This document shows positions 1-64,000 of a stretch of DNA of 64,000 bases, piece by piece. The position numbers and the translations under genes are program-made. Where the stretch lies: positions 352,001 to 416,000 of the forward strand of contig CAVXTM010000016.1 in the NCBI GenBank assembly GCA_963764725.1, written 5' to 3'. Under the pieces are notes generated by a model. That model was not told the DNA's origin and did not search any database. It saw only the letters and a program-made list of their open reading frames with translations. The DNA is from an uncultured Gammaproteobacteria bacterium (GTDB lineage Bacteria; Pseudomonadota; Gammaproteobacteria; JACCXJ01). Each line of letters starts with the position of its first letter. The stretch's first letter is position 1.

Positions 1-1
1 T

Positions 2-2896
2 ACCAGCTCCGACGGCGCTTCGCTGATCACCTTGCGCTTCTCGCTGGGCCTGTCGCTGGACGTGGCCGAGCAGGAAGTGCAGGCCGCCATCAATGCCGGC
101 GCCAACCTTCTGCCCAGCGACCTGCCGGTGCCGCCGATCTATGCCAAGGTCAACCCGGCCGATGCGCCGGTGCTCACCATTGCGATCACCTCGCCGTCGC
201 TGCCGGTGATCCAGGTGCATGACCTGGCCGAGAACCGGCTGGCGCCCAAGCTCTCGCAGGTGGACGGCGTGGGGCTAATCAGTATCGCCGGTGGCCGGCG
301 GCGGGCGGTGCGCATCCAGGCCGATCCACAAAAACTCGCCTCGCTAGGCCTCGCGCTCGACGATGTGCGCAGCGCCATCGTCGCGGCCAACGTCAACGAG
401 GCCAAGGGCAGCTTCGATGGCGCGCAGCGCGCCTCCACCCTCGACGCCAACGACCAGCTCAAGTCGGCGGCCGAATACCAGAATCTCATCATCGCCTGGA
501 ACAACGGCAAGCCGCTGCGGCTCAAGGATGTCGCGCAGATTGTTGACGACGCCGAGAACCTGCGTCTGGCCGCCTGGTCCGACCGCGCGCCCGGCGTCAT
601 CCTCAACGTGCAGCGCCAGCCCGGCGCCAACGTCATCGAGACCGTGGATCGTGTCAAGGCGCTGCTGCCCAAGCTGCAGGCGGGGCTGCCGGCCTCGGTG
701 GACGTGCAGATCATCGCCGACCGCACCACCACCATCCGCGCCTCGGTGGACGATACCGAGTTCGAGCTGCTGCTGGCGGTGGCGCTGGTGGTCATGGTGA
801 TCTTCCTGTTCCTGCGCAGCGCCAGCGCCACGGTGATTCCGAGCGTGGCGGTGCCGCTGTCGCTGGTGGGCACTTTTGGCGTGCTCTACCTGGCGGGATT
901 TTCGATCAACAACCTGACGCTGATGGCGCTGACCATCTCCACCGGCTTCGTGGTGGACGACGCCATCGTGATGATCGAGAACATCGCCCGCTATGTCGAG
1001 AAAGGCGATTCACCGATTCAGGCCGCACTGAAGGGCAGCCAGCAGATCGGCTTCACCATCATCTCGCTGACGGTATCGCTGATCGCGGTGCTGATCCCGC
1101 TGCTGTTCATGGGCGATGTGGTGGGCCGGCTGTTCCACGAGTTCGCCATCACGCTGGCGGTGGCGATCCTGATCTCGGCCTTCGTCTCGCTGACACTGAC
1201 ACCGATGATGAGCGCGCGGCTGCTGCGCCCGGAGCGCGAGCGCCGCCAGACGCGCCTGGGCGCCTGGATCGGCCGCGCGTTCGAACGGCTGATCGCGTCC
1301 TACGGCCGCGCTCTCGACTGGGTGCTGGACCGGCGGCGCGCGACGCTGCTGGTTTTTGCCGTCACGCTGGGACTGACCGGGGTGCTCTACTTGGCGGTGC
1401 CCAAGGGCTTCTTTCCCTTGCAGGACACCGGGCTGATCCAGGTCATCACCGAGGCCACGCAGACCACCTCGTTCGATGCCATGTCCAGGCGCCAGCAGGC
1501 GCTGGCCGACGCCATTCTCAAGGATCCGGACGTTGACCACCTCGCGTCCTTCATCGGCGTGGACGGCGCCAACCCCACGCTCAACACCGGGCGCATGCAG
1601 ATCACGCTCAAGCCTTTCGCCGAACGCGATGCGTCGGCATCGGAAATCATCCGCCGTCTCGCCGAGGCGACCGCGCATGTGCCGGGCATCACCGCCTACA
1701 TGCAGCCGGTGCAGGACCTGACCATCGAAGATCGCGTGTCGAAAACGCAGTACCAGTTCCTGCTCAGCTCGCCCAGCTCGGACGATCTGGCTACCGCGAC
1801 GAACCGGCTGCTGGAACGTTTGAAGACGCTGCCGCAGCTGGCCGACGTTGCCAGCGACCTGCAGGACGAGGGCCTGCAAGCCTATGTGCAGATTGACCGC
1901 GAGGCCGCCGGACGGCTGGGTGTCACCGTCGCGGCGATCGACACCGCGCTCTACAACGCCTTCGGCCAGCGGCTGATCTCGACCATCTACACGCAAGCCA
2001 GCCAATACCGCGTGGTGCTGGAGGCGGCAGCAGAGTTCCGGCGCGGCCCGCGCGCGCTCGAAGGCCTGTATGTGCCCGGCAGCACGACCGCCGCCAACGG
2101 CGTTGCCACCACGGTGCAGGTGCCGCTGGCCTCGGTGGCGCAGATCGTCGAGCGGCCGGTGGCGCTGACGATCAACCATGTGGCGCAGTTCCCGTCGGCC
2201 ACCGTGTCGTTCAACCTGGCCCCCGGCGCTGCGCTTGGCCACGCCGTGGATGCGATCAAGGCCGAGGAGGCCAAGCTCGATCTGCCGCCCAGCTTGGAGA
2301 CCAGCTTCCAGGGCGCGGCCGAGGCCTTTCGCGCCTCCCTGTCCAGCACGCTACTGCTGATCCTGGCGGCGGTGGTCACGATGTACATCGTGTTGGGCGT
2401 GCTCTACGAGAGCTACATCCACCCGATCACCATCCTTTCCACGCTGCCGTCGGCGGGCCTGGGCGCGCTGCTAGCGCTACTGGTGGCGGGTCAAGACCTG
2501 GGCGTGGTCGGCATCATCGGCATCGTGCTCTTGATCGGCATCGTCAAGAAGAACGCGATCATGATGATTGACTTCGCACTCTATGCCGAACGCGAACAGG
2601 GATTGCCGCCGCGCGAGGCGATCCACCGAGCCTGTCTGCTGCGCTTCAGGCCGATCCTGATGACGACGATGGCCGCGCTGTTCAGCGCCTTGCCCCTGAT
2701 GCTCGGCACTGGCGTAGGCCACGAGTTGCGCCATCCGCTAGGCGTGACCATGGTCGGCGGCCTGATCGTCAGTCAACTGCTGACCCTGTTCACCACGCCC
2801 GTGATCTACCTCGGCTTCGCGCAACAGGCGCAGCGGCTCAAGGCCTGGCGTAAACGGCGTGCAGTGATTCGCACGGCTGGGGAAGGCGCGGCATGA
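2..2896 (+). CDS. mdtB: RND multidrug efflux permease, MdtB/MuxB type (5'-truncated by window edge)
   Basis: Frame is open from nt 2 ([13 protein letters not shown]). Motifs include [28 protein letters not shown] and [10 protein letters not shown]. The stop overlaps the start of a second RND paralogue (ATGA). Confidence 0.9.
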
Positions 2897-5800
2897 ACAT
2901 CTCGGCGCCCTTCATCGCGCGGCCGGTGGCCACCACGCTGATCACGCTCGGCGTGGCACTGGCCGGCGCGCTCGGCTACCAGTTGCTGCCGATCGCGTCG
3001 CTGCCGCAGGTGGACTTCCCGACCATCTCGGTCAGCGCCTCGCTGCCCGGCGCCAGTCCCGATACGATGGCGGCAACGGTGTCCGCGCCGCTGGAGCGGG
3101 CGTTGGGCAGCATCGCCGGGGTCAACGAGATCACCTCGCGCTCTTCGCTGGGCTCGACCAGCATCACCTTGCAGTTCGATCTGAGCCGCGACATCAACGG
3201 CGCGGCGCGCGATGTGCAGGCCGCGATCAACGCTGCGCGCACGCTGTTGCCCAGCGGGCTGCCGAGCAACCCGACCTACCGCAAGGTCAATCCGGCCGAT
3301 GCGCCGATCATGATCCTCTCGCTCACCTCGGTGACCTTGACGCGCGGCCAGATGTACGACGCCGCATCCACCGTGTTGGCGCAGCGGCTGTCGCAAGTGG
3401 AAGGCGTGGGCCAGGTCACGGTCGGCGGCGGTGCACTGCCGGCGGTGCGGGTGGAGTTGAACCCGGAAACTGGCAAGCAATGGCATCGCGCTGGACAACA
3501 TTCGCGTGGCGCTGACGGCCACCAACGCCAACCGGCCGAAGGGTTCGTTGGAACAGAACGGCCGCAGCTGGCAGATCGGCTCCAACGACCAGGCGCGCAG
3601 CGCCGCCGAATACGCGCCCGTTCTGCTGAGTTACCGCGACGGCGCGGCCGTGCGGCTGCGCGATGTCGCGCAAGTTACCGACTCAGTGCAGGATGTGCGC
3701 AACTACGGCGTCACCAACGGCGAACCCGCCATCGTGCTGCTGGTGCAGAAGCAGCCGGGCGCCAACGTCATCGAAACCGTGCAGCGTGTGCGCGCACTGC
3801 TGCCGCGCTTGCAGGCATCGATTCCGCAGGCAATTGACCTCGCCGTCATCAGCGACCGCACGCCCACCATCCGCGCCTCGCTGCGCGAGGTCGAACACGC
3901 GCTGGCGATCTCGGTGGGCCTCGTGATCCTGGTGGTGCTGCTGTTCCTGCGCAGTTGGCGCGCGACGCTGCTGCCGGCCATCGCCGTGCCGGTGTCGCTG
4001 GCCGGAACGCTCGGCGTGATGTATCTCTGCGGCTTCAGCCTGGACAATCTCTCGGCGATGGCGCTGACGGTGGCCGCCGGCTTCGTGGTGGACGATGCCA
4101 TCGTGGTGTCGGAGAACATCAGCCGCCACATCGAGCAGGGCCTCTCCCCGCGCGAGGCGGCGCTCAAGGGCGCACGCGAGATCGGCTTCACGGTGGTGTC
4201 CATCAGCCTGTCGCTGGTGGCGGTGTTCATCCCGATTCTGCTGATGGGCGGCATCGTCGGGCGGCTGTTCCGCGAGTTCGCGGTGGTGTTGTCGGTGGCA
4301 ATCCTGGTCTCCATGCTGGTGTCGCTGACCACCACGCCGATGATGGCGGCTACGCTCCTGAAGGAGCGCACAGAACAGCGTGCAAGGGGCCGTCTGGCGC
4401 GGGCACTTACCCGCGCGAGCCGCGCCGTAGTGCGCGGCTATCGCCGCTCGCTGATGTGGACGCTGCGCCACCAGCCGGTGGCCATCGCGGCACTGCTGGC
4501 GGTGGTGGCGTTGAACGTAACCCTCTACGCGACGATTCCTAAGACCTTCTTCCCGCAGGAGGACACCGGGGTGCTCACCGGCAGCGTGCAGGCCGACCAG
4601 GGCAGTTCGTTCCAGCAGATGCGCGAGCGGTTGGACAAGTTCATGGCCATTGTCCAGGCCGACCCGGCGGTGGCTACCGTCAGCGGCTTTACTGGCGGCG
4701 GCCAGCGTAATTCGGCCAATTTCCACATCACCCTCAAGCCGCTGGCCGAACGCAAGGTTTCCGCGGATGCTGTGGTGGCGCGCCTGCGCGCCGAGCTTGC
4801 GCACGAGCCGGGTGCGAACCTGACCCTGGTGCCGGTGCAGGACATCCGCGTCGGCGGCCGGCAGGCCGACGCCCAATATCAATACACGCTACAGGCCGAC
4901 GAAGCCGATACCCTGCGCAGCTGGGAGCCGCGCGTGCGCAACGCGCTGTCGCTCCTTTCCGAGCTGACTGACGTCAGCACCGACCAGCAGGACACCGGCC
5001 TGCAGACCTCGCTAGTGATTGACCGCGACGCCGCCGCGCGCCTGGACGTTACGGTGAGCAATCTCGACACCACACTGAACGACGCCTTCGGCCAGCGCCA
5101 GGTGGGCGTGATCTACAACCCGCTCAATCAGTACCGGGTGGTGATGGAGCTGGCCCCTGAGTTCCTGCAAGGCCCGGAGACGCTCAAGCGGCTCTACCTC
5201 ACTAGCACCGCGGGCGCGCAGGTGCCGCTTGCGGCCTTTGCACGGGTGGAGACCACCAACACGCCGCTCGCGGTCAACCACCAGAGCGGCACGCCTGCCT
5301 CCACCATCAGCTTCAACCTGCCGCCGGGGGTGTCGCTGTCGCAGGCCACCGGGGCCATCGACAACGCGCTGGCCGAGCTGGGACTGCCGCTGTCGGTGCG
5401 CGGCAGTTTTCAGGGTACCGCCCACGCCTTTCAGCAGTCACTGGACTCGCAACCACTGCTGATCCTCGCGGCCCTCGTCACGATTTACCTGGTGCTCGGA
5501 ATGCTTTACGAGAGCCTGATCCATCCCGTCACCATCCTCTCGACGCTGCCTTCGGCGGGCGTCGGCGCGCTGCTGGCGCTGATGCTGTTCAAGACCGATT
5601 TCTCGATCATCGCCTTGCTCGGCGTGATTCTCTTGATCGGCATCGTCAAGAAGAACGCGATCATGATGATTGACTTCGCCATCGTGCGGCAGCGCGCCGG
5701 TCATGCCCGCGCCGGCGCGGCGATCTTTCGGGCTGCCAATCTGCGCCTCCGCCCGATCCTGATGACGACCGCGGCGGCGATCTTCGGGGCGGTGCCGCTC

Positions 5801-5980
5801 GCTCTCGGCACCGGCGACGGCGCCGAGCTGCGCCAGCCGCTGGGCATCGCCATCGTCGGCGGGCTCATCCTGAGCCAGTTGCTCACGCTCTACACCACGC
5901 CGGTGGTGTTCGTGCTGATGGATCGCTTGCGCTGGCGCAGGCCCCGGCGCGGCGCTTTCGCCAAGCTTGCACCCGCGTAG
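2893..5980 (+). CDS. mdtC: RND efflux permease, MdtC/MuxC type, with one frameshift near 3468
   Basis: ORF 2893..3837 gives the N-terminus ([16 protein letters not shown]) and ORF 3506..5980 gives the rest. Adding 2 nt to the A-run in ccggaaactggca restores [18 protein letters not shown]. Either a sequencing error or a recent pseudogene. Confidence 0.85.
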
Positions 5981-5987
5981 GCCCTCC

Positions 5988-6113
5988 ATGAACTTCCCCA
6001 TCCAACGCACTTTGTTGCTACTGACGGCCAGCCTGCTGCTCACCGCCTGCGCCCTGACCCGTGTCGAACCGCCGCCGCCTGTGACAGCACCAACAGCGGA
6101 GGCCCGCGTATGA
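5988..6113 (+). pseudogene. 41-aa N-terminal stub of an outer-membrane efflux lipoprotein
   Basis: Reads MNFPIQRTLLLLTASLLLTAC-ALTRVEPPPPVTAP, a signal peptide with lipobox. It lies 7 nt after mdtC and its stop overlaps the start of the next gene. Confidence 0.6.
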
Positions 6114-7603
6114 AAAACAACTATTCAATCGCGAACGGCAGGTGTCGGTTCGGAGTTCCTTTACTGCTTGTGAGTGCGCTGTTCACTGGTTGCGCCGTCG
6201 GACCGGATTACCATCGCCCATTTGCGCTGGCTGCGAATCCCATGCCCGCTGCGTTCGGGGACGCAACCATCACCAACGTCGGCAATTGGAAAACTGCCGA
6301 GCCGTCTGCGCACTTGCCGCGCGGCGCTTGGTGGAAGCTTTACGGCGACCCGGAGTTGAATCGGCTCGAAACGCTCGCCGCCACGAGCAACCAGCAGATT
6401 GCCGTCGCGCTCGCCAACTACGAACAGGCCCGCGCCTCAGTGACCGTCGCACGGGCGGATTTCTTCCCACAGATTTCCAGTCCGTGGTCCGCAACCCGTC
6501 AGCGCACGAGCGCGAACGCCTCGCCCACCAGCGCCGTAACCGGGAAAAGCACCACGTTCGACATGTTCAACGTCTCCGGGGATGCAAGTTGGGAGCTGGA
6601 TTTGTGGGGACGCATTCGCCGCGAAGTCGAAGGCGCGCGCGCCACATTCACCGCGTCCTCCGATGATCTCGAATCCGCGAAACTTTCCGTGCAGGCCCAG
6701 GTGGCGATTGATTACTTCACGTTACGCGCGCTCGACGCGCAATCGGATTTGTTCGCCCAAACCGTCGCCGCTTACCAACGGGCGCTCGAATTGACGCAAT
6801 ATCGCCACAAGGCGGGCGTCGCCAGCGGCCTCGACGTTTCGCAGGCGGAGACCCAGCTCAAGAGCACGAGAGCGCAAATCCCGGCGGTGGATCTGCAACG
6901 CGCACAATTGCGTCACGCCCTCGCTGTCCTGTGCGGTCAGGTGGCAACAACATTCGCGCTCGCCCCGAACACGGTCGCGTCAACGAACCTGCCGGCGATT
7001 CCCGTCGCTGTGCCAAGCGAATGGCTGGAGAGCCGTCCGGACATTTCTGCCGCTGAGCGCCGCATGGCCGCCGCCAACGCAAACATCGGTGTGGCCAAGG
7101 CGGCGTTTTATCCGCGCGTGTTGCTCATCGGCTCGGGCGGTTTTGAATCCATCAGCGCCAGCGACTTGTTCACTTGGCCCAGCCATCTGTGGGCCATCGG
7201 ACCGACGCTGCAATTGCCGATCTTCACGGGCGGGCGCAATCGTGCACAGCTTGCGTCGGCTCGCGCGGCCTACGATGGCACGGTCGCAACCTACCGGCAG
7301 ACGGTGCTCACGGCCTTTCAGGACGTGGAGGATCAGCTTGCCGCACAACTTCTGCTCGCACAGCAACTCGACGAGGAAAATGCCGCGCTGGCCTCGGCAC
7401 AGCGCACGCTGGACATCTCGAAACACCGCTACAAGGCAGGTGTGGAACAATACCTCGACGTCATCATCGCTCAGACCACTGAGTTGACCCTCAAGCAGAA
7501 CGTAGTTCAACTCAACGGGCAAAAGCTCGCCGCAAGCGTATCGCTCATCAAGGCGTTGGGCGCGGGTTGGCAACCAACTTCCACCACGAGCGCGGGGCGG
7601 TGA
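6110..7603 (+). CDS. Outer-membrane factor lipoprotein (NodT/OprM family)
   Basis: Lipobox LFTGCAVGPDY; motifs WWKLYGDPELNRL, SWELDLWGRIRR, RPDISAAER and LIKALGAGW; GGAGG ribosome-binding site. Confidence 0.92.
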   Translation: MKNNYSIANGRCRFGVPLLLVSALFTGCAVGPDYHRPFALAANPMPAAFGDATITNVGNWKTAEPSAHLPRGAWWKLYGDPELNRLETLAATSNQQIAVALANYEQARASVTVARADFFPQISSPWSATRQRTSANASPTSAVTGKSTTFDMFNVSGDASWELDLWGRIRREVEGARATFTASSDDLESAKLSVQAQVAIDYFTLRALDAQSDLFAQTVAAYQRALELTQYRHKAGVASGLDVSQAETQLKSTRAQIPAVDLQRAQLRHALAVLCGQVATTFALAPNTVASTNLPAIPVAVPSEWLESRPDISAAERRMAAANANIGVAKAAFYPRVLLIGSGGFESISASDLFTWPSHLWAIGPTLQLPIFTGGRNRAQLASARAAYDGTVATYRQTVLTAFQDVEDQLAAQLLLAQQLDEENAALASAQRTLDISKHRYKAGVEQYLDVIIAQTTELTLKQNVVQLNGQKLAASVSLIKALGAGWQPTSTTSAGR

Positions 7604-8441
7604 GCGCGCCCGCAGACCGATTGATTGTGGAGGATGGGTGATCTCCTTTCGCTCTACCATTGCCCTTCGGCCCAGTGCTCTTCTTAGAACGAACAAGGAT
7701 GCGCTGGTGCTTGCGGTCGAATGTGGGCTGCTGGCCGTACGGGTGGAATCAAAAAAGCTGGGACTTTGTGGGCGCTCCAGAGTTGAGTGGGTTTTGGGAA
7801 AACCTCATCTCGATTTCGAGAACGACGAAGCAAACTCCAGCGTCTGCTTAGGTTGAAGGAAGCATGCTCCGTTCTTGCAAACGCCTCTTTTGGGTGGTTG
7901 GCAAGCTAGAGAATCCGTCTCCACAGGGAAAACCACTTCGCAATCTTCCCGTCTGACTCCAGCGGCGGCAAGGACACGCGTCGGAATCCCCGCTCGCAGT
8001 GGACGAGCACGCACTCGTGGTCGCGGAGATTGCGGACTTTCGCGGTTTGATTTTGTGTTCTTCGATCTCGGAGTAATTGACGTTCCGCTTGCCGGCACTG
8101 AATCCCCATGAGCGTTTCGCCACCCGCTTCTTTGCTCCCCCCCTCGGCGTGTCTTCATTCTTCCTGAAGGACGTCCGCCTCATTAGCCGCGCTTAGGCGC
8201 GAAGGGCTAAACACCGGCACGCTGGCCATTGAGTTTGAACAGGCATTCCACGAACCAACTATTCGCTGGCGATGCGTGCGACGTGCCCGGCGGGGGAATT
8301 CCCTCCGCCGGTTTGTTTTGCCCGTTATTCGCGTTCGACATGAAAACTCCGCAGCCGCCGGCTGTAGGCAGTGCTGACGGATTTCACAGCACCGGCGCTT
8401 CAAGTAAACTCAGGGTTGTTCCCATCACCCAGAGAGCGCAC

Positions 8442-9011
8442 ATGAATCGATCCAAACCCCTGAACTACCTGGAGGCCGCGGCCCGCTGGTTCGGGCGCAG
8501 AACGGACGACCTCGACAGCGCTACACGCAAGGCACTCGACCGCGCCGCGCGCCGCCAGACGCTGACTGAAGACCCTAATCGCAAGCTAGACGAGCAGGCC
8601 ACCTTCGGCGAGCGGATGGCCGACCGCGTGGCTCAAATCGGCGGGTCCTGGACCTTTATCACGATCTTCGGCCTGTTCCTGCTCGGTTGGGCGGTGCTCA
8701 ATACCGAAATCCTCGGCAAGACCGCCTTCGACCCTTACCCCTATATTTTTCTCAACCTGATTCTGTCCATGCTCGCTGCCATCCAGGCGCCGATCATCAT
8801 GATGAGCCAGAGCCGTCTGGCGGTGAAGGACCGGCAGATGGCGGCCCACGATTACGAGGTGAATCTGAAAACCGAGATCGAGATCATGGCGCTGCACGAA
8901 AAGATGGATGCGATGCGTTCGGAGCATCTGATGACAATCGTTGCACAACAGCAGACGCAGATTGAGCTGATGACGCGGTTGCTGCAACAGTCCAATTCTC
9001 GCGACGCCTGA
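8442..9011 (+). CDS. DUF1003 family membrane protein
   Basis: TFGERMADRVAQIGGSWTFI, FDPYPYIFLNLILSMLAAIQAPIIMMSQ and DYEVNLKTEIEI. ATG 8442 preferred over the track's TTG start. Confidence 0.88.
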   Translation: MNRSKPLNYLEAAARWFGRRTDDLDSATRKALDRAARRQTLTEDPNRKLDEQATFGERMADRVAQIGGSWTFITIFGLFLLGWAVLNTEILGKTAFDPYPYIFLNLILSMLAAIQAPIIMMSQSRLAVKDRQMAAHDYEVNLKTEIEIMALHEKMDAMRSEHLMTIVAQQQTQIELMTRLLQQSNSRDA

Positions 9012-9261
9012 CAAGAGGGGACTGAACGATGGGCAAAAGACACTCCGACCGCCATTCGGGAAAACGCGGCGGCTGGTTGCGGGCAGCAGCCATGACCACG
9101 GTGCTGCTCGTCTTTCAGCTAGGTCAATCCAGAATCTTTTTTGCCATTCCGCTGCAGGCGACAAGTGCTGATTTCTCCGTCGCGATGGTCGCTCTTACCT
9201 AATCACGAACCGTTCCCCTGAAGACTTGAAGCAGCTTTGTTGGGACCGGATCTTCTGCAAA

Positions 9262-11859
9262 ATGAACGATGAGCGCAGAACCGGTATCGGCGAAGATGCG
9301 CCCGTAGCGAGTGGGCGTTTTCACCGTATCCTCATGCCGCTAATATCGCTAACCCTTTTTTTCGTTGCGATCGCAGCGATTCATCACTTATTGGCGGAGG
9401 TCAGTTATCCGCAACTGGTCGCGGAACTGAAGGCGCTGTCCTGGAACCAGTTGTTACTGGCGCTTTTATTCACTGCCAGCAGTTTCACGGCCTTGATAGG
9501 CTACGATTGGTCAGCGCTTGCTTATATTGGACGCAAGCTTCCCTTCCCGACGGTCGCGTTGGGTTCTTTTTGTGGCTACGCGATTTCGAATACCGTGGGG
9601 TTGAGCATACTTTCGGGAGGGTCTGTGCGCTACCGATTCTATCTCTCTGCAGGACTCGATGCGGCCGATATAGCGCGCGTGTCGGTGTTTTCGGTTCTGG
9701 CGCTGAGTCTCGGTATCTACCTGGTCGGTGCCGCGGCTTTGGTTATCCATCCAGACCTCGTCGACAGTTTCTTTGGGATCCCGCGGGGCGTGTTGCGCAC
9801 GATCGCGATCGCGGCTTTGGTCTTGCTGTTCGCGTTAGTGGTAATTACCTTTGTTCGACCTGCCCGCATCAAAATCGGTCCCTGGGATCTGCCGATCCCA
9901 AGTGGCCCAGTGACCGTTGTTCAGCTCGTGGTATCGGTGATCGATATCGTCTCGGCGGGTGCCTGCTTATACGTCCTAATTGACCATCCGCAGGTGCCAT
10001 TTCTCGCGTTCCTCGTGGTCTATGCGGTGGCACTCATGATCGGGGTCTCAAGCCACGTGCCGGGGGGTCTGGGGGTATTCGAAAGCGTTATGCTGCTCGC
10101 CCTGCACGATTCCGTATCGCCCGAAAACCTCGCGGCCGCGATGCTGGCCTATCGGGTGATCTATCACGTCATCCCGTTGGTGCTCGCAATCTTCGTGTTA
10201 GTCGGTCGCGAGCTAGCGGAACGGGCCTCCCCCATCGTTGGGGCGGTGCGTTACATCCATTCCTGGAGCTCGAAGCTGGTGCCGCCGTTGCTGGCCGGGT
10301 TGGCATTTTGCAACGGCATAGTATTACTCGTATCCACAGCGACGCCTGCCGTCCCGGAGCGGCTTAAGGCGATGAAAGCCTTCATGCCGCTTGCCGTTGT
10401 GGAGATATCCACGATCTCCGGCTCGGTAGTCGGTCTGGGACTGCTCCTAATCGCCCGAGGGCTCTATAGCAGGCTAAACGGCGCCTATGTCATGGCGTTG
10501 CTACTTTGCCTTGCCGGTAGTGTTTTTTCTTTAGCCAAGGGTATCGACTATGAAGAAGGCGTAATTCTGCTTGGGACCGCGTTGCTGCTATTCCTCTGTC
10601 GGCGTGAGTTTTATCGACGCACCGTGCTGATGAATTCGCCTTTTACAGCGGGTTGGATACTCTCCATCGTCAGTGCCGTAGGCGCTACCTACTGGATCAC
10701 CATATTCTCCTACAAGCACGTCGAATACGCTCATGAACTGTGGTGGCAATTCGAGTACAACGCAGAAGTGTCGCGTTCGCTTCGGGCCGGACTCGCCGTG
10801 ACCATTGCCTTGTTCATACTGGGAATAGACCGACTGCTGAAGCGGCCGCAACATGCGCCGAGTTTGTCCTCAACAGGCGATTTGGACAAGGCCGAAGCCA
10901 TCGTGCGAGCCCAGGACAACGTCGACGGCAACCTGGCCTTGATGGGCGACAAACATCTGCTGTTTTCCGACACCGGCGACGCGTTCATCATGTATGGAGT
11001 TAGGGGCACAAGCTGGATCGCGCTCGGTGACCCTATTGGACCGGCGCCGGTAGCGGATGAGCTGGCGTGGCGGTTTCGCGAATTGGCCGACCGTGAGGGC
11101 GGCCGGATCGCGTTTTATCAGACCTCTCCTGAGACCTTGCCCTTGTACTTGGATATGGGATTGGTGCCGTTGAAGGTTGGGGAGGAAGCGCTAGTGCCAC
11201 TTGAGACGTTTTCCCTCCAGGGTGCGAAGCGTAAAGGCCTTAGGCACGCAATGAATCGCGGCGAACACGACGGGCTCAGCTTCGAGATCCTGCCCCGCGA
11301 GACTGTTCCCGCACATATGGAAGAGCTGGCTGCGGTGTCGGCGAACTGGTTGGCGCTGAAGAACACGCGGGAGAAGCGGTTTTCACTGGGTGCCTTCGAT
11401 CCCAATTACATCAAGCGCTTTGCTGTTGCCGTCGCGCGGCACGGGACCCGGATCGTGGCGTTTGCGACCGTGATATCGACCGATACGAAAGCCGAAGCCT
11501 CCATCGATCTGATGCGGCATACGCACGAGGCGCCAAGCTCAGCGATGATGTTCCTGTTCATCAATCTGATTCTGTGCTTCAAGGCACAGGGATTTCGGCG
11601 TTTTGCCCTGGGTTTGGCACCGCTATCGGGATTGGAAACTCATCCCTTGGCGCCGGTGTGGCATCGCTTTGGTCACCTCATCTACAACCGTGGCGAGAGG
11701 TTCTACAATTTTCGTGGCCTCAGAGAATTCAAGGATAAGTTTGATCCCGTGTGGGAACCTCGCTATCTTGCAACATCCGGAGGTATTAGTCCGTTGCTCG
11801 TGATCACGGACGTGGCGACGCTGATTGGGGGGGGTATCACCGGCGTGTTCAAAAAATGA
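9262..11859 (+). CDS. mprF: Bifunctional aminoacyl-phosphatidylglycerol flippase/synthase MprF
   Basis: Multi-TM N-terminal half (VPGGLGVFE) and a synthase domain (WIALGDPIG, EKRFSLGAF, IDLMRH, FYNFRGLREFKDKFDPVWEPRYL). Confidence 0.93.
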   Translation: MNDERRTGIGEDAPVASGRFHRILMPLISLTLFFVAIAAIHHLLAEVSYPQLVAELKALSWNQLLLALLFTASSFTALIGYDWSALAYIGRKLPFPTVALGSFCGYAISNTVGLSILSGGSVRYRFYLSAGLDAADIARVSVFSVLALSLGIYLVGAAALVIHPDLVDSFFGIPRGVLRTIAIAALVLLFALVVITFVRPARIKIGPWDLPIPSGPVTVVQLVVSVIDIVSAGACLYVLIDHPQVPFLAFLVVYAVALMIGVSSHVPGGLGVFESVMLLALHDSVSPENLAAAMLAYRVIYHVIPLVLAIFVLVGRELAERASPIVGAVRYIHSWSSKLVPPLLAGLAFCNGIVLLVSTATPAVPERLKAMKAFMPLAVVEISTISGSVVGLGLLLIARGLYSRLNGAYVMALLLCLAGSVFSLAKGIDYEEGVILLGTALLLFLCRREFYRRTVLMNSPFTAGWILSIVSAVGATYWITIFSYKHVEYAHELWWQFEYNAEVSRSLRAGLAVTIALFILGIDRLLKRPQHAPSLSSTGDLDKAEAIVRAQDNVDGNLALMGDKHLLFSDTGDAFIMYGVRGTSWIALGDPIGPAPVADELAWRFRELADREGGRIAFYQTSPETLPLYLDMGLVPLKVGEEALVPLETFSLQGAKRKGLRHAMNRGEHDGLSFEILPRETVPAHMEELAAVSANWLALKNTREKRFSLGAFDPNYIKRFAVAVARHGTRIVAFATVISTDTKAEASIDLMRHTHEAPSSAMMFLFINLILCFKAQGFRRFALGLAPLSGLETHPLAPVWHRFGHLIYNRGERFYNFRGLREFKDKFDPVWEPRYLATSGGISPLLVITDVATLIGGGITGVFKK

Positions 11860-13340
11860 CTATAGTCTCGCGTTACGGGACGTTGGATTCTCGAGTGCAC
11901 CGCTACCTATTCCCGACTATCGTGGCTTTCTTCATACTGTGCTCGCTGGCGCAGTCCGGTTGTACCGAATCCAGCCTAGAGCCCATGAGTATCGAGGAGT
12001 TTGGGCACATTGAGGTCTACCGCCCAAAGGACCCACCCAAAGGTCTCGTAATGCTGCTCTCCGGTGATGCCGGCTGGGACAAAAACATGGCGGAGCTGGC
12101 TATTAAAGTCATGGAGCTGGACTATTTGGTCGCCGGCATCGATACGCGCAATTACCTTCGCCGATTGACGACCGAAACCCAAGCTTGCAGCAACCCAGGA
12201 TTGGATTTTGCCGCCCTGGGTAAACACCTGCAAAAGGACGCCGGTCGCGGCAGCCTCAAGCCACCGATCCTGGTCGGCGTGTCATCGGGTGCCAGCGTGG
12301 CTTATGCCGCCGTCGCCCAGGCTTCCGCTCGGACTTTCCACGCTGCCGTTAGCCTGGACTTTTGTCCTACACTTCCTTCAAAACTACTATTCTGCAAGGG
12401 GCAAGGCCTCAAAGCCTCAACTGGCTCCGACAGCAAGGGGACGGTATTCTCGCCCAACAAGCAACTACAGACGCCGTGGTTCGTCTTTCAAGACCCACAC
12501 TATCACGGTTGCGACATGGATAGCGCGAACGGGTTTATTCGACAAATCGATAACGTCAAACTGGTTGTGGGGTCATTCAGGCCGGAAGCGGACTCACAAC
12601 CGGATTTACGCCAACAATTCCTGGCATTGATGGAATGGTTGGATCCAGGGATTGCCAACCAGGCTGAATCCACAACCGATTTATCCGGCGTGCCGCTCGT
12701 GGAGGTACCTGCCACGGTCGGCGGTGAGTACCTAGCGCTGATCCTGACCGGTGATGGCGGTTGGGCGGCACTGGACAAGGCCGTTGCTTCCCGGCTCGTG
12801 CGCGGGCATATCAGCACGCTGGGTTGGGATTCTCTGAGCTATTTCTGGCGCGCTCGCACACCGGACGAAGCGGGCGCCGATCTGGAGCGGAGTTTGCGCC
12901 ATTATCTTGTAGCCTGGGAAAAACAACGGGTCTTATTGATCGGCTATTCATTCGGTGCCAACGCGCTACCGTTTATGGCCAATCGCTTGCCGCCGGATCT
13001 GCGTGGGCGCATCGAGCTGGTAGTGCTCCTCGGTCCCGGGCCAAGCGCTTCATTTGAGTTCCATTTGACGGATTGGCTAGGGAGTTCGAGTTCAGCTAAG
13101 CGATATCCGATCCTCACGGAGTTGCAGAAACTAACGTGGACCAAAGTGCTTTGTCTGTCGGGTCAACAGGATGAGTACAGCATTTGTCCGACGCTTAACC
13201 TCCCCAACGTTACCGTAGAACAAATGCCGGGCGATCATCATTTCAATGACGACTATGGCAGCCTCGTGTCGAGGATCCTTGCGCTGTTACCCGAACATGC
13301 CCTTGGCAGCACAACACCGAGCGTTACGGAATCGCAATAG
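11856..13340 (+). CDS. acvB: AcvB/VirJ family aminoacyl-phosphatidylglycerol hydrolase
   Basis: Two alpha/beta domains (LSGDAGW...GVSSGA and LTGDGGW...IGYSFGA...PGDHHF). ATGA overlap with mprF, the established pairing. Confidence 0.88.
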   Translation: MTIVSRYGTLDSRVHRYLFPTIVAFFILCSLAQSGCTESSLEPMSIEEFGHIEVYRPKDPPKGLVMLLSGDAGWDKNMAELAIKVMELDYLVAGIDTRNYLRRLTTETQACSNPGLDFAALGKHLQKDAGRGSLKPPILVGVSSGASVAYAAVAQASARTFHAAVSLDFCPTLPSKLLFCKGQGLKASTGSDSKGTVFSPNKQLQTPWFVFQDPHYHGCDMDSANGFIRQIDNVKLVVGSFRPEADSQPDLRQQFLALMEWLDPGIANQAESTTDLSGVPLVEVPATVGGEYLALILTGDGGWAALDKAVASRLVRGHISTLGWDSLSYFWRARTPDEAGADLERSLRHYLVAWEKQRVLLIGYSFGANALPFMANRLPPDLRGRIELVVLLGPGPSASFEFHLTDWLGSSSSAKRYPILTELQKLTWTKVLCLSGQQDEYSICPTLNLPNVTVEQMPGDHHFNDDYGSLVSRILALLPEHALGSTTPSVTESQ

Positions 13341-13350
13341 GTGGGTATCC

Positions 13351-16300
13351 ATGCACCACACTGACGTCCTGTCTGTCGCGCAGGGACGCTTTTGGCGTCT
13401 TGGTTTGAGCGCTGTGGGCGTGGCGCTAGCGCTGGGCTCGGTGCTTTGCGTCTACACCGGTGCCTTAGTCGATGGTGTTCAGCCTTGGTTGCTGGGGGCT
13501 CTCGCTGGCCTATTTTTGGCGTTTGCCTTAGGTGACCGTTGGTCGCCTATCGCCGTGCCAGTCGCGGCGGCGATCGTGACCGGCTTGTTCAGCGCCTCCG
13601 TCAGTCCGGAGGCAAAGCTATGGCAGGCTCCCGCCTCTTGGGCTGAGTTAACTGTACTGACTCCGCAGGGGGCGGTGTTAGGCTGTCTCTTGTATTTCGG
13701 CGTTGCGCTGTGGTGTATGGTCCGCTTCGGGCGGTCGCTGTCACTCATCGCCAATCTCTCGCTGCTCGCCACACCTTATCTCTTCAATCTGCTGCTGGTG
13801 CTGGCCGCTCACGGTATCACGCTTGGGCTCGGACGTACCGTTCTGGGTACCGGTTTGCCCGATGCGATCGCCTCTGGTCTGGGCCGCACGATGATTCTGT
13901 TTGTCTTCAACGAAGCCCTGATGCTGGGTCTGGGTTTGTTGATGGATCGGCGCTGGACCCGATCCTGGCGTCTGCATCTGCTCGTCCTGGGCAGTTCCGC
14001 TTTGGCGGCCTTCTCGCCGGTCGTCGCGGACTTAGGCTCCACCGAAACGCTCTCGCGCTGGGCTGTGGTTGCGCGCCTGGGTCCGATGGTGTTAACCGGG
14101 GCCCTGGCGCAGGCAGGATTGTGGGCGCAAGTTTTTCTTGTCACCGGCATGCTGCTCGATACGCTGCGTGGACGGCGCCCAACCTGGGCCGCAGGCTATG
14201 GCCACTGGTATGCCGGCGCGGTGCGGGGGGCAGTCTACGGCGGCCTGTTCGTGCTGCTGGTGCAGTTGGGTGCGCTCATTTGGGGTTCCCCGGCAGTTGT
14301 CGGCTGGCTGCGCAGCTACCCTGTGCTCGGGGGCGCGCTTCTGGGCCTACTGCTATTTCCACTGGCCAAAACTATCCTCGAAAGTTTCGACGGTAGCGCG
14401 CCTTTCTTCGCCCGCTTTGCGGGAGCGATGCGCGAGCCGATCAACTATCTGCGCGGCTTGATTGCCGGCTTAGGGCTCGGGATAGCCTTGACGCACGATT
14501 TGCCGACGCTCTCTGGCGGTTTACGCTTTGCGCTCGGCTTTGTGATCGGAGCAGCAGCGTATGCTGGGGCGGACGCGCTGCGGGATATCCATTCAGTGCT
14601 CGCCCATCAGCGCCAGCGAATGCAGTCTTGGCGGGTGTACGGGTTGGGCGCGGTGCTCGGGGGATTCGTGGGTGGGGCGCTCGCGTGGTATTTCGATGCC
14701 GCCCAATTACAGGTAGTCGCCGAGAAATTTGTCACCTACGCCATGGCCTATTTCCCGGCAGTCGGCAAGGCTACTACGAGCTATGTGACTTATCCGCTGT
14801 TCAGCAAGTGGGGTGCAATCGATCTGGGAAGCGTCTCGGGGGGCGTCAAACTCCTGTATGCGGAATCCCTGTCGGGCGTGATCAACTGGTCGATCGCCGC
14901 GCCGCTGTTCAGCATCAATCTGGTGCTGCTTACCGCACTGTTCGAGCGCAGCTTCCGCCCGCTCAAGGCCTTGTTCAGCGCTGCCGGATTAGCGACTGTC
15001 GTGGAACAGGCGGTGCGCGTTCTGCGCTGGGGCCTGTGGATGGCACCGATCATTTATACATTCCTGCGCCTTGCCGCAGACCCGAGCTGGTACAACCAGG
15101 ATGGCGCGGTGCGCAGCGCGTTGGCGAGCGTACAGTCCGTGCGGTTTTCACCGGATGAGTTCCGCGCCTGGAGCCTCGAGTTGTTTCTTGGGCTGCTCGC
15201 CTATGATTGGTTGCGGGTGCTGATCTGGTTCGACCATATGGGCCTCCGGGTGGCGACGCTGGTCAATCTTTCCTTCGTTGGCGGCGATGCGCTGGATGAA
15301 AAAGCGTCGCGATTTCTAGGCCACTCGGCGCGCACGCGCTGCATACCAGAAGCCATACGCCGTTTTCTCACTTGGGCACCGCTGTTGATTCCTTTCTATA
15401 TACCGCGCGGCGGCGAGTGGGACTATGTATGGGATCGGGCGGCATCTCTGCAGACTGCTCCGCAATCCCTGCTGCCCGCGGTTGCATCTTTGCTGCTCGT
15501 TTATCAGTTGGCCGCTGTTGGCGCGATTTTGGGGGTGGCAGCCGTGTGGCTGCTGCGCCGGAGCAAAAAGGAATTGGTGCCGTCGCCAGCCGCGACCGAC
15601 CCTTACTTCGTACTCGGCAACGGGCAATACACGGCGGAGTACGGCTGGGATGGCCGCGGCTTTAGCCACGTGACCAGCACGGTGCGCCCCGGCTTCGAGC
15701 TCGACCTCTCTCGAAGGCCGGACGATCCGTTGCAGTTGCGAGGCAAGTTTTTCTTTCTGCGCGAACTGGACACCGAAGGCAAGGCCGCCGGTGAGCTCTG
15801 GTCACTCGGGTCCGAGCCCATGCAGAAGCGAGGCTCCGACTATTCGGTGACGCAGCCCTCTCCTAGTACGCTGCGTATCGTCAACAGCTACGGCAGGCTG
15901 CGCGCGGAAGCTCGGGTGACTCTCGATGCCCGCGACGCCGTGGAAAACTGGGCCATCTATCTAACCAACCTTGAGCAGCGTGCGCGCATCGTCGAAATTA
16001 CGAGTTACCAAGAGCTCGCTGTGGGGCCAATCGATGCCTACCGCCGCTCGCCCTTCTTTGCGGCAATGCACGTGGGTACCTGCTTCGCGGCCCCATTGAG
16101 CGCGATCATCGCGCGCAATCGCCTCATGCGAAACAATGCAAAAGATCCCGCCTTGCAGCGCATGTGCCGCGAAGTCGGTTTTCATGCGGTGCGCGCGAAC
16201 GAAGGCGTGCGCCTTGTGGGATACGAGGACTCCCGCACCCATTTCATCGGCTTAGGCACATTGAGGCAGCCGGCCGTATTCTCTGGCCAGGCACTGCGCG

Positions 16301-18825
16301 ATCCTGCCGATGAAGGGTTGCTCTATAGCTTCGATCCGGCGGCAAGCTTGAGACTTAGGGTGGAGTTGCCGCCAGGTGCGACCGTCGAGGTACCCTTCCT
16401 GGACGGTTATGCCGAGGACGAGCATCGAGCGGCGGCTTTGATTGCTCGGCATCTCGAGGTTGCGAAGCCAGATGAGGCCACTCTAAAAGCGAGCTTCGCA
16501 CGCAGACGTAGACTGCACGCCGCTCCCAGGCGCACCACAGAGCACAGCGGTTTCTCTGAGGATGGGCGTGAACTTTCGGTGCCTTGCGACGCGCAGCGTC
16601 CTTGGGCGCATCTCGTCGCCAATCCGCTGGGCCAAGGCTTTATCGCGGGTAGCGATGGAGAGATCTTTTCCTTCGCCGGCAATGCGCAGCAGAACGCCCT
16701 GTCGCCTTTCAGTCTGGACAGCATGCCGGCGCAGCTCCCTGGGCAGGCGATTTATGTCTTTGATATCAAAACTGGGGTCGCCGAGACTGCGGGCTTCGTG
16801 CCTTACCGCAACCAGGATGCCAAACACGAGGTTTTCTTCGGGCTGGGTTATGCGCGTTACCGCAAAGAGAGCGTTGGACTTAAGCTCGATCTGACCGCCT
16901 TTGTCCCGCTGGACTGCGCAGTGGAGATCAAACTGCTGCGTATCCGCAATTTGGGCACGACAGCGAGGCGCTTTAGGGTCGTCCCTTACGTGGAAATGGT
17001 GTTGGCGGAAGTGCCGCCGGACAGCTGTGGTCGTGTGCACGCCTGGGCGGACCCGACGCCCGGCGTGCTCTATTTCGAAAATGCCAGTAACGATTTTCGC
17101 AAGGGTGTGGCTTTCGTCGCCGTGAACCTTAGATGCCAGACACACGAGACCGTCCGCGAGCGCTTCGTGGGCGGCGAGGGGCGCGATCTCGCGCGACCGT
17201 ATATGGTCGAGCATGGCCAACCCGATAGGAGGCAGGTTGATGACGGACGCCGCATAGCGAGCTTTGTCGTCGAGCTGGAGATTGCCGCGGGAAAGGAGGT
17301 GACGGTGGTGCTCGCGCTCGGTCAAGCCGCCGACCAGGCGCAGGCGACTGCGCTCGCGCGCGCCTATCTCGAACCGCGGGCGGCAGAACTAGCGCTGGAA
17401 AAAACTAAGGCGTGGTGGAACGAGACGCTATCCGTCGTGCGCGTCGAGACCAATGAACCGGCTTTTGACCGCTTGGTGAACGACTGGCTGCCGTACCAGA
17501 TCCTGTGCGCACGGTTATGGGGGCGCACCGGATCCAGCCAGCGCAGCGGCGCCTACGGCTTCCGCGACCAGTTGCAGGACGTTCTGCCACTCACCTTCCT
17601 CAAGCCCGAGTGGGCGCGCAGCCAGATCGTGCTACACGCGGCGCAGCAATTTATCGAGGGCGATTGCGTCAAGTGGTGGCATCCCTCGTGGGAAGGCAAG
17701 ACCGGAATCGCGGTTCGCACCCGCGCGTCCGATCCGCATCTTTGGTTACCCTATGTGGCGGCTCGCTACGTAGAAGCTAGTGGCGACACCGGCGTTCTGG
17801 AAGAGCAAGTCGCCTTCCTGGAAGGCAGGCCGGTGCCGAAGGGTCATGAAGGATTCGTGTTCGCGCCCAGGCCCTCGCGCGATACCGGTTCGGTTTACGA
17901 GCATTGCCGGCGCGCGGTGGAATACACTCTCGCGCGGCGCGGCGCGCATGATCTCCCGCTCCTCGGCTCTGGCGACTGGAACGATGGCCTCGATGTGCCC
18001 GGCATCAAGGGCACGGGGGAAAGCGTATGGCTGGGCTTCTTCTTGCACGATGTGCTTGTCAGGTTCGCGAGTCTCGCCGCACGCTGCGAAGGTCAAGAAG
18101 CCAAACGACGCTACCTCAAGGAAGCGAGAAACCTATCTGTGGCGCTTGGGGCGATGTGGCGCGAGGACGGGTATCTACGCGCGATTACCGATGAGGGCGA
18201 AGAATTCAAACTGTGCAGCGCGCTCACGACCGCTTGGCCACTCCTATCCGGGGCAGTGGATGCGACGCGCGCCCACGCAGTGCTTGAGATGGGAATCGAG
18301 CGTCTGGAGAAAAGCAACCGCGTGCTACTGCTGACCCCGCCTTTCACGGAGCACTCGCTGCCTTATCCTGGGCGTATTGCAGAGTATCCGCCCGGGGTGC
18401 GCGAAAATGGGGGGCAGTACTCGCACGGCGTCTCGTGGCTAGTGGATGCGCTGCTGCGCTGCGCCGAAGAAACGCCCGAACTAGCCGAACGCTGCCGCGC
18501 GTACGCCGTGGATTTGTGGATCAAGATATCGCCGCTAAGCAAGAGCGATCAGACAGACCTCTACGGACTGCCGCCGCATCAGCAGCCGGCGGATGTTTAC
18601 GACGGTCCGGGCTACGAAGGTCGCGGTGGCTGGAGTTGGTACACGGGCGCAGCTGCGCGCATGCTCTCCACCGCCTACGAAATCATCGGACTGCGGATCG
18701 AAGGCGGCAAGCTCAAGCTGCTTCAAGATCTTTTCCTGCGCAAGGGGCGTTTGCAGGTCAAGCGCCTCTGCTATCGCGGGCAGCAGATCGAGGGGAGAGA
18801 GAATGAAGGCGGATGGCGGAACTAA
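13351..18825 (+). CDS. Large membrane-anchored GH94 glycoside phosphorylase-domain protein (NdvB/Cgs C-terminal-like)
   Basis: About 730 hydrophobic N-terminal residues, then GH94 motifs GAYGFRDQLQD, GSGDWNDGL, GVRENGGQYSHG and GRGGWSWYTG. Confidence 0.85.
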   Translation: MHHTDVLSVAQGRFWRLGLSAVGVALALGSVLCVYTGALVDGVQPWLLGALAGLFLAFALGDRWSPIAVPVAAAIVTGLFSASVSPEAKLWQAPASWAELTVLTPQGAVLGCLLYFGVALWCMVRFGRSLSLIANLSLLATPYLFNLLLVLAAHGITLGLGRTVLGTGLPDAIASGLGRTMILFVFNEALMLGLGLLMDRRWTRSWRLHLLVLGSSALAAFSPVVADLGSTETLSRWAVVARLGPMVLTGALAQAGLWAQVFLVTGMLLDTLRGRRPTWAAGYGHWYAGAVRGAVYGGLFVLLVQLGALIWGSPAVVGWLRSYPVLGGALLGLLLFPLAKTILESFDGSAPFFARFAGAMREPINYLRGLIAGLGLGIALTHDLPTLSGGLRFALGFVIGAAAYAGADALRDIHSVLAHQRQRMQSWRVYGLGAVLGGFVGGALAWYFDAAQLQVVAEKFVTYAMAYFPAVGKATTSYVTYPLFSKWGAIDLGSVSGGVKLLYAESLSGVINWSIAAPLFSINLVLLTALFERSFRPLKALFSAAGLATVVEQAVRVLRWGLWMAPIIYTFLRLAADPSWYNQDGAVRSALASVQSVRFSPDEFRAWSLELFLGLLAYDWLRVLIWFDHMGLRVATLVNLSFVGGDALDEKASRFLGHSARTRCIPEAIRRFLTWAPLLIPFYIPRGGEWDYVWDRAASLQTAPQSLLPAVASLLLVYQLAAVGAILGVAAVWLLRRSKKELVPSPAATDPYFVLGNGQYTAEYGWDGRGFSHVTSTVRPGFELDLSRRPDDPLQLRGKFFFLRELDTEGKAAGELWSLGSEPMQKRGSDYSVTQPSPSTLRIVNSYGRLRAEARVTLDARDAVENWAIYLTNLEQRARIVEITSYQELAVGPIDAYRRSPFFAAMHVGTCFAAPLSAIIARNRLMRNNAKDPALQRMCREVGFHAVRANEGVRLVGYEDSRTHFIGLGTLRQPAVFSGQALRDPADEGLLYSFDPAASLRLRVELPPGATVEVPFLDGYAEDEHRAAALIARHLEVAKPDEATLKASFARRRRLHAAPRRTTEHSGFSEDGRELSVPCDAQRPWAHLVANPLGQGFIAGSDGEIFSFAGNAQQNALSPFSLDSMPAQLPGQAIYVFDIKTGVAETAGFVPYRNQDAKHEVFFGLGYARYRKESVGLKLDLTAFVPLDCAVEIKLLRIRNLGTTARRFRVVPYVEMVLAEVPPDSCGRVHAWADPTPGVLYFENASNDFRKGVAFVAVNLRCQTHETVRERFVGGEGRDLARPYMVEHGQPDRRQVDDGRRIASFVVELEIAAGKEVTVVLALGQAADQAQATALARAYLEPRAAELALEKTKAWWNETLSVVRVETNEPAFDRLVNDWLPYQILCARLWGRTGSSQRSGAYGFRDQLQDVLPLTFLKPEWARSQIVLHAAQQFIEGDCVKWWHPSWEGKTGIAVRTRASDPHLWLPYVAARYVEASGDTGVLEEQVAFLEGRPVPKGHEGFVFAPRPSRDTGSVYEHCRRAVEYTLARRGAHDLPLLGSGDWNDGLDVPGIKGTGESVWLGFFLHDVLVRFASLAARCEGQEAKRRYLKEARNLSVALGAMWREDGYLRAITDEGEEFKLCSALTTAWPLLSGAVDATRAHAVLEMGIERLEKSNRVLLLTPPFTEHSLPYPGRIAEYPPGVRENGGQYSHGVSWLVDALLRCAEETPELAERCRAYAVDLWIKISPLSKSDQTDLYGLPPHQQPADVYDGPGYEGRGGWSWYTGAAARMLSTAYEIIGLRIEGGKLKLLQDLFLRKGRLQVKRLCYRGQQIEGRENEGGWRN

Positions 18826-18850
18826 ATCCTTAGGAAGGAGGCCAACAAAA

Positions 18851-20395
18851 ATGTGGTTTGAGCTCATCTCTTTTAAAACGCGGCCAGATGTAAATTACTG
18901 GATGCCTATGACCATTGTTCTCACAAGCCTGATTTCGACACCAGTCTTCGCTTTCGGGCTCGAAGACGTTACCGGCATGGCCCACGGGCTTGCGGAAAAG
19001 GATTATGAGATGCCCAGTGACAATCTGCCGCCCGCACTCAAGGAAATCACGTACGACCAGTTTCGAGACATCCGCTTCAGGGATGAAAAATCGCTGTGGC
19101 GATCCGACAAGCTACCTTTCGAGGTCAAGTTCTTCCACGCAGGGCTTTATTTCCGTCACCGAATCAGGGTCAACCTGGTCGAAGCGGGAAACGTGAAGCT
19201 GCTTCGCTTCGATTCCAAAGACTTCCACTACGGCAAGAACACCTTTGACACCAGCAAGTTCGGAGATGTCGGCTTCGCGGGTTTTCGCGTGCACTACCCG
19301 ATTAACACCAAGGAGTACAAGGACGAGGTTGCGGTGTTTCTGGGCGCGAGCTATTTCCGCGCCGTGGGCAAAGGCCAGCGCTACGGACTTTCGGCGCGCG
19401 GGCTCGCGATGGATACGGCGGAGGACGCGGGTGAGGAATTCCCTGCCTTCAGAGAATTCTGGCTCGAGCGTCCGGCAGCGAATGCCAAACACCTTGTCGT
19501 GTACGCGCTGCTCGATTCCAAACGCGTGACCGGGGCGTATCAGTTCACTATCTACCCGGGTGAGACGACACACATGGATGTACAGGCGCATATCTTCCAG
19601 CGCGTTAAGGGCGCCAAGCTGGGCATCGCTCCGCTGACCGCGATGTTCTATTTCGCAGAGAACCAGCCCGCGCCTTCCGACGACTACCGTCCTGAAGTAC
19701 ATGATTCTGACGGGCTGCTCATCCAGACCGATCACAGCGAGTGGATCTGGCGTCCGCTGCTGAATCCGCGAAGGCTGTTGGTGACGAGCTTCGGGCTGCA
19801 TAATCCGCGCGGCTTCGGGCTTATGCAACGCGACCGCGATTTCCGAAACTACCAGGATCTTGAGGCGCGCTACGAGCTGCGGCCGAGCGCATGGATCACG
19901 CCCAAAGGCAACTGGGGACCGGGTCGCGTGGAGCTCGTGCTCATCCCCACGCCGGACGAGACCCACGACAATGTCGTTGCCTATTGGGTACCTAAGGAGG
20001 TGGCGGAACCCAAGCAGGCCATGAGTTTTCAGTACCGCCTGTCCTGGCAGCACGACGAGCTTGCCGAGCCTCCGCATGCCGCAGTAGTGCAATCGCGCGG
20101 CGGGCACGGCTGGCGTGAATATTCCGATGATTCCCAATTGTTCATGATCGACTTCGAGGGGCCTGCGCTAAAAAACCTCAAGCCGGACACCGCACTCGAG
20201 AGCGCGGTATGGGTAGGTGATACGGGTGAGCTTCTCGAGCACCAGGTGTTTCGCAACGATGCGACCGGAGGCTGGCGGGTGTCGCTGCGCATGCGCCGCA
20301 AACAGAGCGACCAGCCGGTCGAGATTCGCGTCGGGCTGCGTAGCGACGGCAAAGATATCTCTGAAACCTGGAGTTATCTGCTGCCCCCGCCGTAA
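18851..20395 (+). CDS. opgG: Periplasmic glucan biosynthesis protein OpgG/MdoG (copy 1)
   Basis: YDQFRDIRF, FLGASYFRAVG...YGLSARGLA, GEEFPAFREFW, RPEVHDSDGL and SETWSY; GGAAGGAG ribosome-binding site before ATG 18851. Confidence 0.92.
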   Translation: MWFELISFKTRPDVNYWMPMTIVLTSLISTPVFAFGLEDVTGMAHGLAEKDYEMPSDNLPPALKEITYDQFRDIRFRDEKSLWRSDKLPFEVKFFHAGLYFRHRIRVNLVEAGNVKLLRFDSKDFHYGKNTFDTSKFGDVGFAGFRVHYPINTKEYKDEVAVFLGASYFRAVGKGQRYGLSARGLAMDTAEDAGEEFPAFREFWLERPAANAKHLVVYALLDSKRVTGAYQFTIYPGETTHMDVQAHIFQRVKGAKLGIAPLTAMFYFAENQPAPSDDYRPEVHDSDGLLIQTDHSEWIWRPLLNPRRLLVTSFGLHNPRGFGLMQRDRDFRNYQDLEARYELRPSAWITPKGNWGPGRVELVLIPTPDETHDNVVAYWVPKEVAEPKQAMSFQYRLSWQHDELAEPPHAAVVQSRGGHGWREYSDDSQLFMIDFEGPALKNLKPDTALESAVWVGDTGELLEHQVFRNDATGGWRVSLRMRRKQSDQPVEIRVGLRSDGKDISETWSYLLPPP

Positions 20396-20415
20396 CGGCC
20401 GGGGGGCCTCTGTCC

Positions 20416-20457
20416 TCGAACCAGATGGTCGGGGTTCGAGTCCCTCGAGGCGCGCCA
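20416..20457 (+). mobile_element. 3' fragment of a tRNA-Arg-like gene, probable att-site duplication
   Basis: tcgaaccagatggtcggggttcgagtccctcgaggcgcgCCA comprises the anticodon 3' strand, variable loop, T-arm (GTTCGAGTC) and acceptor 3' strand with CCA. No 5' half lies upstream. Confidence 0.7.
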
Positions 20458-20470
20458 AATCAATAGGTTA
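20458..20470 (+). promoter_or_regulatory. IHF consensus site next to the tRNA fragment
   Basis: aatcaataggtta matches WATCAANNNNTTR exactly. Confidence 0.5.
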
Positions 20471-20672
20471 AAGAAGTATCTAGAATAGTTTTAGATTTTT
20501 GTACGATTCCTTGTCGTGCCCATCCTCGTAGCGCTGTAGCAGTGTATGACTAATCCAGCGGTTACATTCAATCGAATATCTGGTTTCCACCGGCTATTTT
20601 CAGCGTGAAGTTGGACGAATCAAATACTCGGCAAGCCAGGCGCGGTCCGGGTGTGGCGACTCTCGCTACCAA

Positions 20673-22307
20673 TCAGCCCTGGCAGATCACCTCTCCCAAG
20701 GCTCGACCTAGCTTTTCGTTCTCATGGTAGTCGATAGGGCAGTCGATGAGTGACGGCGCTTTGTCTTGCAGGGCTGATTTGAGGGCGGGCAGCAAGTCTT
20801 CGGCACGCTCGATGCGATAGCCTCGCACACCGAAGCTCGCGGCATAGGCCACTAGATCGGGATTGCCGAAGTCGACGCCGAAGTGACGCCTAAGCCGCGT
20901 GTCCATGTGGTGTTGGATCAAGCCGTATTTGCCGTCGCGCAGCACCAGCACAGTGATGGCGACGCCTAAACGCACAGCGGTTTCCAACTCTTGCGAGTTC
21001 ATGAGAAACCCACCATCACCGCTCACCGCTACCACGCGCCGTTCGGGCAGGGCCAGCTTGGCGGCAAGTGCGCCCGGCAGCGCGATGCCCATGGCGGCGA
21101 AGCCGTTGGAGATGATGCAGGTGTTGGGGCGCTCCGCCGGGAACAGACGCGCTACCCAGAGTTTGTGCGCGCCCACGTCGCACACCAGTACGTCCTCGTC
21201 AACCATGGCGCGGCGCAGGTCGGCGATGACGCGTTGCGGCTTGAGCGGGTAGGCCGTGTCATCGGCACCCTGTTGCGCTACCTGTACCAGGTCAGTATGC
21301 AGGTGTTTCCCCGTCCCTTCAGGTTTGGGCGTGGCCTGATTTGCGATGCGGTCCAGGGCATCGGCGATGTCGCCCACGATGCCAGCGGCCAGCATGTAGT
21401 GTGCGTCCACTTCCGCCGGTGCCGAGTCTATGTGCCCTATGCGCTTATCGCGCTTCGGATTCCAGCGCGCCGGGTCGTACTCCACCATGTCGTAGCCGAT
21501 GCACAGCACCAGGTCGGCACCATCCAGCCCGAAGGCCACGGGGTCCCGTGCCTGCAGGCCGATAGTGCCCAGGCATAACGGGTGCGAGAAGGGCACCGCT
21601 CCCTTGGCCATGAAGGTGGTGACCGCCGGCAGGTTGAGCCGCTCGATAAATGCCACAACGGCAGCGGAGGCGCGCTGGCGGACGGCGCCGTTACCCACCA
21701 GTACCAAAGGCGCCTCGGCCTCGTCGATCAGGCGCGCGATCTGGTCTACCTTGGCTTGGGGTGCGCGCGGTGTCGCCGGTGCCTGCACCTTGAGCGGCGC
21801 GCAACCCTGAGCCGCCATCTGTGCCACGTTTTCCGGCACCTCGATGAAGCTGGCGCCGGGCTTTTCCGTCTGGGCCAGCTTGAACGCCTTGCGCACCACT
21901 TCGGGCACGATCTCCGGTTCCAACACCCGGGCGCTGAACTTAGTGCAGTGGCTGAACAAGGCCGCCAGATCCAACACCTGATGGCTCTCCTTGTGCATGC
22001 GCGTCGTTGCCGCCTGCCCGGCGATGGCCACCAGCGGAGCGCGGTCCATGTTGGCGTCGGCCACGCCCGTGATCAGGTTGGTGGCGCCCGGTCCCAGGGT
22101 AGCCAGGCACACGCCGGCACGTCCGGTGAGGCGACCGTAGACGTCGGCCATGAAGGCCGCGCCCTGTTCATGGCGTGTGATAACAAAGCGGATGCGGCTT
22201 TGCGCAAGCGCGTCCATGATGTGGATGTTCTCCTCCCCCGGAATGCCGAAGACATAGTCCACGCCCTCGTTCTCCAGGCAGTGCACCAAGAGCTCGGCTG
22301 CGTTCAT
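20673..22307 (-). CDS. Acetolactate synthase large-subunit family ThDP enzyme
   Basis: MNAAELLVHCLENEGVDYVFGIPGEEN, RHEQGAAFMAD, TLGPGATN and the ThDP motif GDGGFLMN. No small subunit adjacent. Confidence 0.9.
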   Translation of the reverse strand: MNAAELLVHCLENEGVDYVFGIPGEENIHIMDALAQSRIRFVITRHEQGAAFMADVYGRLTGRAGVCLATLGPGATNLITGVADANMDRAPLVAIAGQAATTRMHKESHQVLDLAALFSHCTKFSARVLEPEIVPEVVRKAFKLAQTEKPGASFIEVPENVAQMAAQGCAPLKVQAPATPRAPQAKVDQIARLIDEAEAPLVLVGNGAVRQRASAAVVAFIERLNLPAVTTFMAKGAVPFSHPLCLGTIGLQARDPVAFGLDGADLVLCIGYDMVEYDPARWNPKRDKRIGHIDSAPAEVDAHYMLAAGIVGDIADALDRIANQATPKPEGTGKHLHTDLVQVAQQGADDTAYPLKPQRVIADLRRAMVDEDVLVCDVGAHKLWVARLFPAERPNTCIISNGFAAMGIALPGALAAKLALPERRVVAVSGDGGFLMNSQELETAVRLGVAITVLVLRDGKYGLIQHHMDTRLRRHFGVDFGNPDLVAYAASFGVRGYRIERAEDLLPALKSALQDKAPSLIDCPIDYHENEKLGRALGEVICQG

Positions 22308-22744
22308 TCGCGTGGCCACCGTGTTACTCAGCGAGGCCTGCGATGAACTCGCCGGTGGTTGCCGATGACCTTGAGTCTCGGATCCGCCGGGAACCATAAA
22401 ACGGATAACGTAAACGCATTTCGTCAATCAACCGCATTAGCCTGAGGACCTACCTACCGCGATAATACACCCAGAACGCGAGATCCGAGGCAACGAACAA
22501 TGCCGAACCCGCTACAGCCCAGACGCCTCTTCGCCTGCAGCGCTTGAGCACCATGATGAGCAGATGGGCGATGGGCGATGGGCATAAACAGTTCTCGCAT
22601 GGCGCCCTACCTTATCGGTCCATCCAGTATTCTCAAGACTGCGATTCCGGCATGAATTCTCCTACAATGAACAATTGGCGACAGACACGAAGAAAACATC
22701 GTGCAGACCGATCCAAAGTCGAAGGATCTGCAGGAGCAGCTCAC

Positions 22745-23212
22745 ATGGTGGATCGAAAGGCCGAGCAAATGAGCGGCAATAGCCCCCACAAGAATCCGAA
22801 ACCGACGGTCGATGTCTTGATCGAGCTCGACGGTCGACCGGGCGAGCTGGTCTTCATCGAGCGGCTGAACGATCCGAAGGGCATTGCGCTCCCCGGGGGG
22901 TTTGTCGACGAGGGCGAGTGGATTGCCGACGCCGCCGTGCGCGAGGCGAAGGAAGAGACCGGCCTCGACGTCGAACTCCTCGAGCTGTTTCACGTCTACT
23001 CGGATCCGTCGCGCGACAAGCGCACGCACACGATCTCGACGGTGTTCATCGGTCGCGCGCGAGGCACGCCGGTCGGCGGCGACGACGCGGCCGGCGCTAT
23101 CGCCTGCCGACCCGACGCGCTGGCGCAGCCACTGGTATTCGACCACGCGCGGATCGTCGCCGACTACCTCGCGTACAAGCAGCGTGGTGTGCGCCCACCG
23201 CCGCGGCGCTAG
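22745..23212 (+). CDS. Nudix hydrolase
   Basis: Nudix box GGFVDEGEWIADAAVREAKEETGL, plus YSDPSRD and VFDHARI. AGGAG precedes ATG 22745; 22769 is an alternative start. Confidence 0.9.
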   Translation: MVDRKAEQMSGNSPHKNPKPTVDVLIELDGRPGELVFIERLNDPKGIALPGGFVDEGEWIADAAVREAKEETGLDVELLELFHVYSDPSRDKRTHTISTVFIGRARGTPVGGDDAAGAIACRPDALAQPLVFDHARIVADYLAYKQRGVRPPPRR

Positions 23213-23236
23213 ACTCGACCCGGAGAAAGAGGAAAG

Positions 23237-23869
23237 TCATGAGTGCGTTATCAGCTCTAAGAATTCAGCGCGCGTTCGGGTATCTTCCCGGAATTTGCCA
23301 AGCATCGCGCTCGTTACCGTTAGGCTATTTTGTTTTTGCACCCCTCGCATGACCATACAAAAGTGGCTGGCTTCCATCACCACGCCCACGCCTGTTGCTT
23401 TGAGCACCTCCATTAGCGTCATGGCGACCTGGCTAGTGAGCCGTTCTTGGAGCTGCAGGCGACGCGCGAACACATCGATAACGCGAGCAATCTTCGAGAG
23501 GCCGATCACTTGCCCATTAGGAAGATAACCGACATGAGCTCTGCCTGCAAAAGGGAGCATATGATGTTCGCAGAGGGAATAGAACTCGATATCCTTGACC
23601 ACGATCATATCATCGCAGTCTTCGGAAAACAGGGAGTCCTTAACAACCTCGGTGGCTGACATGCGGTAGCCGCTGGTAAGGAAGTTCATCGCCTTGGCTA
23701 CGCGTTGCGGCGTACGGTCAAGGCCTTCGCGGTTTGGGTCTTCACCTAAGTGGAGCAGCATCTTCCGCACGAGGGACTCGAATTTTGTGTCATAGCTCTC
23801 GCCCGGTGTTGCATCCAAATTGGCGGCATAGTGACCCTCGGCTAATACATTCATCAGTGGCTTATTCAT
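23237..23869 (-). CDS. folE: GTP cyclohydrolase I
   Basis: [43 protein letters not shown] and HFCMVMRGV. Confidence 0.95.
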
Positions 23870-24288
23870 TCCTTGTGCTCCGCTCTTGGTTTTAACAGAA
23901 AGGGGTGTATCACAATAGACGAATAAGTTTAAACGCTCTTTTTCGTTGAACAAGAAAATTACTGCTGGGTTTGTGAGTTGTCAAACAGGCTCGTCCTGGA
24001 TTTGTCATCGGGAAGTTTTCGGGCCATTCATGGGCCAGAGGTGCCAACTTTCGAGACCGCTCCCCTTATCCGGACGTTATCAGAAGGTCAGCGAGCGCTA
24101 CCTGCCTTGCAAAGGCCTTGGGAACCCTTTGACGATAGCCTATTTGGCGGCCATCGAGCCATAGATGCACGGCAATTGTTGCGCCATGACCGCTCTTCCC
24201 TGTCAAGCTTGCATAACCAAAACGGGTGCGTCCTTGGGACATTCTTGGTAATCTGTAACCTCGACAAAATGTGAAGGAGCTAAAAACG

Positions 24289-24864
24289 ATGGGTATCTTA
24301 GATCGGATATTCGGAAGCGATAAAGCGCCAAAGCAAGGACAGGCGACACAGCAACGCGGACCGCTCTCCGATGATCAGGCCATCGCCCGTTACCGCTACC
24401 TGCTCAAGACTGCACCGCCGGAAACAATCGAGCAGGCGCACGCCGAAGCCTTCGCGCGACTCACGCCGGAGCAGCGGCGGATGGTGCTGCAACAATTAAG
24501 CGCGAGCGCGCCGGAAGCGGAGCCAGCAGCCGTGGCTCCGGGCGAGGCCGATCCACAGGCGCTGGCGCGTATGGCGACGCGCGCCGAAGTGCGGCAACCC
24601 GGCACTATGGAGCGGACGTTCGGCCGTATGGGCGGCGGCGTAGGATTAGGGGGACTGATGGCGGGCAGCTTTTTGAGCACCATCGCCGGTACGGTCATCG
24701 GAAGTATGATCGCACAACAATTTTTTAGTCACGAAATCGGCTTCGATGCGGACGGTGTTGATAGTGGGCACCCGTCTGGCGTAGACGTGAATCAAGACGC
24801 CGGCGACTATGCGGCTGACGATGCGAGCGGCGAGATGGATGCCGGCGACTGCGGCGACGTGTGA
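24289..24864 (+). CDS. Hypothetical protein with Gly-rich hydrophobic segment and acidic tail
   Basis: AAGGAG ribosome-binding site; clean ORF (MGILDRIFG...AIARYRYLLKTAPPETIEQAHAEAF). Function not assignable. Confidence 0.75.
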   Translation: MGILDRIFGSDKAPKQGQATQQRGPLSDDQAIARYRYLLKTAPPETIEQAHAEAFARLTPEQRRMVLQQLSASAPEAEPAAVAPGEADPQALARMATRAEVRQPGTMERTFGRMGGGVGLGGLMAGSFLSTIAGTVIGSMIAQQFFSHEIGFDADGVDSGHPSGVDVNQDAGDYAADDASGEMDAGDCGDV

Positions 24865-25317
24865 GCTAACTTGGTCGGCGGCGACTAAGCGGCCGCGCTT
24901 ATAGGGAAAATATTACAAAAAAGGCGGTCGAGCGAACCGTGTGGAGTACGTGGGACGGTGATTACTGAATTCGATCTAGCGGAGGCCTTCAAATTCCAAT
25001 TTGGACAACCGGAGATTATTTTAACCTCTTCCTGAATGCTCCAAGGGAATCAATTCGAGGTCGAGCAGTCCCAGCCTAGAGTCCAGGCGTTAAAGGCAAG
25101 TTCCCGGCACAGCAATTGGTTCATCCTCAGCATGCCGTCGGAACTCCATCGCTGTCAAGAAAAGTTAAAGCATGACTACGCTGAAAGGCGCAAAAACCCT
25201 ATTCTGCTAAGCTGCAAGTGGCGCGGCCGGACGGGCGTGATTTCACGGCTGACTTCAAAAAGGCAAGCGGCTTGGTTACAAAAAAGCTGGGAATTGCTCG
25301 TGGGTACTCTGAGTTTC

Positions 25318-25344
25318 GTCATTGCGGGCGAAGCGAGGCAATCT
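25318..25344. repeat. REP-like short palindrome
   Basis: gtcattgcgggcgaagcgaggcaatct forms an ATTGC...GCAAT stem and resembles a widespread intergenic repeat. Single copy in this window. Confidence 0.4.
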
Positions 25345-25555
25345 GACGTGCGGCGCCCATCCTGGAATGCTTTTGATCCAGGATCCTGGAACCCGAAGAG
25401 CCTGGCTGCTGTGCGGTAAAGACACTCCAGGATGCCTTCGTCACCAGTGGACTAGGATGAACCCAACAGATTTCTCGAACGAACCTGTTTCCGTCACTTC
25501 GAGCGACGGCGCGAAGGTAGGCGCTCTTGCAGCAAGGCGCCGGGAAGCTCGCCCC

Positions 25556-27076
25556 ATGCGTCGGTCCTGGACGTTGTTTCTCGCCGTCACGTTCGGCTGT
25601 GTCACAGGCGCGGCCGCGACACGGACCGAATCCCAGTCGAAATCCGCGACGCAGCCAGCGTTTACCACGAATACGGTGATTGAAGCCGCGCGCAGCGCGG
25701 CGGCGAAGCCCTGGGCGCCGAAGAACCTGGATGGCTCACCGGCGCTGCAACAACTGACTTACGACCAGTATCGGGACATCCGCGTCAACGCGGACGAAGG
25801 CATCTGGCGAAATGAGCGGGTACCGTTTCGCGTCGAGATCCTGCCGGCGGGCTTTATCTTCAAGATCCCAGTCAAGGTGTCGGTCGTGGAAAACCGGATT
25901 GCCCGGAGTGTTCCCGGCGCGCCCGGAATGTTCTCTCTCGGCCCGCTGGTTGCCAAGCAACTCGCCAATCAGTCGTTGCCGCTCTCCGGTTTTCGCATGC
26001 GTACGCGCCTGAACTCACGCTCCGTCTGGGACGAATTCCTGGTGTTTCAGGGCGCCTCCTACTTCCGCGCGATCGACAAGGGCGGGGCGTACGGGCTGTC
26101 GGCGCGTGGGCTTGCAATCCGCACGGCCCACGCGATGGGCGAGGAATTTCCGGCGTTCACAGAGTTCTGGATTGAGCGGCCCGCAGCGAACGCCTCCGGT
26201 ATCGTGGTGCACGCGCTGCTCGACAGCGAATCGACGACCGGCGCCTACCGGTTTTCCATCATTCCCGGCAGCGAGACGATCATAGACATCGACGTCACGC
26301 TGTTTCCCCGCACAGCGCTCGACCATGTCGGCATTGCGCCGCTCGCGTCGATGTTCCTGTTCGATGAATCTGAGCGCACGCGCATCGACGATTATCGCGA
26401 TGAGGTCCACGACTCCGACGGTCTGCAAATCCTGCTCGCTTCCGGCGAACGCGTATGGCGGCCGCTGCGCAATCCGACGCAGTTGCAGGTATCGAGTTTC
26501 ACTTCCGAAGCGCCGAAAGGGTTCGGCCTGATTCAGCGCTCACGCAGCGCTTCCGACTATCACGATCTCGAAGCGCACTACGAGGATCGGGCGAGCGCCT
26601 GGATCGAACCGACGAGCCAATGGGGCGAAGGTTCGGTGCAGCTGGTCGAGATTCCGACCGACAACGCGGCGAACGACAACATCGTCGCATTCTGGCGTCC
26701 GAAGCACGTGATACCGGCGGGCAAAGCGTGGCATACCTCGTATCGCATACGCTGGAATTCACAGCCAAAGCTGACGCTGGCACTCGGCAAGGCGACGGCG
26801 ACGCGCACCGGCCCGAGCTTCGACGGCAAGCGGCGTATCTTCGTCATCGACTTCAGCGGCACCGGCCGTTCGATCGAGGGACTGAAGCTCGACGCCAGCA
26901 CGTCGGCGGGCAAGCTCTCGAACCTGGTGTTGCAACCGAACCCGCTCACAAAGGGTGTGCGTGCGAGCTTCGAGCTCGACCCGGGCGACGCTGGGGTCGC
27001 CGAACTGCGTCTACGTGTATTGCGAGGCAATCGTCCCGCGAGCGAGACCTGGCTGTATCGATGGACAGCCAGCTGA
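25556..27076 (+). CDS. opgG: Periplasmic glucan biosynthesis protein, OpgG/OpgD family (copy 2)
   Basis: Signal peptide MRRSWTLFLAV..., YDQYRDIR, FQGASYFRA, EVHDSDGL and SETWLYRW. Overlaps opgH. Start position uncertain. Confidence 0.88.
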   Translation: MRRSWTLFLAVTFGCVTGAAATRTESQSKSATQPAFTTNTVIEAARSAAAKPWAPKNLDGSPALQQLTYDQYRDIRVNADEGIWRNERVPFRVEILPAGFIFKIPVKVSVVENRIARSVPGAPGMFSLGPLVAKQLANQSLPLSGFRMRTRLNSRSVWDEFLVFQGASYFRAIDKGGAYGLSARGLAIRTAHAMGEEFPAFTEFWIERPAANASGIVVHALLDSESTTGAYRFSIIPGSETIIDIDVTLFPRTALDHVGIAPLASMFLFDESERTRIDDYRDEVHDSDGLQILLASGERVWRPLRNPTQLQVSSFTSEAPKGFGLIQRSRSASDYHDLEAHYEDRASAWIEPTSQWGEGSVQLVEIPTDNAANDNIVAFWRPKHVIPAGKAWHTSYRIRWNSQPKLTLALGKATATRTGPSFDGKRRIFVIDFSGTGRSIEGLKLDASTSAGKLSNLVLQPNPLTKGVRASFELDPGDAGVAELRLRVLRGNRPASETWLYRWTAS

Positions 27077-29187
27077 AGTCGGCGATTCCGCCGGAAGGCG
27101 GCGACGTAGTGCGCGGCGGCATGCCTTTCGAGCGCCCGCTCGACATGCCAGTGCAGAATCTGCGTCGCGCGCCAGCGTCGCTGCAGATGGAAGCCACGCC
27201 GGCGCGCGCGATTCTTGCGCGCGCATTGACTATCCTCGGTGCACTTGCCATCACCGGCTACGGCGTCTACGAGATGCTCGGCATTGTGAGCGTCGCGAAC
27301 ATGACGTTTCTGCAAGGCGTTATGATCCTGTTCTTCGCAGTCACGCTCGCGTGGATCGCTTTCGCAGCCGCATCGACGATCACTGGCTTTCTCGTGCCTC
27401 CGCCGCGCGGCAAGCCGGACACGCCGATCGCGGGCAGTCGCACGGCGCTCGTCATGCCGATCTACAACGAAGATCCCGCGCGCACGACAGCAGGCTTGCA
27501 GGCGATGGCGGAAGCACTTGCGCAGAACGACGCCGCCCAACATTTCGAAATCGTCATCATTTCCGATTCGACGAACGTCGACGCCTGGATCAACGAATCA
27601 CTCGCGGCCGATGAACTGCGTCGCACACTGCGCGAAACCGTTCCGGTCTGGTATAGGCGGCGCTGGCACAACGCCGCGCGCAAGGCTGGCAACGTCGAAG
27701 AATTCCTGAAGCGCTGGGGCGGGCGTTACGACTACATGATCATGCTCGACGCCGACAGCCTGATGTCTGCTTCGACGCTGGTCGAGCTCGTGCGCCGCAT
27801 GCAGGCGGATCCGCGTCTGGGCATTCTGCAAACCGTACCGATGCTGATCGGCCATACGAGCGTGTTCGCACGCATTCAACAATTTTCAGGCCGCGTCTAT
27901 GGCGCACTTATCGCGCGCGGCGTCGCCGCGTGGTCGGGTAATGAAGGAAACTACTGGGGCCACAACGCGATCATTCGCGTTGCCGCGTTCGCGCAGGCCT
28001 GCGGTTTGCCGCAGCTGCCGGGGCGCCGACCATTCGGCGGCCATGTATTGTCACACGACTTTGTCGAAGCGGCGTTGATTCGGCGCGCCGGCTGGAAAGT
28101 GCGCATGGCGCCGGAGTTGGACGGTTCGTGGGAAGAAAGTCCGCCATCGCTGGTCGATGTCGCAATCCGCGATCGTCGCTGGGCGCAGGGCAATCTGCAG
28201 CATTCAAAGATCATCGGCGCGGACGGCCTTGCGTTTACGAATCGCGCGCACTTCTTCATCGGCATCATGAGTTATCTCTCATCGCCCTTATGGCTGATGC
28301 TGCTAATCGTAGGCTTTGCGCTGACGCTGCAGGCGAGGCTGATTCGTCCCGAGTATTTCAGTCATACGTTCCAGCTCTTTCCCGACTGGCCGCAATTCGA
28401 CGCCGAGCGCATGATCGAACTCTTCATCTTCACGATGATCGTGCTGTTGACGCCGAAGGTGCTTGGGCTAGTCCGGACGCTGTTCACACCGAAGGTCCGC
28501 AAGGGCTGCGGCGGCTTCCTCGGCGTGACCGCAAGCACGGCGCTCGAGACGATCATTTCTGCGCTGTATGCACCGATCATGATGCTCCTGCAAACGCATC
28601 ACGTACTCGAAATTCTCACGGGGCGCGACTCCGACTGGAATTCGCAGCGCCGGCACGCCTCGATGACCGCCTGGGCCGAAGCGTGGAGCGTGCATTGGCC
28701 GCACCTCATCATGGGTGTACTGATCGGGGTGACGGCGTATCTGATTTCGCCGATATTGCTCGCCTGGCTCTCGCCGACGCTGGTAGGCCTGGTGCTCGCA
28801 GTACCACTGTCGAAACTAAGCGGCAGCGTCGCGGTCGGAAAGTTGTTCGCCTGGTTCGGCCTTTTGCGCACGCCGGAAGAAAAGCACACACCACCAGTGG
28901 TGCGCCGGCGCGATGAATTATTGGGCCACGCAGCGGCGCCGCAGAAAGACGGCCTGCGCTACCTCGCGCGCAATCGCCAGGCGCGCTACGCCCACATTTC
29001 CGGCAATCTGCCGCGCCCCGCTGAATCGCGCGGTCACCCTGATCCGCACCGCCTCACAGCAGAATGCAAAGTGCTGGATGCAAAAACGCTCAATGAAGTT
29101 CTTGCATGGTTGGGCCCCGCCGAACGGGTGCACGTCGCCGGGGATCCGCGATTGCTGGAGCGGATTGCGGAATTGCCGGATAGCTAG
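27061..29187 (+). CDS. opgH: Glucan biosynthesis glucosyltransferase OpgH/MdoH
   Basis: MPIYNEDP, RKAGNV, MLDADSLM, NYWGHNAIIR, LSHDFVEA and RDRRWAQGNLQH. Confidence 0.95.
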   Translation: MDSQLKSAIPPEGGDVVRGGMPFERPLDMPVQNLRRAPASLQMEATPARAILARALTILGALAITGYGVYEMLGIVSVANMTFLQGVMILFFAVTLAWIAFAAASTITGFLVPPPRGKPDTPIAGSRTALVMPIYNEDPARTTAGLQAMAEALAQNDAAQHFEIVIISDSTNVDAWINESLAADELRRTLRETVPVWYRRRWHNAARKAGNVEEFLKRWGGRYDYMIMLDADSLMSASTLVELVRRMQADPRLGILQTVPMLIGHTSVFARIQQFSGRVYGALIARGVAAWSGNEGNYWGHNAIIRVAAFAQACGLPQLPGRRPFGGHVLSHDFVEAALIRRAGWKVRMAPELDGSWEESPPSLVDVAIRDRRWAQGNLQHSKIIGADGLAFTNRAHFFIGIMSYLSSPLWLMLLIVGFALTLQARLIRPEYFSHTFQLFPDWPQFDAERMIELFIFTMIVLLTPKVLGLVRTLFTPKVRKGCGGFLGVTASTALETIISALYAPIMMLLQTHHVLEILTGRDSDWNSQRRHASMTAWAEAWSVHWPHLIMGVLIGVTAYLISPILLAWLSPTLVGLVLAVPLSKLSGSVAVGKLFAWFGLLRTPEEKHTPPVVRRRDELLGHAAAPQKDGLRYLARNRQARYAHISGNLPRPAESRGHPDPHRLTAECKVLDAKTLNEVLAWLGPAERVHVAGDPRLLERIAELPDS

Positions 29188-29228
29188 TTTGACGGAACGG
29201 ACTACTAGGCCCTCACGATGTTATTTTT

Positions 29229-29996
29229 GTGAAAGAAAACCCTCTCATCGCGCTCATTGAATTTCTGCGCGATGCAAGCAACATCTTCGTGTTCACCGGG
29301 GCCGGTATTTCAACCGCCAGCGGCATCCCCGACTATCGGGGACCCCAAGGGGTGTGGACTCGACGAACCCCTGTCTACTACCAGGAGTTCATGGGCTCGG
29401 TGACGGCGCGCATCGAGTATTGGGACTACAAGTTGGAGGGCTGGGAGGCGTTTCGCGATGCCCGACCGAACCGCGTGCATCAGGCCATCGTCAAACTCGA
29501 GCGGGCAACCAAACTGTGTAAGCTCGTGACCCAAAACGTGGATGGCTTGCATGCTCGTGCCGGCACGCCTCCGGAGCGGCTCATAGAACTGCACGGTACC
29601 AACCGCGCGGTGGAATGCCAGCGCTGCCATGAGCGCAGCGATCCAGAGCCGCATTTCGATTATTTCAGACAGACGCGCAAGCCACCGATCTGCCGCTGCG
29701 GGGGATATCTCAAACCGGCCACCGTCAGCTTTGGACAAAGCCTTCGCGAGCAGGATCTGGAGGATGCGATCACGGCAACGAAAAAAGCCGATCTCGTCAT
29801 CGCGCTCGGCTCCACGCTGTCCGTGTATCCGGCCGCCTCGCTTCCTTTGCTCGCTGCACAGCGCGGGCTCCCCTATGTGATCATAAATCGCGGGGCGACC
29901 GAGCATGACGGGCATCCGTCGGTGAGCCTGCGAATGGAAGGCGATGTCCTCGACACTTTCCCGCCAGCCGTCGAACGAGCCCTTAAGGCCGGTTGA
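29229..29996 (+). CDS. cobB: Sir2-family NAD-dependent protein deacylase
   Basis: TGAGISTASGIPDYRG, TQNVDGLH, ELHGT, Zn cysteines and GSTLSVYPAA. Confidence 0.9.
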   Translation: MKENPLIALIEFLRDASNIFVFTGAGISTASGIPDYRGPQGVWTRRTPVYYQEFMGSVTARIEYWDYKLEGWEAFRDARPNRVHQAIVKLERATKLCKLVTQNVDGLHARAGTPPERLIELHGTNRAVECQRCHERSDPEPHFDYFRQTRKPPICRCGGYLKPATVSFGQSLREQDLEDAITATKKADLVIALGSTLSVYPAASLPLLAAQRGLPYVIINRGATEHDGHPSVSLRMEGDVLDTFPPAVERALKAG

Positions 29997-30061
29997 TGCG
30001 GGCCGTCACCCCGATGCCGTGACGCAGAGCAGTTAACCGTCAGGGCAAAGATACAGATTTT

Positions 30062-31444
30062 TTATCTCACCTCGGACAAGGTGACAGAGCTGACAGAGCC
30101 TAGTTTTTTACTCAGAATGCTAGCCCCTACAATGATAGGTGAGAGGACTGGGCTGAACGGGGGTGCGTAAGCAAGGTCGGCGTTTTCTAGGTCATAGCAT
30201 GTGAGGTTTCCAAGTAATGCCGTTGCGGCGATGTCTATTATTTTGTCCACGGAGCCCTGTCCGACGGCCTGGGCACCCAATAAGCGCCCGCTAGGGGATT
30301 CGGCCACGAGCTTCAGTGTAAGCTCGCGGGCGTTCGGATAGTAACGCGCCTTATCTCTCGCCGTAATGGTCGCGGCGATCGGTTCAAACCCAGCCTCCCG
30401 AGCCGCAGCCTCGCTGAGCCCCGTTAAAGCCGCATTGAGCTCAAAGGTTTTAACAATAGCCGTCCCCAAGATCCCTGGAAACCGCGCATTCCCGCCGGCT
30501 GCATTCTCCCCAGCGACGCGCCCCTGGAGATTTGCGATATCGCCGAGCGGTCCCCATGTCGGCGATCCCGTCAAGCGATTAAAGCTCTCAACACAATCGC
30601 CGGCAGCAAATACTCCCGGTATGTTGGTCTCCATCCGCGTGTCTACGACAATCGCACCGGTCGACCCGAGACGGATATGACCCTTCGCTGCCAATTCAAC
30701 GTTTGGGCGGATGCCGATGCCAAGGGCCACCAGATCGGTCGGCACCTGCCGACCCGATTCCGTGATGACGGCAGCGACCCGCCCGGTTTCCCCCACGATC
30801 TCGGCTATGCCCTCGCCAAGTACGATACTCACCCCTCTCGAAATTAGATAATCGCGGATCCGCTGACTTAGCTCCGGATCGAGCCTTGGAAAAATCCGAT
30901 CCAACTTGTCAATCAAAGTCAGCGTCATACCCAATGCATATAGGCTCTCTGCGACCTCTAGACCGATATATCCACCTCCAACGATGACTGCTCTTTTTGG
31001 TTTCAATCGTTCGAGTGTGGACGCGAATCGATCCAGATCCTCCATCGTACGCAGAGCGACTACACCGTCCAAATCGATCCCATTAATAGCGGGTACCACA
31101 GGGCGCGCCCCGGTCGCAAGGATCAGGCGATCGTAACTCACAGGCTCGCGAGTGCCGTGATCAAGGTCTTCGACCTCGAGCACCCGATCCCGAGTGTTCA
31201 AGTCCGTGACACGGTGCCGTACCCGTACCGTGATCCCTTCCGCCGCAAATTCAGCGGGGTTACGTATGATGAGCGCATTGCGGGTAGCCACTAGGCCACT
31301 GAGATAGTACGGTTGCCCGCAGGCCGTATAAGAGATCTCGGCCTCCTCTTGATAAAGAGTGATCCCGATCGCTTGATTGAAACGGCGCGCCCTTGCAGCC
31401 GCCTTGGCTCCCGCGGCAACGCCGCCCACGATTACAAGATGCAT
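30062..31444 (-). CDS. CoA-disulfide reductase/NADH oxidase family flavoprotein
   Basis: GGVAAG, single redox Cys in SYTACGQPY, GGGYIG, AAGDC and C-terminal DLAYAPPFSP. Last gene of the CoM operon. Confidence 0.88.
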   Translation of the reverse strand: MHLVIVGGVAAGAKAAARARRFNQAIGITLYQEEAEISYTACGQPYYLSGLVATRNALIIRNPAEFAAEGITVRVRHRVTDLNTRDRVLEVEDLDHGTREPVSYDRLILATGARPVVPAINGIDLDGVVALRTMEDLDRFASTLERLKPKRAVIVGGGYIGLEVAESLYALGMTLTLIDKLDRIFPRLDPELSQRIRDYLISRGVSIVLGEGIAEIVGETGRVAAVITESGRQVPTDLVALGIGIRPNVELAAKGHIRLGSTGAIVVDTRMETNIPGVFAAGDCVESFNRLTGSPTWGPLGDIANLQGRVAGENAAGGNARFPGILGTAIVKTFELNAALTGLSEAAAREAGFEPIAATITARDKARYYPNARELTLKLVAESPSGRLLGAQAVGQGSVDKIIDIAATALLGNLTCYDLENADLAYAPPFSPVLSPIIVGASILSKKLGSVSSVTLSEVR

Positions 31445-31459
31445 GATGCTGCCTCCCGA

Positions 31460-33532
31460 TTAGCCGATCGAGCGCCCCATCGCCACGCGCATTCTGGCGT
31501 CGACGACGTGAAAGCCATGCTCATTGAAAATGACGGGATTGAGGTCTAGCTCCCTCAACCAAGGAACGGACGAGACCCAGACAGACAGCCTCGCGAGTAA
31601 CCCCGCAAGCGTCTGGCGATCGACCGGCGCGGATAACCCCAAACCATCAAGAAACAACGGGCAACGAATATTCATGATCATGCTCAATGCTTCGTCCTCC
31701 CCGAAGGGTGCCAGGCGCATGGTCACGTCGCGAAGCGCGTCGGCCCAGACACCCCCGGGTCCAAAGAGGACCACGGGACCGTAATCCAGGTCTTGGATCG
31801 CCCCCAGCAGCCACTCGCTACCCGCGCTTACCTGCGTTTGGATCAGGTAGGGGCCTGATGTCAAGCCGCGTTCCAGCCGAAGGAGCGTTTCGCCGAGTGC
31901 GTCGTGGTCGGATATGTTTAAGACAACCGCGCCGGCCGTGGACTTGTGCACCAGCCCAGGTCGGATTGCCTTGACAACCACGGGGAACCCAAGCGCAGTG
32001 GCCGCCGTGACGGCTTCTTGTATGTTTTCCACGATTCGGTACGGCACGACCGGAAACCCAGCGCTCTGCAACAACCCAAAGACCTCACCAGTCGCGACCC
32101 ATCCGCCGTCAGTGATGCTCAGCGGTATGGGCAACACCCGGCCACTGTCCTCGACCATCGGATATTGCTGCGGTTCTAGACAATGTGCAAAGGTATTGGC
32201 CGTGTTCCGAGTCCAGGTATGGCAGGGGACACCCGCGCGTACCAGGCGTTCTCGATTCGCTTCGGCATCGCGGCCGGCGACCCAACATACATGCAATGGC
32301 TTTCCACACCCTAAACGCCGTGCATGCTGCAACTCCGCCATAAGCGCTGCCCCCACCTCGGGCGCTAGCGCTGATCGGTGCAACAACACGGCGATGACTG
32401 CATCCACCTCGTCAGACGCAAGTAGGGCGCGCAGGCTCGCGCCGTACATCTCGGGGAAACGCGGCCAATCGGTCGTGACATCAATGGGATTCATGGCACT
32501 TCCATAGGCGGGCAAGTGGCGTCTAATGCGATCCTGCAACGCGCTAGAAAGCGGCGGTACCGCTAGACCTTGCTCTTCAAGCAAGTCCGTCAACTCGACA
32601 CCGACCCCACCCGAGTTAGTAATGATCCCGACACGCCTGCCTTTGAGCGGCGGCTGTTGATCCAGCGCGGCCGCCACATCGAGCAATGATCGACCGTCCG
32701 CGACGACACGCACGCCCGCTTGGCGCAGGGCCGCCTCGGTGATGGCATACTCGTCTGCGAGCGCCGCAGTGTGGCTCGCCGCAGCCCGTTGTGCAGAGCG
32801 GGTGCGGCCTGTCTTTAGGACTATCACGGGTTTTAGTGTCGTCGTTTCGCGGGCTGTCTGATAAAAGGCCCGACCGTCACTGACCGATTCGAGCAACATC
32901 GCAATGACACGGGTCTCGGGATCCTCGCCCAAGAATCTCAAGGCCTCTACTTCGTTGACGTCAGAACGGTTGCCGAGGGCAAGGACCTTCGCAAAGCCAA
33001 TCTCACCCTGCTGCGAGCAGGTAAACGCCGCCATCCCGTAGGCCCCGCTCTGGGTCACCAGCGATACCCCACCCGGTGCGGGTAGCCCGAGACCGAGCGA
33101 GGCGTTGAGCCCGTTACCCGTATTGATGATACCGAAACAATTAGGCCCCACGAGGCGTAGTCCGGCTGCTCCGGCTTTATCGGCGATGCGTTGCTGTACG
33201 CGCGCCCCGTCCGGTCCGGTTTCGGCAAAGCCGCCACTAATGATCACGGCCGCCCTTGCGCCGATTGCAATACACTCGTCGATGACGCCCTCAACCGCTT
33301 GTGGTGGCACGAGTATCACCGCCAGATCAATCGTTTTCGGCGTGTCTGCCAGCGACGAGTAAGCGGTCCGATTCGCTATTGTCCTGCGTGAGGGATTGAC
33401 AAAGTACAGCTCGCCTCTATAGCTCCCCAGCATATTTTGCACGAACAGGTGCCCTAAGCTTCCAGGTTGGTCCGAGGCGCCGATTAGGACGACGCTCTCG
33501 GCAGCAAATATCGATTTTCCCCACTCGTTCAC
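31460..33532 (-). CDS. ADP-forming acyl-CoA ligase (fused alpha/beta subunits)
   Basis: CoA-binding domain (SGGFAE, GPNCFG, TQSGA), phospho-His in AASHT, ATP-grasp (HKS, ELDLNPV). No GNAT domain. GTGA overlap with the upstream stop. Confidence 0.88.
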   Translation of the reverse strand: MNEWGKSIFAAESVVLIGASDQPGSLGHLFVQNMLGSYRGELYFVNPSRRTIANRTAYSSLADTPKTIDLAVILVPPQAVEGVIDECIAIGARAAVIISGGFAETGPDGARVQQRIADKAGAAGLRLVGPNCFGIINTGNGLNASLGLGLPAPGGVSLVTQSGAYGMAAFTCSQQGEIGFAKVLALGNRSDVNEVEALRFLGEDPETRVIAMLLESVSDGRAFYQTARETTTLKPVIVLKTGRTRSAQRAAASHTAALADEYAITEAALRQAGVRVVADGRSLLDVAAALDQQPPLKGRRVGIITNSGGVGVELTDLLEEQGLAVPPLSSALQDRIRRHLPAYGSAMNPIDVTTDWPRFPEMYGASLRALLASDEVDAVIAVLLHRSALAPEVGAALMAELQHARRLGCGKPLHVCWVAGRDAEANRERLVRAGVPCHTWTRNTANTFAHCLEPQQYPMVEDSGRVLPIPLSITDGGWVATGEVFGLLQSAGFPVVPYRIVENIQEAVTAATALGFPVVVKAIRPGLVHKSTAGAVVLNISDHDALGETLLRLERGLTSGPYLIQTQVSAGSEWLLGAIQDLDYGPVVLFGPGGVWADALRDVTMRLAPFGEDEALSMIMNIRCPLFLDGLGLSAPVDRQTLAGLLARLSVWVSSVPWLRELDLNPVIFNEHGFHVVDARMRVAMGRSIG

Positions 33533-35049
33533 CGCAACCAATCACCATCCCCCGCGAAGAAGGCCGGTTGTCCACCCGTATGCACAAATACAACCTTGGG
33601 ATACGATCCGAGCCGCTCGTGCCGCAGACCATCCAGTAATCCAGCCATCGCCTTACCGGTGTAGGTCGGATCAAGCAGCAGACCTTCGGTGCGTCCGACG
33701 AGCCTAATCGCATCCGCAGCCTCTATGCTGGGGATCCCGTAGCCTTCGCCGATAAAGCCGCCGTGCACGATCGCATCCTGGGGGGTAAAGGTCCAATCGA
33801 GACCCAGCAGTGCCGCCGCTTCAGTAGCGAGGCGGGCTACCTCCATCCTTGCCTCTTCTGCCGGACGGCTCACGGTAAAGCTCTCGACGGTCCACGGTGA
33901 TCCCAACGCGCGTGTGCCGAATAACCAGCCGGCGTGAGTGGCGCCCGAGCCGGTGGCCAGCACGATCGCGTCGGGATCAAATTCAAGCGCGCGACACTGC
34001 TCGGAGAGCTCTCGCGCCGCCAACGCATGCCCCAGGGCCCCGAGGGCACAGGCCCCGCCGCGTGGGATGGGATAAGGGCGCTGGCCTTTGTGGCGCAGCT
34101 CCTCACAGAGTGCTTGGATACCGCGATCCACAGAGGCGCGATCCGGGTCGCCCGTGAACACCGCCTCTGCCCCGAGCAGGCGGGTGACGCGGTAATTCCC
34201 GTCGATCCGTGCGGGCGCGTCGCTCCAGAAGACGGCGACACAGCGCAGGCCGTAATGCGCGGCCGCGGCCGCCGTCGCACGGACGTGGTTGGACTGCGCG
34301 CCCGCGCCGGTCACGATGGTGTCGGCACCCTGGCCCAGCGCGTCGGCCACCAGCAGCTCCAGGCCTCGGACCTTGTTGCCCCCAAGGCCAAAGCCGATCA
34401 AATCATCCCGCTTGAACCATATCTCCGAGCCGCCGATCGCCCGGCTGAGTCGCCGCATCGGTGAGAACGGTGTGGGGAATTCAGCCAAGGGCCGGCGCGG
34501 CAGCCGTGCGAGGGCTTCCCATGGGCTGCCATGAAGATCGCGGCGACGTACCTTTTCGCCTCCCTCTCCCGCCGGGAAAGTTGTCCATGGCTCCCCAGGA
34601 GAGTCGCCACAACGTACCGCTCCTTCTCCCTCTGGGAGAGCTTCCAAAGGGATGCCACCAACGTCACTGCAACTTATTCGTTCTTCTCCCTCTCCCACCG
34701 GGAGAGGGTGGGAGTGAGGGGAACTAATCGCTGCGGCAGCCCGTATGGCCTCCAACACAGCATCGGGTTCGCGAAGCACATCATGATTCCAGAATCGCAA
34801 AACCCGATACCCCAAGTTTTGCAAGTATTGACTCCGCTGTTGGTCCTGTTCCGTTCGCTCGGCATGTTGCCCACCGTCAAGTTCGATCACCAGCTTGGAT
34901 TTTAGGCAAAGAAAGTCGGCGATGTAGGGACCGAGAGGTTGCTGCCGCCGGAATTTACAATTCTCCACTTGGCGGTTCCTGAGCCGGCTCCACAACAATT
35001 TTTCGGCATCGGTCTGATGCTGTCGCAGTGTTTTGGCAAGTTGCTTCAT
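33529..35049 (-). CDS. xcbE: DUF559 nuclease domain fused to a D-cysteine desulfhydrase-family PLP enzyme (XcbE-like, CoM biosynthesis)
   Basis: Residues 1-105 are DUF559 (KFRRQ, YIADF, IELDGGQH, VLRFWN). The C-terminal part has KRDDL...GGNKVR, LDPTYTGKAM and FVHTGG. Follows xcbD. Confidence 0.82.
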   Translation of the reverse strand: MKQLAKTLRQHQTDAEKLLWSRLRNRQVENCKFRRQQPLGPYIADFLCLKSKLVIELDGGQHAERTEQDQQRSQYLQNLGYRVLRFWNHDVLREPDAVLEAIRAAAAISSPHSHPLPVGEGEERISCSDVGGIPLEALPEGEGAVRCGDSPGEPWTTFPAGEGGEKVRRRDLHGSPWEALARLPRRPLAEFPTPFSPMRRLSRAIGGSEIWFKRDDLIGFGLGGNKVRGLELLVADALGQGADTIVTGAGAQSNHVRATAAAAAHYGLRCVAVFWSDAPARIDGNYRVTRLLGAEAVFTGDPDRASVDRGIQALCEELRHKGQRPYPIPRGGACALGALGHALAARELSEQCRALEFDPDAIVLATGSGATHAGWLFGTRALGSPWTVESFTVSRPAEEARMEVARLATEAAALLGLDWTFTPQDAIVHGGFIGEGYGIPSIEAADAIRLVGRTEGLLLDPTYTGKAMAGLLDGLRHERLGSYPKVVFVHTGGQPAFFAGDGDWLR

Positions 35050-35107
35050 CGGGATAAAATCCTTCCTTTATCCCCTCACCCTAACCCTCTCCCGAAGGTA
35101 GAGGGGG
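34686..35107. mobile_element. DUF559 cassette bounded by 36-bp inverted palindromic repeats
   Basis: 34686-34721 and 35072-35107 are inverted copies (29/36 identical by eye). Each contains a ccctctccc-N3-gggagaggg hairpin (one mismatch in the right copy). Confidence 0.65.
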
Positions 35108-36527
35108 CTGATTTTTTCGCTCGCCACGATCATCCTCCTGGAAATGCCCTTGACCACGGCCGGGTGACAGCGTCCCCGCTAGGGCCAGCACCCGGTCCAC
35201 CATGTGCGCGCAGCAACCGGTGCTCTGTCCCACGTCGAAGAGGCTCTCGATCCCGGCAACGCCGAGCTGCGCTACGATCTGAGTCTCGGCGAGCACGGCC
35301 TCCCGCAGGGGGGTGCCACGCTCGGCGGCGTCCATCGCCACGCGGTACACGAGCGCATGGGCGCTCTGCTTACCGAGCTTGGGGGCCAAGGCCAACATCA
35401 CGCGCTCGGCCTGAACTAAGCCCTTGGTCGCAAGCAGATTGTCCCACATGCGGTCCACGTTGACCTCAAGGTGTTCGAGTAGATCGTGCAACAGCGCCAA
35501 TACCTTGCCGGTCGCGAGACAAGCCCCGGGAAGGAGCACCCATTCCCCCTTCCATGCCCGCCCATCGCGCTCGTGGTCGTGCACGAGATTCTCGCTCATG
35601 TGCGCGGCCTGATACCGCACCGTGCGGGCCAGCGTGCCCAGGTGCTCGGCGATCTCCGGGTTGCGCTTCTGGGGCATGGTGATGCTGCCGACCGTGCCCG
35701 GCACGAATCCCTCGCTGAGCTTCCCCGATCTCCGGCCGCTGCAGGTTGTAAACCTCGTGCCCGATGCGGTCGGCCGTTGCCGCGATCAGGGCGAGGAGGT
35801 TGAGCCATTCGGCGAGACGATCGCGCGCGGCGGTCCAGGAGATCGCGGGGGCCGTGAGCCCGAGCCTCTCGAGGAAGCGCCGCTGCAGCGCGAGCGCGTC
35901 GGGACCGAAGGAGGAGAGACTGCCGACGCCGCCCGCGAGTTGCCCGACGCCAATGCGCGCGCCGACCTCATCGAGGCGTTGGCGGTGGCGCTGGATCTCA
36001 TCGAGCCACCCGGCGGCCTTGAACCCGAAGGTGATCGGAAGGCCGGGCTGACCGTGGGTGCGGCCGCACATCGGCGTATCCCGATAGCGGCGGGCGAGAT
36101 CGCACAGCACCGTTGCAACGCTTGTGAGCTGGTCTTCAAAGATGTCCCGCACCTTGACCAGAATCCGAGCCGTATGCGTGTCCGTGATGTCCTGCACTGT
36201 CGCCCCGTAACAAAGCCATTCTCCGCTGTCGGCTGGGCAGCGGCGCTGGAGCGCGCGAATAAGACCTAGCAGCGAATGATTGGTCTGCTCGAAGTCTTCG
36301 CGCACTTCGCTAAAAAACGCCTCATCGAGCTGCAGGCGCCCGCAGGCATCGGCGAGTTGGTTAGCCGCCGTCGCGGGGATCAAACCGAATTCCGCCTCCG
36401 TCTCGGCGAGCACCACCATGACCTCGATCCAGCCCGCGGCCAGCGCGGTATCATCGAAGAGGGCACGCAGCTCGAGTGTGGCCCATGAATTTCGATAGAT
36501 CGCTGAGTCGCTAATGTGTACCGACAT
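35081..36527 (-). CDS. xcbD: Adenylosuccinate lyase-like protein (XcbD-like), with one frameshift near 35721
   Basis: GATVQDITDT, GRTHGQPGLPITFG, GSITMPQKRNP and HDHERDG. Removing one base restores EIGELSEGFVPGTVGS. Confidence 0.8.
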
Positions 36528-36684
36528 AGCGATTCGCTACCTCGTTGGGCTCGTTGCTGCTATCAAAGGAGCAGAATGCGCGGATTTGTACGCAAGTACA
36601 GCTACGCCCCCGAGCCGAATCCGACCTCGTTGTGGTTGTTGCTTCCAGTGTCGTTGCAAGTGCAGCACGGTATGTGGTTAACTC

Positions 36685-38244
36685 CTACCCCGAATTGGGG
36701 TTCGAGGCCTCCGAACCCAGCACGCCCGCACGGACCGCCCGTAACAGCGAGTCCTCCGCCATTTGGAGCCGCCGGCCACAGTTGCTGGTCCATGCATCGG
36801 TCTCTGCCAAGGCCCTCTCGCATTCGACAATCATCGCCTCCATGGCCTCGGGCGCCGCGCCCCCCCGTTCGGCGCGTGCCAACACGGCGGCCTCAGGGTC
36901 CAGGGCATCCTGGAGGGCTGCTGGCGAGATCTCGACGCCCTTGCCCAGCACCATCTCCGCGGCCGCCGCCAGCTCATCCGGCGCGAGCTGATTCAAATCA
37001 CCGCTCGCCAGATGCCGGCGCACGAGGTGGCCGACCAGCCAATGTGCTTGGCGAAAGTCGAGACCGCTTTCGAGCACGAGCACTTCGGCGAGATCGGTCG
37101 CGAGCGCGAAGCCGTGGTCGAGCAGGCTGCGCCCACGCTGGCCATTGAATGTCAGAAAGCTCACGACCTCGCCCATGAGCCCCACCGCGTCCTGCGTGTC
37201 CGCAATCGCGCGCGGGATAAGGCCGTAAAGTGGCAGGCGGTTGTCCGGTTGCCCCGACGGCGTTCGACCCAATGCCGCGCTCGCCGCGAGCGTGCCGATC
37301 ATCGTACTGGCTACCCCACGAACGTGCGTCAAGGCAAAGGGGTTTTTCTTCTGAGGCATGATCTTGCTCGCACGCGCGTGCCGATCGTCAAGCTCGACCA
37401 GAGCGAACTCCTCGGTGGCATAGATCTGTAGGTCCTCGGCCAAGCGGTCGAGATTGATCAGGATTGCGGTCAGTATCGCGGCCGCCTCGATCGGCAGATC
37501 CGCCTGCCACATGGCATCGCGTGCATGGATGACAAGCCCATCGAAACCCAGAAGATCGCTCAGGCGGCCGCGGTTTTGTGGCAAGCGCGACCCGTTGGTA
37601 CTACCACATCCCGCGGGACTTTGGTTCACCCGCCCGTAAAACGCTCGAACGCGATCGAGATCACGCAGCACAGGGTAGGCAAAACCAAGCAGATAATGAC
37701 CGAAGGTGGTTGGCTGCGCCGCTCGTAGATAGGTATAGTCGGGCAGCAACGCTGAGCGAAACTGGCGCGCCCGCGCGGTGATCACTTTGCCGGTCGTCGC
37801 CAGCGCCTCAGCCAGGCCGATGAGACCCGCGCGCACCTTGATCAGAAATGCGGTTGTGGTTGCTTCGCGCCGCGCCCGGCCTGCGCCCAACCAAGTGCCC
37901 GCGCCTGTCTGCGTGGCCAACCACGCTTCGCGGTTGGTGTAGAGGTCGCCCCTCGATGGGTCCAAGGTAAAATCAGCGGGTCGTTCGTGAAGTTCCAAGA
38001 GGGCAGCGAGAAGATCCCGACCGGCATCACGCGGAACGATGCCCGCCTCCATCATCGCCAGTGTGTGAGCAAGATCGACCCAGCTCATGGCTTCGAATAG
38101 CTCCGCCTGGTCGTCGAGCTCCCTCTTGAAAGCTGCCTGGATCAGTCGCTCGGAGGGACCACGCTCGAGGCGCGCGCCCACCTTGAGCGCGTGCTCCGAT
38201 ACCGGTGAGGGGCAGTCTGGCTCGCGGCTATTTCTTATCGGCAT
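36685..38244 (-). CDS. xcbC: Argininosuccinate lyase-like protein (XcbC-like)
   Basis: AQPTTFGHYL, LDRLAEDL and the altered signature ASKIMPQKKNP. Overlaps comA. Confidence 0.82.
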   Translation of the reverse strand: MPIRNSREPDCPSPVSEHALKVGARLERGPSERLIQAAFKRELDDQAELFEAMSWVDLAHTLAMMEAGIVPRDAGRDLLAALLELHERPADFTLDPSRGDLYTNREAWLATQTGAGTWLGAGRARREATTTAFLIKVRAGLIGLAEALATTGKVITARARQFRSALLPDYTYLRAAQPTTFGHYLLGFAYPVLRDLDRVRAFYGRVNQSPAGCGSTNGSRLPQNRGRLSDLLGFDGLVIHARDAMWQADLPIEAAAILTAILINLDRLAEDLQIYATEEFALVELDDRHARASKIMPQKKNPFALTHVRGVASTMIGTLAASAALGRTPSGQPDNRLPLYGLIPRAIADTQDAVGLMGEVVSFLTFNGQRGRSLLDHGFALATDLAEVLVLESGLDFRQAHWLVGHLVRRHLASGDLNQLAPDELAAAAEMVLGKGVEISPAALQDALDPEAAVLARAERGGAAPEAMEAMIVECERALAETDAWTSNCGRRLQMAEDSLLRAVRAGVLGSEASNPNSG

Positions 38245-39109
38245 GGAAGCTTATCGGAGCCTCGGCGCGCTCCGGCTCGACCTCATGAGGGTCCCAGGCG
38301 CCTGAGCGTACCAGCTCGTCGGTGACCGAGCGCAGGGTCTCGAAGCGAAGTCGGCAGCGCAAGGATTCGACCGCCAATACCTGATCGGGGTGGATATTGC
38401 CCAGCCCCACGTTGGTCCCGAAGCGACGGATCAGGTAGGCCTGCTGCTCCTTGAGCGGGGCTTCCCACACAAGCCGATCCGTCGCAGTACCCAGGATGCG
38501 GCCGATTGCCGCAACGGCGTCGTCGATGACCTGGCCGTTCTCGTCGTAGATCCCCACCGCGCGGCCGGACTCCCTGCCTTCCACCACCACCCAGCGCGCG
38601 CCATGTTCCAGATCCTCCAAGGCCTGCTCGGCCATCTGCTCCGCCGAAGGCTGCTGCCTCGGGTCCTTCTTACCCACCTCGGTGATGGGAACGAGCCCGG
38701 CGTCCAGCGCGCAGTGAATGATGTTCCTTCGGCGCAAGGCCGGCATCGGGATCGTGCCATCGGAGATCTCGACGGCGCTGAAACCCAAGGTCTTCGCGTG
38801 TTTCATATAATCTCGGCAGTGGCGCTCGACGAGTGCGACCTCGAGCAGCGTACCGCCCGGGAAGGTCAGCACCTCGTACTCGGCGAGTAGCGCCAGCTTG
38901 TGCTGCAGGATTTGCTTGGTGAGAAACACCGAGGTTCCGAAGCTGAGCTTCCAGTGGTCGATGCAGTGACCTGCGAGCTCGATGGTATCGCGTAGCAAGG
39001 CCAGGCCAACGCCCGTGTCGATGACCATCGTTACCCCGGCAGTTCGGGGCTTTTGCGTGCGATCGCCGATGAGGCTCTTAACGATGGGATCCCAGGCGAG
39101 CTCAGGCAT
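38228..39109 (-). CDS. comA: Phosphosulfolactate synthase ComA/XcbB
   Basis: KPRTAGVTMVIDTG, KLSFGTS, PGGTLLE, VEISDG, EVGKK, EGRESG, WEAPLK and NVGLGNI. Confidence 0.93.
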   Translation of the reverse strand: MPELAWDPIVKSLIGDRTQKPRTAGVTMVIDTGVGLALLRDTIELAGHCIDHWKLSFGTSVFLTKQILQHKLALLAEYEVLTFPGGTLLEVALVERHCRDYMKHAKTLGFSAVEISDGTIPMPALRRRNIIHCALDAGLVPITEVGKKDPRQQPSAEQMAEQALEDLEHGARWVVVEGRESGRAVGIYDENGQVIDDAVAAIGRILGTATDRLVWEAPLKEQQAYLIRRFGTNVGLGNIHPDQVLAVESLRCRLRFETLRSVTDELVRSGAWDPHEVEPERAEAPISFHADKK

Positions 39110-40016
39110 ATTCCACACCCCGCGAGAGGAGACCAAGAGCCTGTTCGACCATCGGAAGGTCGGCGCCCCAGGGAACCACCGCCGTCATGTCGTCTTGTTC
39201 AATGCCAAATTCTAACAGGCAGCATTTGAGGAGGGTGGGGCGAGTTGATGTTGGCGCGAGCTTCCGAGGACACATCTCCACGCGCGGGGGCTCATCCCCG
39301 TAGTAATGCCGGTGGAACTGGAGGCTGCGTTCGCAGCCGATCAGGGTCCAGGGGCGGCGCACGGGGGGACGCTCATCGAGAAAGTACACGGGCGCTCCGA
39401 GCTCATCGAGACCGCCCGAGCGGCAGGGTACGAGATAAGCCTCGGGCTGAACCTGCCTACAAAGCTCGCGGAGGTCGATGCGCTCGAGCTCGAGACAGAT
39501 GGGCGGGAGATCGGCATAGCTCAGGACGTGCTCGGCCATTTTGTAGAGCTTCGGCGGATCCGGCGGAGCGACCTCGACGACCCGCAGGATCATAGGATCG
39601 GGGTGGTGGATGATGTTGATATGATCGAATGTGCCTTGAACGACGACCGTCCGATCCGACCCGAGGCGGTGCTTACGAGCGAGCATGGCGAGCGCCGAGC
39701 GGTTGGCCGGATCGGTCTCGGGTGATTGTATGAATACACAATCAGCGGGCAAGGCCAGTACCTCTACGGCCTCGACACGGGTGAACAGCGCGTCCGATTC
39801 GGCCCGCTGCACCGCTGCCACGGCCAGTTGATGATCTGCATTATGTAAGACCACGACATCGGTGCGCCGGTAGACCTCGCGTGATAGCAAATGTGTTTCG
39901 ATAGCCGCCTCGGTCATGGCTCCTTCATATGGCTGAAAGCTCACTCGGCGATAGGGTAGAGGCACGAAGTTGTTCTGCCACTTGAGACTCCCGACCTTGA
40001 GCACTTCGCCGCCCAT
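39102..40016 (-). CDS. Cys-rich conserved protein upstream of comA (XcbA-like)
   Basis: Cys motifs VPCRS, IGCERSLQFH, EMCPR and KCCLLE; 8-nt overlap with comA. The assignment rests on synteny with xcbABCDE. Confidence 0.65.
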   Translation of the reverse strand: MGGEVLKVGSLKWQNNFVPLPYRRVSFQPYEGAMTEAAIETHLLSREVYRRTDVVVLHNADHQLAVAAVQRAESDALFTRVEAVEVLALPADCVFIQSPETDPANRSALAMLARKHRLGSDRTVVVQGTFDHINIIHHPDPMILRVVEVAPPDPPKLYKMAEHVLSYADLPPICLELERIDLRELCRQVQPEAYLVPCRSGGLDELGAPVYFLDERPPVRRPWTLIGCERSLQFHRHYYGDEPPRVEMCPRKLAPTSTRPTLLKCCLLEFGIEQDDMTAVVPWGADLPMVEQALGLLSRGVEYA

Positions 40017-40032
40017 ACCCTTCGTCTGTCGT

Positions 40033-40887
40033 TCAGGCCAGCGTAAACCTACGCGCTTGGTCCGCGGGCCTTAGCTCCCGCTCATGGATCCGTAACGGGT
40101 CCAGGCCGCGGATAAACTCCACCATCTCCGGTGTAGGTAGAGGGACCAGGCTGAGGTCCTCGCGTACCGGAAACGCGAAACCCGTATTCTCGCGCACCTC
40201 GGCGACATCGATATCCGGGTAAACCCCGGCGAGCCGCGCGTGGCCAGAGTCATCGAAATCGAAGACCCCAAGCTCGGTGACGAGGCTATCGGGGCCCTTC
40301 CCCCGATATCGCATCTCGGACCGGGTTTTTCCCTCGGCGGTACGATGCCCCACGCTCGTAATGAAATCACAGCCTTCGACCAGCCGAAACCGGCGTCGGC
40401 CTTTCGGGTCGGGCGCCGCCCGGTGTGCGGCGGTCCAAATAGTCACATGCTGCACGTCACAGGACAGATTGCAGCCGCCACCCCCGCCCGGCAGCTTGAG
40501 CTGCAGTTGCTCTCGCCCGACGCGGGTCACGTTCATGTTGCCCCAGCGGTCGATCTGTAGACCGGAGAGAAACATTCGGCCCACGCGCCCGCTCGCCGCA
40601 AGGTCAAACAGCTCTTCGATGCCGAGGTGGCATTCCGCTCCGCGGTTCATCACCCAGTCGTTGGTGGTTGGGGCGAGAAATGGGGGTGTGGGGTTCACCC
40701 CATAGGTAGCGCCGGCAATGAGGACCAGATCGGGGGCGTGGGTCTTTTTCGCGAGGTGCAGTGCGAGTTGCACGAGCGGTGAGCCGAAGCCGTGGAAGGC
40801 CACGATCCCGTCTTCGATCGTCCGAGTGATCTGATAGATCATTACCTCACCGAAGGTACAGGTTATGGGTGTGGAGCGATCACGCAT
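40033..40887 (-). CDS. CoA transferase beta subunit (GctB/CatJ-like)
   Basis: FLSGLQIDRWGNMN, LPGGGGG, VTELGVFDF and VRENTGF. ATG overlaps the alpha-subunit stop. Confidence 0.88.
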   Translation of the reverse strand: MRDRSTPITCTFGEVMIYQITRTIEDGIVAFHGFGSPLVQLALHLAKKTHAPDLVLIAGATYGVNPTPPFLAPTTNDWVMNRGAECHLGIEELFDLAASGRVGRMFLSGLQIDRWGNMNVTRVGREQLQLKLPGGGGGCNLSCDVQHVTIWTAAHRAAPDPKGRRRFRLVEGCDFITSVGHRTAEGKTRSEMRYRGKGPDSLVTELGVFDFDDSGHARLAGVYPDIDVAEVRENTGFAFPVREDLSLVPLPTPEMVEFIRGLDPLRIHERELRPADQARRFTLA

Positions 40888-41800
40888 ACAGATCCATCCA
40901 AGGGCGCGAGCCCTGCTTCCAGGAGGCGAGGAATTTGAGCGCCTCTGCGCCCCCGATAGCCTCCAGGTATTCGGCGTGCGAGGGACAGCCATAGACGTAG
41001 GGCTGCAGGTAAAGATCACGAAATGCGGCCGCGCCGTCGCTCGCAAAGCGGTGGTACTCGGCGGTGTGCTGGCGATCGTAGGCATAGAACGGATAGCACG
41101 CGGTTGGGTGTGCTCCGTACGGGACCTCGGCCAACGCCGTGACGTAGAAATAGGGGATGGTCGTGCCCGCTTCCGTGAGCTGCTCGGGCGGCACGATCTT
41201 CTCAACCGTCGCGATCACCTTTTTAGATGCCTTGGCGAACAGGACGTCGGCGACGGGTGGCCCCTGGATCTGCAGATTGCCGTGCGCGTCGCCATAGTGA
41301 GCATGCAGAATCGCGACATCGGGCTGGAGCGCGGGCACGAGGACCAGCTCTTCCCCGGTGAACGGACAGAGTATGGTCTTGTAGTCCGGATCAATGTGCA
41401 TGAACCCCGTACCCCGCACCGAGCGGATAGGCATGAATGGCAGACCGGCAATCGCGGCGCGCAGCTGCTGCACCAGGGTATAACAACAGCTGTCCCGCAC
41501 CTCGACCGCCCCGGACTCGCAGGCGCGCCGATAATTAGGAGCCATCCCGAAGTCCTGTTCGAATCCCACGTAAGATTCGGCACTCACGGCCACGGCACCC
41601 GCCCCGCAGAGCAGGTCTACATCGATTCCATGCGCCGAGCCCACGAGCTTGAGGCCCTTGATCTGCTGCCGCACGAGCTCACGCAGAGCTGCCATGGGCT
41701 CGCGCCAGGACAGGCCACCGCCGATGGCAACGCAATCGCCCTCGCGTACGTGCGCGACCAAACTAGGGAGGTCACAGCGCTTGTCGGCTTGGGTGTACAT
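40880..41800 (-). CDS. CoA transferase alpha subunit (GctA/CatI-like)
   Basis: GDCVAIGG, REPMAALREL, GLPFMP, CPFTGE, PALQPDVAILHA and PYGAHP. Confidence 0.88.
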   Translation of the reverse strand: MYTQADKRCDLPSLVAHVREGDCVAIGGGLSWREPMAALRELVRQQIKGLKLVGSAHGIDVDLLCGAGAVAVSAESYVGFEQDFGMAPNYRRACESGAVEVRDSCCYTLVQQLRAAIAGLPFMPIRSVRGTGFMHIDPDYKTILCPFTGEELVLVPALQPDVAILHAHYGDAHGNLQIQGPPVADVLFAKASKKVIATVEKIVPPEQLTEAGTTIPYFYVTALAEVPYGAHPTACYPFYAYDRQHTAEYHRFASDGAAAFRDLYLQPYVYGCPSHAEYLEAIGGAEALKFLASWKQGSRPWMDLYA

Positions 41801-41806
41801 CGCTGT

Positions 41807-42586
41807 TCAGATCGCGGTCATGCCGCCATCGACGCAAAAGACGGCACCGGATATGAAGCTGGCCTCGTCGGAGGCGAGGAACAGCGCGGCCTGCGCTATC
41901 TCCTCCGGTCGGCCAAACCGACCGATAGGGTATTTGGCCAGCTTCGCCTGGGTTTCTGCGGTAGTGTCGCGCTCCAGGATCTGTCGATCGAGAGCAGTGC
42001 CCGCCACTCTTCCCGGGCATAAGCAATTCACCCGAACGCCGAGGGCGGTGTAATCGGCTGCCATCTGCCTGGTGAGCCCGATGACCGCCGCCTTCGAAGC
42101 ACAGTAGGCGGCCATCCTCGGGAACCCAATGACGCCGGCTATGGAGGCGATGTTGATGATAGCTCCCCCGTGTTGCTTCATCTGTGACAGTACGGCTTGG
42201 GAGCACAAAAACGTCCCAGTGACGTTGACGGCCATGATGCGTTCCCAGGAATCGGCGGTGGCGTCCTCGACGCTGCCAAACTCCGCGATACCTGCATTGT
42301 TGACAAGCACGTGGACCATGCCGGCATCGTGAGTAATGATCTTCCCAAACGTCTCCGCGACGCCTCGCGCATCGGCCACATCGACGCAGAAGGCAGCGGC
42401 GTCCATCCCCTCTTTGCGCAGCTCGACTTCGGTCTTTTCGACCAATGGCCCATCGCGATCCAGAATCGACATACGCGCACCTTCGCGGCCAAACAGGCGG
42501 GCTATTGCAAGCCCAATCCCGGAACCACCCCCGGTAATGATCGCATTCTTATTGGCTAATCTCGCCGCCAGGCTCGGCTTCTCCAT
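41807..42586 (-). CDS. SDR, 2-hydroxyalkyl-CoM dehydrogenase (XecE/S-HPCDH-like)
   Basis: TGGGSGIG, NNAG and YCASK. TRQMAADY...CPGxVAGT...KLAKYPIGRFG...VDGGMTAI recalls S-HPCDH, including the basic sulfonate-binding positions. Confidence 0.8.
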   Translation of the reverse strand: MEKPSLAARLANKNAIITGGGSGIGLAIARLFGREGARMSILDRDGPLVEKTEVELRKEGMDAAAFCVDVADARGVAETFGKIITHDAGMVHVLVNNAGIAEFGSVEDATADSWERIMAVNVTGTFLCSQAVLSQMKQHGGAIINIASIAGVIGFPRMAAYCASKAAVIGLTRQMAADYTALGVRVNCLCPGRVAGTALDRQILERDTTAETQAKLAKYPIGRFGRPEEIAQAALFLASDEASFISGAVFCVDGGMTAI

Positions 42587-42590
42587 GAGT

Positions 42591-44159
<1,569 letters not shown>

Positions 44160-44239
44160 TCAAACAAGCGAGCGAAGAGTGGACTGGCCGCATTCGTTTC
44201 GTGAACCTCAACAGTCTCGACGGTGATTTAGCACCCGAA

Positions 44240-44455
44240 TTAATGGAGCCTCGCACCTCCCCCATTGCAACATGGGCAACCCGCCCCATGTCGCACTTCA
44301 AGCGGATGCGGAACAGGGACCGAGTCCGCGCGTATCTGTGCCCGATCCCCGCCGCACTGCGAGCAGATCCACTTCTCGGGCTCGCGGGTACCGGCGAAGA
44401 CCATGCCGCCAAAGCGATAGCCACAGTCGGGGCACAGGAGTTGATAGATCGGCAT
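44240..44455 (-). CDS. FmdB-family zinc-ribbon protein
   Basis: MPIYQLLCPDCGYRF...WICSQCGG...GCPCC. Confidence 0.8.
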   Translation of the reverse strand: MPIYQLLCPDCGYRFGGMVFAGTREPEKWICSQCGGDRAQIRADSVPVPHPLEVRHGAGCPCCNGGGARLH

Positions 44456-44499
44456 CGTGTGATACTTACGCGAAACCCGACATTGGACGGGTTGACGCG

Positions 44500-45618
44500 T
44501 CAAGCGGCCTTCTTGCCCAGCTCCGCCCGCACCAACTCTGTCCCCTGCACTAACGCGTGCAGCTTGTCGATGGCAATGTAGCGCTGCAGCAGGATCAGAC
44601 CGCAGTCGGTCGTGACCCCGAGACGCTGGGCCGGTACCACCTGCAAAAGCCGCCGGATCCGATCCGCGACCTGCTCTGCAGTTTCCGTGATCGTGCTCTT
44701 GACATCGATTACTCCCGCCCAGAAACAGACATTGTCTGGCAGCGGGTGGGCCTTCATGATCTCGAGGCCGCTCATATCGTCGCTCCGGCGGCCACAGTTC
44801 TCGAGATTCAAGACATTGATGCGCGCTTGGTAGGCCTTCGGCACCACGGAGCCTGTGGCCGCGGGTTCCTTGCCGCGTCGCTTGCTCAGGTCGAAGATCT
44901 CGCCCGCCTTAGCCGTATCGTCCGGCAAGTAAGCTGGTGTGCCTCCCCAGTTTCCCCAACACACATGGACGACGATCTGGGCATTCTTGACGCCCTCCAC
45001 GGCGCGATTGAATGCCTCGACTGCCCAATTTTCAAATCCGTAGGGCCAGGTAAACTCGTCTAACTGAATAAAATCGACGCCGAGGGCATCCACTTCCCGC
45101 AGGTCTTCATTGATCGCCGCGGCAATCGCCATGGCCCGATCACGTGAGGATTTGTAATGCAGGTCATTGGTCGCCTGAGCCAGGACCTGAATACCGGTGT
45201 ATTGGATCTTGATAGGCTTCCGGGTCGCTCGCTTCAGTGCCCGCGCCTGTTCCACCATAATGGCGCCGCGCCGTTTGACTTCTTGGTCCAAGGTCCCGGC
45301 GTGCAGGCGGCTGTAGATGGGAAAGCCAAGATAACCGCCCTTGAGGTTATATCCCAGGCGCCGGTAGTAGTAATAGACTGCCTGGTCGGCATAGTTGTCG
45401 CCGTGCACCCGCCCGTCAGCGATGATGTCGAGCCCAGCGTTCTCTTGGTCCCTGGCGATGGCCGCGACCGCATCCTCCAAGGCCTCGCGCATCAGGGCAT
45501 CCGGGGGTTCTTGGTCGCCGGTAAAGTCCCGCGCAAACTCGGCGTCCCACCATCTCGGATTCGGGTAGTTTCCCACCATGCTGGTCGGGATAAGTATTTC
45601 TTGATTACGAATTTTCAC
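44500..45618 (-). CDS. etnE: Epoxyalkane:coenzyme M transferase (EtnE/XecA, MetE-like Zn enzyme)
   Basis: VGNYPNPRWWD, DGRVHGDNY, GFPIYSRLHAG, Zn ligands HVCWGN and TTDCG, AGVIDVKS; strong AGGAGGAGG ribosome-binding site; CoM gene context. Confidence 0.92.
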   Translation of the reverse strand: MKIRNQEILIPTSMVGNYPNPRWWDAEFARDFTGDQEPPDALMREALEDAVAAIARDQENAGLDIIADGRVHGDNYADQAVYYYYRRLGYNLKGGYLGFPIYSRLHAGTLDQEVKRRGAIMVEQARALKRATRKPIKIQYTGIQVLAQATNDLHYKSSRDRAMAIAAAINEDLREVDALGVDFIQLDEFTWPYGFENWAVEAFNRAVEGVKNAQIVVHVCWGNWGGTPAYLPDDTAKAGEIFDLSKRRGKEPAATGSVVPKAYQARINVLNLENCGRRSDDMSGLEIMKAHPLPDNVCFWAGVIDVKSTITETAEQVADRIRRLLQVVPAQRLGVTTDCGLILLQRYIAIDKLHALVQGTELVRAELGKKAA

Positions 45619-45687
45619 CGTTGTCTCCTCCTCCTAGGACAGCTCACCTATGGTCATCCAAGCGGCAGGGATTTGCAAGGACTAGTA

Positions 45688-45705
45688 TTTGTTTATCTTT
45701 GTTAT
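45688..45705. promoter_or_regulatory. AT-rich direct repeat upstream of etnE (candidate operator)
   Basis: tttgtttat-c-tttgttat, two copies with starts 10 bp apart. Shares TGTTAT with the palindrome at 48012-48029. Confidence 0.4.
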
Positions 45706-45741
45706 TCTTCGCTAATCAGATTGACTGGACCGTTTTGCGAG

Positions 45742-46551
45742 CTACGGTCCCAGGGTTTCGACACTGCTAAGCCCAGCGACCAGCCGGTCCGGCAACTGGA
45801 TGCGTGGGTGGAGGCACAGGGATTCGAAGATGGTCACAGCCGGAAACGCTTCTAGCGAATACTGGCAGACGATAGTCACTCCCGGAAGCCGGCGTAGCTG
45901 TGCATCGAGCTGCGCCTCATAGCTTAGGAGCTGCTCGTAGCCCGGCGCACCGCGCGTCGCCCATGACATCTCACCGGTCAACAAGAGCCGCATAGCGTTC
46001 TTCTTTCGAGCCCGAGCGATCTCAGTCTCCCAAAAGCGGAGCATGCGAGCGGAATCGAAAGACCCGTTACGCAGATAGGACTTCGACGCTGGAATTAAGC
46101 GGAGTAAACCTCGTGAGATTGAGGACGCAGCCTCCAAGCCTTCGGAACGGAGCCAGGCGTGTACCCGGGCTTCCCCATCTTCCCCATCGCAGAGATAGAC
46201 CGTAGCGGTCCCGGGACGGAGATGCGACAACAGGTACGGCGCGAGTAACCGCCACTGCTGTTCAACGGTCTTGAAGTTTATGCAAACATGCTGCGGGAGT
46301 TTCTCCCGCATCGCGGTTGTCAGCGACTCCGCTGCCGGCGCGGTTAGCGGGTTGGGGTGCAGGATCTCGGCGCCAGGAGGCGAGCGCACAAACGCTAACA
46401 GATGATCCAGCTTGAAGCGGCGTTCATGGCGGTGGCCGACGCGATAGCAAGGCAGTTTTCCGTTAGCCGTCCAGCGACGTAGCGAGGTTTTGCTAACCTT
46501 TAAGAATGCGGCTGCTTCGTTGATAGTTAGGAATCCCTGGGGGTCTGGCAT
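45742..46551 (-). CDS. DcmR-like regulator: excisionase/MerR-type HTH plus MEDS sensor domain
   Basis: LTINEAAAFLKVSKTSLRRW...ERRF, then HVC, YLRNGSFD, LTGEMSW, YEAQL, VCQY and LHP. Confidence 0.85.
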   Translation of the reverse strand: MPDPQGFLTINEAAAFLKVSKTSLRRWTANGKLPCYRVGHRHERRFKLDHLLAFVRSPPGAEILHPNPLTAPAAESLTTAMREKLPQHVCINFKTVEQQWRLLAPYLLSHLRPGTATVYLCDGEDGEARVHAWLRSEGLEAASSISRGLLRLIPASKSYLRNGSFDSARMLRFWETEIARARKKNAMRLLLTGEMSWATRGAPGYEQLLSYEAQLDAQLRRLPGVTIVCQYSLEAFPAVTIFESLCLHPRIQLPDRLVAGLSSVETLGP

Positions 46552-46560
46552 ATCTACAGG

Positions 46561-47973
46561 TCACTTTCCGTATTTGTCCCAGTGGCCTCGGAAGAGGGTT
46601 TGCTCGCTGATCACGCGTGCCTGGATCGGCCGCGAGACCCAGGTCAAGTTGATAAAGTGTCTGGCATTGACGTTTTCGGTGGTGATATTACCACCCCACG
46701 TGCCACAGCTTAGGCTTAGGGTATAGGGAAGCCCATTTCTGGGGCTACCGGCACCCTCGTTGAGATTCTGATTGACCAGGATCCGCCCAGTCTTAGTTCC
46801 GTAAGCCAACGCCATCACATGCTCATCCGAGCGCGTGTGAATCCCGCACGTGTGACCGCGTCCCTGATAATTAGTAATCGTGTTGACCAGTTTGACCGCA
46901 TTCTGGATCCCTCCTTCGTAGCGGTACAGCGCTAACACGACCGATAATTTTTCGCCCGAGAAGGGATACTCAGGCCCCACTCCGCTCTCCTCTACCACGA
47001 GGAAACTTCGGTCACCCGGCATCGTGATGCCCGCCATACGCGCGATCTGCCCCGCAGCTTTTGCAATCACAGCGACAGAGGGAATCGATGAAGCGGGATC
47101 CGGCCACATGAGCCTTTGCAGGTTGGCCTTTTCGTTCGAGTTGCACACATAAGCGCCGTTGGCAACCAAGGTCGCGGTCAAGTCATCGTAGATTTCTGCG
47201 GCGGCGACTACGGCATTGTCGGCAAGGCAACTGGTCGCACAGTCAAAGGTCTTTGCCGTCGCGATCGCTCGCGCTGCGTCCTCGAGGTCCGCGGTCTCAT
47301 CAACGACATGGACGGTGTTCCCCACACCCACCCCGTACGCCGGGGTCCCAGAACTGTAAGCGGCCTTGACCATCCCCTCCCCGCCAGTCGCAACGATCAG
47401 ATCGGCCTGGCGCATGAGCTCTTGGGTCTTGACCAGCGATGGCTTGTCGACGATCTGGACGAGATCGGCCGGGGCGCCGACCTGCTCGCAGGCTTCGCGC
47501 ATGTACTGAACCGCTAGCGCCGTGGTCTTCTGGGTGCGCGGGTGGGCAGCGATGACGATGGCGTTACGCCCTTTCAGGACCAACAAGGCCTTAAGCGGTG
47601 GCGTTGCATCGGGTCCAGTCGTGGGAATCAGGGCAGCGACCACCCCGACCGGTTTAGCGATCTTGACCAGTCCTCGCTCGGCAATCTCCTCGACAAGGCC
47701 GACCGTCTTGACGTTCGCGATATCCGCCAATGTACCCATGATGCGATTTCGAATCTTGGTCACTTTGTCGTGATAGTTTCCGAAACCGCCTTCATCCACC
47801 GCGAGCTTTGCCAGGGCCTCGGCCCGCTCCTGGCGCACCACTGACCAGGCCACCGCCGCGGTCAGATCATCGACCTGTTGCTGGGAGTATCCCTCGATGG
47901 CCTCATGAGCCCGTCTTGCTCGTCTGACCAAGTCCCCGATGACAACGGCTGTGTTCGTATTCTCAGAACTCAA
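46561..47973 (-). CDS. CoA-acylating aldehyde dehydrogenase (SauS/AdhE-N-like)
   Basis: KPVGVVAALIP, ATGG, AYSSGTPAYGVGVGN, catalytic Cys in ATSC, SGEKLS, GHTCGIH and CGTWGGN. TTG start. Confidence 0.88.
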   Translation of the reverse strand: MSSENTNTAVVIGDLVRRARRAHEAIEGYSQQQVDDLTAAVAWSVVRQERAEALAKLAVDEGGFGNYHDKVTKIRNRIMGTLADIANVKTVGLVEEIAERGLVKIAKPVGVVAALIPTTGPDATPPLKALLVLKGRNAIVIAAHPRTQKTTALAVQYMREACEQVGAPADLVQIVDKPSLVKTQELMRQADLIVATGGEGMVKAAYSSGTPAYGVGVGNTVHVVDETADLEDAARAIATAKTFDCATSCLADNAVVAAAEIYDDLTATLVANGAYVCNSNEKANLQRLMWPDPASSIPSVAVIAKAAGQIARMAGITMPGDRSFLVVEESGVGPEYPFSGEKLSVVLALYRYEGGIQNAVKLVNTITNYQGRGHTCGIHTRSDEHVMALAYGTKTGRILVNQNLNEGAGSPRNGLPYTLSLSCGTWGGNITTENVNARHFINLTWVSRPIQARVISEQTLFRGHWDKYGK

Positions 47974-48011
47974 CGATCCGGCCCTCAGAATCTCGCCCTA
48001 TAGCATTACTC

Positions 48012-48043
48012 ATAACATAGCATTGTTATACTTTATTCGTCAA
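48012..48043 (-). promoter_or_regulatory. Sigma70-type promoter overlapped by the palindrome ATAACA-N6-TGTTAT
   Basis: Minus strand TTGACG (48038-48043), 18-nt spacer, TATGTT (48014-48019) with an extended TG. Palindrome at 48012-48029. Confidence 0.55.
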
Positions 48044-48178
48044 AGGTAAGCCGTGGTTCTGTCGATAACAGATGCCCGAGCTTGAGATGCTTTAGTACGC
48101 AGGTACGTTCAAGCGCTTTTGTTGCAGGTTCGAGATGCGACCACGTTGGCGGCCAGGCCACAGCAGCTAAAAAGTGAC

Positions 48179-49789
48179 CTACAGGGCCATATAAGAATTC
48201 ATGCGCCCGACCGACCTTTCACGAATCAGATCCGCTGCCTTCTCGGCGATCATGATCGTTGGCGCATTGGTGTTACCGCTCACGATCGCCGGCATGATCG
48301 ACCCGTCCACGACTCGCAATGCCTCGATTCCGCGCACTCGCAGATAGGGATCGACGACCGCCATCTCGTCGTTGCCCATCTTGCACGTACCGACAGGGTG
48401 CCAAGTGGTAGAGGCGGTACGCCTCACGAAGGACTCGATGTCCGCGTCGCTTCTCAAGCTCACGCCCGGCGCTATCTCCTCGCCGCGGATGTCGTCAAAT
48501 GCTTTGGAATACAGAATTCTGAGGTTCCAGCGCACGCCGGCGACGGCACATCTTACGTCGTCAGGTACGCTCAAGTAGTTGGGGTTGATAATCGGCCGAT
48601 CGAGAGGATCGGACGAGGCGAGTGTGATCTCGCCACGGCTTAGCGGTCGATTAATGTAGGAGGTAAACGTAACGCCATGCCGTTTTGGTGGCCCGGCTTC
48701 GGGGTAATCAGGAGAGAGGGTCATCAGAAAAAATAGCTGTAGTCCCGGATACGCCTCTTGCGCCTCGCTTCTGACGAACGCTCCTGCCTCAAGGAAGTTC
48801 GAGCCGAGCGCGCCGCTTCGATTCGCTTCGTATTCCCGAAGTGCGGCTGCCTTTAGTTTATCCGGGAGCGGAGCAAAGGTGAGCGGTTGCGTGATCTCGC
48901 ACCGCACCCGGGCGTGGAGGTGGTCCTGTAGATTCTGGCCCACGCCCGGGAGATCCTGGCGAACGTCGATACTCAGCCGCTGAAGGGCGGTATTTGGCCC
49001 GATACCGGAAAGCATCAGTAACTGCGGCGAACGGAAAGCGCCGGCTGACACAATGACCTCACAAGCAGCGTGCGCTTTCTCCACGGCCCCAAAGCGAAAA
49101 TATTCGACTCCCACTGCGCGGGTTCCGCTGAAATGTAGCCTCGTCGCATAGGCGTGTGTCAGGACGGTCAGATTCGGACGCGAGCGCGCCGGGTGCAGGT
49201 ATGCAACAGCGGTGCTGCATCGGGCACGGTTCGCGAGCGTTGCCTGTAAGGGACCGCACCCTTCCTGAAGCTCGCCGTTGAAGTCCGGGTTGAACGGAAT
49301 TCCAATTTCTTGGGCGGCGGCTAGATAGCACGCAACGAGAGCGTTAGAAGAAGGATGGCTTTCCACCAGGAGCGGACCCGCTGTACCGTGATATCGGTTG
49401 GAGATGGCTTGATTGTTCTCGGCTTTCACAAAGTACGGTAAGACGTCATCGTAGCCCCAACCATCGTTTCCACTGCGACACCATTGATCGTAGTCACCGC
49501 GGTTTCCGCGGATGTAGATCATGTAATTAATGGCGCTCGATCCTCCGAGCACCCTGCCTTGAGGCACAAAGATACGGCGTCCGTCTAAATGTGCTTGGGG
49601 AATCGTTCGATCAGCCCAGTCGTAGGGGCTATCTTGCAGCTGTCCGTAGAATGCCGGTGTCCGGATCAACGGCGAGTCGTCCTCGCCGCCGGCTTCGAGC
49701 AAAAGCACCCGACAAGCGGGATCTTCCGTCAACCTGCTTGCTAACACGCAACCGGCCGATCCTGCGCCGATGATGACGTAGTCAAACAT
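48179..49789 (-). CDS. GMC-family FAD oxidoreductase (choline dehydrogenase-like)
   Basis: GAGSAG, GRVLGGSSAIN, GVGQNLQDH, WHPVGTCKMG and GNTNAPTIMIAEK. Confidence 0.92.
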   Translation of the reverse strand: MFDYVIIGAGSAGCVLASRLTEDPACRVLLLEAGGEDDSPLIRTPAFYGQLQDSPYDWADRTIPQAHLDGRRIFVPQGRVLGGSSAINYMIYIRGNRGDYDQWCRSGNDGWGYDDVLPYFVKAENNQAISNRYHGTAGPLLVESHPSSNALVACYLAAAQEIGIPFNPDFNGELQEGCGPLQATLANRARCSTAVAYLHPARSRPNLTVLTHAYATRLHFSGTRAVGVEYFRFGAVEKAHAACEVIVSAGAFRSPQLLMLSGIGPNTALQRLSIDVRQDLPGVGQNLQDHLHARVRCEITQPLTFAPLPDKLKAAALREYEANRSGALGSNFLEAGAFVRSEAQEAYPGLQLFFLMTLSPDYPEAGPPKRHGVTFTSYINRPLSRGEITLASSDPLDRPIINPNYLSVPDDVRCAVAGVRWNLRILYSKAFDDIRGEEIAPGVSLRSDADIESFVRRTASTTWHPVGTCKMGNDEMAVVDPYLRVRGIEALRVVDGSIMPAIVSGNTNAPTIMIAEKAADLIRERSVGRMNSYMAL

Positions 49790-49936
49790 AGGCTCCTGGC
49801 AGTTCTAAAGAACGAGAGACGTGTTTTTTAGCACGTGTATTAGGCGAAATCCAAGTCTAGGCCGCCACGGCTCGAGACGACTTTCCTGCAGAAAGACGCA
49901 GAAAGGGAGGCAGGCGGTGGCCGGGGCGTTGGCCTG

Positions 49937-51706
49937 CTAGATGGGCTCGGCGGCATCGGACTCGAACAGGCTGCGCAGCTCATCGGCCGCCTGCTTCGCG
50001 CTCTGGATGAGGGCGGTCTCATCGTGGTAGATCGCATGCTGGCGTTTCAGCAGAGCCTCGTCGTAGTCGCGGAACGTCCTCACCGTTCGTTCTCCCTCCG
50101 CTCTCGCTACACCTAATCCGCAAAGAACCTCGCGCGCCATCTCCAGGCTGGAGAGATAGGTGTCGCGATACAGCACCTCGACCTTCAGATCCATGAGCTT
50201 GTGACAGTGAAAGCGGTTGCGCGCACGCGCGTAGATGGGAACACGCGGGAAGTGCTTGCGCAACACGCTCGCGATCTTGACGGAGGTCTCGATGTTATCG
50301 ATGGCGAGCACGAAGAGCTTCGTGTTCTCGACCTTGGCCGCGCGCAGCAGCTCCAAGCGGGAGGCATCGCCGTAGTAGATCTTGCTGCCGAACTTGCGCA
50401 CGAAGTCGACCTGGGGCTGACTGATCTCGAGCGCGGTGAACGCGATGCCGCACATGCGCAGGATCCGGGCGATGATCTGGCCGAAGCGCCCGAAGCCGGC
50501 GATGACCACCGGGTTGGCAGGCTCGTCGATGCGGTCGTATTCGGGCTCCTCGTGTCGCGCGGCCCAGGGCTTGAGCAGCTTGTCGTTTATTAAAAAGAGT
50601 ACCGGGGCGAGCACCATCGCCAGGGTGATGACCATCACCAGCGTCTCGGCCGTCTCGGCGGCAACGATGCGATGGTCACGAGCAAGGCTGAACAGCACGA
50701 AGGCGAACTCCCCGCCCGCTGCGAGCGCGATGCCGAGGTTGCGGGCGGCATCGCTACCGCCGCCGGCCAGCCTGCCGATGAGATAGAGGACAGTGAACTT
50801 GATGAGAATGAGCACGGTAGCGAGGCCGATGAGCAGCAGCCCTTGCTCCCGTATAAGGCCGAGATTTACCGACATCCCGACGGCGATGAAGAAAAGACCG
50901 AGCAACAAGCCCTTGAACGGCTCCAGTTCAGCCTCGATCTCATGGCGGAACTCCGAGTCGGCAAGCAGCACGCCCGCGAGGAAGGCGCCCAGTGACATCG
51001 AGAGCCCGAGGGTGTGCATGAGCAGCGCGGTCCCGACGACCACCAGCAGTGCCGCCGCAGTGAAGATCTCGCGGGTGCCAAAGCGGGCCACGCTGCGGAA
51101 CGCCAGTCGCAGCAACTGGCGGCCGACGACCACCATCGCCACGATCACCGCCAGCGCACGCATGATCCCAAGCCAGTCTACACCCTTCTGCGACAGGTCC
51201 GGGCCGACTGCCAAGAGCGGCACGATGGCCAGCACCGGGATCACAGCGAGGTCCTGGAACAGCAGGATAGCAAACGAATCGCGCCCGTGCCGCGTGGTCA
51301 GCTCGCCACGCTCCGCCAGTGTCTGCAACACGAACGCAGTGGAGGACATGGCAGCCCCCACGCCAATCACGACCGCTGCCAGCCAGCCTTGCCCCATGGC
51401 CGCGGCAAGCAGGGCGATCGGCAGGGCACTTAGCAGGAGCTGGGCGCTGCCCAGACCGAATACGGTGCGGCGTAGGACCCAGAGTCGCGAGGGTTGCAGC
51501 TCCAGTCCGATGATGAACAGCAGCAGCACTACGCCGAGCTCGGAGAAGTGCAGCGTGTTCTCGACATCGCTCACGAGCTCGAGACCCCACGGGCCAATGA
51601 GCATGCCGGCGATCAGATAGCCGAGGACGGTTCCGAGGCCAAGCCCCTTGAAGAGCGGGACGATGAGCACCGTTGCGGCTAGGAAGATCGCGATTTGTTC
51701 TAGCAT
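49937..51706 (-). CDS. kefC: Glutathione-regulated K+ efflux antiporter KefB/KefC (CPA2 family)
   Basis: ILLFQDLA, SEFRHEIEAELEPFKGLLLGLFF and the KTN motif IAGFGRFGQI. Confidence 0.88.
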   Translation of the reverse strand: MLEQIAIFLAATVLIVPLFKGLGLGTVLGYLIAGMLIGPWGLELVSDVENTLHFSELGVVLLLFIIGLELQPSRLWVLRRTVFGLGSAQLLLSALPIALLAAAMGQGWLAAVVIGVGAAMSSTAFVLQTLAERGELTTRHGRDSFAILLFQDLAVIPVLAIVPLLAVGPDLSQKGVDWLGIMRALAVIVAMVVVGRQLLRLAFRSVARFGTREIFTAAALLVVVGTALLMHTLGLSMSLGAFLAGVLLADSEFRHEIEAELEPFKGLLLGLFFIAVGMSVNLGLIREQGLLLIGLATVLILIKFTVLYLIGRLAGGGSDAARNLGIALAAGGEFAFVLFSLARDHRIVAAETAETLVMVITLAMVLAPVLFLINDKLLKPWAARHEEPEYDRIDEPANPVVIAGFGRFGQIIARILRMCGIAFTALEISQPQVDFVRKFGSKIYYGDASRLELLRAAKVENTKLFVLAIDNIETSVKIASVLRKHFPRVPIYARARNRFHCHKLMDLKVEVLYRDTYLSSLEMAREVLCGLGVARAEGERTVRTFRDYDEALLKRQHAIYHDETALIQSAKQAADELRSLFESDAAEPI

Positions 51707-51802
51707 GAGGGTTATGGTCAGTTGTGTGGATGGCGATCGTTGCAGGAACAGCGCCCTGCGCCGCGGCCACTCGTTAGGTCCGTGGCGGCAATGTTGTGAT
51801 GT

Positions 51803-51919
51803 TTATAGGATGGTGCGGACAATGCCGCCTTCGGCGGCCAGCGTTTCTGCGATGGCTGGGCCGATGCTTCCGGAGGAGGCGCTGACGAGAGCGAGTTTGT
51901 TGTGAAGCTGAAGATCCAT
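51803..51919 (-). pseudogene. Internally deleted SDR oxidoreductase (38-aa remnant)
   Basis: MDLQLHNKLALVSASSGSIGPAIAETLAAEG (SDR N-terminus) is joined directly to GIVRTIL* (SDR C-terminus). Confidence 0.7.
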
Positions 51920-51940
51920 GATGGTTCTTGTGGTTGAGGG

Positions 51941-52996
51941 TTAGGCCGCTTGTTGCAGCGAAGCCATGTCGATGACGAAGCGGTATTTCACATCGCTCTT
52001 GAGCAGGCGGTCGTAGGCTTCGTTGATCTGCCGGATGTTGATCTTTTCAATATCGCTGGTGATGCCGTGCTGGCTGCAGAAGGCGAGCATTTCCTGTGTC
52101 TCAGCGAGTCCTCCGATCAGCGAACCCGCCAGTTGGCGGCGCTGGAAGCTGAGATTAAAGGACGCTACCGGCAGGGGCTGTTCGGGAGCGCCGACCAGCA
52201 CCATGGTGCCGTCGCGCTTCACCAGGTTTAGATAGGCATTGAGATCGTGCTGGGCCGAGACGGTATCAATGATGAAATCAAAGCTTCTCGCGTGCGCCTG
52301 CATTTCCTCTTCATTCCTGGAAACAACCACCTCATGCGCGCCAAGACGTTTGGCGTCTTCGCTCTTGCCGGGAGAGGTGGTGAAGAGGACGACGTTGGCG
52401 CCGAAAGCGTTTGCGAATTTCACCGCCATGTGGCCGAGCCCGCCAAGGCCGACGATCCCGACTTTCTGTCCCTTGGAGACGTTCCATCGACGAAGCGGGG
52501 AATAGGTGGTAATGCCGGCGCAGAGCAGGGGAGCCACTGCGGCAAGATTCAGATTCTGGGGAACCTGGAGGACAAAATCCTCATCTACGACGATCATGGT
52601 GGAATATCCGCCATACGTAGTGCCCCCGGTCTGTTTTTCCAGACTGTTGTAGGTGAAAATCGGGCCCTTCTCGCAGAACTGTTCCAGATGCTCGCGGCAG
52701 CTGGGGCATTCCCGGCAGGAATCCACCAGGCAACCGATCGCCACGGTATCCCCGACTTTGAATTTGCGGACGTGATCGCCCACCGTGGTCACCTTGCCGA
52801 CGATCTCATGGCCGGGAACGCAGGGATAGACGGTATTGTGCCATTCGTTGCGGACCTGATGCAGGTCCGAGTGGCAGACGCCGCAGTAGAGGATGTCGAT
52901 CTGCACGTCACGCGGACCGGGCGGGCGGCGTTCGAAGGAAAACGGGGCGAGAGGGCTGGCGGCGGTTTGCGAGGCGTATCCAAGGGCAGCGGTCAT
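51941..52996 (-). CDS. Zn-dependent NAD(P) alcohol dehydrogenase (YahK/AdhC-like)
   Basis: CGVCHSDLH, GHEIVG, four-Cys Zn loop, LLCAGITTYSPL, GLGGLG and YRFVID. Confidence 0.93.
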   Translation of the reverse strand: MTAALGYASQTAASPLAPFSFERRPPGPRDVQIDILYCGVCHSDLHQVRNEWHNTVYPCVPGHEIVGKVTTVGDHVRKFKVGDTVAIGCLVDSCRECPSCREHLEQFCEKGPIFTYNSLEKQTGGTTYGGYSTMIVVDEDFVLQVPQNLNLAAVAPLLCAGITTYSPLRRWNVSKGQKVGIVGLGGLGHMAVKFANAFGANVVLFTTSPGKSEDAKRLGAHEVVVSRNEEEMQAHARSFDFIIDTVSAQHDLNAYLNLVKRDGTMVLVGAPEQPLPVASFNLSFQRRQLAGSLIGGLAETQEMLAFCSQHGITSDIEKINIRQINEAYDRLLKSDVKYRFVIDMASLQQAA

Positions 52997-53177
52997 GGGT
53001 ATCTCTCCTGTTGAGGGTTAGTTTATAAGCTGTATTTCGAACAAGCAGGGGGTGACGATGCCTGATTCGGTATAGTCACTGAAACCCGAGCTATCGGGCA
53101 TCCGAATGAATTCGTACAGCACCGTGTTGCTAACATCGGGTTCGGGCAGCTATTGCCATGTTCGCCCTCGACCAACG

Positions 53178-55082
53178 TCAGACAAAGCAGTCACAGCCGA
53201 ACCACCAAGGACTTCCCATGCCATGGCCCGGAGCACAATTCCGTATCCTAGCGAGTTCGGCCGAAATTATCGCGGTCCTTTGTTGTGCAAACGCGGTTGA
53301 CCGCGTGTAGCCACCGTACGTTGCCACCGGCGACCAATCCGGGGAGACCGGCAACTGCGGCGGCGAGAACCGTTCGAAGGGCGCGGCAGCGTAGACCACT
53401 TTCCCGCCTACAATCGTGAGCACCGATTCGAGCCGCTTGATCTCCTCCTCGGGAATGGAAAAATAATCCGCCGTAAGGACAGCCAAGTCAGCCAACTGGC
53501 CGGGAACGATGGACCCCTTCTTTCCTTCCTCGCTAGAGAACCAACTGCTGCCGACCGTGAAGAGCCTTAGCGCCTCCATGCGTTCGAGGCGATTCGCCTC
53601 AGGGTAAAGCGCGAGTCCACCGATGGTTTTCCCGCTAATCAACCAATAGAGCGCAACGAAAGGATTGTAGCTCGCGACGCGGGTTGCGTCCGTGCCCGCG
53701 CCCACAGGCACGCCCAGCTCCAACATCCGGTGGATGGGCGGCGTGCGCTGTGCTTGGTTTGCGCCGTAGCGATCAACGAAGTATTCACCTTGAAAAGCCA
53801 TGCGGTGTTGGATCGCGATGCCGCCGCCGAGCGCTTTGATCCTCTCGATGTTGTGGTCCGAAATCGTCTCGCAATGATCGAAGAACCAGTGGAGATCGCC
53901 GAAGGGGATTTCGCGATTGATTTCTTCATAGACCTTCAGGGCGCGCGTGATCGTCTCGTCGTAAGTCGCGTGCAACCGAAACGGACAGCGATTTTCGACG
54001 AGATGACGGATGACTGTCTTGAGCTCCGATTCCATCACGGGCGGCATATCGGGGCGCGGCTCGAGGAAATCCTCGAAATCCGCCGCCGAGTAAACCAGCA
54101 TCTCGCCCGCGCCGTTCATCCGGTAGAAGTCGTCGCCCGCTCCGGGCTTGGTCATCTGCGTCCATTGACGGAAGTCCGCCAACTCCTGCTTGGGTTTTTG
54201 CGTGAACAGGTTGTAGGCCAAACGCACCGTCAGTTCGCCACGCTTATGAAGTTCATCGATGACTGCGTAGTCGTCCGGGTAGTTTTGAAAGCCGCCGCCG
54301 GCGTCGATCGCGCTGGTGACGCCGAAGCGATTAAGCTCGCGCATGAAGTGGCGCGTCGAGTTCATCTGGTCTTCACGCGACAGCTTCGGCCCCTTAGCCA
54401 AGGTGGAATAGAGAATACTCGCGTTGGGTTTGGCGATGAGAAGTCCGGTGGGATTGCCCCGCTTGTCGCGTTGAATTTCTCCGCCCACGGGCGCGGGCGT
54501 ATCTTTCGTATAACCGACGGCGCGCAACGCGGCGCCGTTGAGCAACGCTCGGTCGTATAGATGCAGCACGAATACCGGCGTGTCGGGCGCGGCGCGGTTG
54601 ATCTCTTCTAAGGTCGGCATGCGGCGCTCGGCAAATTGGAACTCCGTCCAGCCGCCGACCACGCGCACCCATTGAGGCGGCGGAGTGCGCTGAGCTTGCT
54701 CGCGCAGCATCCGCAGCGCGTCGGCTAGCGACGGCACGCCGTCCCAGCGCAATTCCATGTTGTAGTTGAGGCCGCCGCGGATGGGATGCATGTGCGAATC
54801 GTTGAGCCCCGGGATGACCGTCCTGCCACCGAGATCGATGACCCGGGGCGTCGCGCCTCGCAGAACCAGGATCTCTTCGTTGGATCCAACCGCCGCGAAC
54901 CGCCCGTCCTGGATAGCAAGGGCCTGGGCGAATGATCGGCGTTCATCCTGCGTTGCGATACGGCCGTTCATCAAAATCAAATCCGGCTCTCTACCTCTTG
55001 TGGCCGTACTGCATCCTCCGAACAGATGGGACACTCCCATCAATGCGGCAAGTTTAAGGATTTCTCTTCGCGTCGGTTCCAT
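53178..55082 (-). CDS. YtcJ/NfdA-like amidohydrolase with a Tat-type lipoprotein signal
   Basis: MEPTRREILK...FGGC; PGLNDSHMH, RLHATY, DHCE, GAGTD and GQLADLAVL. Confidence 0.88.
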   Translation of the reverse strand: MEPTRREILKLAALMGVSHLFGGCSTATRGREPDLILMNGRIATQDERRSFAQALAIQDGRFAAVGSNEEILVLRGATPRVIDLGGRTVIPGLNDSHMHPIRGGLNYNMELRWDGVPSLADALRMLREQAQRTPPPQWVRVVGGWTEFQFAERRMPTLEEINRAAPDTPVFVLHLYDRALLNGAALRAVGYTKDTPAPVGGEIQRDKRGNPTGLLIAKPNASILYSTLAKGPKLSREDQMNSTRHFMRELNRFGVTSAIDAGGGFQNYPDDYAVIDELHKRGELTVRLAYNLFTQKPKQELADFRQWTQMTKPGAGDDFYRMNGAGEMLVYSAADFEDFLEPRPDMPPVMESELKTVIRHLVENRCPFRLHATYDETITRALKVYEEINREIPFGDLHWFFDHCETISDHNIERIKALGGGIAIQHRMAFQGEYFVDRYGANQAQRTPPIHRMLELGVPVGAGTDATRVASYNPFVALYWLISGKTIGGLALYPEANRLERMEALRLFTVGSSWFSSEEGKKGSIVPGQLADLAVLTADYFSIPEEEIKRLESVLTIVGGKVVYAAAPFERFSPPQLPVSPDWSPVATYGGYTRSTAFAQQRTAIISAELARIRNCAPGHGMGSPWWFGCDCFV

Positions 55083-55104
55083 GGTGGTAAATGATACGAA
55101 CCGG

Positions 55105-55488
55105 CTACTTGTGCGCAGCCGCAGCGGCAGGAACGACGTATTCGGGGAACTTCGTCGCCGGCGCGCCGTGCACCATCGTGTAGGCGTACTCGACACCCAT
55201 GCCGTACGCGCCAAAATGGTTCTTCACGATATCACTCGAGCATCACGGAGAGCGCAGTGACCGGCTTCGCACCCGCCTGGATCACGCGTTTCATCGCGTT
55301 GTCGTGAGCCAGCTGGCTCACATCGCCGCAGCAGTCTTCGACGACGTACACTTCGTAATTGTCGTGAATGGCCTGCATGGTCGGCAGCGCCACACAGGTT
55401 CAGTCCATAGTCCGGCGAGAACAATTTATTTCTTGCCGCTCTTTTCGATGGCCACGAAGTTCTTCGCACGGCCATTGTTCTGAGACAT
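55105..55488 (-). pseudogene. Degraded YcaC/isochorismatase-family hydrolase
   Basis: Fragments KK*IVLAGLWTE, CVALPTMQAIHDNYEVYVVEDCCGD and HFGAYGMGVEYAYTMVH, with a stop, frameshifts and internal deletions. Confidence 0.8.
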
Positions 55489-55527
55489 GATTTCTTCAAC
55501 CCTGTGTGCATCCCCAATTGCTCTCGC

Positions 55528-55680
55528 CTATCGATTGATGAATTCGATGAGCTTGGGAATAACCTGATCAGGCGCTTCTTCCATGAGCCAGTGCCCGACG
55601 TTGTGGACAACGACGCCTTCAACATTTGTGGGTACAAGTCCGCCTTGTTGAAGCAAATAGATTCTTTCACCGTGACCTCT
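55528..55680 (-). pseudogene. C-terminal remnant of an alpha/beta hydrolase
   Basis: TNVEGVVVHNVGHWLMEEAPDQVIPKLIEFINR*, paralogous to the C-terminus of 56210..57166. Confidence 0.7.
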
Positions 55681-56209
55681 TTGCATTTGGCAAAGAAGCT
55701 TTGTCTTCTAGTTGGTTGCGGCCAGAGGCCGCGCTAGGATTCTCAAGAGCTCTTTTTCTTCAAAAGCGAGGTTACGACTGAACCGGTCAGGTGTCAAACA
55801 CGCGCAATCTCGGTCCGGAATCGGGGGGATTTTCGGGTCGCCGGGTGGCTGTGCAGCGTTCAAGAAAAGGCGCCAAGGTACAGATTCAATCCACTCTAGT
55901 ACTTGACTGCTGCGTTTGGATCGGTCGATCGCTAGAACTCCAGGATGGCGCGACTTAGCTCGTCCGGGCATTCTTCCTGAGGGTAGTGGCCGCCGCGAGG
56001 ATTCCTCCCCGCACATTGTCACCGAGCGGTTGTATCGTCTTGAGCAGGGTGCCACCGAAGGACCTTTCCGATCTAACCATCGCGATCGGACTTACCAACG
56101 GCTACAATGGTCTTGCGATCAGCTTCCGCCACGCGCCCGACGCAAGGCCAGCGAAGTGAATGTCGCACCGCGGTCCGCGCAGCCTGAGAACCAACTCTGT
56201 GAGAGAGCC

Positions 56210-57166
56210 ATGATGTTTCCGAATACGTGCAAATCGAAGCGTAGCGAAAAAGGTTGTTGGAAGTTCCATTTTTGCATTTCTTTGTTCGCTTTGCTCCTTC
56301 TATCGGCACCTGAGATAGGGCAAGCTGCAACAGCGACCAGTCCCATTGTCTCGCACACTTCAAAGGTTGAAGGACTCAAGTTGCATTACCTGACAGCTGG
56401 TCACGGCGCACCGCTGATCCTACTGCATGGCTACACACAAACATCGCGTATGTGGAAACCGATTATCCCAATTCTTGCTGAGAAATTCACAGTGATCGCG
56501 CCCGACCTGCCGGGGATAGGAGAATCGGAGATCCCGGCGGATGGGTTGGACATGCAAACTTCCGCCATCCGCATCCACGCGCTCGCCAAGTCACTAGGTG
56601 TCGAGAAAGCGAGAGTTGTCGGCCACGACATTGGGCTGATGGTCGCCTATGCATACGCCGCGCGGTTTCCGGCGGAGGTGGAGAAGCTCGTGGTGATGGA
56701 TGCTTTTCTCCCAGGCGTGGCCGGATGGGAGACTGCGTACAATAACCCGGGTATCTGGCATTTCCGCTTCAACGGTCCGACGCCAGAAGCGTTGGTGCGC
56801 GGACGTGAGCGAACATATTTCGAACACTTCTGGAACGACTTTGCAGCCGACAAGATGCGTTCGGTTCCAGAAGCAGATCGCAGAACCTACACGGCGGCCT
56901 ACGCCCGTCCAGGACGCATGCGAGCGGGCTGGGCGTATTTCGTTTCGTTTCAGCGAGCAGCGAAGGATTTCGCGCAGCTTTCTCATACCAAACTGACGAT
57001 TCCAGTCCTTGTGATAGGCGGCGAAAAGTCCATGGGAGAATTGCTGGCGCAGCAGATGAAGCGGGTCGCTTCAGATGTGACGGTTGTTGTCCTGAAAGAC
57101 ACTGGACATTGGGTGCTGGAGGAACGTCCTATGGAGACGACCGAAGCATTGGTGAAATTCTTATGA
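56210..57166 (+). CDS. Alpha/beta hydrolase, epoxide hydrolase (Cif)-like, probable signal peptide
   Basis: LLHGYTQT, nucleophile Asp in GHDIG, cap WHF and catalytic His in TGHW. Confidence 0.82.
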   Translation: MMFPNTCKSKRSEKGCWKFHFCISLFALLLLSAPEIGQAATATSPIVSHTSKVEGLKLHYLTAGHGAPLILLHGYTQTSRMWKPIIPILAEKFTVIAPDLPGIGESEIPADGLDMQTSAIRIHALAKSLGVEKARVVGHDIGLMVAYAYAARFPAEVEKLVVMDAFLPGVAGWETAYNNPGIWHFRFNGPTPEALVRGRERTYFEHFWNDFAADKMRSVPEADRRTYTAAYARPGRMRAGWAYFVSFQRAAKDFAQLSHTKLTIPVLVIGGEKSMGELLAQQMKRVASDVTVVVLKDTGHWVLEERPMETTEALVKFL

Positions 57167-57218
57167 CGCGATCGCAAGAATTACACGAAAGGCATTCATT
57201 ATGGTTGTTGAGGAGACG

Positions 57219-58859
57219 ATGTCGAAGCGGTCCTCTTCGCGACGGATAGACATGGCGCATACGAACCGACGCCCATCGGCGTGGGCGCCGCTGCGACGTC
57301 CCCTGTTTCGCGCGCTTTGGATCGCGGCAGTCGTCTCTAATATCGGGACTTGGATGCATGATGTTGGCGCGAGCTGGCTCATGACCTCGCTCGCGCCCTC
57401 ACCGCTGATGGTGGCGCTGGTACAGGCGGCGACGAGCTTACCCATGGTTTTCTTGGCGCTACCCGCGGGCGCACTGGCGGACGTCGTTGATCGTCGCCGT
57501 TATCTCATCGTCACGCAGCTTTGGATGCTCGTGACGGCGGCGCTCCTCGGCACGTGTACCTGGATCGGCATGACAAACGCGTGGCTCCTGCTTGCCTTCA
57601 CGTTGGCACTGGGCGGCGGCGCAGCGATGACCATGCCGGCCTGGGCGGCCATCTCCCCCGAGCTGGTCCCGCGGGAGGAGCTTCAGGCCGCCGTTACCTT
57701 GAATGGTCTAGGCATGAACGTCGCGCGCGCGATTGGACCTGCGCTCGCGGGCCTCATCGTCGCAGCGTTTGGGCCCGCCACGGTGTTTTTGCTAAACGCC
57801 GTGTCGTTTCTCGGCGTGCTCGCCGTGCTGTTTCGCTGGCGGCGTACCCCCCGGGAAAGCACGCTACCAGCGGAGCGTCTCTTCGGCGCCATGCGCGCGG
57901 GGTTGCGCTACGCGCGCCATTCGAAAATGCTACAAGCGGTGCTTATGCGTGCGGCGGCATTCTTCCTATTTGCGAGTGCGCCGTGGGCGTTACTGCCCTT
58001 GTTCGTGCGCCAAGAGATCGGCGGCGGCCCGGATGTCTACGGTCTGTTCTTAGCCGCGATTGGGGTGGGGGCCGTCGTCACCGCGTTTTTCCTGCCGCGT
58101 ATACGGACCAAGCTCTCCTGCGATGCCTTAGTTGCACTGGCCACGATCATCTACGCGGTGGCCGCCTTGATGCTAGCGCAGGTGCGCAATGTATACGCCT
58201 TGCATGCGGTCATGTTCGCGATGGGTGCGGGTTGGATCACGGTGATGTCCTCGCTCCAGGTCGCTGCACAAGCGGCGCTGCCCGGGTGGGTACGGGCTCG
58301 GGGTCTGGCCTGTTTCATGGTCATCTTCATGGGCGGTATGGCGGGCGGCAGCGTGCTCTGGGGGCAAATCGCAACTATCGTGGGCATGCCGCAGGCGCTC
58401 ACCGCGGCCGCCGTCGGCGCGCTCTTCGGCGTGGCTTTGACCTGGCCCATTCGCATCGGCGGTCACGAAGGCGTGGAGCTCGTGCCCTCCATGCATTGGC
58501 CGGCACCCTTGGTCGCCCAGGAACCGGAGATGGATCAAGGTCCCGTGATGATAACGCTTGAGTACCGTGTGGATGCCACGTATACGGAGCGATTTTTGAG
58601 CTTGATGCAAGGCTACCGAGCGATGCGCCGACGCGATGGTGCCTTTTTCTGGGAGTTATTTCGTGATACGGCGGATCCCTTGCGCTTCGTCGAGTGCTTC
58701 ATGGTGGAGTCCTGGTTGGAGCACCTGCGCCAGCACGAGCGCGTCACGGTGGCCGACCGCACGATTCAGGAGGAACTTAAGCGTTGCCTTTTGGGTGAGG
58801 ATTATCCCCGTGTCTCCCACTATCTTGCGGAGCCTCTCCCTCGCACTCAGAGCCGCTGA
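57219..58859 (+). CDS. MFS transporter (MFS_3/DUF894 type with C-terminal soluble domain)
   Basis: FRALWIA...SNIGTWM, GALADVVDRRR, NVARAIGPA and SWLEHLRQHERVT. Start position uncertain. Confidence 0.88.
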   Translation: MSKRSSSRRIDMAHTNRRPSAWAPLRRPLFRALWIAAVVSNIGTWMHDVGASWLMTSLAPSPLMVALVQAATSLPMVFLALPAGALADVVDRRRYLIVTQLWMLVTAALLGTCTWIGMTNAWLLLAFTLALGGGAAMTMPAWAAISPELVPREELQAAVTLNGLGMNVARAIGPALAGLIVAAFGPATVFLLNAVSFLGVLAVLFRWRRTPRESTLPAERLFGAMRAGLRYARHSKMLQAVLMRAAAFFLFASAPWALLPLFVRQEIGGGPDVYGLFLAAIGVGAVVTAFFLPRIRTKLSCDALVALATIIYAVAALMLAQVRNVYALHAVMFAMGAGWITVMSSLQVAAQAALPGWVRARGLACFMVIFMGGMAGGSVLWGQIATIVGMPQALTAAAVGALFGVALTWPIRIGGHEGVELVPSMHWPAPLVAQEPEMDQGPVMITLEYRVDATYTERFLSLMQGYRAMRRRDGAFFWELFRDTADPLRFVECFMVESWLEHLRQHERVTVADRTIQEELKRCLLGEDYPRVSHYLAEPLPRTQSR

Positions 58860-58948
58860 ATGGGATGTGGGCACTCATCGCACTGATGGCGCTTTGCGTG
58901 CTTGACGGTCGTAATGGCGCCAATATGCGAGCAAGTTACGTCGGGCAT
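58847..58948 (-). pseudogene. Truncated UBP-type zinc-finger protein
   Basis: Strong ribosome-binding site, then MPDVTCSHIGAITTVKHAKRHQCDEC before an abrupt end. This family commonly follows cNMP-TrxB genes. Confidence 0.6.
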
Positions 58949-58961
58949 CGTTATCCTCCTC

Positions 58962-60356
58962 CTACTCGGACAGCACCTGATGGACGAAGGAGATCGCGAT
59001 CGAGCCCTCGCCCACTGCCGACGCGACACGCTTGATATTGCCGCCCCGGACGTCGCCGACCGCGAACACTCCGGGCAGACTCGTTTCGAGAAGATGGGGA
59101 TGCCTGGCGAGCGGCCAATGCGCGGCAGCCAAATCGTCCCGTGACAGATCCGGCCCCGTCTTGATGAAACCTTTGGCATCGAGCGCCACGCACCCATCGA
59201 GCCACTGGGTGCTGGGAACGGCACCTGTCATGACGAAAACGTGTCGGATGTCGTGGGTCTCGATGCTTCCGGCCTGATCGTCCCGCCAGCGCACGCGTTC
59301 AAGATGATTACTACCTTCGAGGGCCACGATTTCGGTCTTGGTTCTGAGGACGATGGCCGGATTCTGTTCTATGCGACGAATCAGATAGCGCGACATGCTC
59401 TCCGCCAACCCCTTCGATCGCACGAGCATGTGCACGCGTTTCGCCGTTTGTGCCAAGAACACCCCGGCTTGGCCGGCCGAGTTACCTCCGCCCACCACAA
59501 CAACTTCTTCACCACGGCACAACTGCGCTTCCATGAATGTCGCGCCGTAGTACACCCCAACGCCTTTGAACTCCGATAGGTTTTCGATTGTCGGTACTCG
59601 GTACTCGGCGCCGGTAGCGATAATGATCGTGCGCGCTTGCACGCGCGAATCGCCGTCCATCTCAATGGCGTATGGCTTGCGATCGCACACGAGGCGTTTG
59701 GCGCCTTTGGCGATGATCACCTGCGCTCCAAACTTCTGCGCCTGGGTGTAAGCGCGTCCCGCGAGCGCTTGACCCGAGATGCCGGTTGGAAAGCCAAGAT
59801 AGTTCTCGATCTTCGAACTGGAACTGGCCTGTCCCCCTGGCGAGTTCGTCTCCAGCACCAGAACATTCAGGCCTTCCGAAGCGGCGTAGACGGCCGCCGC
59901 GAGTCCCGCGGGTCCCGCGCCGACGATGACCACGTTGCGTATCAGGGTCTGGTCGATGGCGTCATTCAAACCAAGGCAGTTGGCGATCTGCTGGTTGGTA
60001 GGGTTCCGCAGCACCACCTCGCCACGACAAATCAGCACGGGTACGTCGGCGGCACTGACGTGAAACCGGTCCAGCAACGCCTGAACGTCGGCGTCACGCT
60101 CGAGATCGATGTAGGAGTACGGATGGCCGTTGCGCATCAGGAACTCTTTGACGCGGAGCGTTCCAGAGCAATGATTCGACCCGACGACCACGACATCGCC
60201 GAGCCCATGCGCGATCAACTCCACCCGGCGCACGATGAAGGCCCGCATGATGAGCTCGCTGAGCTCGCTGTCGGTCTGCACGAGCGCCAACAAGTGTTCG
60301 TGATCCAGCTCGATCACTTCGCCCGACTCACTGGCGCGCGCTCGGACAAGCACCCA
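58962..60356 (-). pseudogene. cNMP-domain thioredoxin reductase-like flavoprotein, 5'-truncated
   Basis: GAGPAG, IENYLGFPTGISG, GGGNSA and GDVR...KRVASAVGEG. Begins mid-cNMP domain (VRARASESGEVIEL). No CxxC (YGAT instead). Confidence 0.75.
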
Positions 60357-60419
60357 GTGGCTCGAAATGGTGCGACCATCAAGCACTGCTCCGCTGGAAT
60401 CGGCATTTGGCCTTGGGCG

Positions 60420-60708
60420 AGCAACGACCAGGGTGGGGCGAACCGCGCCGGTGGTAGAAGCGACGACGCCAGTGCTGCGCGAGCGACTTTTTCATTGTGA
60501 ACATTTCAGGTTGTGGCGACTCCGCGGAGAATCGCTATTCACTGTCGGCGCGGCAGGCGCGCCGCGCGTGCTGGTGTGCATCGACGGCGATGGGCAGCTG
60601 GAGCACAATGGCGCCATTTATGCCGTCGGTAAAGGCGACGTACTGCTCTTGCCGGCCGTGGTCGGAGCGTGTGTCTGTCCGCCGCGGGGTACAGTGAGCT
60701 TGTTATAA
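60420..60708 (+). pseudogene. C-terminal fragment of a mannose-6-phosphate isomerase-like cupin
   Basis: RERLFHCEHFRLWRL...VGKGDVLLLPA, upstream of PMM-like and GH130 genes. Confidence 0.6.
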
Positions 60709-60735
60709 GTTGCGCCGAATGCGGAATAAGCAACA

Positions 60736-61494
60736 ATGAAAAAGCTAATTGTTTTCGACCTGGATGGTACGCTTGCCGAAAGCAAAGCGTCTCTTGATGC
60801 CGAAATGTCAGCGCTTCTGCGTGACCTTCTCAGCATCGTCAAAGTGGCCGTCATTTCCGGAGGCGATTGGCCACAGTTCGAAAGACAACTGCTCTCCAAT
60901 CTTCCCCATGACCAACGCCTAAAGAATCTATCTCTCCTCCCTACATGTGGGACAAAGTTCTTCCGCTATGAAGGAGCTTGGGAAAAGATCTATTCAGAAG
61001 ACTTCACCGAGAACGAAAAGGAGACCATCATCAGTTCACTGAACAAGGCGCTTGAATTGTCGGGTTTCAAGTCAGGAAAGCACTGGGGAGAAGTGATTGA
61101 AGACCGGGGCAGTCAGATTACATTCTCGGCATTAGGTCAGCAGGCCCCCATTGAAGAAAAGAAAAAATGGGACCCGGATTTCGCCAAGCGGAAGAAAATC
61201 AAAGCAATCCTTGAAACCATTATTCCTGACTTTTTCGTCCGACTGGGTGGCACGACATCTGTTGATGTCACAAAGCCTGGCATCGACAAAGCCTACGGTA
61301 TCAGAAAACTCCGAGACATCCTTGGCATTACAATTAACGAGATGATTTTTATCGGGGATGCGTTGTTCCCCGGTGGCAATGACTATCCGGCCAAGGAAGC
61401 AGGCGTTGTTTCTATCCAAGTCAGAGATCCCAATGAGACTAAGCGGGTTAGCGAGGCAATCATCGCTTGTTTGGATTGTATTCAGCAACCATGA
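60736..61494 (+). CDS. HAD-IIB hydrolase, eukaryotic-type phosphomannomutase-like
   Basis: FDLDGTL, ISGG, IEDRGSQITFSALGQ, GGTTSVDVT, DKAYG and GDALFPGGND. Confidence 0.88.
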   Translation: MKKLIVFDLDGTLAESKASLDAEMSALLRDLLSIVKVAVISGGDWPQFERQLLSNLPHDQRLKNLSLLPTCGTKFFRYEGAWEKIYSEDFTENEKETIISSLNKALELSGFKSGKHWGEVIEDRGSQITFSALGQQAPIEEKKKWDPDFAKRKKIKAILETIIPDFFVRLGGTTSVDVTKPGIDKAYGIRKLRDILGITINEMIFIGDALFPGGNDYPAKEAGVVSIQVRDPNETKRVSEAIIACLDCIQQP

Positions 61495-61512
61495 TCTTTG
61501 TGAGGAGAGTCG

Positions 61513-62616
61513 ATGCCTGGATTTCAGTTGCAGCGCCTTGGGTTGGTGATGGAGCCGGAGCCGGGCAATCCGCTGGAGGTCGAAGGCGTCCTGAACCCAG
61601 CTGCCGTTCGTGGCCCTGATGGTCAGCTTTACCTCTTCCCGCGGCTGGTCGCGCGGGGCAATTACTCGCGCATCGGCATCGCACGCGTGCGGTTCAATGA
61701 GGCCGGCGACCCGACGGGCGTCGAGCGGCTCGGTATTGCACTGGAGCCCGAAGCGGATTACGAGCGGCGACCCGACGGTAGCGGCGGCTGCGAGGATCCG
61801 CGTATCACGTTTGTCGAACCGCTCCAGCGCTACGTGATGACTTACACGGCGCTTTCGCCGGAAGGCCCACGGATCGCCCTGGCGGTATCCGAGGACCTGT
61901 TCCACTGGCAGCGCCTGGGGCTGGCGACCTTCCGGCCGTATGACGGCATCGAGTTCGACGGCGTGGACAACAAGGACGCCAGCGTCTTCCCTGTCGCCAT
62001 TCCCGATCCATCCGGACAACCGGCAATGGCCATCCTCCACCGGCCGCTCTTTCCCGGGACTCGTCCGGAGGAAACGGCGTGCCACCCTGCGTCCCGCTTG
62101 GTGGATCTCCATCGCGAAAGCATCTGGATTTCCTATTGCCCAACGGCCATGGAGGACTGTGAGCCGTATCACCTCTGCCACTTTGGCTCGCATCACCGGC
62201 TGGCCACTCCGGTGGCGCCCTGGGAGCGGCTCAAAATCGGCGGCGGCACTCCGCCCATCCTGACCCGGCACGGTTGGCTGATCATTTACCACGGCGTCAG
62301 CGAAGCCTGTCGGAGCCTGACCGAATCGACGGACGCAAACTGCGCTACTCGGCTGGGGTCATGGTGCTCTCGGAGGAGCATCCGCGCGCTCATCCGCTAT
62401 CGTTCGCCGGAGCCAGTGCTGACGCCGGAGTTGCCGCAGGAACGCCAAGGGATCGTCGCCAACGTCGTGTTTCCCACCGGCATCGATCGGCGCGACGATC
62501 TCGGCTCGCCGGATCGCTTCGACGTTTATTACGGGATGGCCGACAACCGGATCGGCGTGGCGCGCCTTGACCTGCCGGAATGCCTGCCGCCAGGGGCCGT
62601 CGCCGACCGCCCGTAA
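61513..62616 (+). CDS. GH130-family beta-mannoside phosphorylase/glycosidase
   Basis: GVLNPAA, GCEDPRIT, NKDA, LHRP, KIGGGTPP, NVVFPTG and YYGMAD. About 62305-62388 is out of frame (compensating indels). Confidence 0.85.
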   Translation: MPGFQLQRLGLVMEPEPGNPLEVEGVLNPAAVRGPDGQLYLFPRLVARGNYSRIGIARVRFNEAGDPTGVERLGIALEPEADYERRPDGSGGCEDPRITFVEPLQRYVMTYTALSPEGPRIALAVSEDLFHWQRLGLATFRPYDGIEFDGVDNKDASVFPVAIPDPSGQPAMAILHRPLFPGTRPEETACHPASRLVDLHRESIWISYCPTAMEDCEPYHLCHFGSHHRLATPVAPWERLKIGGGTPPILTRHGWLIIYHGVSEACRSLTESTDANCATRLGSWCSRRSIRALIRYRSPEPVLTPELPQERQGIVANVVFPTGIDRRDDLGSPDRFDVYYGMADNRIGVARLDLPECLPPGAVADRP

Positions 62617-62863
62617 CAAAGGTCTGGACATTATGACTACCGCTGAGAGAGGCTGATGGGGACCCCCGAAGATTAGACATCCTGCGCAAGGACAACCGCG
62701 TTTGACAACTCGCTAGGTCATCAGTACCCTTTTCTTTCAAGGCGAAAAAGGGCGTTTGTTCTTCCTTCGTAGGGCGGCCCTAGCCCAACCAAATGCCGGA
62801 CGGACTTTTTTGCCAAATGCTAAAGACGTCACGGGAAAAAAATCAATACCCATACCCCACCCC

Positions 62864-63533
62864 ATGACGCGCCGGAACCTCGATCTCTACGCAGCCCTCG
62901 CGCGCCAGTTATGCGCCGACTCGATCCGCTGCTCGACGGCCGCGGGCTCCGGCCATCCGACGTCATCGCTGTCGGCCGCCGATCTGATGGCCGTCCTCCT
63001 CGCCGGCCATCTCCGCTATGACTGGGCGAAGCCGAAAGACCCCGCGAACGATCACCTGATCTTCAGCAAGGGCCACGCATCGCCGCTGAACTATGCGCTT
63101 CTCCGCGCGGCCGGTGCCATCACCGACGCCGAGCTCATGACGTTCCGCAAGCTCGGGAGCCGCCTCGAAGGCCATCCGACGCCGGTCCTCCCATGGATCG
63201 ACGTCGCCACGGGCGACGATCAGGGCTCGCGTCATCGACGCCTATTCAGTGAAGCCGATCGATACCGGCGCCCTCCTGGACGCGGTGCGAGCCACCGGGG
63301 GACGACTCTGCGTCGTGGAGGACCACTGGGCCGAGGGTGGGCTCGGCGACGCGGTGCTGGCCGCGCTAGCGCAGGCCGGTGTCGCGGGTGAGATCGTGGG
63401 CTTCCGCCATCTCGCGGTGCGGGTCATGCCAGGATCGGGCAAACCCGCCGAGCTGCTCGAGGCGGCGGGGATCTCGGCGAAGCACATCGCCGACGCAGTG
63501 AAGGAGCTCGCCGGCTCCGGGCGCGGTCGATGA
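62864..63533 (+). pseudogene. tkt: Transketolase with a large internal deletion
   Basis: The N-terminus (SGHPTSS, SKGHASP, LEGHP, DVATG) jumps near 63214 to the C-terminal domain (RVIDAYSVKPID, VEDHWAEGGLG) in another frame. Confidence 0.85.
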
Positions 63534-64000
63534 GCGCGATTGCCCTGGCGCCATCGATCCTCTCCGCCGACTTCGCGCGCCTCGGCGAACAGGTCGCCGA
63601 GGTCGAAGCGGCGGGCGCCGACCGGATCCACGTCGACGTGATGGACGGGCACTTCGTCCCCAACATCACGATCGGGCCTCTCGTGATCCGCGCACTCCGG
63701 CGGGTCACCCGGCTGCCGCTGGAGGCGCACCTCATGATCACGGAGCCCGATCGTTACCTCGAAGCGTTCGCCGAGGCCGGGGCCGACGGGCTCACCGTGC
63801 ACGTGGAAGGAGCCATCCATCTCCACCGCACGCTCGAGTCGATCGTGAAGCTCGGCAGGCGCGTGGGCCTCGCGCTCAACCCCGCCACGCCCGCCGCGGT
63901 GCTGGACGAGGTGCTGTCCGAGCTTGACCTCGTCCTGGTGATGACGGTGGATCCGGGGTTCGGTGGACAGGACTTCATCGCCAGCATCGTTCCCAAGATC
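63530..64000 (+). CDS. rpe: Ribulose-phosphate 3-epimerase (3'-truncated by window edge)
   Basis: [36 protein letters not shown] and [11 protein letters not shown]; ATGA overlap with tkt. Absent from the ORF track because there is no stop. Confidence 0.93.

Follow-up and report, generated by a model that had tools for sequence, protein, structure and literature searches.

What role does a compact block of coenzyme M (CoM) genes play in an uncultured gammaproteobacterium, and is that block a self-contained pathway for a C2 epoxide? The window analyzed here is a stretch of 64,000 nt from an uncultured Gammaproteobacteria bacterium (GCA_963764725.1, contig CAVXTM010000016.1, positions 352,001-416,000, forward strand). 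Open reading frames were identified by Pfam and NCBIfam profile searches; 16 minus-strand ORFs of the interval 30062-47973 were queried, and 15 of them had a family match.

Gene content and identity of the epoxide transferase

The initial annotation had described 15 co-oriented genes in this interval as a cluster for CoM-dependent epoxide metabolism and CoM biosynthesis. All lie on the minus strand, their earlier identities match the Pfam and NCBIfam results, and these identities support the assignment (Table 1). Many of the genes had also been called overlapping; three possible overlaps were seen, and several neighbors are separated by gaps of 4-16 nt. Wider intergenic gaps precede EtnE (123 nt) and xcbD (157 nt). 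A 102-aa ORF (44116-44424) was considered as the zinc-ribbon gene and rejected, as it had no family match and an Arg/Ser-rich translation. A GMC oxidoreductase gene just outside the interval is a conserved 16th neighbor: copies 66-82% identical to it adjoin the aldehyde dehydrogenase (ALDH) or CoADR gene in six other loci. Both profile collections assign the CoA transferase to the 3-oxoacid/glutaconate type, and the best-scoring ALDH model, NF047625, represents acylating sulfoacetaldehyde dehydrogenase.

Table 1. Features of the cluster and its flank; positions are counted from the first nucleotide of the window.
Feature	Position	Strand	Evidence
GMC oxidoreductase (choline-dehydrogenase-like)	48179..49789	-	Pfam GMC_oxred_N/C; NCBIfam PRK02106 603.9 bits (cut-off 605)
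CoA-acylating aldehyde dehydrogenase, SauS/EutE-like	46561..47973	-	NF047625 518.6 bits (cut-off 600); TIGR02518 336.7 bits
HTH (excisionase/MerR-type) + MEDS sensory-domain regulator	45742..46551	-	PF12728 (HTH_17), PF14417; 128.4 bits
EtnE, epoxyalkane:CoM transferase (2-hydroxypropyl-CoM lyase family)	44500..45618	-	PF01717; 297/371 identical to Xanthobacter versatilis plasmid record
FmdB-type zinc-ribbon protein, 71 aa, MPIYQLLCPDCG...	44240..44455	-	PF09723 E 2.5e-8, 34.2 bits (cut-off 34.4)
2-KPCC orthologue (predicted CoM thioether reductase, DSOR flavoprotein), Phe-Tyr dyad	42591..44150	-	730 bits to 1mo9_A
Short-chain dehydrogenase (SDR)	41807..42586	-	Best PDB match 4gh5/4itu, 265 bits
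CoA transferase subunit A	40880..41800	-	PF01144 92.5 bits
CoA transferase subunit B, with ATG 40842 as chosen start	40033..40842	-	PF01144 23.8 bits
XcbA family protein, Cys-rich (8 Cys)	39102..40016	-	NF052538 484.9 bits (cut-off 150); DUF7714 282 bits
XcbB/ComA phosphosulfolactate synthase, likely start ATG 39109	38228..39136	-	TIGR03849 294.8 bits (cut-off 280)
XcbC (phosphate elimination from phosphosulfolactate, predicted)	36685..38244	-	NF052535 731.4 bits (cut-off 575)
XcbD, interrupted by one extra base at 35720	35081..36527	-	Two pieces, 426.5 + 251.6 bits (cut-off 600)
Inserted element, 655 nt, with flanking hairpin repeats	34529..35183	-	Absent at the xcbE junction of five other loci
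DUF559 (Vsr-like endonuclease) gene inside insert	34720-35049	-	PF04480 144.5 bits
XcbE body	33529..34528	-	NF052537 510.2 bits (cut-off 450), residues 180-499 of 506-aa ORF
ADP-forming acyl-CoA ligase, alpha + beta parts fused	31460..33541	-	PF13380, PF13607, PF19045, PF13549
CoA-disulfide-reductase-like (CoADR-like) flavoprotein	30062..31444	-	TIGR03385 398.7 bits (cut-off 578.8); Cys42 in YTACG

EtnE has the MetE-type catalytic domain, and the question arose whether it is a generic MetE. This reading was rejected: EtnE shows 80% identity to the plasmid-borne Xanthobacter enzyme, recorded as '2-hydroxypropyl-CoM lyase', as against a score of just 127 bits with the closest MetE of known structure (3rpd), and is by sequence a true relative of the epoxyalkane:CoM transferases. 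H218-V-C220 and C339, presumably the zinc ligands, align with the Xanthobacter protein. Assignment of EtnE has been based on an identity gap between >65% and <35% (Toppings et al., 2024; PMC11507031), and the value found here exceeds the >65% level that separates the epoxyalkane:CoM transferases (EC 4.4.1.23). The tree places EtnE in a clade of 17 rows (SH-aLRT 95), most of them records labelled Methylococcales. A scan of species-representative genomes placed its relatives in 233 stretches; their distribution is wide and takes in Beta- and Gammaproteobacteria, Chloroflexota and Myxococcota. EtnE was found in 5 of the 15 species genomes of the host's family, which fits the patchy, laterally transferred pattern of earlier literature. 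The expectation that automatic annotation would hide the cluster was half right: JGI names remain of the metE type, but NCBIfam has models for XcbA, XcbC, XcbD and XcbE, and some NCBI records read '2-hydroxypropyl-CoM lyase'.

No compositional island signal was found, since the window contains no tRNA genes and the cluster, with a GC content of 0.58-0.65, does not stand out from its flanks. Promoter and terminator scans were at chance level (5 found versus 5.7 expected, and 17 versus 15.3). In an empty-site search for the island insertion, the flanking SIR2 gene was matched in four of eight same-genus genomes; because the match runs to a contig end in three of these four, no empty insertion site could be demonstrated. 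Relative to locus L005, dN/dS was 0.07-0.32 for all cluster genes except the zinc ribbon (0.57), which indicates purifying selection on every gene of the cluster in this comparison.

Coenzyme M biosynthesis genes

All five xcbA-E families are present and adjacent. XcbA family, ComA, XcbC and XcbE scored above the model cut-offs, and XcbD was recognized in two pieces. In Xanthobacter, XcbA is reported to carry out the final reductive step of CoM synthesis (PMC9457059). Not all of the reading frames are intact. XcbD is split over two frames, with 35466-36527 covering profile positions 1-273 and 35081-35704 covering 272-443; the extra base corresponds to a 1-nt gap in all four aligned relatives. 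The start of xcbE is displaced by the insert: junction alignment and start analysis place the native start, GTG 35127, upstream of it together with some 8 codons, and the 506-aa ORF (33529-35049) reads from a DUF559 domain (residues 2-104) through into XcbE. Parts of the insert have 18 other matches in the genome. As assembled, CoM synthesis thus appears to be interrupted at xcbD and xcbE, so the island is not self-contained in the sense first proposed.

It could be argued that the cluster is decaying here, a relic in which CoM is no longer made and the pathway is dead or relies on CoM from outside. The frameshift affects the genome's only xcbD (no second copy scored above the cut-off), the insert parts xcbE from both its start and its ribosome-binding context, with no spare xcbE in the genome, and the AcrB gene in the same window is split too. 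However, in the comparison with L005 the XcbD pieces (dN/dS 0.11 and 0.15) and XcbE (0.18) do not exceed the values of their neighbors, so any inactivation would be recent. The xcbD frameshift may be an assembly error, and XcbE is in frame with the DUF559 ORF. Furthermore, a metagenome contig about 90% alike crosses the xcbE-DUF559 junction without gaps, which indicates that this arrangement persists in a relative. On balance we regard decay as an unlikely explanation of the cluster.

The reductase and the fate of the carbon

The initial annotation had taken the single dehydrogenase, together with the CoA enzymes, to point to an achiral C2 epoxide. Restriction to C2 is weakened by the two enzymes downstream of EtnE. 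The SDR gave 265 bits to 4gh5/4itu, compared with 139 bits to 2cfc (titled 2-(R)-hydroxypropyl-CoM dehydrogenase), in overall similarity; we take 4gh5 to be the Xanthobacter S-hydroxypropyl-CoM dehydrogenase (S-HPCDH). Over its full length the reductase is orthologous to 2-KPCC, matching 1mo9_A over residues 9-516. Its CPHHAC motif (residues 80-85) aligns to CPHNAC of 2-KPCC, and the redox-active CxxxxC pair (Cys82/Cys87 in 2-KPCC) and the DSOR fold are present. It has been shown that 2-KPCC carries a Phe501-His506 dyad in place of the DSOR His-Glu, and that His506 is linked to the binding of CO2 and the production of acetoacetate (PMC8358701). The reductase of the cluster lacks this carboxylation dyad: its FLNPSY aligns to FLNPTH, with the Phe kept and His506 replaced by Tyr.

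Such similarities raise the question of whether propylene oxide, and not the achiral C2 epoxide, is the main substrate of the module. The route would then be that of Xanthobacter, via hydroxypropyl-CoM and 2-ketopropyl-CoM to acetoacetate, which the CoA transferase would activate. pMMO epoxidises propylene, the best matches of EtnE, the reductase and the SDR are in each case Xanthobacter-type chains or records, and the type of the CoA transferase agrees with this route. Against it, the single SDR would leave one epoxypropane enantiomer stranded, and the residue associated with acetoacetate formation is Tyr. In addition, expression of the homologous cluster of Methylohalobius crimeensis is reported to be induced by ethylene (Toppings et al., 2024; PMC11507031). 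We consider a primary role in propylene oxide metabolism unlikely.

The Tyr-for-His506 replacement is not confined to this locus. It was found in 8 of 46 readable loci, all within the methanotroph-type clade, and, within a large protein collection, in 78 of the 119 close homologues that could be read. Two papers on the 2-KPCC dyad make no mention of homologues, and the second none of orthologues or phylogeny either. We put forward, as a tentative and less probable reading, that these reductases form a sister group of 2-KPCC, large and so far undescribed, that does not fix CO2: 2-oxoethyl-CoM might be cleaved and the enolate protonated, with Tyr as the donor or at least without a CO2/carboxylate pocket, and the resulting acetaldehyde might be converted to acetyl-CoA by the adjacent acylating ALDH. 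The published C2 route, itself hypothetical, passes through malonate semialdehyde (PMC8727900); the putative carboxymethyl-CoM route of the initial annotation differs from it. Steps beyond hydroxyalkyl-CoM are likewise presented as hypothetical in the available literature (PMC11507031; PMC8727900).

Host, epoxide source and relation to known clusters

The host had been predicted to be proteobacterial and not actinobacterial, and this was borne out. The genome contains three AMO/PmoA-type loci, one of them without an adjacent pmoC and one split, and a complete pmoC-A-B operon. Against the 1yew chain set PmoA scored 404 bits, whereas 3chx gave 330 and ammonia monooxygenase 250. Judged by its genes, the organism is a gammaproteobacterial-type pMMO methane oxidizer. 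No soluble di-iron monooxygenase was detected in a PF02332 search of the genome (96.9% complete); the same search matched four of five other EtnE-bearing genomes. No alkene monooxygenase was found within the window. With none in window or genome, the epoxide would have to come from pMMO, and the label 'self-contained' fails on this count as well.

The same gene set has been described in M. crimeensis, and among 150 methanotroph genomes 14 carried it; it was interpreted as a system for the detoxification of epoxyethane arising from co-oxidation by pMMO (Toppings et al., 2024; PMC11507031). A host outside the Actinobacteria is therefore not novel. As far as the published description goes, the cluster shares with those of M. 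crimeensis 10Ki and other methanotrophs EtnE, the SDR, CoA transferase A/B, an NDP-forming acyl-CoA synthetase, the CoADR-like reductase, an E3-like (2-KPCC-like) reductase, a sulfoacetaldehyde-dehydrogenase-like ALDH, the MEDS regulator, and ComA, ArgH-like, PurB-like and DcyD-like genes, together with a pMMO host lacking alkene monooxygenase (PMC11507031). It is collinear with the clusters of Methylolobus aquaticus FWC3 and Methylotetracoccus oryzae C50C1, both listed in that survey (PMC11507031). Several differences were observed. The 2-KPCC-like gene is co-oriented and directly follows EtnE here, but in M. crimeensis it is encoded on the other strand; the XcbA-family, zinc-ribbon and GMC oxidoreductase genes are absent from the 13-gene list of the earlier study; and the present lineage is uncultured and lies outside its 150 cultured genomes (PMC11507031). 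The damage to xcbD and xcbE is a further difference from the M. crimeensis-type cluster. Our literature search on this lineage found no paper pairing the upland soil cluster with coenzyme M transferase, and the combination of epoxyalkane, methanotroph and cave returned Toppings et al. (2024) alone.

Two other systems are instructive. The xecA-E and xcbA-E genes on pXAUT01 of Xanthobacter autotrophicus Py2 (propylene/epoxypropane carboxylation) share the closely similar EtnE, the full-length 2-KPCC and the xcbA-B-C-D-E order; in contrast, the present cluster has no alkene monooxygenase, one SDR in place of an R/S pair and a Phe-Tyr in place of a Phe-His dyad, and includes the CoA transferase, ligase and acylating ALDH within the operon. 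The etn clusters of Mycolicibacterium JS60 and L1 and of Nocardioides JS614 (ethene/vinyl chloride) are reported to share the single SDR, CoA transferase A/B, acyl-CoA synthetase, CoADR, MEDS regulator and CoM genes adjoining etnE (PMC8727900). Unlike the cluster studied here, they carry etnABCD and support growth, and identities to the actinobacterial proteins are much lower; EtnE of M. crimeensis is given as 47% identical to that of JS60 (PMC11507031). Growth of the present organism on ethene or propene, with the cluster fed by an unrecognized monooxygenase or by one of the extra pMMO-like copies, is favored by the presence of three AMO/PmoA-type loci but is highly improbable given the negative PF02332 search and the published methanotroph case, in which ethylene inhibited rather than supported growth (PMC11507031).

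With the cluster and pMMO present and a dedicated alkene monooxygenase absent, we conclude that the locus is probably the CoM-dependent module for epoxide disposal that earlier work described in aerobic methanotrophs. We infer each catalytic step after EtnE, as well as the substrate (C2 or C3) and the regulation, and the scheme would run as follows. pMMO would unavoidably co-oxidize ethylene (and propylene) to the epoxide, EtnE would open the epoxide ring with CoM, and the SDR would oxidize hydroxyalkyl-CoM to the oxo form. Reductive C-S cleavage by the 2-KPCC orthologue would regenerate CoM, and the acylating ALDH, CoA transferase and ADP-forming ligase may direct the carbon to acetyl-CoA. 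CoM itself would be made from phosphoenolpyruvate, sulfite and cysteine by the products of xcbB, xcbC, xcbD, xcbE and xcbA. The CoADR-like flavoprotein may keep the thiol pool reduced, and the HTH-MEDS protein is the putative regulator; in M. crimeensis, neither counterpart was ethylene-induced (PMC11507031).

These results extend the published epoxide-detoxification module of methanotrophs to an uncultured pMMO lineage. The Phe-Tyr dyad offers a concrete handle on the step that frees the carbon from CoM in the C2 pathway, and on whether these reductases fix CO2. If our proposal for the Tyr-bearing reductases is correct, the acetaldehyde route would be shorter than the hypothetical malonate semialdehyde route, and '2-oxopropyl-CoM reductase (carboxylating)' would be the wrong name for most database members of the family.

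Gene content of the coenzyme M cluster

The minus strand at 30062-47973 holds a tight run of genes, and their Pfam and NCBIfam assignments bear out, gene for gene, the list given in the initial annotation (Table). All five xcb families are present and are ordered A to E as named. According to Wu et al. (2022, PMC9457059), the steps are sulfite addition to PEP by XcbB, phosphate elimination by XcbC, and cysteine addition by XcbD; XcbE catalyzes decarboxylation and thioaldehyde release, and XcbA, a Cys-rich [2Fe-2S] protein, reduces the thioaldehyde to coenzyme M (CoM). A 102-aa ORF at 44116-44424 was rejected as a gene; the zinc ribbon sits in another frame. A GMC oxidoreductase gene (48179-49789) was found directly upstream of the range initially annotated; copies 66-82% identical adjoin the ALDH or CoADR gene at 5 of 80 genome-contig loci and at the comparison locus L088.

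Table. Genes of the CoM epoxide cluster, listed by window position
Product	Position	Strand	Remark
SauS-like CoA-acylating aldehyde dehydrogenase (ALDH)	46561-47973	-	first in transcription order
HTH + MEDS regulator	45742-46551	-	
EtnE, epoxyalkane:CoM transferase	44500-45618	-	
FmdB-type zinc ribbon, 71 aa	44240-44455	-	
Disulfide-oxidoreductase (DSOR) flavoprotein, 2-KPCC orthologue	42591-44150	-	
SDR	41807-42586	-	
CoA transferase A	40880-41800	-	
CoA transferase B	40033-40842	-	
XcbA family / DUF7714	39102-40016	-	
ComA/XcbB	38228-39136	-	
XcbC	36685-38244	-	
XcbD	35081-36527	-	read in two frames
XcbE	33529-34528 + upstream remnant	-	
ADP-forming acyl-CoA ligase	31460-33541	-	
CoA-disulfide-reductase-like flavoprotein (CoADR)	30062-31444	-	last in transcription order

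EtnE is identical at 297 of 371 positions (80%) to a protein, named 2-hydroxypropyl-CoM lyase by NCBI and UniRef, on a 316-kb plasmid of Xanthobacter versatilis; we take this plasmid to be the Py2 megaplasmid and its lyase the Py2 copy. The His218-x-Cys220 motif and Cys339 are retained, and the best solved MetE reached only 127 bits. The flavoprotein aligned end to end with Xanthobacter 2-KPCC (1mo9, 730 bits), with the CxxxxC pair present. The best solved relative of the SDR was 4gh5/4itu (265 bits), compared with 139 bits for the R-specific 2cfc; 4gh5 is presumably the S-specific hydroxypropyl-CoM dehydrogenase.

Host genome and proposed pathway

Gram-negative envelope functions encoded in the window include AcrB/OEP efflux and MdoG/MdoH. 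A cyclic glucan synthase-like ORF of 1859 aa with GH94 supersandwich and catalytic domains (13246-18825, plus strand) is placed between two MdoG genes and an MdoH-like glycosyltransferase gene. No match to Phenol_Hydrox (soluble di-iron monooxygenase) was detected in the host genome (4.21 Mb, 19 contigs, 96.9% complete); the same search matched four of five other EtnE-bearing genomes, the exception being the methanotroph Methylotetracoccus oryzae. Three sites have AMO/PmoA matches, with the match split at one (a PmoA-like gene in two on contig C3), and a complete pmoC-A-B operon was present at one of the three. Scores for PmoA were 404 bits against the 1yew chain set, 390 against 6cxh, 330 against 3chx, and about 250 against ammonia monooxygenases. 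With these PDB entries taken as references for enzyme type, the predicted product is a gammaproteobacterial-type methane monooxygenase. In a second pmoA-pmoB pair, about 73 kb past the end of the window (L002, G000:C16:487349-491047), an MRJP-family gene occupies the expected place of pmoC.

Methylohalobius crimeensis is described as possessing a 13-gene cluster of the same components, induced by ethylene, without an alkene monooxygenase; the cluster was interpreted as detoxifying epoxyethane that particulate methane monooxygenase (pMMO) forms through co-oxidation, and similar clusters were reported for 14 of the 150 genomes of cultured methanotrophs surveyed, with a scatter implying lateral transfer (Toppings et al., 2024, PMC11507031). 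Two strains of that survey are Methylolobus aquaticus FWC3 and Methylotetracoccus oryzae C50C1 (PMC11507031), and both clusters (L007 and L016) are collinear with that of the window. The CoM epoxide and CoM-synthesis gene set proposed initially is confirmed, and its initial interpretation is supported in part; the novelty claimed for it does not stand, as the same cluster has been published (PMC11507031). The window cluster is a further example of a known module, in an uncultured methanotroph lineage; new here are the apparent xcbD and xcbE lesions and the reductase Phe-Tyr dyad.

Judged from gene content, the best reading, and quite a likely one, is that the published detoxification model applies to this cluster. 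An epoxide would be formed by pMMO and conjugated to CoM by EtnE, the conjugate would be oxidized by the SDR, and the 2-KPCC orthologue would cleave the thioether and free CoM; the ALDH, CoA transferase, and ligase would then lead to acetyl-CoA. Of these elements, the analysis shows only what the genes encode and that no alkene monooxygenase is present. The initial annotation had suggested a route through carboxymethyl-CoM, which differs from the published hypothetical C2 route via malonate semialdehyde, malonate, and malonyl-CoA (PMC8727900); both are proposals. The three core enzymes each have their closest match among Xanthobacter-type chains or records, so the substrate may instead be C3.

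Apparent lesions in xcbD and xcbE

The CoM arm carries two apparent lesions. In xcbD, one extra base at 35720, directly upstream of the GSxxMPxKxNP loop, was observed in all four comparisons (aligned with L005, L010, L006, and L011). Relatives' contigs in four metagenome runs mostly lack one base at 35720-35722 (deletion depths 34.4/51.6, 35.2/61.3, 1068/1090, and 24.9/24.9). The extra base may be a real mutation or an assembly error; the window's own sequence occurred in no sequencing run (top share of sampled words, 0.17).

The second lesion is an insert of 655 nt (34529-35183, minus strand) missing from L005 (56 nt there instead), L010, L016, L007, and L006. It holds a DUF559 (Vsr-like) endonuclease-like gene flanked on either side by GGGAGAGGG-type hairpin repeats; the repeat (about 38 nt) has about 16 copies elsewhere in the genome, which also holds two diverged DUF559 copies. 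Hairpin bins showed very high depth in four metagenomes. The insert interrupts xcbE after about its eighth codon. What starts at the native GTG 35127 is now a stub of 19 codons, and the XcbE body is readable only as the tail of a 506-aa DUF559 ORF or by initiation at an internal GTG or TTG. At 33529-35049 (minus strand) no stop codon interrupts the roughly 75 codons of repeat-derived linker from DUF559 to XcbE. This open frame may mean that the fusion is tolerated or that translation of the two is coupled. Most of the linker, together with the xcbE junction, is spanned without gaps (34434-34996) by a metagenome contig of about 90% similarity; the insert is therefore shared by a relative.

No second copy of xcbD or xcbE was found in the genome. 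Against L005, the two XcbD pieces had dN/dS values of 0.11 and 0.15 and XcbE one of 0.18, inside the range of the other enzymes (0.07-0.32); if function has been lost at all, the loss is therefore recent. Elsewhere in the same 64 kb, a second AcrB-family gene (2893-5980, plus strand) is broken into a pair of overlapping ORFs (2893-3837, profile positions 3-191; 3506-5980, positions 206-1020), an apparent second frameshift.

Distribution and the reductase dyad

Of 253 candidate stretches from species-representative genomes, 233 were confirmed to carry an EtnE relative. In a quick maximum-likelihood tree of 79 of the 80 kept loci and the Xanthobacter protein (L046, with no single long match, was omitted; midpoint-rooted, without outgroup), the window falls in a clade of 17 rows, most of them labelled Methylococcales (SH-aLRT 95), and adjoins L005, a MAG labelled Chromatiales. 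Within the host's family, EtnE was present in 5 of 15 species genomes, the window's own counted, a number that leans partly on unpublished data because G008 and G014, which belong to the five, have not been published.

In six Methylococcaceae-type loci (L006, L008, L009, and L051-L053) the CoA transferase directly follows EtnE. No 2-KPCC-like or SDR gene lies within the available stretch of these loci, an absence that is not established because flank lengths differ. After xcbE, a CoADR-like gene was seen in L006, L051, and L052, and a GMC gene in L051 and L052. The six loci hint at alternative enzyme pairs. In three unpublished relatives of the same genus (G008, G012, and G014; loci L097-L100) contigs end inside a SIR2 gene flanking the cluster, which suggests that the boundary is variable or repeat-rich there.

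It has been reported that in 2-KPCC the DSOR His-Glu dyad is replaced by F501-L-N-P-T-H506, that the Phe keeps protons off the enolate, and that His506 forms the CO2/carboxylate pocket, H506E shifting the product to acetone (Prussia et al., 2021, PMC8358701). The window reductase reads F-L-N-P-S-Y. Among 54 loci with a reductase homologue, 46 were readable at this site; Tyr was found in eight (L005, L007, L010-L014, and L016), all within the methanotroph-type EtnE clade, and His in the other 38. The best 120 homologues in a large protein collection, a list skewed towards the query, gave 78 Tyr and 41 His among 119 readable. A narrow search of the literature on the 2-KPCC dyad found no mention of the Phe-Tyr variant. 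This dyad is the one feature of the cluster that merits a bench test.
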